A stretch of 64,000 nt of DNA from Piromyces finnis finn (lineage: Eukaryota > Fungi > Neocallimastigomycota). The notes beneath the pieces were generated by a model. The model was not told the DNA's origin, did not search any database, and saw only the letters and a list, made by a program, of their open reading frames with translations. Below, one piece after another: positions 1-64,000 of the stretch. Made by a program: the position numbers and the translations under genes. The stretch is from positions 1-64,000 of the forward strand of contig MCFH01000079.1 in the NCBI GenBank assembly GCA_002104945.1, given 5' to 3'. The first letter of the stretch is position 1. The number at the start of each line of letters is the position of its first letter.

Positions 1-2676
1 AATATTACTTTTAAAAAAAATATAAAGCATAAAATATATACAATATATTTTTTATTTTCATCAATAATATTTTAAAATGAAAATATTTTGGATTTAATCT
101 CAAAATTCTAGTTTATATTTAAAAAAAAAAAAAAAAAATTACCATATCTTCAGAATTTTCTTTATTCATTATTTTTAAAATTATTTTAATTGAAATGTGT
201 AATTAATAATACAGAATTAACTATCACCTTACGAAATTATAATTTTATTTTATATTGAATAATCTTTTAATTTTACTTGATTATTTCAATTTCTTTTTAA
301 GTATTCAATTTGAATAAAAATTATATAATATTTTATTCCTGAATTAAAATCAATTAATATCAGTAAATGTAATACTATTAAGAATTTGATTATCCTTATT
401 GAACTCGGAAATTAACAATGCTTAACTTTTTGATTTTAAACTATTATTTATCAAATTATTTAAATTATAATTGTGGAATTAACACTTTATAAAAAAAGAT
501 AAAAAAATAAAAAAAAAAAAAAAAAAGAATTTTAACTATTTTAATATTAAATATTTAAAAAGTTTTTATTGGTAGATTATTTATTAATATCAATTTTAAA
601 ATATTATTATTTAAAGTTTAATTCAAAAATTCGTTTTTAATTAATATATTAAATGATATAATATTGATTATTACAATTAAATTTAAATATTAAATATAAA
701 AAAAAATGATAAATATAAAAAAGTTTTGTCTTGTTATATATTAAATATAATAATGATTCTATAATGACTTTACTATCATTTTTATTTTAATAAGTTTTTT
801 ATTCATTTTGTTATATTCTTCTTCACTTTTTCTTTTTAAACTACAAAAAAAAAAATTTTTATATGATTTTGGATTTAGAGTACAAGTAACATTTAATTGT
901 TTCATTTTTATTTTCTTTAATTTTTCTTGTTCCACAAAAATTAAATGAATACTCAATATATTGTTATATATTGGATAATATAATATATTAATATATTAAA
1001 ATTTCCTTTATGACCTTTATAGAATTAATTAAAAATTAGTCAAAAGAATCCAACTTTAATATAATAATAATATATGAAATCGTTATTTGTTAAAAATTAA
1101 TTTTAAGGGTTTTAAAAAATCAAATATAATTTTTGAATATATTAAATAAAATATTAAAATTTTAACAATGATTTTAATATTAATTAAAGTTTTAAAATTT
1201 TATTTAATAATTTTTTTTAACAAATTTATAGTCAAAAAGTAATGATGAAAAAAAGGTAAATGGAGTAGCATTATTATTGCCATTATTACTATTATTATTA
1301 TTACTTTGATAAAAAAAAGATTATTTTTCTAATAGTATTTTATGAGATTTAATAAAAATAAAAAACTTTATTAAATAGAGACATTTCTTTTTAATATTAA
1401 AAGAATGAAACATTATTGTATTGATAACTGATGAATATAATAAATAAAATGATAAATATTATTTTAAATAGTATAATAAAAGTTATAATAAAATGATAAA
1501 TATAATTTTAAATAATATAATAATAGTTATAAAGCACTTTTTTAAATATTCATTTTTTATTTTATTATAATAGATCAATAATATTAAAAACATTAAAATT
1601 ATTTGTTTTTACATAAATTATTTCAAAGGTTGCACAATTACCAATAAAGAATGTTACCAAATGCCACAGATTAAAAATGTTACATTTATCTTTTTTTACC
1701 CTTTTATTTTAAAAGTGGATTTATGACAAACCATATAAAATCAATAAAATTCATACTAGTAAAGTCTTTATTGTTGTAACTTTTGAAATTTCATAGCATA
1801 TTATGAATGATTTTAAAATTATATATATATATTAAGATACATATTTTTTTATGTATCATACTATAATGATTAAATAAAAATTACCTAAACATCATTTTAA
1901 TATTTGGGGAAAAAAAAAACAATGATAAAAAATAATTAGCGTTTTATATCAAACATCTTCAGGTATTATGGATTTTTAGTAAGCTTTTGAATAGACATAA
2001 TTTGAGTATAGTAATTAAAGAAGGAAGGCTGTTATTATTTTTTTAGATATTCAAATAATTCTTACACTTTTGTGTTATGGATTGTACATTTTATCTATTT
2101 AGTATTATTATGAAAAAAATTTATTATATTTTATAATATATTCCAATATATTATTTAAAATATATTATCAACTTTTATAAAATATAATTAAATATATACA
2201 TAATATAATAAAATATAATAAAAATATATATATATTAAATTTTAATATTAATTAAAATTTCAAATTTATATTAAAAAAGAAATTTTAAAAAGTGGCAATA
2301 TTAAAAAATGGACATGGTTTATATTTATTGTAGAAAGTATTACTGATAAAACTAGAATTTATAAATAGGTATCATTATTGTAATGAGTTGAAGTATAAAA
2401 CATTCTTTTTGAAAAAAGAAAAGAGAAATCTTCATATAATTTCTTATTAACAAATATTATAATTGTTTAACCATATTACAAGTGAAAACCTCAAAGAGAC
2501 TATATTTTACAAAATAAAAAAAAGTCTTTGGACACACCTCATATAAAATAAAAGATACATTAAATGTTTATTATATTAAATATTATTATTTTTTTAATAT
2601 ATTAACAAATAATAATTAAAATTTAAATATAAAACCTTAATTAAAAATAAAGTATATAAAAGGAAAGAATTGCTTT

Positions 2677-2709
<33 letters not shown>

Positions 2710-2747
2710 ATTTTTTATTTTAATTTTTAATTAGAAAATACAAGAAA

Positions 2748-5156
2748 ATGATTAATTCAGGAAAACCTTTACAGCAAATAAGATCTAATATTGCTACATG
2801 TTTAATAAAGAGAAAAAATAACAAGACATGTCATGATACTAGATTAATCAAAAGAGTCAAAGAAACCCCCAATAAGCAAGAACAAAAGTTAATGAACATT
2901 ATCCGTTCTAATAATGTAGCAAAATTAGAAAGATATTTAAAAAAGCACAACATTATATTAAACGAAATAATGAAAGCAACAAAATTGAAATTTCATGATG
3001 GTTTGATATTAAGTACTAATTTTAATCCATTACTTATTTCATTAGAACAAAAATGTTCTGTAGATATGATAGAGTATATAGTTAACAAATGCCAATTTGA
3101 ACAAAGCAGTAACAAAACAAAAATTTGTTATTTAGCCTTTGCATTATACAAAAATAATTTCGAAGGTGTTAATGTATTATTAAAATATAATATCGAGTTA
3201 AAAGATAATATTATTATTCTTTTATATAACCTCAAAATACTCAATGAAGAAAATTTAAATTTTATTTTAGACAAAGGAATTGATATCTGTTATATAAATG
3301 ACTTTTTAGATATGTTGGCAAATAAGGGTAATATTTCTAGTAATGATATAAAATATATTTGCATAATAGTAAAGAATAAAGACTACAAAATTAGTATTGA
3401 TGAGGAATTATATGTAATAGCAATAGCGTTAAAAAATGATGATTTATTAAGAAATTTATTTTTTAATGACAATAGTGATAAATTTGATATTATTCATAAA
3501 ATTAATAAGTATAAGTTGCTAGAAGAAGTTTTAGATTTAGGAATTAAATATAATTACAGAAAAAAAAATGAAAAGGTAAAAAATAATTTTTTTGAATTCT
3601 TAAAAAAAATATTGAACTATAAAGAAGCATTTACTTATCAAGACTTAGTTTCAGAAGAAAATATCAGGAAAATGCAAAGGATTGATATATCTAATATTAT
3701 GAAGTTAATAATTGATACATCATTAGATATTTTTTTAAAAGCTAAAGAAGAAGTAAATAAGGAAAATTATTTCAAATATATAAATACTATTTTTTCAAGA
3801 GCCATTGAAAATTCATATATTAAATTAATAGAATATTTACTACTCTGTATAGACCATAAAAAAATATTAAATATAGATGATGCTACTAAAAATATAATCA
3901 ATTTTGTTGATTATAGAAATTCTACACCATTAAAACATGCAATTAAATATTCTTCATATGAAGTGGCAAAATACTTAATAGATCATAAAGCAGACATGGA
4001 ACATATTAATAAAGGAGAATCAGCATTAATGTATTCAATTAAATTAAGAAATATAGAAATTACTAAATTATTGATTGAATCAGGTGCTAATGTTAACTAT
4101 GTACAAGAAGAAACTGGCATGTCAGTATTAATGTATTCAATTAAATTTAAAAATCTAAAAATTATTAAATTATTGATTGAATCAGGTGCTAATGTTAACT
4201 ATGTACAAGAAGAAACTGGCATATCAGTATTAATGTATTCAATTGAATTTGAAAATCAAGCAATTACTAAATTATTGATTGAATCAGGTGCTAATGTTAA
4301 CTATGTACAAGAAGAAACTGGCATATCAGTATTAATGTATTCAATTAAATTTAAAAATCTAAAAATTATTAAATTATTGATTGAATCAGGTGCTGATGTT
4401 AATTTTAATCTGAAAAATAATAAATCATTGTTAATGCATGTCATTGATTTAGCTTCAGATAAGGTGTTTAAAGATGAATATATTTGTGATTATGAGTGCA
4501 ATTTAAATGATGGATTTTTATTGCCATGTGAGTTTGTTCCTATAGCTCCAAATGAGAAATTTTTATTTCCATCTGAAAAAAGCTATAAATTTTGTTATAA
4601 AAATTTATTGTCTCTATTGATAAATAATAACGCTAATATTGATTACATATATATAAATATGAACACTCCCAAACGATTATTAACATACACAATTGAAAAT
4701 CATAAATATGAGATTGCAAAATATTTAATTAAGTGTGGAGCAGATGTCTTTGCTGAAGACGAAAACGACAATATTTTAACAGACCTCATAAATAATATTA
4801 ATAAATTAGAAGACATCAAAAATGAAGATAGTTCCGACTACGATTGTAACATCTCAACTTATATTGATCTTTTTAAATTTATTGTTAGAACACATTTTCA
4901 AAAACATAATCCAGATATTTTCCAAAAATATATGGATTATGGTATATTAGAATTAATTATTCAAAATGGGCAAGAGGAATTACTAAAGATTTTAGTTGAT
5001 AATAAATTTAATTGTACTACGACGGATAAAAATAATAAAACAATATTTCATTATGCGGTTGAAAATAAACAAAAAAATATTTTAGATTACTTAATGCATA
5101 CTCAAAACGCTTTACATATGCTAGATGATTTATGTAAAGAAATTCTTTTAAATTGA
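2748..5156 (+). CDS. Ankyrin-repeat protein, 802 aa, single ORF
   Basis: Uninterrupted ORF with canonical ankyrin motifs (STPLKHAIKY...VAKYLIDHKAD, ESALMYSI...ITKLLIESGANVN, KTIFHYAVEN...ILDYLM). Confidence 0.9.
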   Translation: MINSGKPLQQIRSNIATCLIKRKNNKTCHDTRLIKRVKETPNKQEQKLMNIIRSNNVAKLERYLKKHNIILNEIMKATKLKFHDGLILSTNFNPLLISLEQKCSVDMIEYIVNKCQFEQSSNKTKICYLAFALYKNNFEGVNVLLKYNIELKDNIIILLYNLKILNEENLNFILDKGIDICYINDFLDMLANKGNISSNDIKYICIIVKNKDYKISIDEELYVIAIALKNDDLLRNLFFNDNSDKFDIIHKINKYKLLEEVLDLGIKYNYRKKNEKVKNNFFEFLKKILNYKEAFTYQDLVSEENIRKMQRIDISNIMKLIIDTSLDIFLKAKEEVNKENYFKYINTIFSRAIENSYIKLIEYLLLCIDHKKILNIDDATKNIINFVDYRNSTPLKHAIKYSSYEVAKYLIDHKADMEHINKGESALMYSIKLRNIEITKLLIESGANVNYVQEETGMSVLMYSIKFKNLKIIKLLIESGANVNYVQEETGISVLMYSIEFENQAITKLLIESGANVNYVQEETGISVLMYSIKFKNLKIIKLLIESGADVNFNLKNNKSLLMHVIDLASDKVFKDEYICDYECNLNDGFLLPCEFVPIAPNEKFLFPSEKSYKFCYKNLLSLLINNNANIDYIYINMNTPKRLLTYTIENHKYEIAKYLIKCGADVFAEDENDNILTDLINNINKLEDIKNEDSSDYDCNISTYIDLFKFIVRTHFQKHNPDIFQKYMDYGILELIIQNGQEELLKILVDNKFNCTTTDKNNKTIFHYAVENKQKNILDYLMHTQNALHMLDDLCKEILLN
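4026..4400 (+). repeat. 102-bp (34-aa) tandem repeat, about 3.7 copies, encoding near-identical ankyrin repeats
   Basis: TTAATGTATTCAATT recurs at 4026, 4128, 4230 and 4332. Unit protein xSVLMYSI...KLLIESGANVNYVQEETG. Confidence 0.9.
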
Positions 5157-6202
5157 AACATAAATGCAATAATGGTTTATAAAAAAGAAAATTAAAATGA
5201 TATAAAAATTCTAATATTCATTAATCCATTCCTGGTAGTTAAAATTGTATATAAATTTTAATAATTATGAATCCATTCCTAGCAGTTATAATTGTATATA
5301 AATTTTAATATTTCTTTTAACTATCTGGAACGAATTAATTGATATTAAATATCTATCTAATATCTATTTTTTATGAGTAACAATAAATTCCATAATTTTT
5401 TTGTTACCATACAGAATTTTCTTAAAAGTCATTTATAATAAATGGATTTGATTAATAATAATATTATTATTATTAATTCTATATAAAATGAAACTTATGA
5501 TAATGAAATATCTTTATCCCAAATTTTCATTTTATCTAATAATTAAAACATATCCATTAATAAAATATTCTACAATACTATACTAAATATATAAAATAAA
5601 TATTATACAATAAAAAAAAGAAAAAAGGTAATTATATTATAATAATATATTGCTATAGGGTTAAATGCAATTTTATTTATATTATTTAAATAAACAATTG
5701 CATTAAAACCACTAAAGTAATTATTAAATAATATTAAATATATAAGTATATTAATAAATATAATAACACATTTTAAAGGAATAGTATATTTAATAATATA
5801 CTACTTATAATATATGATAAATACAAATATATATATATTATACAAATATATTTTTAAAGAATCTTATTTATACAATATATATGTTTATTTTTAAAAATAA
5901 TGGTTAAAAAAAAAAAAAACCAATATTCCTAAAAATATAGCATATTTACGAAAATTATTCAAAAGGAAATATTAAATATATACATTTAAAAAAAAAAAAA
6001 AAAAAAATAGAATAAAAAAAATCTGTATAATAAAAATAATATAAATAAAATATCATAAAAAAAAATTAAACTTTGAAATCGTTTTAAAAATAAAAATTAT
6101 GCTTTTTATTTATACATATATATTACTATTTCTTTAACGATTATATAGCTAATAAAAAATTTATATTAAATATTCCTTTAATCATTTTATATAAAATAAA
6201 AC

Positions 6203-7890
6203 CTTTTTTTTTAAGACTAGGAAAATAGTACACTTCTTGTATTTATTTATTTAATTTGTGATTTTACGTTATATTAGGTGATAATACATATTGAGATAAT
6301 AAATGATAAATAAAAATAATAAAATATAAATATAAAATAATACAAAATAATCATTTAAGTTGCATAAAAGTTCAATGAACTTTGCAATTTGTCCTGTGTG
6401 GGATTGGTCCCTACCTAATAACTTAAATGAAATAAAAAAGAGAACATCAAGTATGATAGTGTGGTATTTCACTAAATTCTCCCATGAGTTCAGAATGTTT
6501 TCATTCGAAGAAAAGTAAAAAGATCGCCAAGAAAGCAAAGTAAAAAAGTTCTGTATTCAGAGAATGCAGAACATTTTAAAATCCAATGATAAAAAGATTG
6601 TTCCTCATATTCGCAATATAGACAGACACAAGGGCAGTCGGGAGTAACTCTATTACTAGCAATAGCAACTCTGGTAGTATTTTCATAACCGCATCAAATA
6701 CAAATAATCCAAGTAATTCCTAAGTGGGGTTTGTTGATACTGATACGTATTAGGCAAGTTGAATTAAGTAATTCGTTGTCCTGAGGGCTTTATTTTCATT
6801 ATTTAGGCTACTATTATTCCAATAATGTTCTATAGTATCTTTAGTACCTTTAATATTTATTTTCATAAGTTTCTCATGTAGAAAATATAATCTTTGGCTC
6901 AAGATTAATGAGCCATGGGAGGAATAGATCGGACGAGATCTTTAATAATACAGTCTAATTTTCTCCATTTAACAAAGCATTTCGCTTATTGAGTAGCACA
7001 AATACCTGAAAGTGTTGAAATCCTCAAATCCCTTGTAAGAACATTTAGACTAATAAATGAATTTCGTTCCAAAATAAAATCCTTGTTATATAGACTTTTA
7101 TTGTGAAAGCTATTGACACTCCATAAAACAGCAGTATTGATGGGAGATTGGACTCTGCGAGTTCTATTTTTGTTGAGACCAAGTAATGAAACATCATAAG
7201 AGACTTTACTTAAAATATAGAAATGAATGACTATATTTTTTAAACCAATAGGAACACAATTGTTAGTAAGAAAGCTCTTAAAAAAGAATAAAAAATTTTG
7301 AACTTTTTTACATACTTGATAAAATAGGAAACAGAGAAAGATCTTTGTTGAATGGGATTCCAAGATAGCAAGAAACCTTTGAAATCGAGTACCTACCGAT
7401 GTAAACTGTTGGGTCTACATAACTAGGGGATCTATTAAAATTGATATGGTTACACACTTGTTTATTCCAAAGGACATTTCATTTAAACTAGCCCCAATCA
7501 AGAACTAAATTAAGCATCTTTTGAAGGTTCTTCTCGCTAGGAGTAATCAGAACAATAGCATCAGCAAAAAGGCCACCACAGTAATGTTTATTTCCTAAAC
7601 TAATACCAAGCCTTTCACATTTATTTAAAATATCGTTGATGAAGAGATTAAATAGTATAGGAGAAAGAAGACTTCCTTGTCTTACACCGCGGTTGATAGG
7701 AAATTCATTAGAGGAACATATCCAAGAAACGTACATTAACTTTTGAGGTAGGGGAAAAATTATTGAGAAAATCAAAACATTTTCCCCGTATACCTAATTT
7801 ATAAAACTTTGTAAGGATATTAAATATAGGAACAGAATCATATGCTTTTTTGAGGTCAATTAAAGCAACATAAATGGCTTTTCCATGAAA
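6203..7890 (-). mobile_element. Degenerate, 5'-truncated non-LTR retrotransposon (RT to zinc knuckle to 3' end), a related but distinct family from the intact LINE
   Basis: ORF 7488..7775 contains VRQGSLLSPILFNLFINDIL...CGGLFADAIV. At about 6935-7000 the minus strand reads ICATQ*AKCFVKWRKLDCIIKDLV, versus KCALAQVRCFNKWKNSNCIISHLV in the intact element. DCPC occurs at about 6630. Multiple stops and frameshifts. T-run at 6203-6212 is a possible poly(A); no TSD found. Confidence 0.85.
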
Positions 7891-8055
7891 AAGAAAATAA
7901 TTAAATAAATTAAATATACTTTAATTTATTAAGAATGAATATAAGCTAAAATAAAAAAAAAAAAAAAGTATAATGGATTCTAGTCATGTTAACTAAAAAA
8001 GTAAAAAAGACGGTTATTACACTAAAGTAAAATATTGAATTTGATTTTCAATGAA

Positions 8056-8641
8056 TTTTTTTTTTTTTTTTTTTTTTTTAACGGCATCAAATATTTTAAA
8101 CTTTATTATTAATTTAATTAAAATTATAATACATGTAATATAAAAATTAAAATAAAATAAAAATAAAAAAAATATGTTTAAATAAACACAAATGAATAAA
8201 AATAGGGTATAATGTATTCTAGTAATTTTAATTAAAGTAAGAAAGCCACTATTATACTAAAGTATAATAATTGTATTTGACTTCCAATGGGACACCGAGC
8301 CAAAGATCAAAATTTTGTCATGGAACAAAATTATGATCTCCATTGGTTGCGCTGGCCCTCCTGGCCTGTCTTACTGTTTCTTCAGCATTGACGCTCTTGG
8401 ATGTTGCTTCAAACCTTTTGAACATTGACCATTGCTGGCCAATAGCAAAAGGCATGATTTTGGTTAGAAGTTCCGCGGTTACCGTCAAGAATGGTGTTCC
8501 TTCATTAGTACCAGATTGAATCTGACGCTTACAAAGTTCTTTCCATTCCCTTGAATTGTAATTAATATTGTTAAAACTTCTTCCCCCAAGAAGGAATTTA
8601 AATATTTTACTGCACACACTAGAATAATCATACACATTAAT
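8056..8641 (-). mobile_element. 5'-truncated copy (copy C) of the LINE at 38872-44444
   Basis: Nearly identical to the last ~590 bp of the intact element (ORF C-terminus VYDYSSVCSK...HNFVP* plus 3' UTR). Poly(T) 8056-8079. TSD ATTTGATTTTCAATGAA at 8039-8055 and 8642-8658; the first 3 nt overlap element sequence (microhomology). Confidence 0.95.
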
Positions 8642-9194
8642 ATTTGATTTTCAATGAAACTAAACTACCCAAATTAAATTTTGTTAAACTATAATTTATA
8701 GGAATTGTACTGGACCTATTGTCCTACCTTAATTATTAAAACAATACTTCCAAAACTATTTCCAAAATTATTTTAACTATTCAACCACTTTTTGTAAATT
8801 AAATCAAAAAATAAAAACATATTTATTTTTAATATTTTTTATTTTTTATTTTTTTATTTATTTTTTTTTTCTAGTTTATATTTACATTATAATATTCTTT
8901 ATATCTTTTTTATTATTATTGTTGTTGTTGTTGTTGTTGTTGTTATTATTATTATTATTAACTTTTCCTTCCTATTTAAATTTAAAAATAAATTATTTAA
9001 TTTTTATAATAGATATATATAAATAATAAAAATTGTTTTTTTTTTTTTTTAGTAAATGCGTCCTTTTTTTCATAAGGAATGATAATTTAAATTAATCATT
9101 TAATCTATTATTATGGCGTATTACGAATTATATTTATTTTTAATAAATATTATTATGATGAATGAATTTTTTTATAATAATAATTTAAAAAAAT

Positions 9195-10456
9195 CTAATT
9201 TTGAGTAGTGTTGGCTTCAGCAGCAGCTGGAGCTGGAGTTTCTGAAGTAACAGATTCCTTAGATTCAGCAGCAACAGCAGCACTTGGAGCAGTTTCAGAT
9301 TCAGCAAGAGTAGCAGCACCTTCTGGAGAAGGCTTAAGAGTCTTAGACTTTTTAATTTTAATAGTTTCTTGAGTTACTTCATTAACTTTACCAATAACTT
9401 GAGTGTATACATCTTGAATCTTCTTTACTGGAGTACTTTGCTTAATGGTTTCAATAGTTGGTTGAGCAGCAGTTTTAGCAGCAGCAACTCTGGTTTGACC
9501 AGCAGTTCTAGCAGCAGAGACCTTTTCATTATTTTTGATTTCGTCTATCTTAGTATTGATAGCAGTAGTAGCCTTGGCTGTTTTTTCAGAAATACCATAT
9601 TTAGCATCAACAGATTTTCCAAGTTTCTTTGATTCTTCAACTAAGAGTTGGAATTTTTCTGTAACACCTAACTTAGTATCAACAGACTTACCAAGAGTTT
9701 CAGCCTTAATCATTGTATCAGCAATGAAATTGGCAAGCTTACTAGAACCAGAAGCTGGAGCATCAGCTGGAGCATCGGCGGCAGCAGCAACAGCTTCAAC
9801 AGATTCCTGTAATTTTTAAATAATAATATTATACAAATATGACATTATTAAATTTTTCCACTATTTATACCATTAAATATAACATTTATTATCAATATAT
9901 TAATTTATCCATTATTTACTCTAACAGTATCATCGTATTTCTTAACAATAATGTTACGATCATCAATTCTAGAGTTGTTTAATAAAACAGCGGTATCAAC
10001 AGCTATTATATATAATAATAATAAAAAATAATTATTATAAATACATTATTTAAATAACATAAAATTAATGTAACACTAATATAAAAATAAATAGAAAAAA
10101 TACATACAAGAAGCTAAAATTCAAATGCAAGATGGAGTTTTATATTTTTTGAATATTTTAAAAAAAAATAAATAATTTAATATAATTTTATTTAAAAATA
10201 ATAAAATAATTTCTTATTTTTTATTTCATTTTTTATTTCATTTATTGCTATTTATATATTATTTACCTTTGTCGAATAATAATAAAGCTTCAAAACCGTT
10301 TTCGACTTGAACAATTTCGTATTCAATAATATCTCCGCAGTATTGGAAAAAATCAATAACCTTCTTTTCAGTAGAATCTGGAGAAATGTTGGAAACTTGA
10401 ACAAGATTGGCGGTTTCAGCCATGTTAGTTGGATCAATCTTCTTAAAAGTGGCCAT
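9195..10456 (-). CDS. Vip1-like RRM protein; exons 10456-10267, (10113-10108 micro-exon), 10002-9920, 9806-9195
   Basis: N-terminal RRM (VQVSNISPDSTEKKVIDFFQYCGDI...FDK-ASS-VDTAVLLNNSRIDDRNIIV) followed by KLANFIADTMIKAETLGKSVDTKLGVTEKF. This resembles the S. pombe Vip1 layout as I recall it. GT-AG sites join in frame. Confidence 0.8.
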
Positions 10457-13307
10457 TTTAATTACTACAATTTCAATTATAATATTTTTAAATTTAATTA
10501 TTAAGAAAGTTGTAAATATTAATATTTTTTTTCTTTATTTTTTAGACTATTTTAAAATTGAATAGGATTTACTAATAATTTTTTTAAATTTTATGATTAT
10601 ATTATGAAAACTGTTTTATAGGTTTATATTTTATCGTATTTTTTTTGTTTTTTTTATATATATACATATATATATATTATATAAATTATAAATAAACAAC
10701 ATTTCCAGAGTTTTTATTCTATTTTATTCTATTTTACCTTTTTTTTATTTATTAAAACTTATTTCAAATAATAGAGAAAAAAAGTTGTCTTTTTTTTTTA
10801 AATTTACTTTTTTATTTTAAAATTTCTATTGAATTTTATAATATTTAATGATTAAATATTGTTACTTTAAAAAGAAAAAAAATGGTGTCTTTATATATTT
10901 ATACCTAATTATATGAAAATCACACACACAAACCCTCTTATAAAAAGATTAAAAAATAATATGTATATAATTTATTTTAATATATATTTAACAATATATA
11001 AAAATATATTATAAAATCGGTTTTATTAAATTTATAAAATTTTAATATATCAAAACTTTACAATCTATCTGTATAAATATAATATAATTTTATATTTATT
11101 TAAATATACTTAATTATATTAGAATCTAGGAAATATAAAAAAAGTTCATATGCTAATACAAAATATTCATATATTACAAATGAGTTACTTATATAATGTA
11201 TTATTATTTGATTCATATATTTTTTTTATAATATTATATATTTATAATATAGTAAATTTTATTAATAATATTTAAATAATAATAATACTATTTCCAATTT
11301 TTAATATATTAAAAGTAAATTGCTTACATATCTATAGGAAGATTTCAATTTAAAACTGGGAATGCCTTAACAAAAAATATTATTATTAGGTATATTAACC
11401 ATCCATTATTAGATAAAAATAATTAAATTATTAAAAAAATATGTTTTACATTAATTTAAAATATTATATCTTAAAACACTATTATTTTAAAATATTTTAT
11501 CTTAATAACATGTGACCTTTTCAAAAAGAAGAGAGAAAAAGGAAAAAAAAAAAAAGTTTTTCTGTATTTTATATTATATTAAAAAGGTTAGAGGCAGTTT
11601 TTCTAATTCACCTCAATACACTAAAAAAAAATATTTTTTACATACATTCGAAAAAGCATGTGATAGAATATTAACTCAAATTAAATATTATCTCCTTTTT
11701 TTTTCAATTATAGAAATATTTCATCAAAATCATATGTCAAAGAAAAAAAAAAAAGATATATATATTTAAATTTTATTAAAAGTATGAATGATGTCTATTT
11801 ATTTCTCCAAAATTTTTTATGGTATTTTCTTTATAAAAATAAAAACATTTATAGATTTAATAAAAATTCAATAATTATATAATAAAAAATAAATAAATTA
11901 TTATTGTTATCTTTATTAATAAATCATTTGTTTGTTTATTATATATTTCAAGTTTTGAAAATACATTAAATATTTTCTTAAATATACTATATATAATTTA
12001 ACATTAATTATTTTTATTAGTAAATGCAAATTAAAAGAAGCTAACTCTATCATTTTTTGGTGAAACAAAAGGTTTAAAAATTTGTGTGTATATTTTTTAT
12101 ATATTTAAAATTTTTATTATTAATTGTACTACAAACATGTACAATAATATATTATGAACAAACTTTATAGAAAAAATAGCAATCAAGAATAAGTGATAAA
12201 GTATCATTTCAAACCACTTAAATGTGTTGCTGCGATAATTTATACAAAAAAGTACTAATATTTATAAAACTTATAATGTAATATATAGATAGATACATTT
12301 TTAATAATTTATCAAAAAGTGAAACTGAACTACAAAAAATAAATATTGGTATTGTTAATAATAGTGTCAATTAATTAATTTGTTAATAAGCAATATTACT
12401 TATACTATTACTAAAATTATTATGTTACAAACATTTTTATAAACACTCCTAGTTTAAATTTATTTTTATTGATATATAGGTAGACTGACAAATTGTCAAA
12501 TATTATTTATTAATGGTATTATTTAAATCATCACTAAACTTTTTATGAATTACTCTTTTTTTTTTTTTTTGTGATATTCTATTATAAATATTATTGAGTA
12601 TTATTTTATTAACATTCATAAAAAAATCAAAAATTATCAATGTAGTAACTTTTAAAATAATATATATATTAAAAATATTAATAATATTCCGATTTTTCAT
12701 TACTTTAATGAATTAATAGTAATATAAGAAAAATTATAGGATACAAAAAAGTAATTAAATTATTTTTATTACTATCTCTTTTTTAAGAGAGATATAAATA
12801 AATTATAAATATATTAATTCCTTAATATTTTTCAATTAAATTAAATTATTAATGCCTTTTGTTAATTAAATATAATAAATGGGAAAATGTGAAACTTTCA
12901 AAGAGGAGAAAAAACAAAATGTACAAAGTTAACTCTGTTAGAATAAAATAAATAAAATATTTTAAAGTAATAATTGATTCTAATGAACTTCCTCATAAAT
13001 TATTAATAATTACTTTGTTTTTTTTTTTTTTTTTAATATACTTTCAGTATTAAGAATTGTATTAATTTACATAAAAAATATTATTACAAATAGTATTATT
13101 ATTAATACTAATAATAAAAAAAAGTCTTATACCTTATATCGTATGTAAATTCAAACACACTTATTATCAAAAGATAGATCAAAAATTAGTTATTAAAAAT
13201 AACTAACTCAACTTTCTGTAAATTTTTATTATATTTTATTTTATTTTATTATGTTTATTTTCTATTTTGTATGATTGTATGATAAATATATTATTTATTG
13301 TTGTTGT

Positions 13308-13342
<35 letters not shown>

Positions 13343-13581
13343 TATCAATATTTAATTTTTTGTTTCTGTTTTTTATTTTACTCTTAAATTAATTATTTAA
13401 TTCTAGAGAGTTCCATTTCCATTTAATTTGTTGTTTGACCCTAAATCTTTTGATTTTCTGTATTATTAAAAAATTACTTAAAATTTAGAATTTAATATCA
13501 ATAAAATTTTTTACATTATTATAAAGTGAAATACCAAATATTTTTGTTTTTCGGTTATTGAATACTTTTACTTTGTAAAAT

Positions 13582-14430
13582 TTAATGTAAAGCTTTGTAT
13601 AAGTCAGTTAAAGTTAATTCAAAGTTAACACCATACTTAACTTCTTGTGGACGGTTGACGGTTTCCTTAATAGCCTTAACAGTGATATCACATGAAATCT
13701 TAGCACAAGTTTGAACATCCTTTCCTAAGGTATAGGCACTAACAAAACTACTACCGAAAACATCACCAGTACCATGGAAGTAACCATCAACTAAATCTAA
13801 AGCGTAATAATTGACTTCTAATTGTTTTTCATTAATAGAAGCTGCACCAATTTTACCTTGTTCTAAACTAACACCAGTTAAACAAACATTCTTAGCACCT
13901 AAGGCAAGACAAGCCTTTAATAACTTTTCAATGTATTCCATAGTGTGAACACCTTCTTTATATTCAATACCAGTCATTAAACAGGCTTCAGTAATGTTTG
14001 GTAAAATAACATCAGCACCTTCACATAAACGAGCCATGTGTTTTGGGAATTCATTGTCGAAGGCAGCGTAGAGTTTACCGTTATCAGCCATTACTGGATC
14101 AACAACTCTAGCAGCATTTGGGAAAGCTTCAAAAATAGCTTTAACCTTTTCAACTTGATCAGCAGAACCTAAGTATCCTGAGTAAATAGTACTTACATCT
14201 AAATTAAGACTCTTCCAGTGATCTACAATCTTATCCATTTCATCACTAAGATTTTTGAAGGTATAACCAGTGAAACCACCAGTATGAGTAGATAAAATGG
14301 CAGTTGGTAAAATTGAACATTCAATACCAGCAGCACTAATAATTGGTAAAGCAACAGTTAAACTGCATCTACCAACGCATGAAATATCATTAATAGCAAT
14401 AACTCTCTTTAAATTTTCCTTGGTAGCCAT
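13582..14430 (-). CDS. pdxK: Pyridoxal/pyridoxamine kinase (PdxK/PdxY family, ribokinase fold), intronless, bacterial type
   Basis: Motifs KRVIAINDISCVGRCSLTVALPIISAAG, LPTAILSTHTGGF, YSGYLGS, VDPVMADNG, PNITEA and the anion-hole motif HGTGDVF. Confidence 0.93.
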   Translation of the reverse strand: MATKENLKRVIAINDISCVGRCSLTVALPIISAAGIECSILPTAILSTHTGGFTGYTFKNLSDEMDKIVDHWKSLNLDVSTIYSGYLGSADQVEKVKAIFEAFPNAARVVDPVMADNGKLYAAFDNEFPKHMARLCEGADVILPNITEACLMTGIEYKEGVHTMEYIEKLLKACLALGAKNVCLTGVSLEQGKIGAASINEKQLEVNYYALDLVDGYFHGTGDVFGSSFVSAYTLGKDVQTCAKISCDITVKAIKETVNRPQEVKYGVNFELTLTDLYKALH

Positions 14431-17400
14431 TTTCTATTTTTTTTTTAAAAATCAATTAAGATTAAATTATTTATTTATAATTATTTAATCAATTTTTTAT
14501 TATACCTCTATTTAAATTGATTAAAAGAAATTAAAAAAAAAATAAATAAATATATATGGTTAATTTCTAGCCAATAAAAACTTTTAAAAAAATTTTATTA
14601 TTAATTTCTTATTTATATAAAAGATATATATATTATTTAAAATAAAAAAAAATAACTTTATTTTTTTATTATAATATAAATAGTTGGTGGGAAAAAAAAT
14701 ATAAAATAATTTTTTAATACTTTACTGCTTAGCCTTTTAAATTAATATATAATAATAACAATAATTAAAAAAAAATAGTAACATAAAAAGAAGCTACATC
14801 ATAATTATAGTTTACATAATAAAAAATATGAAGTTTTGAGATAATATATTTCTTTTCTTCTGAATATAGTTTCAAAATATTGTTAAAGAAATTAAATCCT
14901 TTATAAAATAAAATAAAAATAATATCATGAATTTATGAATTTGATAATAAAGAAACAAAAAAAAAAAATTAATAAGGAAAAAAATTAAAGAAATTTAATA
15001 TTAATTAAAGTTTATTATAAGTTTGATTGATGGATTATTTTTTATATATATATATAGAATTCATTTTAAATTCTTGGTCTTATTTAATATGCATATGGGT
15101 TAGGATTATTATTCAAAATTTGTTTTTTTATAACCATACTATTTGTAAATAGTATATAACAATTCTTTAATGAAATTTGATGGATTTTGAGTGTTAATAA
15201 AATATATGTACCAACTAATAAAAATTGAAGATAAAAAAAAAAAGAGATGAAATAATTAAAAATTAAATAAATTAAGAACGGACATTATATTATACTAAAC
15301 TAAATAATAATTTTACAAAAAATGTATTATAAATTAGAATTTATTTTAAAAGATGTTCTATATTATTTCTTATTTCTTATTATAATTAATTTTAATTTTT
15401 TATTACCAAGACTAATGTTTATATTTTGATAAATATATGATTTTATCATTTTTTCTTTATTATTTTTAATTTTTTTTTATTTATTAATAAAATAATATCC
15501 TTTTTATTTAAATAATTCTAACACAATAATATTGATTAGTAAAATTTTATATGGTTTTTGTTTTGATAATAAAATAGCTAAACTATAATATTTCTTTAAT
15601 AAGCCTATGATAGTAAAGATTATAACTGATTTTAATGAAATTTGTTATAACAATAAATTCATAACAAATTGGTACTTTATTTAGAACAGGTAAAATAATA
15701 TCATTTAAATATAAAGAAAATATAATATCGAAAATAAAAGATAAATGTATTTTTAAATATATTGTTTAAAAATTGAAAACTTTGCTTTTTATTTTTATAT
15801 TAATCTATCAATACTATTTCATTTGTTTGATTTACATTATAGAAATCTAATGTAAAAAAAAATATTAAAAAATATAATTATATACACATTAAATTGTAAT
15901 GTAAACAAAATAATGTAAATGTGATCTTATATGATCTGTATAACTATTATGATATTATTCTCATATTAATATAAGCAAACAACTGAATAATTGTAATTAA
16001 AATACTTCTTATTTTAGTAATATAGGAAGAAAAAATATATTGAAATATATTAAAGTCTCATTATTATTATTTTATATTAATAACATAAAACTAACCCTTA
16101 TAATAAGTTTTGTATTATGAAATTAAAAATATTATTCTTTATCTAAAAAACTGATAATAATTAAAATTAGATATAATAAAGAATGAAAATGCTAAAATAA
16201 TTAAAAAAAGAAATAAAATGATATTTTGTGATGCATGTAACACAAAGATATCATATATAGATATTTTCTATTTATATTAATTAATGATACATATTATTTG
16301 TGTGTGTGTATGTAAACTTTTAAAAGTATAAAAAATTATGTTTTTTTTTTTTTTTTTTTTTAATTTATTATGCTTATATTATTAATTTATTCACTACAAA
16401 AATATTAAGTTTACATAAAAAGTTGTAGTTATGGCGCATATTTAAATAGTATACTTAAATATATGATTGTCACTAAGAATTATTGTACATAAATAAATAT
16501 TATTTCTTGTTTTATTAATGTTTCTATATTATATTATTATTAATTTTATTATATTTATATATTATTAGTTCTAAATTAAATTTTATATTAATCTAAATAT
16601 TTAGTATATTATAAAAAATATGAATTATATAAAAACACTCTTTTTATTATAATATTAATTAGTAAATAAATTATTTAATCATAGACCTTAAAAATAAAAT
16701 TACATTGAACCGAGTTATATTACATTCAATACATAAATATATTATAATGTATTATCCTTATCTTTTGTTTATTAATTGATGATTTATAAAATGTTTTATA
16801 AAATGGTTTATTATTTTAAAAAGCATTCTTATCAAAATTTTAGTTTCACATCACATCACATCATATCATGTCACTTTTAATAATATATTAAAATCATTAT
16901 AATTTATTATTTTAAAAATAAATAATACTATTGTTTTTTTAATAAATAAAAATTTCTCACTATTTTTAATTTAAATACTCGGATGTAACAAACCAATTAA
17001 TAAGGATCTGCAACTTTGTATGCGATAAAATTATGATAAAATTATGACTATGGGATAAAAAACCATATTATAATAAAACTTTTTTCTATAAATTAATAAT
17101 CTTTATGATTCATATAGAAAATTTTATTATGGTAATTTTATGCATTTTCAAAAGGTTATTTTATATTATTTTAAAGTTTAACAATTTCTTTAATAAATAT
17201 TGTGTAATAATTATCACTAATTAATAAATATTTTAATTTGAAAAATAATTACATGATATAATTGTGTCATGTACATCATAACATATCATCTTTATTTGTT
17301 ATTTTAACTATTTTTAAAGTTCGTTTTCTCATTGATTTTCATTCTCTATTATATATTAATATCATAGTTATTAACTTTAATTACTATTATATATTCTTAT

Positions 17401-17908
17401 TAAGTCATAACTTCATGATATCGTTATTTGTTTTTAATTTATCTATGTTTCATATACAAAAGATAATATTTTTTATGATAATTTTTAGTTCTAAATATTA
17501 TTGGCTTTTTATAATAATTAATAATAAAGTTAATTTAATATTATTAAATAATTAGAATAATGGATTGAATAATATTCACAAATAATATAATAGAAAAAAA
17601 GTTTATTAAATTTATCGAAATATAAATATGCAATAATTTTTCTAGTTTTTTTTTTTATATTAATAGTACAAATTAAAACTTGTATAATAATATTCTTATT
17701 GTAAAATAAAAAAAATAATAATTATATAATTATTATAAAGTTGATATAAAAGTATAAACTACTTTTCTTTCTAATAATTATTTAAAAAAGATAAATTAAG
17801 ATATAGATATATTAATATCTAAAATAATAAATAATAAATAATAAAATAATTTAAAGTTAAAAATAACAAAAACAAAATTAAAGTTTTCAAAAATAATAAA
17901 TAATTAAA

Positions 17909-19753
17909 ATGCGTTTCTCTCTTGTTCTTGGTATTGTTCTTTCCTTATCTTTAAATGCTATTGGTTTACCAGTTCCAGACGAAGAACCAACTCAAGTTGG
18001 TATTGAACCAATTGCTCCAATGGCCGGTCCAATGGATGCCCCAGTAGTTCCATCTACTAAGACTTTACCATCAAAGGTTTTACCAGAAGCTACTATTGTT
18101 CCAGTTGCTCCAGAAGCTCCAATTGCTCCAGAAGCTCTAGTTGCCCCAGAAACTCCAGCTCCAAAGGCTTTACCAGAAGCTCCAGTTGCTCCAGAAACTC
18201 CAGCTCCAAAGGCTTTACCAGAAGCTCCAGTTGCTCCAGAAGCTCCAGCTGCTCCAGTTGCTCCAACTACTAAGACTTTACCAGCTAAGGCTTTACCAAC
18301 TGTTGCTGGTGAATTAACTGCTGAAGAAGATGTTGAAGCTCCAGTTGCTCCAGAAACTCCAGCTCCAAAGGCTTTACCAGAAGCCCCAGTTGCTCCAGAA
18401 ACTCCAGCTCCAAAGGCTTTACCAGAAGCTCCAGTTGCTCCAGAAGCTCCAGTTGCTCCAGAAGCCCCAGTTGCTCCAGAAACTCCAGCTCCAAAGGCTT
18501 TACCAGAAGCTCCAGTTGCTCCAGTTGCTCCAGTTGCTCCAGAAGCTCCAGTTGCTCCAGAAGCTCCAGCTGCTCCAGTTGCTCCAACTACTAAGACTTT
18601 ACCAGCTAAGGCTTTACCAACTGTTGCTGGTGAATTAACTGCTGAAGAAGATGTTGAAGCTCCAGTTGCTCCAGAAACTCCAGCTCCAAAGGCTTTACCA
18701 GAAGCTCCAGTTGCTCCAGAAGCCCCAGTTGCTCCAGAAACTCCAGCTCCAAAGGCTTTACCAGAAGCTCCAGTTGCTCCAGAAGCCCCAGTTGCTCCAG
18801 AAACTCCAGCTCCAAAGGCTTTACCAGAAGCTCCAGTTGCTCCAGAAGCTCCAGTTGCTCCAACTACTAAGACTTTACCAGCTAAGGCTTTACCAACTGT
18901 TGCTGGTGAATTAACTGCTGAAGAAGATGTTGAAGCTCCAGTTGCTCCAGAAACTCCAGCTCCAAAGGCTTTACCAGAAGCCCCAGTTGCTCCAGAAGCC
19001 CCAGTTGCTCCAGAAACTCCAGCTCCAAAGGCTTTACCAGAAGCCCCAGTTGCTCCAGAAACTCCAGCTCCAAAGGCTTTACCAGAAGCTCCAGTTGCTC
19101 CAGAAGCTCCAGTTGCTCCAGAAACTCCAGCTCCAAAGGCTTTACCAGTTGCTCCAGTTGCTCCAGAAGCTCCAGCTGCTCCAGTTGCTCCAACTACTAA
19201 GACTTTACCAGCTAAGGTTTTACCAACTGTTGCTGGTGAATTAACTGCTGAAGAAGATGTTGAAGCTCCAGTTGCTCCAGAAACTCCAGCTCCAAAGGCT
19301 TTACCAGAAGCTCCAGTTGCTCCAGAAGCTCCAGTTGTTCCAGAAACTCCAGCTCCAAAGGCTTTACCAGAAGCTCCAGTTGCTCCAGAAGCTCCAGTTG
19401 TTCCAGAAACTCCAGCTCCAAAGGCTTTACCAGAAGCTCCAGTTGCTCCAACTACTAAGACTTTACCAGCTAAGGCTTTACCAACTGTTGCTGGTGAATT
19501 AACTGCTGAAGAAGATGTTGAAGCTCCAGTTGCTCCAGAAACTCCAGCTCCAAAGGCTTTACCAGAAGCTCCAGTTGCTCCAGAAACTCCAGCTGCTCCA
19601 GAAACTCCAGCTCCAAAGGCTTTACCAGAAGCTCCAGTTGCTCCAGAAGCCCCAGTTGCTCCAACTACTAAGACTGTTGTTATCAAGACTACCAAGACTT
19701 TACCAGTCATTAAGACTACCAAGACTTTACCAACTATCGTTGAAACCAACTAA
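17909..19753 (+). CDS. Secreted Pro/Ala/Glu-rich repeat protein P1 (614 aa)
   Basis: Signal peptide [19 protein letters not shown]|LPVP. Five higher-order repeats start TTKTLPAK(A/V)[16 protein letters not shown] and are filled with APVAPE / TPAPKALPE subunits. No Cys, TM segment or GPI tail. Confidence 0.9.
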
Positions 19754-20239
19754 ATCAAAAGAATATTATTATAAATTAGAAGATTATAAGTTTTTTAATA
19801 TAAATATTAATTATATAATAAATAAAGCTTAATATTAAAATTTTAAAAATAATTAATATTAATGATATAATTAATTGCTATGTTATTAATGAAAATCTTG
19901 TATTATTAAAATAAAGATATTTTTTTTTTTTACTTTAACTATTAAGTAACTTTATTATTTTATTAATAAAAAATAGAAAATAAATAATATTATAAATGTT
20001 TCTTAATAAAAAGTAAAGTAAAATATAAAAGATAAAAATTAAATCAAATGTAATATATTAAAAAATTAAAATAAAAAGTTAAAACATTAATCCTATTTTA
20101 TATTTATTGAAATAAAGTGTTCTTTTTTATGATTTAAAACATTAATTTGATCTTTTATGTTCAACATAAAAACTATTTTTAACATTTTATAAAAAAAAAG
20201 TTAGTTAGAATGGTAATAACCTATTCGCTTTAATAATCA

Positions 20240-21200
20240 AGAGCTTACAATTATAATTTTTAAAACCATAGTATTGAATTTATATGTAGCTGTCAACAAA
20301 GATCTCATATTATGCTCCATTATTTAGTTCTAATAAAGTTAGGTTTATCGTCAATTGAAAAGCTGTAAGACAGGCCAGCACATCCGATAGAGATCATAAT
20401 TTTGTTAGCAAAGATATATTCTTTACAGTGAAGAAACAGTAAGACAGGCCAGGAGGGCCAGCGCAACCAATGGAGATCATAATTTTGTTCCATGACAAAA
20501 TTTTGATCTTTGACTTGGTGTCCTATTGGAAGTCAAATACAATTATTATACTTTAGTATGATAGTGGCTTTCTTACTTTAATTAAAAGTACTAGAATACA
20601 TTATACCCAATTTTTATTCATTTGTGTTTATTTAAACATATTTTTTTTTATTTTTATTTTTAATTTCAATTCTATTTTTTTATAGCATGTATTACAATTT
20701 TAATTAAATTAATAATAATGTTTAAAAATATTTGATGCCGTTAAAAAAAAAAAAAAAAAACAATTCTTTACAGCACAACTAATTTAGAATAAAAAAATAA
20801 TAAACTAGAATACATTATACCCAATTTTTATTCATTTGTGTTTATTTACCAGAAGTTGTTCCATATTTTTTTCAATTTTTATTTTTAATTTTAATTTTAT
20901 TTTTTTATAGCATGTATTATAATTTTAATTAAATTACTAAAGTTTAAAAAAAAATATTCTTTATAGCACAACTAATTAATAATAATAAAAAAAAATAAAC
21001 TAGTTATTTTTACAAAGGAGTGATTAGGTATCAAGTAAACGATTCTTATTCTCTATACTTAAAGAATGGAATATTAATTAAGATATAAATATAGATGAAG
21101 TTAAATCAGAAATCCTTGTTATCCCAAATTATTATGCTTCAGGGTCTGATGATAATTTCGATTGAATTTTATGGTTCTTAGTCAAATATATGTAGAATTT
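20240..21200 (+). mobile_element. Old degenerate LINE debris surrounding a younger truncated copy, plus a ~190-bp duplicated 3' UTR segment
   Basis: 20305-20343 reads SYYAPLFSSNKVR (intact: SYFAPLLGSNKAR). 21064-21150 reads EWNIN*DINIDEVKSEILVIPNYYASGSD (intact: EWDINQDISIDEVKSAILTTPNYKASGPD). About 20806-21003 repeats the distal 3' UTR and flank of about 20590-20805. Confidence 0.8.
20429..20760 (+). mobile_element. Very short 5'-truncated copy (copy D) of the same LINE
   Basis: Begins TGAAGAAACAGTAAGACAGGCCAGGAGGG (end of ORF), continues through the 3' UTR and ends ...GATGCCGTT-A18 (20743-20760). TSD ATTCTTTACAG at 20418-20428 and 20763-20773. Confidence 0.9.
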
Positions 21201-22455
21201 ACTATGACTATTCTAAATAATTCAACAGACAATATATAAAGTAACTTAAACGATCATTCAGTAACTCAATATTGTTAAAATAATATGAAATAGATAAAAC
21301 TCATAACTTTGATTCTATACAAATTGTGACATTTTTAAAAATTTAATATAATTATTAAAAATTACTTTTAATACTTTTTATTCTATTAAATCCCGTTTTA
21401 ATAGTTTTAAGTACCTATATGTCTTGATTATGCCGAATATATATATATATATTAATTACAAAAATATTTATTATCATTGATAGACATAAAATATACTTAA
21501 AACTACTCAATTATATTTACATTATATTTATATTAATAAAATAAAATTAGTCATAATGGTAAAAATTAAATTATATTAATATCATTTTCTAGTTATGCCA
21601 ATAAATTAAAAAATTTAACATATTAATATAAAAATCTATCATTTTTTTGTGTAATTTATTGAACAATTTATATTCTTTTTTGGAATATTAAATAAATAAA
21701 AAAAATAATAAAATTAAAAACATATATATTACATAGTAAGCCTAAGCATGGATGAATAGATAATTTTTATCTTATTGAAAGTATTCAATATTATAAATAA
21801 TTATTATACATATAAGGATTATTAAAAATTAAAGTATATGAAAATTATTATTTAAAGAATAAATATTAAAGTTTGATAATGTAACATTGAAAATCATTTT
21901 TTCATTAATATATGAGATTATCATGTAATATATAATTCAACCAATGAAATTCTTTATAATACGGTCATATTTTTTTGTTTTACATTATATATCATAATGT
22001 TTATCATTAATATCTTTTTTTTATTATAACTAAAATTTGATATTATCAAAAATTAATATAAATTTTAATTTAAATAAATTAAATTATTATAAAAAAAAAA
22101 AAAGGAAAATTATTTTATAACAACTTTTTTTCTTCTTTTCTTACTTTCTTTATTTTTTTTTTCTTTTTTAATTCATCATTTTCAATTAGTTTAATAATAA
22201 TAACATTATTATTATTATTATTATTATTATTGAATAGTGTTAACTTACAAATTCTTGTATATTGTAATCTTTAATACTTATAAACCTATTTTATAATATT
22301 TTTTTTTTAAAAAAAACAAAAAACATCTAATAAAAACCCAAACTATAAATATATATATTTATTTTAGTGTTTTTGTACATATAGACATATAGACATAGCA
22401 TAAACGATACAATAATATATAAAATCCAAATATTAAGTATTATAAAAAGATCAAA

Positions 22456-23445
22456 ATGAATTATACATCTATTTTATTCCTATTTATACTTTCTTTATCT
22501 TCAATAATTTCTTGTTTACCAATCCCATGTGAATCTAGTGGTGGTAAAACTGTATCCAGTATTCCAAAATCTATTACAACAAAATCCATTTCAACAAAAT
22601 CACTTCCAGAAGGTTCTTCAAAGTCAATTTCTTGTGAATCAGGATGTGGTAATTCTGGTAGTAAAACTATTCCATCTTCACCAAAGTCAGTCTCAGAAGG
22701 ACCATCAACTAAATCCACTCCATGTGATTCAAACTCTGAATGTGGTAGTAAAACTATTCCATCTTCACCAAAGTCAGTCTCAGAAGGACCATCAACTAAA
22801 TCCACTCCATGTGATTCAAACTCTGAATGTGGTAGTAAAACTATTCCATCTTCACCAAAGTCAGTTTCAGAAGGACCATCAACTAAATCCACTCCATGTG
22901 ATTCAAACTCTGAATGTGGTAGTAAAACCATTCCATCTTCACCAAAGTCAGTCTCAGAAGGACCATCAACTAAATCCACTCCATGTGATTCAAATTCACC
23001 AAAATCTATTCCAAACGGTCCATCCACTAAATCAATTCCATGTGATTCAAACTCTGAATGTGATAATTCAGGTAGTAAAACTATTTCAACTCCTCCAACA
23101 AAATCTAATGAAACAAAATCTCTTCCAGAAGAAAGTAGTCCATCTCCTAAATCAATTCCAGAAGGTTCATCTTCTAAATCCCCACCACAAGTTCCAGCTC
23201 CATCCGATGATATTACCATCCCATCTGTAGAAAATGGAAACGGTAATAATATTAATGCCGGAGGCTCTGATGATTCTGAAAATTCAGCTGAAGAAGAAGG
23301 TAATACATATGGAGATAATAATCAAATAGAACAATCAGCTGAAGAAGAAGAAGTCGTTGATGTTAATTCCAATATTTCAATTGAAGAAGTGCAATCAGAT
23401 GATGAAGGTGAAAGTATTATTGGTATTGTTAACAATGCTAATTAA
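22456..23445 (+). CDS. Secreted Ser/Pro/Cys repeat protein P2 (329 aa) with acidic tail
   Basis: Signal peptide MNYTSILFLFILSLSSIISC|LPIP. About 4 copies of an 87-bp/29-aa repeat GSKTIPSSPKSVSEGPSTKSTPCDSNSEC. C-terminal SAEEE and SDDE blocks. Confidence 0.9.
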   Translation: MNYTSILFLFILSLSSIISCLPIPCESSGGKTVSSIPKSITTKSISTKSLPEGSSKSISCESGCGNSGSKTIPSSPKSVSEGPSTKSTPCDSNSECGSKTIPSSPKSVSEGPSTKSTPCDSNSECGSKTIPSSPKSVSEGPSTKSTPCDSNSECGSKTIPSSPKSVSEGPSTKSTPCDSNSPKSIPNGPSTKSIPCDSNSECDNSGSKTISTPPTKSNETKSLPEESSPSPKSIPEGSSSKSPPQVPAPSDDITIPSVENGNGNNINAGGSDDSENSAEEEGNTYGDNNQIEQSAEEEEVVDVNSNISIEEVQSDDEGESIIGIVNNAN

Positions 23446-24281
23446 ACTCAATATATAGTTTGATTAATTCTTTCATTATAGATACTGTTATGAAAATAAT
23501 AAAATTTATTTTTTTTTTTTAAAATATTTATATGCTATACTAAAATAAATGTATATTATTGTAAATTATTATTATTATTTTTCTTTCTTTTTTTTTTTTA
23601 CATTTTCTTTTAAAAATGTATATTTAATTTATAAATTAACTAATTTTAATTCAAATAATAAAATATAACATTATTAAATAAAAAAAAAAAAAAAAAAATA
23701 ATTTGAAATAATATATATATATATATATATATATATTTTCATTTTAAGGTGTTATTCCTATTACTTTATAAAAGTGTACCTAATCTAAGGTGTAAAATAC
23801 TAGTAACTAATATTAATTATAAAATATATTATTAAATTAAAATATTTATTTATTTAGAAAATATTGAATGGATAGTAAAACTAGAAAAGTCACTTATTTT
23901 TATTAATATTTTTTTTTTTTTTAAAATAGTAATTAATATATCATTGAATAATTTTTTTTTTTTTATTTTTATTTTTTTTTTTTTCCAGGAAAGAAAATAC
24001 ACTTTTTTTTTTATTTAATAAAATTTATGTATTGATAAGATTAACAGAATAAAGGTTATTTACGTTACATAATAGTTCGATAAACTCTACAATTTTTTTT
24101 TTTACTATATGAGATTGATCTCTACTTAAAAACAAAATATAAAAAAAGTGATATCAGGATATCAGGTAGGATTTGGTGTTTACTAAACTCTTTAATATTT
24201 TCATTCAATAAAATACTAATATTAGATCATGTGAATGAAGTATTAGGAATATTTTTTTGCCATGTTGGTACATCTTACTAA

Positions 24282-24832
24282 TTTTTTTTTTTTTTTTAAC
24301 TTCCGAGTGCATTTCTCCCATCGATCAGAGTTAGCTCCAATGGTGGTTCTTAGAGAAACGTTGGCTCATTCCTATTGCTAGGTGGTTGTGACCCTCCTGG
24401 TCTGTCATACTGTTTCTTCAGCTTCGACGCTCACTTAATCCATGTACATTAGATGCATGTCGTTGTACGATATTTCACAACTACAATGCTAAGCCTCTTA
24501 TAGTCAATTTGATCACGTGTCAACCGCCCCCTAATGTTTACACTTAAATTGATTAAGGAATATTATGTGTTTTTGGCATAGCCTAAGTCACCACTTATTA
24601 AGTTCTAATTTGGAATGTACCATGTACACTAGACCCTCTCAGGCCGGCTAGACGAGTGTTATTATCATAGTAGTAAATTAGAAAGTTCATTTATACTTAC
24701 CTGAATATCATAACCCAACCCATGGCAAACCCAGTGGGAAAATCCACAGGCACTGACATCTGCGGGGTCGAACCAGAAGCCTTATGTATGCTAAGGAAAC
24801 GCCTTAACAACCAGGATAAAAACTGGAACGAC
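24282..24832 (-). mobile_element. Putative tRNA-derived SINE (551 bp) with LINE-derived segments and poly(A)
   Basis: 12-bp TSD ACATCTTACTAA (24270-24281, 24833-24844) and poly(T) 24282-24297. The 5' 79 nt are tRNA-like (TGTTAAGGCG, 5-bp/7-nt hairpin, GGTTCGACCCC). 24389-24432 matches LINE 39188-39231 at 39/44 nt. Confidence 0.75.
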
Positions 24833-25094
24833 ACATCTTACTAAACCTATCAAAAAGTAACTTCATAGAGCTACTATTGATAGAAATTATTTTAGCATGA
24901 AAAGATAAAAGTCTTTCTTTTATCTATGGAACATAAGATTTTGATGAACTGCAAATTTGTTCATTCCCAATGTCTTTATTTCGCCATTATTAATTTGTAG
25001 TTTATCATATAAGTTAAATTTTACTAAAGAGAAACATAAAAAATATAGTTACTATAATTTTTTTTTTTTAAACTTCTATATTAAGGAGTAATAA

Positions 25095-25100
<6 letters not shown>

Positions 25101-25138
<38 letters not shown>

Positions 25139-28100
25139 GGCATCAAATATTATAAACTTTATTATTAATTTAATTAAAATTATAATATATGTAATAAAAA
25201 ATTAAAAAATAAAAATAAAAATAAAAAAAATATGTTTAAATAAACACAAATGAATAAAAATCGGGTATAATGTATTCTAGTAATTTTAATTAAAGTAAGA
25301 AAGCCACTATCATACTAAAGTATAATAATTGTATTTGACTTCCAATGGGACACCGAGCCAAAGATCAAAATTTTGTCATGGAACAAAATTATGATCTCCA
25401 TTGGTTGCGCTGGCCCTCCTGGCCTGTCTTACTGTTTCTTCAGCATTGACGCTCTTGGATGTTGCTTCAAACCTTTTGAACATTGACCATTGCTGGCCAA
25501 TAGCAAAAGGCATGATTTTGGTTAGAAGTTCCGCAGTTACCGTCAAGAATGGTGTTCCTTCGTTAGTACCAGATTGAATCTGACGCTTACAAAGTTCTTT
25601 CCATTCCCTTGAATTGTAATTAATATTGTTAAAACTTCTTCCCCCAAGAAGGAATTTAAATATTTTACTGCACACACTAGAATAATCATACACATTAATA
25701 TTCACCGGATTATTAGAACTATTACTATCATTAACTAAATTACTATCTAAATTAGAATTATTATCTTCACTATTGCTATCATTACTAGTATTATTATTTC
25801 TATAACTACTATTGTTATTATTACTATTTCTATTATTACTATTGTTACTATTACTATTGTTACTATTACTATTGTAATTATTATTACTACTATTGTTACT
25901 ATTACTATTAATGTTATTGCTATCTCTACTGATATTAACATTTTCATTATTATTGATAGGACTATTGGAATTACGTTGACTGAAAAAATTTAGTAGCTGG
26001 ACTATGGAATCATAATGTTTAATACGGATATCTCTAAATGTTGGACAATCTAATAACCAATGTTTAATACTTTGATCTCCACACTTGCAACATGGACAGT
26101 AGTTAGGACAAACTGGATCAACAAATTTGGCAGCTTTGGCAACTCTAGCATCCAACTTGTATCCGCTTCTTGCTTTCAATAGCCAGTAGAAGCCATAGGC
26201 AAACTCTGGGTACTCATAACATAATTTAATGAAATCTTTAGTTTCAATAAATTTATTATCATCATAATATTGCGCTTTGATTGAATTCCCTTTGAGATCT
26301 TTCCAATAAAAGTTTTTAATTGCTTTAACATCTTCATGTTTCTTTAATTTTTTATCAAGTGTCCTACTTGATTTGCACCACGTGTATTTTCTAAATTTAG
26401 GAATGTAATTGACAAGGTGTGAGATAATACAATTTGAGTTTTTCCATTTGTTAAAACATCTAACCTGAGCTAACGCACATTTGGCTGACAATGGAGGAAT
26501 ATTCAAATCTTTTGAAATAGAGTATAAAGATATAAACGATACAGCTTTATGAACTCCGGCAACCCATCGTATTCCTTTGTTAACATGCTTCTGAGCAATC
26601 CTAGACCTAGCTTTGTTGGATCCAAGTAATGGTGCAAAGTATGAAACTCTGCTAATCACTTGTGAGTTAAGTACTAGCTTTTTGAAAGGAATAGGAATAT
26701 TAGGATTTCTTAAGAATTTACTGACTGAGAAAAGCCCTTTCAAAACCTTGTTATTAAGAGCTTTAATTACTGGTTTAAGGGACAGATTCTTATCAAATGA
26801 ACACCAAGATAAGTGTAGCAGTCAGTAGTTGGAATGGGTTGTCCTGCTAAGTAAAATGTTGGATCTCTCTTGTTCTGATTTTCTATTGATTCAGGACGAA
26901 TCACCATCGTTGAACATTTCTGTATACCAAATTCCATTTCATTATACAATGCCCATTCATTAACTCTTCTAAGCATCTTTTTTAAGTATCCTCTTGTTGG
27001 AGCACAAATAACTATATCATCTGCAAAAAGTCCACCACAGCATCAAGTGTCACCTAAACTGACTCCGAGATCTTCACACTCTTTAAATATATCATTAATA
27101 AAGAGATTAAAGAGAATAGGAGAAAGAGGGCAACCTTGACGGACTCCTTTCTTCACATCAAAAGATTTCGAGAATTGTCCATCTAATTTGACATTAGCCT
27201 TAGATGTTAAATATAAATTTTTGATGAATTGCAAACTCTTACCTCGGATTCCTAAACAATCTAATTTATGGAGAATATTACCGATTGGGACTGAATCGTA
27301 TGCTTTCCTGAGATCTAAAAAGGCCAAATATGTCTCTTTATTATCTAATTGACGTCTACGGCATATTTCTTGGATTGAAATGAAAAGACTAATACTTTCT
27401 TCCTTTTTTCGAAAACCAAATTGTTCAGGTCTAATGAAATTATTCTTTAAACCATATTCTGAGATTCTAGTGGTGACAATTTTGGAAATCAACTTAATAC
27501 CATTATTGATAAGTGATATACCTCGATAGTTATCACAATCTGTCAAATCACCCTTCTTAGGAATAGAAACAATACTGGATTCATTCCATGAGTTGGGGAA
27601 ATCTCCATCCCAAATACGGTTGAATAATTTAAGAATAAAATTTAAACCATGAGCATCATTATCTGAAGTAGTATTACCAGAAGAATTATTATCTGTAGCA
27701 TTATTAGAATCATTACTTGATGGAACTAATGCTTTGTAAAATTCAATTGGAATACCATCCGGACCTGATGCTTTATAATTTGGAGTAGTGAGGATAGCTG
27801 ACTTGACTTCATCAATACTAATATCTTGGTTGATATCCCACTCATCAAGCATAGGAAGTGAAAAACGTTTATTCGTTGGTTCTTCATACCAATGCTCCAA
27901 ATCAAGACTTACACCACTTGGGTCTGATGCAAGATTTTCGAAATGATCATGCCACACATCTAGTTGTTCTTCCGTAGCAACAACTAATTCTCCATTTTTA
28001 TTTTTAATTGGTTGAGCAATAAAGAAAGAATCTTTTCCAATTTTTGCAGTTTTCTTGATCCATTTCCAGGCCTTCTTAGGATTATGACTCTTCATATACT

Positions 28101-30699
28101 CACATCCTGTTTTAATCCAATGAAGATATTCTTGCTTCCTAAATTCATTACATCTTTTGTGGATGTAATCAATGAGTTTACGGTAGATTTTAATTCTTTT
28201 AATAAATTCATCTATATCATAAATTCTTTCTTTTTTAAATCTCTTATACAACTTCATTTTGATTTTTTGAAGATTAAAAATTTGTTGTGAAATATGAAAT
28301 GAAGACTTTATAACATTATTAGCTGAGGTAATACTGAGCTCGTCTGCAATTGAAAAAGCAGTTGAAGTAAACTCTTTGGAAAGTTCATCTGTAGAAACAT
28401 TAGGATCGTTGAATTTTGCTGAAAGAATTTGGAATTTATTATGACTGAGAATAGATTCCTTTTCCTCAATACATTTTAATCTATTCCATTTCATAATTTT
28501 CTTAGGAACATTAAAGTCATTAGAAAAATCTTCCATAGGAATAATTTTACCATTAATAAGAAGTGGCTTATGGTCTGATACAGGATAAAAATTATTTATA
28601 AATGATCCTGAGTGAATAAGATCTTTCATCTTCGAATTGATAAGAGCATGGTCAATGTCGGAAGATTGATCACCTCGAGTCCAAGAGATAGTAGACCCTC
28701 TAAGCGGAAGAATTTCCCAATCTCCTAATCCATTAGTTGATAACCAGTTGGATAATTTTACTTTAGACATATTAAAATCACCAACAAGAATCGATGGATG
28801 GGATGAATGAGTTTGTAACCACAAGCAAACTTCTAACTTTGCATGATCAACATAGATGTTGTGATGACTATGAGGCATATAAACATTTCCAATCGAGCAT
28901 TTGAATCTATTCCAAAGACTAAAAGTATAAATAGAAATAATATACTTTCCAGAGAAGTTTTCAAGTGAGGCTTGACACGAATTGTGAAAACCTAAATATA
29001 AACCTCTCATTCCCGGAACTGATTCGTCAGCTTTCTTGAAAAAGTGTCTATAGTTTCGCAAAGTAACACGACAAGGATAATCTGTATTCGAACCAGAACC
29101 ATTACCAGTTTCTTGGAAACATAAGAATAATGGTTTGAAAATAGCTGTGAAATAGCTAATACTATCTCTCTTTTCGTGATTCCACCCATTGGTGTTCCAA
29201 CTAAGACAAAAAGAAAAGTTATCAGGCTTGTTGGATGAGGAAGAATCGTTGCTATTATTATTATTATTATTAAAGTCATCATTATTAATGGATGATGCAT
29301 CAGAGGAATAAGTTGAACTATTACTAGATGGCTGTGAAACTGAAGAACTATCAACTATTGAACTGTTATCAGAGTTGATAGAGCTATTAGAATTAATTGT
29401 TGAATGTTGAGATTGAAATTGTGTTTGCTGTATATCTGGAATATTTTCATGATGGGAAACTTGTTGAAGATCTTGTTGAAGATCTTATTGAAGATCGGAT
29501 TGTTGATGAGATTGTTGAACTGATTGTTGAAATGATTGTTGAATAGAATGTTGATGTTTATTAGAAACTAAAATTTTACGTTTGAGAGTGGAAAAAGGGT
29601 ATTTGTGATTCCTTCTACTACGAGCTGAAAAGGAAATTGAGGTAACTGAAAGTTTCTTCTTTAACATGTGTAAGATTTTAATACAATCTTTCGATGAACC
29701 ATGAACCTTGACTAAGAAAAAGTGATCATTGAAAGTCTGAAAATATTTAACACTAATAACTGAATTAAATTTATCTTCTAGAATAACCTCGAGTTTTTCC
29801 CATAGCATATTTACTGACCATGATCGAATACCACGGATAAAGAAGGAGCGAATATCATCTAAGGGGATACCATAAGACCGGGTACCACGTCTGATATAAT
29901 TCTTATCTTTAATATAAAGGACTGACATGATAATTAATTCTAATTAAAAAATATTGAATATAAAATAAATACTAATAAAAATTATAAATATAACGTATAT
30001 GGAAAAAAAATCTGTCTCTCTCTCTCTTCTTAAAAGTACTGGATAGTACAAAAATTGTTATGATGCTTTGTTTAAAGTTTCTTATTTTTTGAATTCTAGT
30101 TGTTAATTTTTTTTTAAAAATTCTAGTTTTGGTTTGTTGTTAGTAAATTCGATTCGCTTTTTGACACTAAACTTGTTTGACTTTACTTTTCATTAAATAT
30201 TTAAATTGGTAAAAAATTTGAATCAAGAATGTCGACACCAGAAAGCTTGTGAATAGTATTTTTACATGATGTAGAGTGAATCAGTCTCTTACAAGAAACA
30301 ATACAACAATAGCTACATGAATATAAAAATACAATGCAAATGCTAAAGTTGACTACATTGGATTCTTACAAGAGAAGAGTAGTACTACATGAATACATGA
30401 ATAAAAGAAAAAATACAGCAACAAAATGTATTACTCTTCTAATTAAATACTATACAAACTTACCTGAATATCAAACATTCAACTTATTCATCAAATACTT
30501 AAATTCGATGAATAAAATGTTTTTTAATCGCTCAGTACCATGAGCTTAGTCCTAATAATTTTCCCTTAAAGACTAACCAAGCATCCATTGCGCAATGCTT
30601 GGATTTAATTCTTTCTACTCTCTCAGTACCATGAGCATGAGTAGACCCCCTCGAGAAACTACATTTATTAAATAAATGAAGGCACGTTCCCAAGAGGGT
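25101..30699 (-). mobile_element. Full-length but inactivated LINE (copy A)
   Basis: Colinear and highly similar to 38872-44444. 13-bp TSD GTAATAAATTAAT (25088-25100, 30700-30712). Lesions: TAA at 29485-29487, CGA>TGA at 27043-27045, and a 1-bp deletion near 26800 (ATGAACACC versus ATGGAACACC). Confidence 0.97.
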
Positions 30700-31211
30700 G
30701 TAATAAATTAATCCTTGTATTTATTATACATTTATTATGAAAAAGGGTAAAAAGGTCTTCAACAAAACCATTAATTTTAATACACTAATTTGATAAAAAA
30801 AAAAAAAAAAAAAGAACTATATTAAATTTTTATTATTAATAATAGATTGTAAAACAAAAAAATTTTTATTAATTTTTTTATAGAGTAATATCAACAAATA
30901 TATAAACTTCAAAGAGAATAAGAGAAAAAAATATTGCTAAAAAAGTTTTATTTATTTACTAATAATTATAATTACATTTTATTATATTTTTTTTTTAAAA
31001 ATAAAAAAAGATAATAATGTAGCTATATAATTGAATTATAAAAATATAACATTATAAAGAAAAAAAAAAAAAGATACATTTTTTTTAATAAATAAATATG
31101 AAATTGATAGTGTTATTACATTAAGATGAATAAGTAAAAAAAAAAAATTCTTTTAATTTCAAAACCTATGGATTAAATTAAATATTATAAATTTTTTGGT
31201 TTATTGTCAAT

Positions 31212-33068
31212 TTAAAAAGCACTGTCTTCACCAGATTCATAGTTAAGTGGAGTTTTAATGTTATTGTTAACTTCTTTTAAATAATCTTCATATTCACTTT
31301 GAGTAAGGTCAGAAGGATTTTTAAGATCTGGGGCTTGAATTGGTGTACCATCTTCTTTATTATTGCTTGGTTTTGGAATAGTAAATCCACTGTCACTGCT
31401 TAATATATTGTTATTGCTACCATTACTATTAGTATTAGTATTTTCCTTTGGTTCGGCACTTACTCCACCACCAATTCCACCAATACCTGGTAATTCAATA
31501 CCTAAAGTTTCAAGGAATGGTACTTCAATATCAATATTTATATCATTTTCAATTTCAGCTTCTGAAGCTGATGGAAGAGTTTTAGTTGCTGGTGGAGTAG
31601 ATGGAGCAGGTGGAGAAATTGGAACAACTGGAGCAGATGGGGCAGATGGAGTAGATGGGGCAGGTGGGGCAGAATTTGGAGTCTTTGGTGGGAGAGTTGG
31701 CTTATTTTCAGTAGTTTCAATTGGTGGTGCATTTTCTATTCCTTCTTCATTACTATCTTTAAGCTCAATTTGATCATATTCAATTTCTGAACTATTAAGA
31801 ATGTCTGCACTATCAACATTGTCTTGTTCATCAGCAGAATCAACATCATTGACAAGTGGAGCATTAACATTAACTTCATCATCAGAATCTTCTGGGGCTG
31901 AAGCTTCTGGAGCTGGAGGAGATGGTGGAGATGGTGGAGAAGGTGGAGATGGTGGAGATGGTGGAAGAGTTTTAGTGGATGGAGAAACATCGGCAATATC
32001 AACATTTGAATCATTGTCAGTAGTGATTTGAGTATTGGTTGTATCTGGTTCATTATATTCAATATCTGAACTATTGCCAATTTCATCATTAATACCAGAG
32101 GCATCAGCTTCATCATCTGAACTGTTACCAGCTTCAGCATTAATACCAGAAGCATCAGCTTCATCATCTGAACTATTACCAGCTTCAGCATTAATACCAG
32201 AGGCATCAGCTTCATCATCTGAACTGTTACCAGCTTCAGCATTAATACCAGAGGCATCAGCTTCATCATCTGAACTATTACCAGCTTCAGCATTAGCTCC
32301 TGAGGCACCATCTTCTTCTTCAGAATTGTTATCATCAACTGGAACAAGAGAATCACCATCAGAACCACCATTACTATTACTACCACTATTAGCTTGTTCT
32401 GAAGGAACTGAAACAGGAGGAATTGTAATTGTAGGAACTGTACCTGAAGTTGAAGTTGGATTTGATGGGGTTACATTAACTGGAATGGTTTTAACGCCAG
32501 AAGTTGAATCAACTGTAGGAGGAAGAGTTTTTGGTGATATTGTTGGAATTGATTTACCACTTGTAGCTGGTGGAATAGTTTTACTTTCTACTGCAGGTGG
32601 GATAGTTTTACTTTCTGCTGCAGGTGGAATAGTTTTACTTTCTACTGCAGGTGGGACAGTTTTACTATTTCCTGCTGGAACATTAATATGACATGGGAGA
32701 GTTTTACTGCTTTGAGGTTGATCATCGTTACTATCAATAATAACATCTGGAACAGTTTTAGCAGAATCAGTAGCTAAAACTGGTACACTCTTAGTCATAC
32801 TTTGAACAGTTTTTGATGATGTTTCAGTAATTTCGTCAGGAATTACATTAGTAAGTTTTAATGTAGTAGATGGAATGGTTTTAGTTGTTGATACTGTATT
32901 TATAAATTCAGATGGAACTGATTTTGTGGTAACATCAGTTGCAATAACTTCACTATCATCTATTCCAATATTAAGAGACAATCCATCTCTTTTATAATAA
33001 ACTGGAATAGTGAAAGTTTTTAAAGTCAATGAGACAATTAATAGAGCCTTTATTATTTTTGAATTCAT
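31212..33068 (-). CDS. Secreted Ser/Thr/Pro- and Asp/Glu-rich repeat protein P3 (618 aa)
   Basis: Signal peptide MNSKIIKALLIVSLTLKTFT|IPVYYKR, with a possible Kex2 KR site. 9-aa SKTIPPAVE-type repeat x4, 17-aa AEAGNSSDDEADASGIN x4, and a PPSPPSPPSPPSPP tract. Confidence 0.9.
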   Translation of the reverse strand: MNSKIIKALLIVSLTLKTFTIPVYYKRDGLSLNIGIDDSEVIATDVTTKSVPSEFINTVSTTKTIPSTTLKLTNVIPDEITETSSKTVQSMTKSVPVLATDSAKTVPDVIIDSNDDQPQSSKTLPCHINVPAGNSKTVPPAVESKTIPPAAESKTIPPAVESKTIPPATSGKSIPTISPKTLPPTVDSTSGVKTIPVNVTPSNPTSTSGTVPTITIPPVSVPSEQANSGSNSNGGSDGDSLVPVDDNNSEEEDGASGANAEAGNSSDDEADASGINAEAGNSSDDEADASGINAEAGNSSDDEADASGINAEAGNSSDDEADASGINDEIGNSSDIEYNEPDTTNTQITTDNDSNVDIADVSPSTKTLPPSPPSPPSPPSPPSPPAPEASAPEDSDDEVNVNAPLVNDVDSADEQDNVDSADILNSSEIEYDQIELKDSNEEGIENAPPIETTENKPTLPPKTPNSAPPAPSTPSAPSAPVVPISPPAPSTPPATKTLPSASEAEIENDINIDIEVPFLETLGIELPGIGGIGGGVSAEPKENTNTNSNGSNNNILSSDSGFTIPKPSNNKEDGTPIQAPDLKNPSDLTQSEYEDYLKEVNNNIKTPLNYESGEDSAF

Positions 33069-35916
33069 TGCTATTATTAAATTATTTGTAAGTGAATTAT
33101 AATAATTTGAATATATTACAAAATCTTTATTATTTTTGCTGTATTTTAAGAATAACTTTGTTTTTATTTAGGATAAAAACTTGTCTAAAGTATTATTTAC
33201 AGTAAGTATGTTTTTTAATTATTAAATTTGTCTTGATTATTATTATATTATAATTTTATTATATAAACATAAAATTATATTATGTCGCAATAATAACAAG
33301 ACAAACTAAATGGTATATTATTTTTTTGTGTGTTAATATATTATAATAGATATATACAAAAATAGTTTAAATTAGTTTTTCCAAATATACCAAGCTTTTA
33401 GCTATACACAATTACTATTAACATAAAAAAAGTTGAAAAAAAAAAAAAAAAAGAAAATAACTTTATTTATTTCTTTTTTAAAAATAATTATTAAAAGTAT
33501 ATATAAAAACTCTAATTATTATAAAAATAAAATTTTTCATTATTATCTAATATTAATGTTTATACTTTGTAATCAATACAATATTAATATATTATTATTT
33601 ATATCATTATTTTAACATAAATATATTAAACTATATTGAATGGGAATGGAATATTATATATAATAATAAATATTCTTCAATATATTATAATGTATTGAAT
33701 ATGAATAATATATTTCTATATATAAATTATAAAAATTATTATTAAAATTTAATTAAGATGATTTTTTTTAATTAATATTTGACTTTTTTGTAATATATTG
33801 AAATAATTAAAGAAATTTTCAATATTCAAAAAATATATATATCTAATAGAAGAAAAAATGGTATAATGAATCCTAATAAACATTTATTAACGGTAATTTT
33901 TCATTCTATCGTCTTTTATGATGAGATTCCGTTATATTTTATATATTTAAAAAGACAAAAGATGATTGTTACTAAAAGAAATAATAGTTTATAAATTCGT
34001 AATAAAGTAATAAATGTTTATGTAACAAGGAAAACGGTAAATTATAAATTTTTTTTACAAAAAGTACTATATAATATATAATATATATATATGTTTCATT
34101 TTAATAAAGACAGAAAAAAATTTCCTATTAAAATTTTTTATCTATCTTGTATAACATATTTTGTTAATTATTATAGATACTGATAATATATAATTGGTTA
34201 ATTTTTAATAATTATAAAAAAAAAAAGTTAAAGGATAAGGTTTTCATTCAAATATTAATAATAAAAGAATAATGTTTAAAAAAATGTTAAAATAAAACAA
34301 TTGAACATAAATAAAGTTTATGAAACTATTCAATATTTATCAAATTTAATATATAATTAAATATAGAGTTGCCGCATTAAAAATTTTCCATTTTTAAAAT
34401 TTAACATATTAAAAATTTTATGTTACAATTATTTTTTTTTTTTTCTTAAACATAAATTAGTGTACTTTACAATTCAAATAAAAAAAAAAAAAGGAAGATA
34501 TAAGAAGGTATTTCAATTATAAGAAAAGTTCAGAAAATAAGTTCAGATTTAATATGTTAAAGTTTAAATGAATAGATTTATTGTTTAGTTTGGTTAAATA
34601 TAATGCTTTTTTTAAAAAAAAAAAAAAAAAACATAAAAGTATAACATAGATAAAAAATATAAAGTTAAAGTTAGTCCTTCTAATATTATAATTTATATAT
34701 TTTCCTCATCCATTTATACAATTATATTAATATTTCTTTGTTAATAATGAATAAATCTTTTTTTTTTTATCAACCGTTTTTTCTTTTCTTTTCTTTTCAT
34801 TTTCTTCAATATTATTCATTCATTATTAATATATTAATATTAATATTTATTAATATTTATATTTTTAATGTTATTTCATATTCTTAATCTCCTTAAATCT
34901 ATCCTTCTTTATAACCTTTGTAAAGGATAAAAAGACTCTTTGATTTCATTAAAAAAAAAAAAAAAATACAAGTTAAAAAAAGGAAAATGTTACCGTTTTT
35001 AATTTATAAATGATTATCCTATTAATTAAATTATTTTTAAACATATTAATTAAAATTTATATTATAGAATATTAAAATTTTTTGGTTAATGATCATCATT
35101 AAATTTATTTATGTATATAATGTATATGTAATATAAAATTTTGTAAATAATAATATGTGATTATTTTATTAGGTTGAACTTGTTTTTTAAAGCTACATTC
35201 ATTTATTTTACATGAGAAAAAAAAAAAAGTATCGCTTCTTTATCTATTGTTATTTTTTAATAAGAAATTTATATGTCGAATTACCTTTTTATAAATTATC
35301 AATAGCTTTTGTTGTAGAATTTATATATATATATATTTTTTTTCATACAGTTGATTTATAATAGTTAATTATTTATTATAAAAATTTATTAAAAAACAAT
35401 AGTTTTATTGACTTATCCATTGCTTTCTTTTTTTATCAATAAAATGTCAAAGTCATTAATAATAATATCCTAAAATATTTTTTTTATTACACCCATTTCT
35501 ATTTCATTTTTAAAAGTCAACATTTATAATTTTATTAACACTGTATATCCTACTAAAGAGACGACACTTTATGTTTTTAAAAACAATTGAATTATTAATT
35601 TTTATAAATACTTTATAAAATGTTTATATTTATTATTATAAATTATGAATAATAAAAATATTTCGTTTTCTATTTCCTAAATAAAAATAATTTACTGTAA
35701 TATTAAAAAAAAAAAAGATGTACTAATAATAGTCAAACTATGATATATAATAATTATTTAAAAAATAAACCATTTATAATATAAACAATAGGTTATATTT
35801 ATAAATTGTTTAAATTTTTTATTGATATTATTTGTATTCAATTAAGTGTTAAACTAAGAATTGATGATTTAATGATATTTTTAAAAGTGGAATTGTATGT
35901 ATTATAGATAGATAAA

Positions 35917-36411
35917 TTAGTTAATAACTGGAACATCAGCATCTTCATCATATAATTCAAGAGTGATTTTAGAGGTATCGAATTCAGTTGTACTAGCGGT
36001 ACTACCAACGCTTTTACCATTGCTATTGCCATTGTTGTTATTACCAAGACCCCACCAGTCATTTCCCCAATTCCATCCATTATTGTTATTATTGTTGTTG
36101 TTATTTTTATTATTGTTGTTGTTATTGTCCCACCAATTGAATGAATTTATTTTGTTATCATCCTTTTTCTTGTCTTTTCCATCATTTCCCCACCAATTAT
36201 TATTAGCAGCATTATTATTAGCCCAGTTGTTACCTCCCCAGCCACCGCTGGTAAAGAAGTTATCAAAGAAATTGTTATTGTTATTTACGAAAAAGTTAGA
36301 AAAAGTACTAGTAATACCTGGGAATTTGAAACCATTAAATGGGACTGGCATTGTCTTAACAAGGTATAAGACATTAAGAGCAAAGAATAATAAAGTGATT
36401 TTGTAATTCAT
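35917..36411 (-). CDS. Small secreted Asn/Trp/Gly-rich protein P4 (164 aa)
   Basis: Signal peptide MNYKITLLFFALNVLYLVKT|MPVP. Core GGWGGNNWANN...NNWWGNDGK...NWWD...GWNWGNDWWG, then an acidic end YDEDADVPVIN. Confidence 0.85.
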   Translation of the reverse strand: MNYKITLLFFALNVLYLVKTMPVPFNGFKFPGITSTFSNFFVNNNNNFFDNFFTSGGWGGNNWANNNAANNNWWGNDGKDKKKDDNKINSFNWWDNNNNNNKNNNNNNNNNGWNWGNDWWGLGNNNNGNSNGKSVGSTASTTEFDTSKITLELYDEDADVPVIN

Positions 36412-38866
36412 TTTGACAATTTATTATTTATGTGTAGAATAAAGAGTTGTAATTATTTTACTATTTAAATAATTAATTAATATTAACCAAAATTTAATAT
36501 GAATTCTTTGTGTTATTAATAAATTATCTTATTAAATATTTTCCAGTTTTTATTTTTTAAATAATATTTTTATTAATAATTCTGAAAAAATAATGTTAAA
36601 ACAAGATAACTTATTAACAAAAGTAATGTTGATTATTTTTAAAAAAAATTAAATAATTGTAGTCTTTCTTATTCTTGTTTAGAAATTGATTAATTATTAA
36701 ATTAATTTACAAATTAAATATAAAATAAATACAAATAAATAAAAAATATTATTTACAAAATTTACAATATTCTAAAGAATAATGAATTAATATTTTACAA
36801 ATATTAATGATTTTTATTTAATCTCTTCAACTTTTTTTTAAAACTAAACATTGAAAAAAAAAAAAAAAACTATTTTGGGTATTTATTTATTTTTTTTTAA
36901 ATAATATAAATATAGTAAATATTAAATATATAAAATAGTATTTTCAATATTAAATTTAATATATATATAATTATGTCAATTCTACATATATTAAGGATTT
37001 TAATATTCTATTAATTTTTTTTATATTATTCTGTAATATTTCTTAATTAATAATTAATAATGAAAACCCTGGGCATATAATATTCTATTATATTAAAATA
37101 GAATCACATCATCACATCCTCTTTACCTAATTAAATCCTATAAACATATTAAATATTGAAATATATTATAAATATATTATTTCAATTAAATTTAATATAT
37201 TATTAGTATTTTTATTTATAAATTTATTAAAATAAATTAAATTTTTTTTTCTACAATACCTAAATAATTATTAAAAATAATTATAGATAGTAGTTAATCA
37301 ATAAATAAAAATATATATATAATGAATAATATATTAAAACTTACACGATTTACTTGAGTAACCTTTTTTTTTATTTCTATTTTTAAATAAATTAATTATT
37401 TGCGGTAAGTCAAATTAAATGTGCCACATATGAAAATCTCAATAAATGTTTAAAGGGTTAGTATATCAACAAGTTTTTTTATTTAAAATAATATTTTTTT
37501 TATATAATTTTTCATAGTTGTGGTTGTGGTGGTTGAAATAAAGAACTCTAAATATTATAAATAATAAATATATAGATTCTACATTAATATATTTTATTAA
37601 AGCTTGGTTTAACAAACTTATTAATATTTTCCAATAATCCTTAAATAATTTCAAAAGACTTAACATAATGGTTGAACGCTTTTATTTTATCTATAAATAT
37701 CAACCACTTTATTATTATTGAAATTTATTATTCCAGCTATTTTTAATTTCTATACATACTTTTAAGCATTTATTCTTAACAAATAATTATTAAAAAAAAA
37801 AACTTTTTTAACAAATTATTTAAAGGAAATAACTTTTTTCATTATCAAATTCTAAATATATAAAATTGTTAAAATTAAAATTTACAGATCAATTCTTTTC
37901 TTTTTAATATAAATACATGAATACACCTATATTATTATAAAATAATGAAAAGAAAAAAGAAAAAAAAAGAAAATTTAATATAAAAAAAAGAGAAAAAACT
38001 AATATAATGAAAAATATTATTTTATTATTATTTCTTTAGAGTATTTTTATTAGTGTTACAAATATTTCATTATTATAAATTATTTTTTAATATTATTTTT
38101 AAAATTTTAATATATTTGAACATAAATTTTTTAAATGCTTGTTATTCATATGTTACTGATCATAAAATTAACTTTTATTATATTATGGAATTATCCTTTT
38201 ATATAAACAAGTATTCCTTTTTTTTATTTTTATTTATTTATTTATTTACGAAAAAAGGGAATAATAATAATAAAAAAAAAGAGGTAAAAATATAAAATTA
38301 ATGATTTTATCAAATAGTAATCAAATATTATCAAAATAAATTTAGGGATATAATAATTTTGCTTTATTCAAATCATCCTCCTATTCTCCTATAATAACGT
38401 GTAAAATGTTATTATAATCCTTATTTATTAAATAATAAAACTTTGTTTAATAGATTATATAATATCTCTCTCTTTTTTCTTGTTAAATAAATTTATCGAT
38501 CAAAGTTTTATATTATTTAATAAACAAGTAAAAGAAATATATATTATATATGTTATATGTATACTTTTATAAAGTTAAGTTATTTATTAAATATTCATTT
38601 TAGGTGTGTAAAAGAAAAACAAATTTTATCATTACTTTATTTTTTTTGAGTTGGTTTATTTTCTTTTTTTAGTTTTTATATAATTAATAATTTAAATAAA
38701 AAAAATGTTTGTATAATAAAAAGATATAATGTTAAACAACAACTATAGAAAATTTTATATATATATAAATTTTTTTTCTCAATTGCGAAAGGTATAATGA
38801 AATTTTATAAAATTAAAAAAAAAAAATGAAAGATATAACATATTCTAGTAATTTTAATTAAAAATA

Positions 38867-38871
<5 letters not shown>

Positions 38872-38917
<46 letters not shown>

Positions 38918-41900
38918 GGCATCAAATATTTTAAACTTTATTATTAATTTAATTAAAATTATAATACATGTAATATAAAAATTAAAATAAAATAAAAATA
39001 AAAAAAATATGTTTAAATAAACACAAATGAATAAAAATCGGGTATAATGTATTCTAGTAATTTTAATTAAAGTAAGAAAGCCACTATCATACTAAAGTAT
39101 AATAATTGTATTTGACTTCCAATGGGACACCGAGCCAAAGATCAAAATTTTGTCATGGAACAAAATTATGATCTCCATTGGTTGCGCTGGCCCTCCTGGC
39201 CTGTCTTACTGTTTCTTCAGCATTGACACTCTTGGATGTTGCTTCAAACCTTTTGAACATTGACCATTGCTGGCCAATAGCAAAAGGCATGATTTTGGTT
39301 AGAAGTTCCGCGGTTACCGTCAAGAATGGTGTTCCTTCGTTAGTACCAGATTGAATCTGACGCTTACAAAGTTCTTTCCATTCCCTTGAATTGTAATTAA
39401 TATTGTTAAAACTTCTTCCCCCAAGAAGGAATTTAAATATTTTACTGCACACACTAGAATAATCATACACATTAATATTCACCGGATTATTAGAACTATT
39501 ACTATCATTAACTAAATTACTATTTAAATTAGAATTATTATCTTCACTATTGCTATCATTACTAATATTATTATTTCTATTATTGTTATTATTACTATTG
39601 TTACTATTACTATTGTTACTATTACTATTGTTATTACTACTATTGTTACTATTACTATTAATGTTATTACTATCTCTACTGATATTATCAATTTCATTAT
39701 TATTGATAGGACTATTGGAATTACGTTGACTGAAAAAATTTAATAGCTGGACTATAGAATCATAATGTTTAATACGGATATCTCTAAATGTTGGACAATC
39801 TAATAACCAATGTTTAATACTTTGATCTCCACACTTGCAACATGGACAGTAGTTAGGACAAACTGGATCAACAAATTTGGCAGCTTTGGCAACTCTAGCA
39901 TCCAACTTGTATCCGCTTTTTGCTTTCAATAGCCAGTAGAAGCCATAGGCAAACTCTGGGTACTCATAACATAATTTAATAAAATCTTTAGTTTCAATAA
40001 ATTTATTATCATCATAATATTGCGCTTTGATTGAATTCCCTTTGAGATCTTTCCAATAAAAGTTTTTAACTGCTTTAACATCTCCATGTTTCTTTAATTT
40101 TTTATCAAGTGTCCTACTTGATTTGCACCACGTGTATTTTCTAAATTTAGGAATGTAATTGACAAGGTGTGAGATAATACAATTTGAGTTTTTCCATTTG
40201 TTAAAACATCTAACCTGAGCTAACGCACATTTGGCTGACAATGGAGGAATATTCAAATCTTTTGAAATAGAGTATAAAGATATAAACGATACAGCTTTAT
40301 GAACTCCGGCAACCCATCGTATTCCTTTGTTAACATGCTTCTGAGCAATCCTAGACCTAGCTTTGTTGGATCCAAGTAATGGTGCAAAGTATGAAACTCT
40401 GCTAATCACTTGTGAGTTAAGTACTAGCTTTTTGAAAGGAATAGGAATATTAGGATTTCTTAAGAATTTACTGACTGAGAAAAGCCCTTTCAAAACCTTG
40501 TTATTAAGAGCTTTAATTACTGGTTTAAGGGACAGATTCTTATCAAATGGAACACCAAGATAAGTATAACAATCAGTAGTTGGAATGGGTTGTCCTGCTA
40601 AGTAAAATGTTGGATCTCTCTTGTTCTGATTTTCTATTGATTCAGGACGAATCACCATCGTTGAACATTTCTGTATACCAAATTCCATTTCATTATACAA
40701 TGCCCATTCATTAACTCTTCTAAGCATCTTTTTTAAGCATCCTCTTGTTGGAGCACAAATAACTATATCATCTGCAAAAAGTCCACCACAGCATCGAGTG
40801 TCACCTAAACTGACTCCTAGATCTTCGCACTCTCTAAATATATCATTAATAAAGAGATTAAAGAGAATAGGAGAAAGAGGGCAACCTTGACGGACTCCTT
40901 TCTTCACATCAAAAGATTTCGAGAATTGTCCATCTAATTTGACATTAGCCTTAGATGTTAAATATAAATTTTTGATAAATTGTAGACTCTTACCTCGGAT
41001 TCCTAAACAATCTAATTTATGGAGAATATTACCGATTGGGACTGAATCGTATGCTTTCCTGAGATCTAAAAAGGCCAAATATGTCTCTTTATTATCTAAT
41101 TGACGTCTACGGCATATTTCTTGGATTGAAATGAAAAGACTAATACTTTCTTCCTTTTTTCGAAAACCAAATTGTTCAGGTCTAATGAAATTATTCTTTA
41201 AACCATATTCTGAGATTCTAGTGGTGACAATTTTGGAAATCAACTTAATACCATTATTGATAAGTGATATACCTCGATAGTTATCACAATCTGTCAAATC
41301 TCCCTTCTTAGGAATAGAAACAATACTGGATTCATTCCATGAGTTGGGGAAATCTCCATCCCAAATACGGTTGAATAATTTAAGAATAAAATTTAAACCA
41401 TGAGCATCATTATCTGAAGTAGTATTACCAGAAGAATTATTATCTGTAGCATTATTAGAATCATTACTTGATGGAACTAATGCTTTGTAAAATTCAATTG
41501 GAATACCATCCGGACCTGATGCTTTATAATTTGGAGTAGTGAGGATAGCTGACTTGACTTCATCAATACTAATATCTTGGTTGATATCCCACTCATCAAG
41601 CATAGGAAGTGAAAAACGTTTATTCGTTGGTTCTTCATACCAATGCTCCAAATCAAGACTTACACCACTTGGGTCTGATGCAAGATTTTCGAAATGATCA
41701 TGCCACACATCTAGTTGTTCTTCCGTAGCAACAACTAATTCTCCATTTTTATTTTTAATTGGTTGAGCAATAAAGAAAGAATCTTTTCCAATTTTTGCAG
41801 TTTTCTTGATCCATTTCCAGGCCTTCTTAGGATTATGACTCTTCATATACTCACATCCTGTTTTAATCCAATGAAGATATTCTTGCTTCCTAAATTCATT

Positions 41901-44444
41901 ACATCTTTTGTGGATGTAATCAATGAGTTTACGGTAGATTTTAATTCTTTTAATAAATTCATCTATATCATAAATTCTTTCTTTTTTAAATCTCTTATAC
42001 AACTTCATTTTGATTTTTTGAAGATTAAAAATTTGTTGTGAAATATGAAATGAAGACTTTATAACATTATTAGCTGAGGTAATACTGAGCTCGTCTGCAA
42101 TTGAAAAAGCAGTTGAAGTAAACTCTTTGGAAAGTTCATCTGTAGAAACATTAGGATCGTTGAATTTTGCTGAAAGAATTTGGAATTTATTATGACTGAG
42201 AATAGATTCCTTTTCCTCAATACATTTTAATCTATTCCATTTCATAATTTTCTTAGGAACATTAAAGTCATTAGAAAAATCTTCCATAGGAATAATTTTA
42301 CCATTAATAAGAAGTGGCTTATGGTCTGATACAGGATAAAAATTATTTATAAATGATCCTGAGTGAATAAGATCTTTCATCTTCGAATTGATAAGAGCAT
42401 GGTCAATGTCGGAAGATTGATCACCTCGAGTCCAAGAGATAGTAGACCCTCTAAGCGGAAGAATTTCCCAATCTCCTAATCCATTAGTTGATAACCAGTT
42501 GGATAATTTTACTTTAGACATATTAAAATCACCAACAAGAATCGATGGATGGGATGAATGAGTTTGTAACCACAAGCGAACTTCTAACTTTGCATGATCA
42601 ACATAGATGTTGTGATGACTATGAGGCATATAAACATTTCCAATCGAGCATTTGAATCTATTCCAAAGACTAAAAGTATAAATAGAAATAATATACTTTC
42701 CAGAGAAGTTTTCAAGTGAGGCTTGACACGAATTGTGAAAACCTAAATATAAACCTCTCATTCCCGGAACTGATTCGTCAGCTTTCTTGAAAAAGTGTCT
42801 ATAGTTTCGCAAAGTAACACGACAAGGATAATCTGTATTCGAACCAGAACCATTACCAGTTTCTTGGAAACATAAGAATAATGGTTTGAAAATAGCTGTG
42901 AAATAGCTAATACTATCTCTCTTTTCGTGATTCCACCCATTGGTGTTCCAACTAAGACAAAAAGAAAAGTTATCAGGCTTGTTGGATGAGGAAGAATCGT
43001 TGCTATTATTATTATTATTAAAGTCATCGTTATTAATGGATGATGCATCAGAGGAATAAGTTGAACTATTACTAGATGGCTGTGAAACTGAAGAACTATC
43101 AACTATTGAACTGTTATCAGAGTTGATAGAGCTATTAGAATTAATTGCTGAATGTTGAGATTGAAATTGTGTTTGCTGTAGATCTGGAATATTTTCATGA
43201 TTGGAAACTTGTTGAAGATCTTGTTGAAGATCTAGTTGAAGATCGGATTGTTGATGAGATTGTTGAACTGATTGTTGAAATGATTGTTGAATAGAATGTT
43301 GATGTTTATTAGAAACTAAAATTTTACGTTTGAGAGTGGAAAAAGTGTATTTGTGATTCCTTCTACTACGAGCTGAAAAGGAAATTGAGGTAACTGAAAG
43401 TTTCTTCTTTAACATGTGTAAGATTTTAATACAATCTTTCGATGAACCATGAACCTTGACTAAGAAAAAGTGATCATTGAAAGTCTGAAAATATTTAACA
43501 CTAATAACTGAATTAAATTTATCTTCTAGAATAACCTCGAGTTTTTCCCATAGCATATTTACTGACCATGATCGAATACCACGGATAAAGAAGGAGCGAA
43601 TATCATCTAATGGGATACCATAAGACCGGGTACCACGTCTGATATAATTCTTATCTTTAATATAAAGGACTGACATGATAATAAATTCTAATTAAAAATA
43701 TTGAATATAAAATAAATACTAATAAAAATTATAAATATAACGTATATGGAAAAAAAATCTGTCTCTCTCTCTCTTCTTAAAAGTACTGGATAGTACAAAA
43801 ATTGTTACGATGCTTTGTTTAAAGTTTCTTTTTTTTGAATTCTAGTTGTAAATTTTCTTTAAAAATTCTAGTTTTGGTTTGTTGTTAGTAAATTCGATTC
43901 GCTTTTTGACACTAAACTTGTTTGACTTTACTTTTCATTAAATATTTAAATTGGTAAAAAATTTGAATCAAGAATGTCGACACCAGAAAGCTTGTGAATA
44001 GTATTTTTACATGATGTAGAGTGAATCAGTCTCTTACAAGAAACAATACAACAATAGCTACATGAATATAAAAATACAATGCAAATGCTAAAGTTGACTA
44101 CATTGGATTCTTACAAGAGAAGAGTAGTACTACATGAATACATGAATAAAAGAAAAAATACAGCAACAAAATGTATTACTCTTCTAATTAAATACTATAC
44201 AAACTTACCTGAATATCAAACATTCAACTTATTCATCAAATACTTAAATTCGATGAATAAAATGTTTTTTAATCGCTCAGTACCATGAGCTTAGTCCTAA
44301 TAATTTTCCCTTAAAGACTAACCAAGCATCCATTGCGCAATACTTGGATTTAATTCTTTCTACTCTCTCAGTACCATGAGCATGAGTAGACCCCCTTGAG
44401 AAACTACATTTATTAAATAAATGAAGGCACGTTCCCAAGAGGGT
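38872..44444 (-). mobile_element. Full-length, apparently intact non-LTR retrotransposon (LINE copy B, 5573 bp)
   Basis: 14-bp TSD TTAAAAATATGAAA (38858-38871, 44445-44458), poly(T) 38872-38914, one uninterrupted ORF, and a ~770-bp 5' UTR whose end (...CAAGAGGGT) coincides with the end of homology to copy A. Confidence 0.98.
39153..43676 (-). CDS. LINE polyprotein, 1507 aa: putative RRM, Q/S/N linker, APE endonuclease, reverse transcriptase, CCHC zinc knuckle, Asn-rich tail
   Basis: APE motifs SWNTNG, FQETG, GNVYMP, VGDFN, SSDIDHAL, SDHKPL. RT motifs KASGPDGI, PKKGDLTDCDNYRGISL, FLDLRKAYDSV, GVRQGCPLSPILFNLFI, LFADD, YTYLG. Knuckle CPCCKCGDQSIKHWLLDC. The RRM call (RSFFIRGI...HFFLVKV) is weaker. 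Confidence 0.97.
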   Translation of the reverse strand: MSVLYIKDKNYIRRGTRSYGIPLDDIRSFFIRGIRSWSVNMLWEKLEVILEDKFNSVISVKYFQTFNDHFFLVKVHGSSKDCIKILHMLKKKLSVTSISFSARSRRNHKYTFSTLKRKILVSNKHQHSIQQSFQQSVQQSHQQSDLQLDLQQDLQQVSNHENIPDLQQTQFQSQHSAINSNSSINSDNSSIVDSSSVSQPSSNSSTYSSDASSINNDDFNNNNNSNDSSSSNKPDNFSFCLSWNTNGWNHEKRDSISYFTAIFKPLFLCFQETGNGSGSNTDYPCRVTLRNYRHFFKKADESVPGMRGLYLGFHNSCQASLENFSGKYIISIYTFSLWNRFKCSIGNVYMPHSHHNIYVDHAKLEVRLWLQTHSSHPSILVGDFNMSKVKLSNWLSTNGLGDWEILPLRGSTISWTRGDQSSDIDHALINSKMKDLIHSGSFINNFYPVSDHKPLLINGKIIPMEDFSNDFNVPKKIMKWNRLKCIEEKESILSHNKFQILSAKFNDPNVSTDELSKEFTSTAFSIADELSITSANNVIKSSFHISQQIFNLQKIKMKLYKRFKKERIYDIDEFIKRIKIYRKLIDYIHKRCNEFRKQEYLHWIKTGCEYMKSHNPKKAWKWIKKTAKIGKDSFFIAQPIKNKNGELVVATEEQLDVWHDHFENLASDPSGVSLDLEHWYEEPTNKRFSLPMLDEWDINQDISIDEVKSAILTTPNYKASGPDGIPIEFYKALVPSSNDSNNATDNNSSGNTTSDNDAHGLNFILKLFNRIWDGDFPNSWNESSIVSIPKKGDLTDCDNYRGISLINNGIKLISKIVTTRISEYGLKNNFIRPEQFGFRKKEESISLFISIQEICRRRQLDNKETYLAFLDLRKAYDSVPIGNILHKLDCLGIRGKSLQFIKNLYLTSKANVKLDGQFSKSFDVKKGVRQGCPLSPILFNLFINDIFRECEDLGVSLGDTRCCGGLFADDIVICAPTRGCLKKMLRRVNEWALYNEMEFGIQKCSTMVIRPESIENQNKRDPTFYLAGQPIPTTDCYTYLGVPFDKNLSLKPVIKALNNKVLKGLFSVSKFLRNPNIPIPFKKLVLNSQVISRVSYFAPLLGSNKARSRIAQKHVNKGIRWVAGVHKAVSFISLYSISKDLNIPPLSAKCALAQVRCFNKWKNSNCIISHLVNYIPKFRKYTWCKSSRTLDKKLKKHGDVKAVKNFYWKDLKGNSIKAQYYDDNKFIETKDFIKLCYEYPEFAYGFYWLLKAKSGYKLDARVAKAAKFVDPVCPNYCPCCKCGDQSIKHWLLDCPTFRDIRIKHYDSIVQLLNFFSQRNSNSPINNNEIDNISRDSNNINSNSNNSSNNNSNSNNSNSNNSNNNNNRNNNISNDSNSEDNNSNLNSNLVNDSNSSNNPVNINVYDYSSVCSKIFKFLLGGRSFNNINYNSREWKELCKRQIQSGTNEGTPFLTVTAELLTKIMPFAIGQQWSMFKRFEATSKSVNAEETVRQARRASATNGDHNFVP

Positions 44445-45125
44445 TTAAAAATATGAAAAGGACAATTATAAAGTATAACAATAGCGTTTGTCTTTCAATG
44501 GGACAAAAATTCAATACCAAAATTTGTCAAGAGAGGTACAAAATTATTGGTTGTGCTGATAATATTTAATATCTCATTGTTCATACTACTATCGACGACC
44601 CATTTCATTTTTTTATTGTTATTACTTTAAATTCTATTAATCTACACTTTTGGATATTTTTTTAAAGTAATTTTCAAAAAAAGTATTAAATGTGTCATAC
44701 AGTATTAAAAAAAAATTTTTTTTTTTTTTAATTGTAAATTATAAATAATGAAATAGTTTATTTATATTCTGAAAACACAATTTTTACATACATTTTTATA
44801 TTAATAATATACATTTAATTATATTTTCTAAATATATTTTATAATAGTAATAAAGCTTTCAATATGAAAAAGAAAAGTTATATAAAATAATTAATTGATT
44901 TATTAATTATAATTATATAATAAAAATATTTGTTGTCTTATATTATGATAGGATAGTACATATCTATATTAAATAATTAATTATTATAAATTAAAAGAAT
45001 AATAAATTATTTATATTACATTTATACATTACTGTCTTATTAATAAATAATATAAATATTTAAATATAAAAAAAAAAGTTTTAAAGATTTAAGATTTCAT
45101 TGTTCATGATGAACCTATTTTATAT

Positions 45126-47045
45126 TTATTCACTGTATTGAGCTTCATCATCACTGTTGTTATCACAATCTTCACCAACACATTGAGATTCACCTCCTTC
45201 ACCATTTCCTTCAGATGGAGTTTCACCAGATGGAGTTTCACCAGATGGAGTTTCACCAGATGGAGTTTCACCAGATGGAGTTTCACCAGATGGAGTTTCA
45301 CCAGATGGAGTTTCACCAGATGGAGTTTCACCAGATGGAGTTTCACCAGATGGAGTTTCACCAGATGGGGTTTCACCAGATGGGGTTTCACCAGATGGGG
45401 TTTCACCAGATGGGGTTTCACCAGATGGGGTTTCACCAGATGGGGTTTCACCAGATGGGGTTTCACCAGATGGAGTTTCACCAGATGGAGTTTCACCAGA
45501 TGGACCAGTTGGAACTTCACCATTTGGAGAGGCTGGACCTCCTGGAACTTCGACTGGACCACTTGGAACATTACTACCAGAAACACTTCCATTTCCTGAC
45601 TCTTCAGTTTCACCATTTGGAACAACATCCTTTGGTGGTAAAGTACTTGGAGGAGTAAGTAGAGTTTCGCCATTTGAATCACATGGAGTTTTAGTAGATG
45701 GAGTAGTTCCACTTGGAGTATTACCTGATGGAGTACCTGGAATACTCTTTGGAGCTGGAGTGTTACCAGATGGAACACAACCTTCACCAACACATTGAGT
45801 TTCACCTCCTTCACCATTTCCTGATGGAGTTTCACCACTTGGACCAGATGGAACAGACTTTGGAGCTGGGGTTTCACCAGATGGAGTTTCACCATTTGGA
45901 CCAGATGGAACAGATTTTGGAGCTGGGGTTTCACCGGATGGAGTTTCACCATTTGGACCAGATGGAACAGACTTTGGAGCTGGGGTTTCACCGGATGGAG
46001 TTTCACCATTTGGACCAGATGGAACAGACTTTGGAGCTGGGGTTTCACCATATGGAGTTTCACCATTTGGACCAGATGGAACAGATTTTGGAGCTGGGGT
46101 TTCACCGGATGGAGTTTCACCATTTGGACCAGATGGAACAGACTTTGGAGCTGGGGTTTCACCGGATGGAGTTTCACCATTTGAACCACATGGAGTCTTA
46201 GTGGATGGAGTAGTTCCATTTGGAGTATTACCTGATGGAGTACCTGGAATACTCTTTGGAGCTGGAGTTTCACCGTTTGGACCAGATGGAGTATTACCTG
46301 ATGGACCAGATGGACCAGCTGGAGTTTCACCATTTGGACCGGATGGAGTGTTACCGGATGGACCAGATGGACCAGCTGGAGTTTCACCATTTGGACCGGA
46401 TGGAGTGTTACCGGATGGACCAGATGGAGCAGCTGGAGTTTCACCGTTTGGTCCAGATGGAGTGTTACCGGATGGACCAGATGGACCAGCTGGAGTTTCA
46501 CCATTTGGTCCAGATGGAGTGTTACCGGATGGACCAGATGGACCAGCTGGAGTTTCACCATTTGGACCGGATGGAGTATTACCAGATGGAGTATTAATTG
46601 GTGAAGTAGATTCTTCATCCTTACAATTATCACCTGTACAAGTAGTAGTTTTACAATGACCATTTGTACAATTTTGAGAAGTTGAAGTGGTAGAGGTATT
46701 CTTACCATCATTAGATGAAGTCCAACTCCAACTCCAGCTGTTACTCTTACAATTTACACCAGTTCCTTTGTCACAATCAGAAGATGGTTTAGTATTGGCT
46801 GGAGCAGAACCAGAAGTACTAGTTGTAGTTTCAGAAGTACATTTTCCATTAGTACAATTGTTTGAAGTAGTAGTACTAGTTTTACCATCATTAGTGGTAT
46901 TCCAACTCCAACTCCAACTAGTTTTATGGCAATTAGCCATGTTTTCATCAGTGCATGGAATTTTTTCTCCTGGAAGTGGTAAACCTTGAACTACAGCGTT
47001 TAAAGCTAATGATGCAATAGCAGCTAAAATAATGTTGTAACGCAT
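45126..47045 (-). CDS. Secreted Gly/Pro/Ser/Thr/Glu repeat protein P5 (639 aa) with two N-terminal Trp/Cys modules
   Basis: Signal peptide [21 protein letters not shown]|LPLP. Two SWSWSW...NDGK...CTNGxC modules, 19-aa [19 protein letters not shown] x~5, 19-aa [19 protein letters not shown] x6, and GETPS x19. Confidence 0.9.
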
Positions 47046-48313
47046 TTTTGTTTTACCAAAAGTTGAATAAAAATATTTGCTTTAAATGGATAGTCGATAT
47101 ATTAAGTAAAATTTTTATATAATTTTTTATAATTATATATAATTTTTATTTACAAGATTATAATTGTTTTTTTAATTAAATTATTTAAATAAATTATAAT
47201 ATATACAAATATTATATATGAAAAAAGAATTTATATACAAAAGTTATAATTATTAAAAAGAAAAGTAAATGATATACTTTTGATACAACTTTTTAATAAT
47301 TAATTTTATATAACAACGATTTTTATTTTTTTTATTTTACTTTTCAGTAATTATAATATTATTTTTAAAACTTGAAATGACTGAATTAAAAAAAAAAAAA
47401 AAAACTTTGTGTATTTATATTGCTTTTAAAATATACAGACATATTTGCTACAGTTAAAAATAAAAAATGGCACCAAAATTAATAATTTCTAATAATAAAC
47501 TTTTTTAATTTATTTATTAAATTGAAAGTTAATATAATCAATTATTATTTTAATAAATATTAATAACTTTAATTAATAAATATAAATAATAAATAATTAA
47601 AATAATAAAAAAGAATTAAAAAAAAAAAAAAAAAAAATGGAAAAAAGAAAGGTATCTTGTAAATAATATTAGATGATTACGGCAGTCTTTATTTATAATA
47701 ATATATTAATTGTAGTCAAAAATGAGGATAAAATAGACTTAATGTATGTATATTAAAATTGAATAATGTAGTATTTATAATAGTATATTAAAATTGAATA
47801 ATTGTAAAATTCTAATAATTCTTTATAATATCTTTTATTTTATTAAATATATTGAAAGAGCGGTAAAGGTATTTTTAATAAATTATTAAAAATACAGGTA
47901 AAAGAAGGGTTTATTATAAAAAATAATTATTTAATAAAAGAATACTATATATAATAAAAGAATATTAATTAAATAATAAATCTACTTATTTTAAAAATAA
48001 TTACTATGGAAATATGTAATAATTCAAATAATCCTAAATCAAAGTTAATAGCTTTTTTCAATATAAAGAGAAAACGCCATAATTTTCTATTTTAATTTCA
48101 TTAATTGTTAATTTCTTATTATAGTATAAATTAGGTAAAGCATAGAAAATAGGATATAAATTAATAGAGATTAAAATTATAAAAAAGAAATTTGTTAAAT
48201 TAAAATTAACTATATTATTAATCAGTACTACATTATAAAAAATACAAGTTTTAACTATCTTCATATCACTAATAGTTTTCTGCTATTATTGTTGTTGCTG
48301 TTATTACTTATTA

Positions 48314-48405
48314 AAGGTATCTTTTCATTTATATCTTTAAAATGATACTGTTTTTTTTTTTTTTTTTTATAAGTCATTTTAAAGATATAAATGAAAAGAT
48401 ACCTT
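48314..48405. repeat. Perfect 32-bp inverted repeat around a 28-nt T-rich spacer
   Basis: AAGGTATCTTTTCATTTATATCTTTAAAATGA (48314-48345) and its exact reverse complement (48374-48405). Confidence 0.95.
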
Positions 48406-49824
48406 CAATAACTTTTTTTTTAATTACTAAAAAAAATAATTATTATTTAAGAGAAAATATTCAATAAAATAAAAAAGTTTTATAGATGCCTATTAAAAAT
48501 TACACCGTTGGAACTTTTTATTCAAGTTTTATGAATGATACATTGTGTAAGCAAGCTGTAAAAATTCAAAAATTCTTTCTTATTATCATTTTATTTAATC
48601 CAATAATTTCTATTTGTTCCAACTTTTGAAATTAATAGTGAATTGATATAAAAGATAAAATAAAGAGAGCGGCAACAATTTGTTATTTTAACATTAAAAA
48701 CTAGTTGAATAGAAAAACGGCATATATAATATAATATAATTTAATATTATTGGCTCTTTTCAAAATGTTTAATTTATATCTTAATTCTTCAAAAACAATA
48801 GTTAATCTATTTTAAATTTTATTATAATATAAGGTTTAAATAGAAAATTAATTATGACCAATAGTATATCTTTGGAATTTAATATATCATATTTAAAATT
48901 TATACAATAATTTGAACAAATTTGGAAAAATTAATAAATTGTATGATACTGAATAAAAAAAAAAAAAAAAAAGAAAATTAATAAGATTAAGGATAGTTAA
49001 AATATCCTTTTTTTTTATAAAAGTATTTATATAATATGATATGATTTATATTTCATATTCTTCATAATTTCCATTTTTATTCAATTTGTTGTGATAGTAG
49101 TAGAAATAGCATGTTGAATAATTGATTGTTGTACATTTTATTAAAATGCCATTAATAGAAATAAGAAAAGAAAATATATACATATATTTGATAACTATAA
49201 GTTTTGTTTTTGGATTTTCATTATAAAAGTTTGAATTTGATACCTATAAATAATATATATAACGTACGACTTTATAAAAATGCATAAAATGTTGTAATTA
49301 AAAAATGTTTTTTTTTTTTTTATATGTGATATCACAATAAAATTATTCATCTTAATTGTAAAAGTAACACATTTTATTTATGATTTATGGTAGAATTATA
49401 AAATAAATTTCAAAAAAAAAAACTTTTTTTTTTTGATTTTTAATAATATATTAATTGTAAAACTACAAATATTTAAAGAACAAAAAGTTTTAAAAATAGT
49501 AATGCAAAAATTTTATTTTATAAAAGTAATGCTTTATTAATAAATTTATTTAATAAATATAATACAAAAAATAGATAATAATAATAATAAAAAAAAGGAA
49601 TAAAAGGATAGTTTCTTTTTTAAAATTTATTACAAAATTATAAATCAAAAAATTATTTCTTATTTCATTAAAATAATAATTTTAGAACAATAATAATAAA
49701 TAAATAGATTATATATACATGAAATATGTACTATAAATTTCATTTTTATATACTTTAATTATTATTTTTCCAAATGAATCGTCTAATTTTTTTCTTGCTA
49801 TATAATATAATCACTTTCTATTAT

Positions 49825-50727
49825 TTAAATCTTTTTTGGTGGAGTAATATTGTTATTACTGGTGACACAAACACCGTTAACACAACCTCCTCCAGTAGCA
49901 TTAGTGGTTTTTGGGGTTGGTGTAACTTTAGTTGAAGTTGCTTTTGGAGCAGCTGATGGAACAGCAGTGGTTACTGACTTTGGAGCAGCTGATGGAACTG
50001 GAACTTGAGTTGACTTTGGTTGAGATTTAGCTACTGAAGAGGTAGATACTTTGTTGTTATTGGCAACTGGTTGAGGATTTTCATTTGGAACAGTAGTTAC
50101 TTCATCCTTACATTCACCGTTGGTACAATTTGTAGTAGTAGTAATAGTATTTTTACCATCGTTCTTAGAAACCCATTTCCAACTCCATGTACCACCTTCA
50201 GTTGGTTCAGTTGGTGGTTGGTAATTTGGATTTGGAGTAGTAGTAACTTCATCAGTACATTGACCATTAGAACAAGTAGTAGTTGTTGTAATAATTTCCT
50301 TACCATCTGGACTAATACTTGATTTCCAACTCCATGTACCACCTTGAGTAGGTTCAGTTGATTGAGCTGGGGCTGGGGCTGGGGCTGGAGCTACTGGAGC
50401 TGGATTACTTGGTACTTCTGGTAAAGACTTTGCTGGTAATGTGGCTGGAGTATCAGTAGATAATGTTGGAACTTCTTTTGTTGTTGGAGCTTCTGGAGCA
50501 GCTGTAGTTTCAGAAGGAGTTGTATCAATTACTGGTGGATTTGGGGCATCTGGAATAGTTTTAGTAGTAGGTCCCTCAGTTTGGAGGTTAACTTCAACAC
50601 CAGCATCACCAATACTTTCTGAACTATTAATGGCTTCAACAGCTGCAACTGGTGGAACAGGTAAACCAGTAACAAAAGATTTTAATGATATAGCAACAAC
50701 AGCAGCTAAGACAAATGAGTAACGCAT
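49825..50727 (-). CDS. Secreted Thr/Pro-rich protein P6 (300 aa) with two Trp/Cys modules
   Basis: Signal peptide MRYSFVLAAVVAISLKSFVTG|LPVP. PTTKTIP and LPAKSLPE motifs, two GGTWSWK...DGK...C(S/T)NGxC.DEVTT modules, and a terminal CVNGVC. Confidence 0.9.
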   Translation of the reverse strand: MRYSFVLAAVVAISLKSFVTGLPVPPVAAVEAINSSESIGDAGVEVNLQTEGPTTKTIPDAPNPPVIDTTPSETTAAPEAPTTKEVPTLSTDTPATLPAKSLPEVPSNPAPVAPAPAPAPAQSTEPTQGGTWSWKSSISPDGKEIITTTTTCSNGQCTDEVTTTPNPNYQPPTEPTEGGTWSWKWVSKNDGKNTITTTTNCTNGECKDEVTTVPNENPQPVANNNKVSTSSVAKSQPKSTQVPVPSAAPKSVTTAVPSAAPKATSTKVTPTPKTTNATGGGCVNGVCVTSNNNITPPKKI

Positions 50728-51270
50728 TTTGAATTTTTTTCTAAATAGTTTGATTATAATTTGTTTTTTATATATTTGATTGTAATTATATATAATAGTT
50801 TAAGAAGACTTTATTTTATTTTGATAATATAATTAATTATATACAATTTAAGTTATTTTCTTTTATAATCTTATTAATAAATATTATACAAAAACTATAA
50901 ACAAAATAAATAATTAAATAAAAATTTAAATACTCTTTTTGTCTTTATATACCTTTTTTTATTTATATAAATAAAAAAAACGGCATATTCTTTATAATTT
51001 AAATTATATATTATGTATGAATCAATAATTAAAAAATATATATTAAATATATATTTTAATATATAAATTTATATTAAATATATTATAGAAAAATTATTAC
51101 TAATTATTAAACGCCATATATAATATTTAGTTTTTTATTATGTATTTTTGTACAATAAAAAAATATATAAAAAAAATTCAATAATAAACTTTAATTATTA
51201 ATAAAGTTTTTTGTTAAGCTGTAAAGAAGGAAGACTTATATATTAATAAATAACAATACAACCAATTTTA

Positions 51271-51446
51271 ATAATCAAATAATTATGTATTATTCAAAAT
51301 TAGAGCAAAATTTTAAACATTAATAATTAATAATATACTATCTTCTATTATAAATAACATAATCAAATAATTATGTATTATTCAAAATTAGAGCAAAATT
51401 TTAAACATTAATAATTAATAATATACTATCTTCTATTATAAATAAC
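51271..51446. repeat. Exact 88-bp tandem duplication in intergenic DNA
   Basis: AATCAAATAATTATGTATTATTCAAAATTAGAGC... starts at 51273 and again at 51361. Confidence 0.9.
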
Positions 51447-51645
51447 AACTATTCTAATAATGATAAAATAACTTATAATAAAATTAATATTATGAATTAG
51501 AAAGAAGTTTAAAGATTTTTAAAACAAATAATATTGTAAAATATGTAATATTACTTTATTAAATAAAAAATATATATATTATTAATAGCAAATAATTGAT
51601 ATAAAGAAAATTTATAAATATTTTCTTTTTATTTTTTAAATAATA

Positions 51646-51750
<105 letters not shown>

Positions 51751-52135
51751 ATTTGAAAATTTAAGACTATATATCTTCTTTAAGTTGACAGTTTATTTGA
51801 TATTATTGTGGCTGATTTATTATTTTGAATTATATCAAGCCTCATAAATGTTTTGATTTTAATAAATTATATAGTATTATAATTTTTTTTTTTTTTGATA
51901 TTATACATTTCAATCTTAATTTAATAACCATCCTTCAATTTTATTAATCAAATAAACAAATACTTTTTTTTAATGACATCGTCGTTGTAAAAAAAAAGAA
52001 TAAAAGGAAACTAAATATTAAAATTATATAAATAATGAAATCCATAACGTTAAATTTATTACGCACCAACAATTTTAAATTTATTTATAAATATAATAAT
52101 TATAATTTTTTTATTTATAAATATTGAATCCCAAT

Positions 52136-55035
52136 ATGAATCGAAATAATTTTTATAATAAACCAATAAATGATATTAATTGGTTTATCGTTTTGAAAAA
52201 TTTTCCTATAGGAACAACAGAAAAGGAATTGTATAAAGCTATTCAAAATCCGTATCCACCTAAAACAGTGATAATAGATGTTCGTGATAATTATCGTGCA
52301 ATGGCATATTATAATAATATGAAAGACGTTAGTTTTAATATCATAAATTCTTGTTTAATTTTATACTATTATTTAAAAAGATATTTTATTTATTAATTTT
52401 TTATTTTTCATTTTAACATGATAATTAGGCGGTGGAAACCATAAGATCTAATATGTTTAAGAAAATAAAGGATAAAGAATTGATTCTACATTTTAATCTG
52501 TAATATTTTAATATTATTATTAAATTCAATTTCTTTATTTTATTTTTTTTAAATTGTAAATATAGATTGTTAAAACTATAATAATTATATATATATTATT
52601 TTATTATACATAATTCTAAATTTTAATTAAAATTAGAACTTATTTAAAGAAACGAGCTTATAGATTTTCAATTTTTAAAGTGAATTCTAAAGATTTTGTA
52701 AATCTTACGGTAATAATGATAGATATTAAATTAATTATATATACATTAATTAAAGATAATAAACAATTCTAATTTTAATATAAAAATACATATTCTTTTT
52801 ATATACATATATAGTATAAATCATTATATTATAATTTTATACAGTATGGTGATATTCTTAGAATTGAAAAAAATTATGAACGAAATCGAATAGACATTTA
52901 TTATCCTTCACAGAGTGAAGCTAAACTTGCCGAAAAGGTATATTATATTTACATAATAAATATTTATAAAAAATAATCATATTATTGAAAATATAATAAT
53001 AAATATATATAATTTTTTTGTTTTTTTATAAAATAATTGATTGTAATTCTAATTATTACAGAATGCCATAGAAGTATGTTATACGTTTTTATAAATGTAA
53101 TAAATATTAAAAATAATATATTATTATATTAAAGTTTTTGGTAATTTTTATCAATATATCAATACTCAGTGTTCATTAGAAATTTTCCCAAACACCTCAA
53201 GAATTATGACTGATGTAATATCGCCATTTAACGAAAACTCACAAAAACTAACTAATTTAGCATATGCCATTACTATACCAGTGCCAAGTAATATAGATGA
53301 TGAAAATCAATCGAATTTGTCACCATATGTGAAAAAACAGTCAAAACTACAAATGCAAAAGCCATCTCAAAACAATCATATTCAAAACTATGAGGATCAT
53401 CAGTTTAAAGATAATTTTAAACCTATGTCATTAGATGCACCTTTACCTAATGATTACAGTTATCCTATGCATTTTCCCACATATCCATATAATGTGAATA
53501 TGAATAGATCTATGTCTGGACCATATTCACTGGATGTGAATTTAAATAATGGTTTGTTATATGACAGATTTTCACCTCCATTTCAGGAACCATTTCATGT
53601 TAATCATTTTAGGATAAATGATTATAATATGGATAATAAAAATTTTAATAAAAATCACATGAAAAATAATTTTGCTACTATTAAAACTGAAAACGTTACT
53701 AAATTTGATTCAAATAATACAAAATATGATAAGAATAATGACAAAAATAGTACTTATACCCATAATACTAATAATACCAGTAGTAAAAATAATTCATCTA
53801 CTGTTTCCAATAATAAAAATAAGGATAAGTCAAAAAATAATAGTAGTAGTAGTAGTAGTAGCAAAAATAAAAATGACAATAATACAACCATTAATAATGT
53901 AAAAGTAAAAGCAAGAGTGCATGACACAAATAGAAATAAAGAAAAAAAAAGCGAAAAGAGTGACAAAAAAAATAAAAATAAAAGTCAAAAAAAGCAGGAA
54001 GAAAAAAAGAATGATAATCATCATAAAAAAAATGAAAAGAATAAAAGCAATGAAAATATTAAGAATAAGAACGTCAAGGATAATAAACATAATCATAGTA
54101 AAGAAAATAATATCAATGATAAAATAAATAGTAATAAAGATAGGAATTCAAATAAAAATGATCATAATCATAGTAAAAAAGAAATTGTTGTTATAAAAGA
54201 AAAGGAAATTAATACAAAAATAAATAAAGTCAATGATGATAAAAAGAAAATAGTTGATGAATATAAAAATAATAATGTACAAGTTAATAAAAATATTGAT
54301 ATTATAGATATTGATAAACAACATAAAAGATCCTTTGAAGATAATCATGATTCTAGAAATAAGAATCATTTAGCAAAAAAGCAAAAAAAAAGCGAAAATA
54401 AAGATATTTCTGATAAGATATCAAGTATTCAAAAAGAAAAAACATCTAAATATAAAAATAATGAAACATTGAATTCCAAAAGTCCAGATTTTAATATTAC
54501 AAAAGTCGATACAATATTATTAGATTCAGGAGTTGTGAAGATGACGAATAATATAAGCAATACAAAATTTAACCAAAATCAATCAAAGTTAGAAAGTAAT
54601 AATAGTAATAATGTGATAAGTGGTAACAATATATCAATTAAAAATAACAATGAAATTTCATTGGTGGAAACAAGTGAGTTGAATCTCTAATAATTACTAT
54701 TAAGTAAATTCACATATAATAATATAGTATATTAACTTATAACATTTTTGATAATATATAAATATATATTTTTTATATTCACACGAAATAGCACCCAATA
54801 AATACAACAGTAATAATGATCAGATTAAAGTACATTTCATAAATATTTTTTTGAAAAAAGAAAAAGATTAATAACAAATAATAATAGTAATAATAATAAT
54901 AATAATAATTTTATATTTTTGATAATAAATTTAATAGATAAAGTATAATACAAAAATAAGGAAAAATTCAAGAAATGGTATATTTCTATAATTTATTTAA
55001 TTAATCACTATTTATATATTCAAACATTATTAATA

Positions 55036-55070
<35 letters not shown>

Positions 55071-56320
55071 TTTACTCATTCTAATTTAAATAGATAACAA
55101 TAAAATTGTATCTACAAGTTATAATTTTGTTAAATTTGAAAATGTCACAATATCAAAATATAGTTATCAATATCATTTTTTATACAAATTTAAATGTAAT
55201 AAGCGTTGTGAGTCTATAACTTGGGGTGGAGTGAAGGAATGTGAAGAATATAAACAATATAAATTATATGTAGACAACAGCGATTATTCATTGTCTGTAT
55301 TAACTACTGATTTATATTCTGCTAATAATCCAGCTATTATTCGTCAAATGGCTTTTGATGAAATTGTTGATTATAAGGTAATACATTATTTACATAATTA
55401 TTTACATATAATGATTTATAAAAAGTTTTTAATATAAATATTCTATTAATATATTATATAAATATTACGGTTTAAAGAATATAAATTACATAGGTGATGT
55501 ACAATATAACAGATCCATAAATCATAATTTAATGTAAGTATAATTTTTTTAAATAAATTTTTATTCAATAGGTTATATTAATTAGTATTTCATTATTATT
55601 AAAAAAAATAATAAATATTAGCTATTCAAAACATTCCAATATTTTACTTAGCAATATCAACAATCAACAATACTATATATGGGATTTTAATAATAATCAA
55701 TTACCTATTTATAATAATAATGAAAATAATTCTATTAATAATCTAAAAGAGCCTTCTTTAAAGTAAATATTAATATTTCATTATAGTAAAATAAGTAAAA
55801 CTGTATTTCAACTTAAAAAAAATGCTAACCTTTTTTATTTTAATATAAAGATTACATTATAATAATAACTTACGTGATTCTATTACTATATCAGAATCAT
55901 CTGTATTTGGTTTAGATTTTGAAGGGAATCTAGCAAGATGGGATTTAAACTCATTATCATCTTTAAATGACGGTACAGAACATACCTATAAACTTAAAAA
56001 AAAAAAAATTATATTAGAAATAATACTGATATAAAAATTTTTTATTAAAATTTTTGTTAGGGAATAAAATGAATATTTGTTCAGTTAATCCTCAATCGAT
56101 TATTAAACTTAATAATGATGAAAAGATAAAAAGGATAAAAACATATTCTAATAATAATAAAGATCAAGCAAAATTAATTGGACTTACAACCAATAATAAT
56201 ATAATATTTTATGATTTAAAAAATGACAATTTTAAACCAGTGAATAATGTAATTACTTAAATTAACTATATTTCAAAAATAGAACTTTGAACTTTATCAC
56301 TTATTTAAAATTTTATAATA

Positions 56321-56387
<67 letters not shown>

Positions 56388-57219
56388 TAATAATAATAAT
56401 AATAATAATAATAATTTAATAAAAACAATATATTTTTATTTTAATAGATATTAAATGGCCATAGTTCGGAAATTACCACTATAGATATAAATTCAATTAA
56501 TTCTTATTATGTTCTTACAGGCGGTGATGATAATTATATTAAACTTTGGGATTTAAGAAATACAGTATGTTCATATATTTGTAATAAATGTAATTATTAT
56601 ATATTTTTTATTAATTAATAATAATTATGATTATTTTTTTTAAAAATAGACTACCGAATTACATTCTAGTTGTTATTATTCTAATGGTATAAGTAAACTA
56701 AGGTGGTGTCCGCATCTCGGTAATGTTTTTTGTTGTAGTTCGAAAAATGGTATTCTTTCTATTTGGTCTCTGAATTCATTAATTGAAAATAAACCACTAA
56801 TGATAAATGCAGAGCAGTATGTATATTTATTTATATAATAAATCATTATGCTAGAATATTAATTTTTTAATTTATTGTTATTATTATTATTATTATCAAT
56901 TCTTTTATGATTATTTATAGTCAAATTAATTCACCAGTCAAGGTTGACTTTGAATGGAATCCTTATTATGATCAAGAAGGAACTATCGCTAGTATTGATA
57001 AATCAAGTATAAGTTCCAAAAATTCATGCGTTCAAGGTAATTATTTATTTTTTATTTCATTATTTATTAGTAGTATTGCTATTATAATATTAACAATTGT
57101 ATCAATTTTTTTTAACTTTTTTTTTTTTTCTTATTATTCCAATTTTCATTTTATTTATAATAATGTTAGTCTGGAGACCTTTAATATATACCTATTTATG
57201 TAATGGTCTACTCAAATAA
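52136..57219 (+). CDS. Multi-exon gene, probably two RRM-like segments, a long Asn/Lys-rich exon and an MSI1/RBBP4-like WD40 domain
   Basis: 5' exons FIVLKNFPIGTTEKELYKAI... and YGDILRIEKNYERNRIDIYYPSQSEAKLAE. ORF 53206-54690 has a donor AA|GTGAGT just before its stop. Downstream exons LTGGDDNYIKLWDLRN, ISKLRWCPHLGNVFCCSSKNGILSIWSL, VDFEWNPYYDQEGTIAS and final Q|VWRPLIYTYLCNGLLK* (57170-57219). Internal exon joins are only partly resolved and this could be two genes. Confidence 0.65.
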
Positions 57220-58009
57220 TTTTTTTTCTAATATATTTATTTTAATTATTTTTATTATAATTATTTTTGTACAAATTAATAAAACTTTAGAAGCATTAAT
57301 AATAGTTATTGTAATTATTTAAGAATTAAAAATCTTTTATTTTATTTTATTATTTTTTAATTACTTTTATTTCATTTTAATCTTTATTTAGAAATAATTT
57401 ATATAAACAATAATAGTAATAATAATAAAAGTATTAATTATATAAATATTTGTGTTTAATTTTTTATAAAAATATTTTTATTCGTTTTAATAATAGATTA
57501 ATGTTTTTAAGGTATAGACGTTTTTACATCCAACTTCTTTTTTTGTCTTTATATTATATTATTTGTTATTTTGTATTTTGTCATTTCAAGAAACTAATTT
57601 TTTGTTGATAAGTTTTATGAAAATTTTAAATTTTTTAAATATTATTTATTAAAATTAAAATTAATATTTTGAATATTACAGATGGATATCTTTTAATTAA
57701 TACAAATAAAGGTTTAATATTAAAAAAAAATAGTAATAATAAATATAAAAATTAAACAGAATGTAATGAATAGTATGTTTTTTTGGATTATTTTATTTAA
57801 TAACTTTAAAATTATACCTTAATTTAATAGTTCAACACATAAAATAATTGATAAAAACATCAAACAATTGTCTTGTAATATATTTATATTTTAATTATAT
57901 TTTCATTATATATTAAATTATTGTTAAAGGATTATAGAGTTAAAATATAATTTTATTGTAAAAAATTTAACCTTTTTAAAATTCATTTTTCTTCTTCTTC
58001 TTCTTCTTC

Positions 58010-58053
<44 letters not shown>

Positions 58054-58399
58054 TACTAATGCTTAAACTCAATTAAATTTCTATATAAATATTTTAATTC
58101 AAAATTCAATTTTATTATTATTATTATTTTATGAGAAAGTAATATTGAATATGTAAAATTTTTAATTGCCATTTTGTTACTTTCTTTCAGATGTATAAAA
58201 AATTTACAGTAAATTTCTTTAAATCTTAATTTTTATCCAAAAGGTTAATTTTTTGACATTTTTTTTCAAAATATTTAATTGGTTTTTAATTTTAAAATTT
58301 TTATAGATCAATATAATTTTATTCAAAAAAGAAATAATAATAATAATTATATAAAAAAAAATTTTCTACTGTTAAAAGATACAAAAGTTTAATTATAAA

Positions 58400-59896
58400 A
58401 TGACTGGTGAAAAAAGAAAAGCTGAAGAAATTATTGAAAAAGAAGATATTAAAAACAAGAAAAAAGCAGAAGCTTCTGATTCAGAATCTGAAAATGAAGA
58501 TGAAGAAATAAACGTAAATATATATTAATTATAATAATAGTTAAAAAAAAAAAAAGGAGTAATTATATACATATTGCAAACTGCAATATAATTATAATAA
58601 TTATAATTATTTCAAAAGTATATTATATCTATTTTATTATATATATATTAACTTATTTGATGTAAAAATATAATATAATGAATAATGTAGGAAATTATTG
58701 ATGTTGATTTCGAATTCTTTGATCCTCAGCCACAAGATTTCTATGGCTATAAAATTTTATTAAAACAAATTTTCGGTAATGACCATGAATATATTAATTT
58801 ATCAGATTTAGCTGATTTAGTATTATCCCAACCTTTACTTGGAAGTTCTGTAAAGGTTCAAAGTGAAGATCCAAAAAAAGAAGATCCATATGCTATGCTT
58901 TCAGTTTTAAACATGCAAGAACACAAAGTAATAGTTTAATTTAAATTTCACATAATATAATTAGAAAATAAAATATCAAATTCACATAAAAATTTAACAA
59001 TCTTCTATTTTCAATGAATTTTCTTTTTTAATAATCATTATTATTTTCAAAGGATAAAGAATCAATTAAACAAATTAAAAAATATTTAAATAGCCGTTTA
59101 ACAAAAAAACAAATTTCATTAAAGAAATTAAATGCTTATTTAGATGATGAATCTAAACCTGTCGGTATTTTATTAAATGAAAGATTAATTAATATGCCAC
59201 CACAAGTTGTTCCACCAATGTTTAGAATGTTATTAGAAGAAATTCAATGGGCTATTGAAGATGTATGATTATTTATAAATTTATTTAATTCTAAATTATG
59301 GAAATTTGATTAGATATTTAAATAAAATAACTAATAAAATTTTATTTTTACTTTATTATTTAAAACATTTTATATGAAAATAATAATTATATACTTTATA
59401 AATATTTTTTTTCCGAATTTAATAGAAAGAACCATATGAATTTGCTTATTATATGGTTATTTCAAAATTATATCGTATGGTTGAATCAAAAGTTGACAAG
59501 GACGAAAATGCTCCACAAACTTCTGTTAACCAAAATAAAAAGTCTAAAATGGAAAAAATTGATCCAGAAGATTTAAATAAAGTTTTCTACTTCCAACCAG
59601 AAGATGAGATAATTGAAAAGGTTTATATTAATTAATATATGTAAAATTTTCATAGGCGGTAATATATATTAACTATTAATATTTGATTATTTCAATAGTA
59701 TTCTGTTTTAAAGGTTGATTTCCGTATGGCTAAGGCAACTAATACTGATTCAAAGAGAACTTTCTATGATTATGGTATTGATCCATTTAGAAGAGTTTTA
59801 GTTTTCCCAGCTGATAAGCTTCAAACCATCACTGATGAAATTAGTGAACTATTAAAGGAACCAGAAAATAATAAACAAGCTGAAAAAAAATATTAA
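58400..59896 (+). CDS. BCP1: Bcp1/BCCIP family protein (~317 aa); exons 58400-58513, 58691-58927, 59053-59262, 59426-59620, 59699-59896
   Basis: Family motifs IDVDFEFFDPQPQDFYGYKILLKQIF, GSSVKV, GILLNERLINMPPQVVPPMFRMLLEEI and FYFQPEDE. All five exons join in phase 0 at GT-AG sites. Confidence 0.95.
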
Positions 59897-60442
59897 TTCA
59901 AGAAAATAGATATAGACATTAATTATATATTTCTTCCTTAAATATGGTTTCAATACCATAGAAATTACTAAAAGACTAGACGTTTTAATATTTTCAATAA
60001 ATAATACATAGTAGTAAATAAATAATCAAACATAAATATAATTAAGCAACAATTCTCAATTAGATGATTAAATATATATAAATTATAAATTAACTGTATT
60101 CAAATTACAATAATAGAAATAATAATAAAGAAATAAAAAAAAAAAAAAATAAAAGTTATTATAATAGAAATAGGAAAAATAATAAAACAATAACAACAAC
60201 ACAACAATAATAAATATTTAATATAATATAAAGTATAGTATTAAATTATCAAATTAACAAATAAATAAATAAATAAAAAGAAATAAATAAACAAACATAT
60301 ATAATATATATATATATACATACATATTTTAAAGGCTAAATCAAAATGAAAATTTTGATATTAAAGATTTTATTTAATTTGACATTTTTTGAATATAATA
60401 TATTTTTATTTTAATTTTATATTTCAACTTTTTTTTTTTATA

Positions 60443-63027
<2,585 letters not shown>

Positions 63028-63558
63028 CTTTATTAAATAAATATATTTATGAATTTATCCTTTATCACATATATATTTAAATTAATTTAATTCAAATAAA
63101 CCTGTTCAAGTTTTTTGTTTACAATATTAGTATTTAATATTATTTTTGTGTGGATGATTTTAATTTTAATTTAAATTTTTGTGTAATATAATAATATTAA
63201 AAATAATATAATTAAAATATTAATATTTATAATTATGAAATTTTAAAATTTTAAATAAAACAAATAAAGACTTTTTTCATAAAATAACGATACTTTTCTT
63301 TTAGCTAAAAACCTTTTTTTTTTTTTTTTAATTTTTTGCTATTAATATTTATTTATATATTAAAATAATATATATAAGTAAATGCTTTTTAGAAAATAGT
63401 TTATTAGATATTAAATATGTTAATATAATACCAATTACTATTCTTTTTAAAAAATATATAGATAAAAAATATTAAAAGTTTAGCTTAGGATAATTAATTC
63501 AATTGAAGATATATATTATAACACTTAATTACATGCATTTAATTAAAATATAAAGAAA

Positions 63559-64000
63559 ATGTATGGTGTAAGAAATGTCAATGTCTTTAAACTAAAACCT
63601 GATAACAAGATTTCGGAATTATCTGCTTTTAGCTTTGTTCCAAAATGTAATATAAATTCTAATAAAAATATAACAACAAATATCATTGGAAAATTTCAAT
63701 ACTTAAAGGAAATAACACATCCTAATTTATGTCAGTATATTAACATAACGAAAAATAGAAAAGGTATATAAAATAAAGGAATAATTTAAATTAAAGTTAA
63801 TGAATGTAATAATTTTAACATTTTAAAATTTATAATATTTTATATTATAAAAATGTAATATTTTAGATAGACTATTCGTTGTTTCCGAATATTTTGAAAA
63901 TTCTTTAGAGAGTCATTTAAAAGAATGGTAACTTTCATAATAATGTTATTAAAATGTTTTTATTATTTCATTAATTATTAAATTAAATACATTCTAAAAA
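63559..64000 (+). CDS. TBCK: 5' end of TBC domain-containing kinase-like protein (pseudokinase N-lobe), truncated by the window edge
   Basis: Exon 1 (to 63763) SAFSFVPK...IIGKFQYLKEITHPNLCQYINITKNRK and exon 2 (from 63867) DRLFVVSEYFENSLESHL match human TBCK GAFTFFAS...[45 protein letters not shown] as I recall it. Confidence 0.88.

Follow-up and report, generated by a model that had tools for sequence, protein, structure and literature searches.

Gene content of the locus

Six neighboring genes of Piromyces finnis (P1 to P6; Table 1) encode predicted secreted repeat proteins, most of which contain the short motif K-[TSA]-[LIV]-P, raising the question of whether they form a dedicated extracellular system or draw on a motif of wider use. 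The window analyzed is a 64-kb stretch of DNA (contig MCFH01000079.1, positions 1-64000). The initial annotation had proposed a cluster-specific, undescribed system, in which the motif likely served as an enzyme-recognition site and was kept while the surrounding repeats turned over. Translation of the window places all six intronless ORFs at the positions and on the strands first assigned to them. In the public record, P1, P3, and P6 are annotated genes with lengths identical to those of the ORFs, and P2 is annotated as a spliced 300-aa model. An exact look-up of the six proteins in a clustered protein collection gave no match, and no transcript-derived contigs or other transcript evidence were found for the six P. 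finnis genes.

Table 1. Genes and mobile elements of the locus (window coordinates)
Feature	Position	Strand	Description
P1	17909..19753	+	614 aa, secreted (predicted), acidic, Pro/Ala/Glu-rich repeats
LINE 3'-end fragment	20429..20763	+	between P1 and P2; 94% identical, orientation opposite to the full copies
P2	22456..23445	+	329 aa, Ser-rich, predicted secreted; 29-aa Cys-containing repeats, 9 motif sites, acidic C-terminal tail
Other LINE copy	25100..30706	-	between P2 and P3; 98.5% identical, ORF fragmented; not a family member
P3	31212..33068	-	618 aa, predicted secreted; acidic 17-aa repeats, one SPP run, conserved C-terminal region
P4	35917..36411	-	164 aa, Asn/Trp/Gly-rich, predicted secreted, without the motif
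Full-length LINE	38879..44451	-	between P4 and P5; intact 1507-aa ORF; not a family member
P5	45126..47045	-	639 aa, predicted secreted; two WSW/Cys modules followed by 19-aa and 5-aa repeats
P6	49825..50727	-	300 aa, predicted secreted; 2 motif sites, two WSW/Cys modules, Ser/Thr/Pro/Lys-rich tail

The LINE insertions that interrupt the gene family are recent. The intact element harbors an ORF (39153-43676) encoding an endonuclease-like region and a reverse transcriptase (RVT_1, Pfam). A LINE at 24-31 kb had been recognized from the start, but this intact element and the 3'-end fragment had been overlooked. No gene for a modifying or processing enzyme lies within the 64-kb window, in agreement with the first description of its gene content. 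The regions upstream of the six genes contain no word above control common to at least four of the six, a comparison of low power in DNA of 9-15% GC.

Architecture of the encoded proteins

Kyte-Doolittle profiles reveal a sole hydrophobic segment in each of the six proteins, located at the N-terminus (residues 1-25) and followed by small residues, with no other peak and no hydrophobic C-terminus, which upholds the view that the N-termini are signal-like and that transmembrane and GPI regions are absent. All six have the same type of signal peptide, and their mature chains begin with hydrophobic-Pro-hydrophobic-Pro; P4 has this signal-plus-hydrophobic-Pro N-terminus in common with the other cluster proteins. 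In a Pfam scan, none of the six proteins matched a catalytic, CBM, or dockerin domain and P1 matched no domain at all, the only hit being the compositional GETHR in P5. The absence of catalytic, dockerin, and CBM domains therefore stands, with the correction that P5 and P6 contain a foldable WSW/Cys module, for which a Foldseek search of the PDB gave no significant match. P1, P5, and P6 are paralogues, linked by a common signal peptide, the unit ETPAPK[AS][LIV]P, and the WSW module.

The TRF analysis confirmed repeat periods of 5, 9, 17, 19, 29, and about 86-110 aa (15-330 nt across the six genes), and the repeat units differ between orthologues. Ser and Thr together account for 10-33% of residues and Pro for 2-26%, and the cluster proteins are net acidic (pI 4.1-4.8). 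As in mucin-like proteins, a signal-like N-terminus without a membrane anchor is combined with PTS-rich repeats variable in number and unit. None of the six can be recognized as a GPI-anchored or Pir-type wall protein: Pir-like (DGQ) repeats are absent from their translations, and the C-terminal ends are polar or acidic. Secretion, Pro-richness, and tandem repeats are also features of plant extensins and proline-rich wall proteins, which are structural, and P3 contains a single short SPP run; however, Ser-Pro(3-5)/Tyr cross-link modules are not the main unit of the cluster proteins. The sole SPPSPPSPPSPPSPP run is in P3, which has no Y-x-Y motif, and none is found in P1, P2, P5, or P6. Extensin maturation also requires O2-dependent prolyl hydroxylation, which a strict anaerobe cannot supply.

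Frequency of the motif in the cluster

The motif occurs at 62 in-frame sites spread over five of the six ORFs, and the six-frame translation of the whole window contains just 3 further matches (65 in total). P1 has TKTLP (8 copies), PKALP (17), and AKALP (4), which together hold 29 of its 34 Lys; P2 has SKTIP (4), TKSLP (2), PKSIP (2), and TKSIP (1); P3 has 14 sites, no two of them in the same context; P5 has PKSVP (6) and PKSIP (2), its 8 sites all reading ETPAPKS[VI]P; and P6 has TKTIP and AKSLP. P4 contains no site, only VKTMP at the signal junction. These numbers match the per-protein counts first reported exactly. Composition-preserving shuffles of each protein, used as the control, gave means of 0.06-0.57 motifs per protein against 2-29 observed, an excess of about 14-fold in P6 and of 30- to 130-fold in the other four proteins that carry the motif. 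The motif is thus more frequent than composition predicts, except that the 2 sites of P6 only equal the maximum reached in its own shuffles.

The motif in xylanase linkers and other secreted proteins

The same motif is found well beyond the cluster. A genomic ORF of Neocallimastix californiae (L013:4001-7669) encodes a GH11 domain (aa 49-231), about 950 aa containing 107 motifs, and a CBM1 (aa 1190-1217); each motif copy contributes one Lys, and the tether has almost no acidic residues. The automatic gene model of this xylanase retains 460 of 1222 codons. Gene models can splice out such arrays, and proteins of this kind are under-counted. Ten GH10-CBM1 xylanases (P0021-P0031 set) carry 18-36 linker motifs each, in differing repeat units such as (GNSKTLP)n and (GASKTLP)n. 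There are no copies in 37 other fungal GH10 relatives, mostly CBM10-dockerin forms, and 3 in the 60,355 residues of 76 mostly bacterial GH10 sequences. In addition, other stand-alone secreted proteins in metagenomes combine 16-59 copies with acidic tails. The word is therefore present in at least three unrelated protein types (GH10, GH11, and the P3 family) and two genera, and in one phmmer scan and one pattern scan it was found, among the matches listed, only in gut-fungus sequences. The degenerate DNA pattern scan of metagenomes is unsuited to frequency estimates, about 110 of the 120 loci listed being chance or out-of-frame matches.

A logo of 261 unique contexts in 17 proteins carries information only at position -1 (T46/S30), K, position 2 (T80/S10), position 3 (L51/I36/V13), and P, with unconstrained flanks and a free spacing of 5-30 aa between motifs. 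The logo of the cluster is the same as that of the GH10 and GH11 linkers, which holds for P1, P2, P3, P5, and P6 but not for P4. The claim of a cluster-specific system consequently fails, as the motif fills the GH11-CBM1 and GH10-CBM1 linkers of Neocallimastix and further stand-alone secreted proteins. Nor is a repeat linker of this kind undescribed, one of 455 residues with 57 octapeptide repeats having been published in 1994 for xylanase B of N. patriciarum (Black et al. 1994, Biochem J 299:381). Both that linker and the cluster arrays are tandem short repeats of secreted gut-fungal proteins, and the close relatives of xylanase B (GH10-CBM1, catalytic domains 64-100% identical) have (x)SKTLP-type units, sharing the word with P1-P3, P5, and P6. 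The published repeat unit of xylanase B is reportedly X-S-K-T-L-P-G-G. In xylanase B, however, the array tethers one domain of an enzyme to another, whereas the cluster proteins lack catalytic and known binding domains, contain unrelated repeats and acidic tails besides the word, and more often use S/A at position 2 and I/V at position 3. Unlike the arrays of the GH11...CBM1 and GH10...CBM1 proteins above, those of the cluster join no catalytic domain to a C-terminal module.

The arrays also resemble the PTS linkers of fungal and bacterial cellulases (e.g., Trichoderma reesei Cel7A) and mucin-like domains, which are secreted, disordered, repetitive, and rich in Pro and Thr/Ser, evolve fast in length and unit, and are presumed to act as extended, protease-shielded spacers. 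In ordinary Pro/Thr/Ser linkers, composition is conserved and position is not, whereas here conservation extends to a specific word of five residues in which Lys is invariant, in arrays of up to about 950 residues. A literature search by motif strings returned only unrelated matches, mainly AMPKalpha, and no explanation was found in the literature of why gut-fungal xylanase linkers use this particular word. Long repeat linkers have been familiar from gut-fungal xylanases for three decades; the present analysis adds the conservation and reuse of the word, which is retained position by position amid changing surroundings and from which whole secreted proteins are built.

Synteny and conservation of the motif

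The orthologue of P1 in Piromyces sp. E2 (L004:4582-6426(-)) adjoins that of P2, which has PKSIPEGPS units, and the two lie beside the same pdxK gene as in P. finnis. Synteny with Piromyces sp. E2 is partial. The last 29 aa of P4 are 79% identical to an E2 cluster gene (L001:1976-2998, E 2e-13). For P3, two orthologues were found among 1.8 billion representatives, P0007 (59% identity) and P0020 (40% identity). Contigs carrying P0020 end within a narrow range across six samples in AT-rich sequence, which suggests that they may be transcripts.

In the P3/P0007/P0020 alignment (aa 40-205), 32 of 48 motif columns are invariant against 16 of 118 other columns (Fisher 4e-11), and the motif K is kept at 11 of 12 sites; this comparison comprises three sequences only, and the aligner may favor matching K..P patterns. 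The motif thus looks selected, being apparently kept while neighboring repeats turn over, and the initial annotation was right on this point, which both the P3 orthologues and the xylanase linkers bear out. Such behavior would be anticipated for a short linear motif with a function. The PKALP version is not strictly held: among the 38 Lys of the E2 orthologue of P1, K-x-[LIV]-P is retained at only 20, and 4 KAAP and 10 KAP[EV] also occur.

These data bear on the view that the motif has no present function and is left over from a single short ancestral repeat that spread through replication slippage and the duplication of genes. Most copies inside one protein do stem from recent tandem amplification, with near-identical DNA units, and the kinship of P1, P5, and P6 and the decay of PKALP in E2 are in keeping with such an origin. 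However, the cluster alone presents the motif in 35 different sequence contexts with varying codons, including AGT and TCN serine codons, so that the same residues are specified by different codons, and the logo comprises 261 distinct contexts. Orthologous sites are moreover conserved while their flanks diverge, and unrelated families (GH10, GH11, and the P3 family) change the repeat unit yet retain the word. A functionless relic is accordingly very unlikely.

Possible functions of the motif

The cluster is best explained as a tandemly duplicated, fast-evolving family of secreted, acidic, disordered, mucin-like proteins using a lineage-wide word that also occurs in xylanase tethers, a reading to which we assign a probability of about 0.55. 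The genes are a local family using a lineage-wide linker word, not a new dedicated system. From the sequences we infer secretion, glycosylation, an extended conformation, and the biological role of the cluster proteins. Five of the six proteins appear to be largely built from [T/S]-K-[T>S,A]-[L/I/V]-P, the word shared with the catalytic-CBM tethers of Neocallimastix xylanases, and the likeliest effect of this word is an extracellular chain that stays extended, soluble, and intact. Pro and the branched hydrophobic residue would favor an open, polyproline-like chain, and O-mannosylation of the flanking Thr/Ser in the secretory pathway may protect the chain against gut proteases. With one Lys in each unit, the chain could carry evenly spaced positive charge that serves solubility or contact with anionic polymers of the plant or fungal wall. 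On this view, the stand-alone proteins would be "all-tether" extracellular proteins forming a hydrated surface or matrix layer, or else spacers bearing small modules, of which the WSW module in P5 and P6 would be an example. Gut-fungal CAZymes are reported to be heavily glycosylated, and PMT1-4 homologues are present (PMC6883316). Two observations run against this explanation: K-A-L-P, the commonest form in P1, has no hydroxyl at position 2, and KAAP and KAP[EV] variants occur in the E2 orthologue.

The motif might instead form arrays of multivalent ligands or electrostatic binders, whose spaced Lys tether the proteins to glucuronoxylan, pectin, the fungal wall, or a receptor domain. Both array-carrying enzyme classes (GH10 and GH11) are xylanases, the GH11 tether has 107 Lys-bearing motifs with almost no acidic residues, and Lys arrays are combined with acidic tails in the stand-alone proteins, giving block polyampholytes. 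However, the cluster proteins are net acidic, charge alone needs neither a hydrophobic residue nor Pro at fixed offsets, and no partner domain was found, making this role unlikely.

Of the roles first suggested for the motif as an enzyme-recognition site, O-glycosylation remains the most plausible, whereas peptide release and Lys cross-linking are hard to reconcile with its use in intact tethers. In the fuller form of the latter proposal, the six genes encode a co-regulated, co-assembling coat or adhesive, and the motif is the site of a dedicated Lys-modifying, cross-linking, or peptide-releasing enzyme. The clustering of the genes, their common signal-peptide type and mature-chain start, their joint position beside pdxK in a second species, the concentration of P1 Lys in the motif, and the strict conservation of K, the hydrophobic residue, and P all accord with it. 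Lysyl oxidase and hydroxylase chemistry is O2-dependent, however, and O2 is unavailable to a strict anaerobe. The motif also occurs beyond the cluster, P4 lacks it, and neither a word common to at least four of the six upstream regions nor an enzyme gene was found inside the window. Peptide release and Lys cross-linking to the wall are further argued against because the motif serves as an intact enzyme tether: cleavage at the motifs of GH-linker-CBM1 enzymes would sever the binding module, and cross-linking would immobilize enzymes recovered free in the secretome, of which xylanase B is a major protein (PMC3177772). Such a coat is quite unlikely, and no evidence of a co-acting system of six genes was found.

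Several known signals were considered and rejected. SH3 class I ligands (K-x-hydrophobic-P-x-x-P) are bound by domains of the cytosol, and their second Pro is not conserved here; C-mannosylation sites have the spacing W-x-x-W, against W-x-W in these proteins; sortase LPXTG and Kex2 dibasic sites gave no match; and internal signal-peptidase-like sites are not preceded by a membrane segment.

The O-glycosylated tether leaves one feature without a named agent: ordinary linkers conserve composition rather than position, so that the strict conservation seen here for K, the hydrophobic residue, and P may reflect a specific reader. A tentative and rather improbable extension is that one dedicated factor of anaerobic gut fungi, either extracellular or in the secretory pathway, recognizes [T/S]-K-T-[L/I/V]-P as a true short linear motif; tethers and "all-tether" proteins would then be co-modified into one surface matrix. 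The reader could be a lineage-specific glycosyltransferase or the expanded secreted CotH kinases, which might polyphosphorylate the arrays as Bacillus CotH does CotB and CotG. The motif can be targeted concretely by secretome mass spectrometry and in the engineering of gut-fungal enzymes, whose heterologous expression is affected by linkers and their modification.

Bacillus CotH polyphosphorylates Ser/Lys/Arg tandem repeats of CotB and CotG in spore-coat assembly. These are, like the arrays here, tandem repeats of Lys plus hydroxyl residues in extracellular assembly proteins, but they are bacterial, use Ser instead of Thr, and have no Pro or hydrophobic position; the cluster repeats are Thr/Lys/Pro-based with Arg nearly absent and hence not of the SKR type. 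Moreover, CotB and CotG are genetically linked to cotH, whereas the P. finnis window contains no CotH gene (seven proteins scanned with Pfam, the remaining ORFs of at least 100 aa outside the cluster read by eye). O-glycosylation fits better than typical Ser-directed kinases, because position 2 favors Thr over Ser by 8:1 (80:10), a ratio atypical of the known Ser targets of CotH. A role for the arrays as substrates phosphorylated at multiple sites by the secreted CotH-type kinases of gut fungi is thus very improbable, even though K-T-hydrophobic resembles a basophilic kinase site. The change of KTLP to KDLP in P0007 and the K-E-[VI]-P repeats in P0020 could represent phosphomimetic exchanges, but Asp or Glu occupies position 2 in just 5% of contexts.

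Gene content and architecture of the cluster

All six open reading frames (ORFs) of the initial annotation, P1 to P6, are present and uninterrupted, in a window whose intergenic G+C content is 14-20%. The public gene calls for P1, P3, and P6 match the ORFs in length and have no Pfam hit, and the public model of P2 is spliced, encoding 300 aa. Regarding gene spacing, a broken LINE had been correctly recognized, but the intact copy between P4 and P5 had been overlooked. Two LINE 3'-end fragments are 94-99% identical; the family is young, and the cluster has been a recent target of its insertion.

Features of the cluster and of related loci
Feature	Position	Strand	Description
LINE 3' fragment	8056-8644		
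pdxK	13582-14430	-	pyridoxal kinase gene
P1	17909-19753	+	
LINE 3' fragment	20429-20763		between P1 and P2
P2	22456-23445	+	
LINE, second full-length copy	25100-30706		broken; 98.5% identical to intact copy
P3	31212-33068	-	
P3 C-terminus	31212-31450	-	last ~60 residues
P4	35917-36411	-	
P4 tail	35917-36006	-	29 residues, ending D-E-D-A-D-V-P-V-I-N
LINE, full-length	38879-44451	-	between P4 and P5; intact 1507-aa ORF with RVT_1
P5	45126-47045	-	
WSW module in P5	46626-46928	-	~38 aa, two copies
P6	49825-50727	-	
WSW module in P6	50080-50346	-	~38 aa, two copies
Counterpart of P4 tail, Piromyces sp. E2	L001:2912-2998		conserved 29-residue tail
GH11 ORF, N. californiae	L013:4001-7669		MCOG01000020.1; GH11 aa 49-231, ~950-aa tether, short Asn/Trp/Gly stretch, CBM1 aa 1190-1217
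N-S-W-W repeats in GH11 ORF	L013 ~7440-7560		Asn/Trp/Gly-rich, directly before CBM1

Each of the six proteins begins with a single hydrophobic segment, followed by small residues and then by hydrophobic-Pro-hydrophobic-Pro/Tyr, and no further hydrophobic stretch or hydrophobic C-terminus is found in any of them. The predicted mature chains are acidic (pI 4.1-4.8). Directly after the predicted signal peptides (first 25-30 codons) stand LPVP, LPIP, IPVY, MPVP, LPLP, and LPVP, and a start of this kind is also seen in the cluster proteins of Piromyces sp. E2 and in the metagenomic locus L020. The mature N-terminus would thereby carry two X-Pro dipeptides, which could serve as a signature for a dipeptidyl-aminopeptidase or for blocking aminopeptidases.

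P5 and P6 share a signal peptide (E 7e-8) and the WSW module, in which W-S-W, D-G-K, and C-x-N-G-x-C are invariant; a longer unit, ETPAPK[AS][LIV]P, is common to P1 and P5, and P4 has the family N-terminus but an Asn/Trp/Gly-rich body. Given these shared elements, the cluster is a set of diverged paralogues and not six unrelated genes. AlphaFold2, given the four-copy alignment of the WSW module, predicted with confidence (pLDDT 87.7) an antiparallel sheet of three strands, the first of which bears alternate Trp residues; a Foldseek search of the PDB returned no significant match for it, and the modeled fold could represent a small aromatic-faced binding module. The P3 C-terminus (landmarks P-I-Q-A-P-D-L-K and T-Q-S-E-Y-E-D-Y) is conserved in the related proteins P0007 and P0020, while the remainder of P3 is repeat-like; lacking a Pfam match, it is possibly a small folded or interaction domain. 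The upstream regions of the six genes contain no shared word above control, and nothing speaks in favor of co-regulation.

Enrichment and conservation of the K-[TSA]-[LIV]-P motif

The motif occurs 29, 9, 14, 8, and 2 times in P1, P2, P3, P5, and P6, respectively, and not at all in the whole P4 ORF, compared with means of 0.06-0.57 in composition-preserving shuffles; tandem amplification inflates these raw counts, yet 35 distinct contexts are still left. Six-frame translation of the whole window gave 65 matches, 62 of them in frame within these five genes. The shared motif is thus real and enriched. All 14 sites in P3 lie in different contexts, codons vary within the motif (Ser AGT and TCN; Leu TTA, CTT, and CTC), and 29 of the 34 lysines of P1 fall inside it. 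Tandem Repeats Finder (TRF) confirmed periods of 5, 9, 17, 19, and 29 aa, along with a super-repeat that spans ~86-110 aa.

A related cluster is kept in Piromyces sp. E2, adjoining the same pdxK gene, but the gene order differs from that of P. finnis (the E2 assembly is gapped). The E2 orthologue of P1 matches it over the first 45 residues and carries TKTLP, PKA[VI]P, and TKVVP; the adjoining P2 orthologue combines PKSIPEGPS units with the acidic tail of P2. A 441-aa E2 protein differs in its N-terminal repeat and has five [ST]K[ST]IP units plus an acidic tail, and the last 29 residues of a 341-aa protein are 79% identical to the P4 tail, a conserved C-terminal tag on otherwise unrelated bodies. 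Among the 38 lysines of the E2 P1 orthologue, 20 lie in K-x-[LIV]-P, four in KAAP, and ten in KAP[EV]; the K-A-L-P form typical of P1 is looser.

When P3 residues 1-215 were run by phmmer against the full set of 1.8 billion representatives, only four real relatives emerged: P0007, the P3 orthologue (59% identity); P0010 and P0020, which are one homologue (40% identical) on contigs of ~2.4 kb from six JGI samples; and a GH11 xylanase of Neocallimastix californiae. The P0020 contigs (L006-L011), from six independent assemblies, share a 718-codon ORF and extend beyond it by no more than ~170-330 nt on the upstream side and 26-180 nt on the downstream side. Because all six end near the same ORF, they suggest transcripts of an expressed P3 homologue, although poly(A) was indistinguishable from genomic A/T runs. 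Across residues 40-205 of the three-way P3 alignment, 32 of 48 motif columns are invariant versus 16 of 118 other columns (Fisher 4e-11; three sequences only, and the aligner may favor K..P registers), and Lys is retained at 11 of 12 motif sites. This column pattern is the mark of selection acting directly on the motif.

The motif in xylanase linkers and stand-alone proteins

For the N. californiae GH11 gene the annotation gives 460 aa, but its genomic ORF encodes 1222 aa, with 107 motif copies in the tether, where the units are (GGAAS)KTLP and (G)KTLP. In the public model most of this uninterrupted ORF is spliced out and CBM1 is lost; gut-fungal annotations probably mis-model such repeat arrays systematically. 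When metagenome contigs were scanned with a degenerate pattern, most of the output was noise, with three informative items among the matches listed: P0021, in which GH10 is followed by a ~600-aa K-T-[ILV]-P linker and CBM1 (closest named relative of its GH10 domain, Neocallimastix sp. 'constans', 79% identity); L020 and L074, encoding a secreted protein of ~860 aa that has 59 copies and a tail rich in Glu; and L039, a secreted protein of 250 aa that combines 16 AAAKTLPAST units with a Cys-rich end.

A set of 47 gut-fungus-like GH10 proteins contains 244 copies, every one of them in the ten GH10-linker-CBM1 forms (18-36 each); the other 37, mostly CBM10-dockerin forms, have none, and 76 mostly bacterial GH10 proteins have three copies in 60,355 residues. 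Close GH10-linker-CBM1 orthologues keep the word while the unit varies (GNSKTLP, GASKTLP, TKTLPNxxGGSKTLPSK, SKTIPS). By its title, a 1994 paper by Black et al. concerns a 455-residue linker of 57 octapeptide repeats in N. patriciarum xylanase B; the unit is reported to be X-S-K-T-L-P-G-G, in agreement with the GH10-CBM1 relatives compared here. We came across no published account that treats the word as a conserved motif or that reports stand-alone proteins made of it. The motif is not specific to the P. finnis cluster, and its presence in GH10 and GH11 linkers and other stand-alone proteins leaves the proposed undescribed six-gene system unsupported; the part of the initial interpretation that is supported takes the motif as functional and selected.

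Putative role of the motif

P1, P2, P3, P5, and P6 are predicted secreted proteins of the repeat or linker type that use the gut-fungal K-T-L-P word, and we put at about 0.55 the probability that they are "all-tether", mucin-like proteins. The motif serves tethers that need an intact, flexible, soluble chain between catalytic domain and binding module, Pro and the branched hydrophobic residue favoring an open chain. Because it works inside intact tethers of freely recovered enzymes, two suggested general roles are unlikely: proteolytic release, since cleavage at every motif would detach the CBM, and wall cross-linking through Lys, which would immobilize enzymes recovered free in culture fluid. 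Moreover, a strict anaerobe has no access to lysine or proline chemistry that depends on O2. In the secretome of N. patriciarum, xylanase B is one of four major proteins (PMC3177772).

In a logo of 261 unique contexts from 17 proteins, information is confined to [T46/S30]-K-[T80/S10/A3/E3/D2]-[L51/I36/V13]-P, with flanks and spacing (5-30 aa) free. Since Thr strongly exceeds Ser after Lys and Thr/Ser is common before it, O-glycosylation is a plausible role and the best fitting of those initially proposed. [quoted passage not shown] The arrays might instead be polyphosphorylated by secreted CotH kinases, by analogy with the Ser/Lys/Arg repeats of CotB and CotG (PMC7821199); the occasional Thr-to-Asp/Glu exchange at the residue after Lys is a weak hint of this, but the Thr-over-Ser bias speaks against it. 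Alternatively, they could be electrostatic or multivalent binders of anionic polymers, as the arrays occur in two classes of enzyme, both of them xylanases, and each motif copy in the GH11 tether has a Lys. Besides the favored tether role with putative glycosylation, Lys/hydrophobic/Pro conservation stricter than in ordinary linkers leaves room for a specific reader of the word. P4 may be a linker-word protein of a second type, because the stretch before CBM1 in the GH11 ORF resembles its body.
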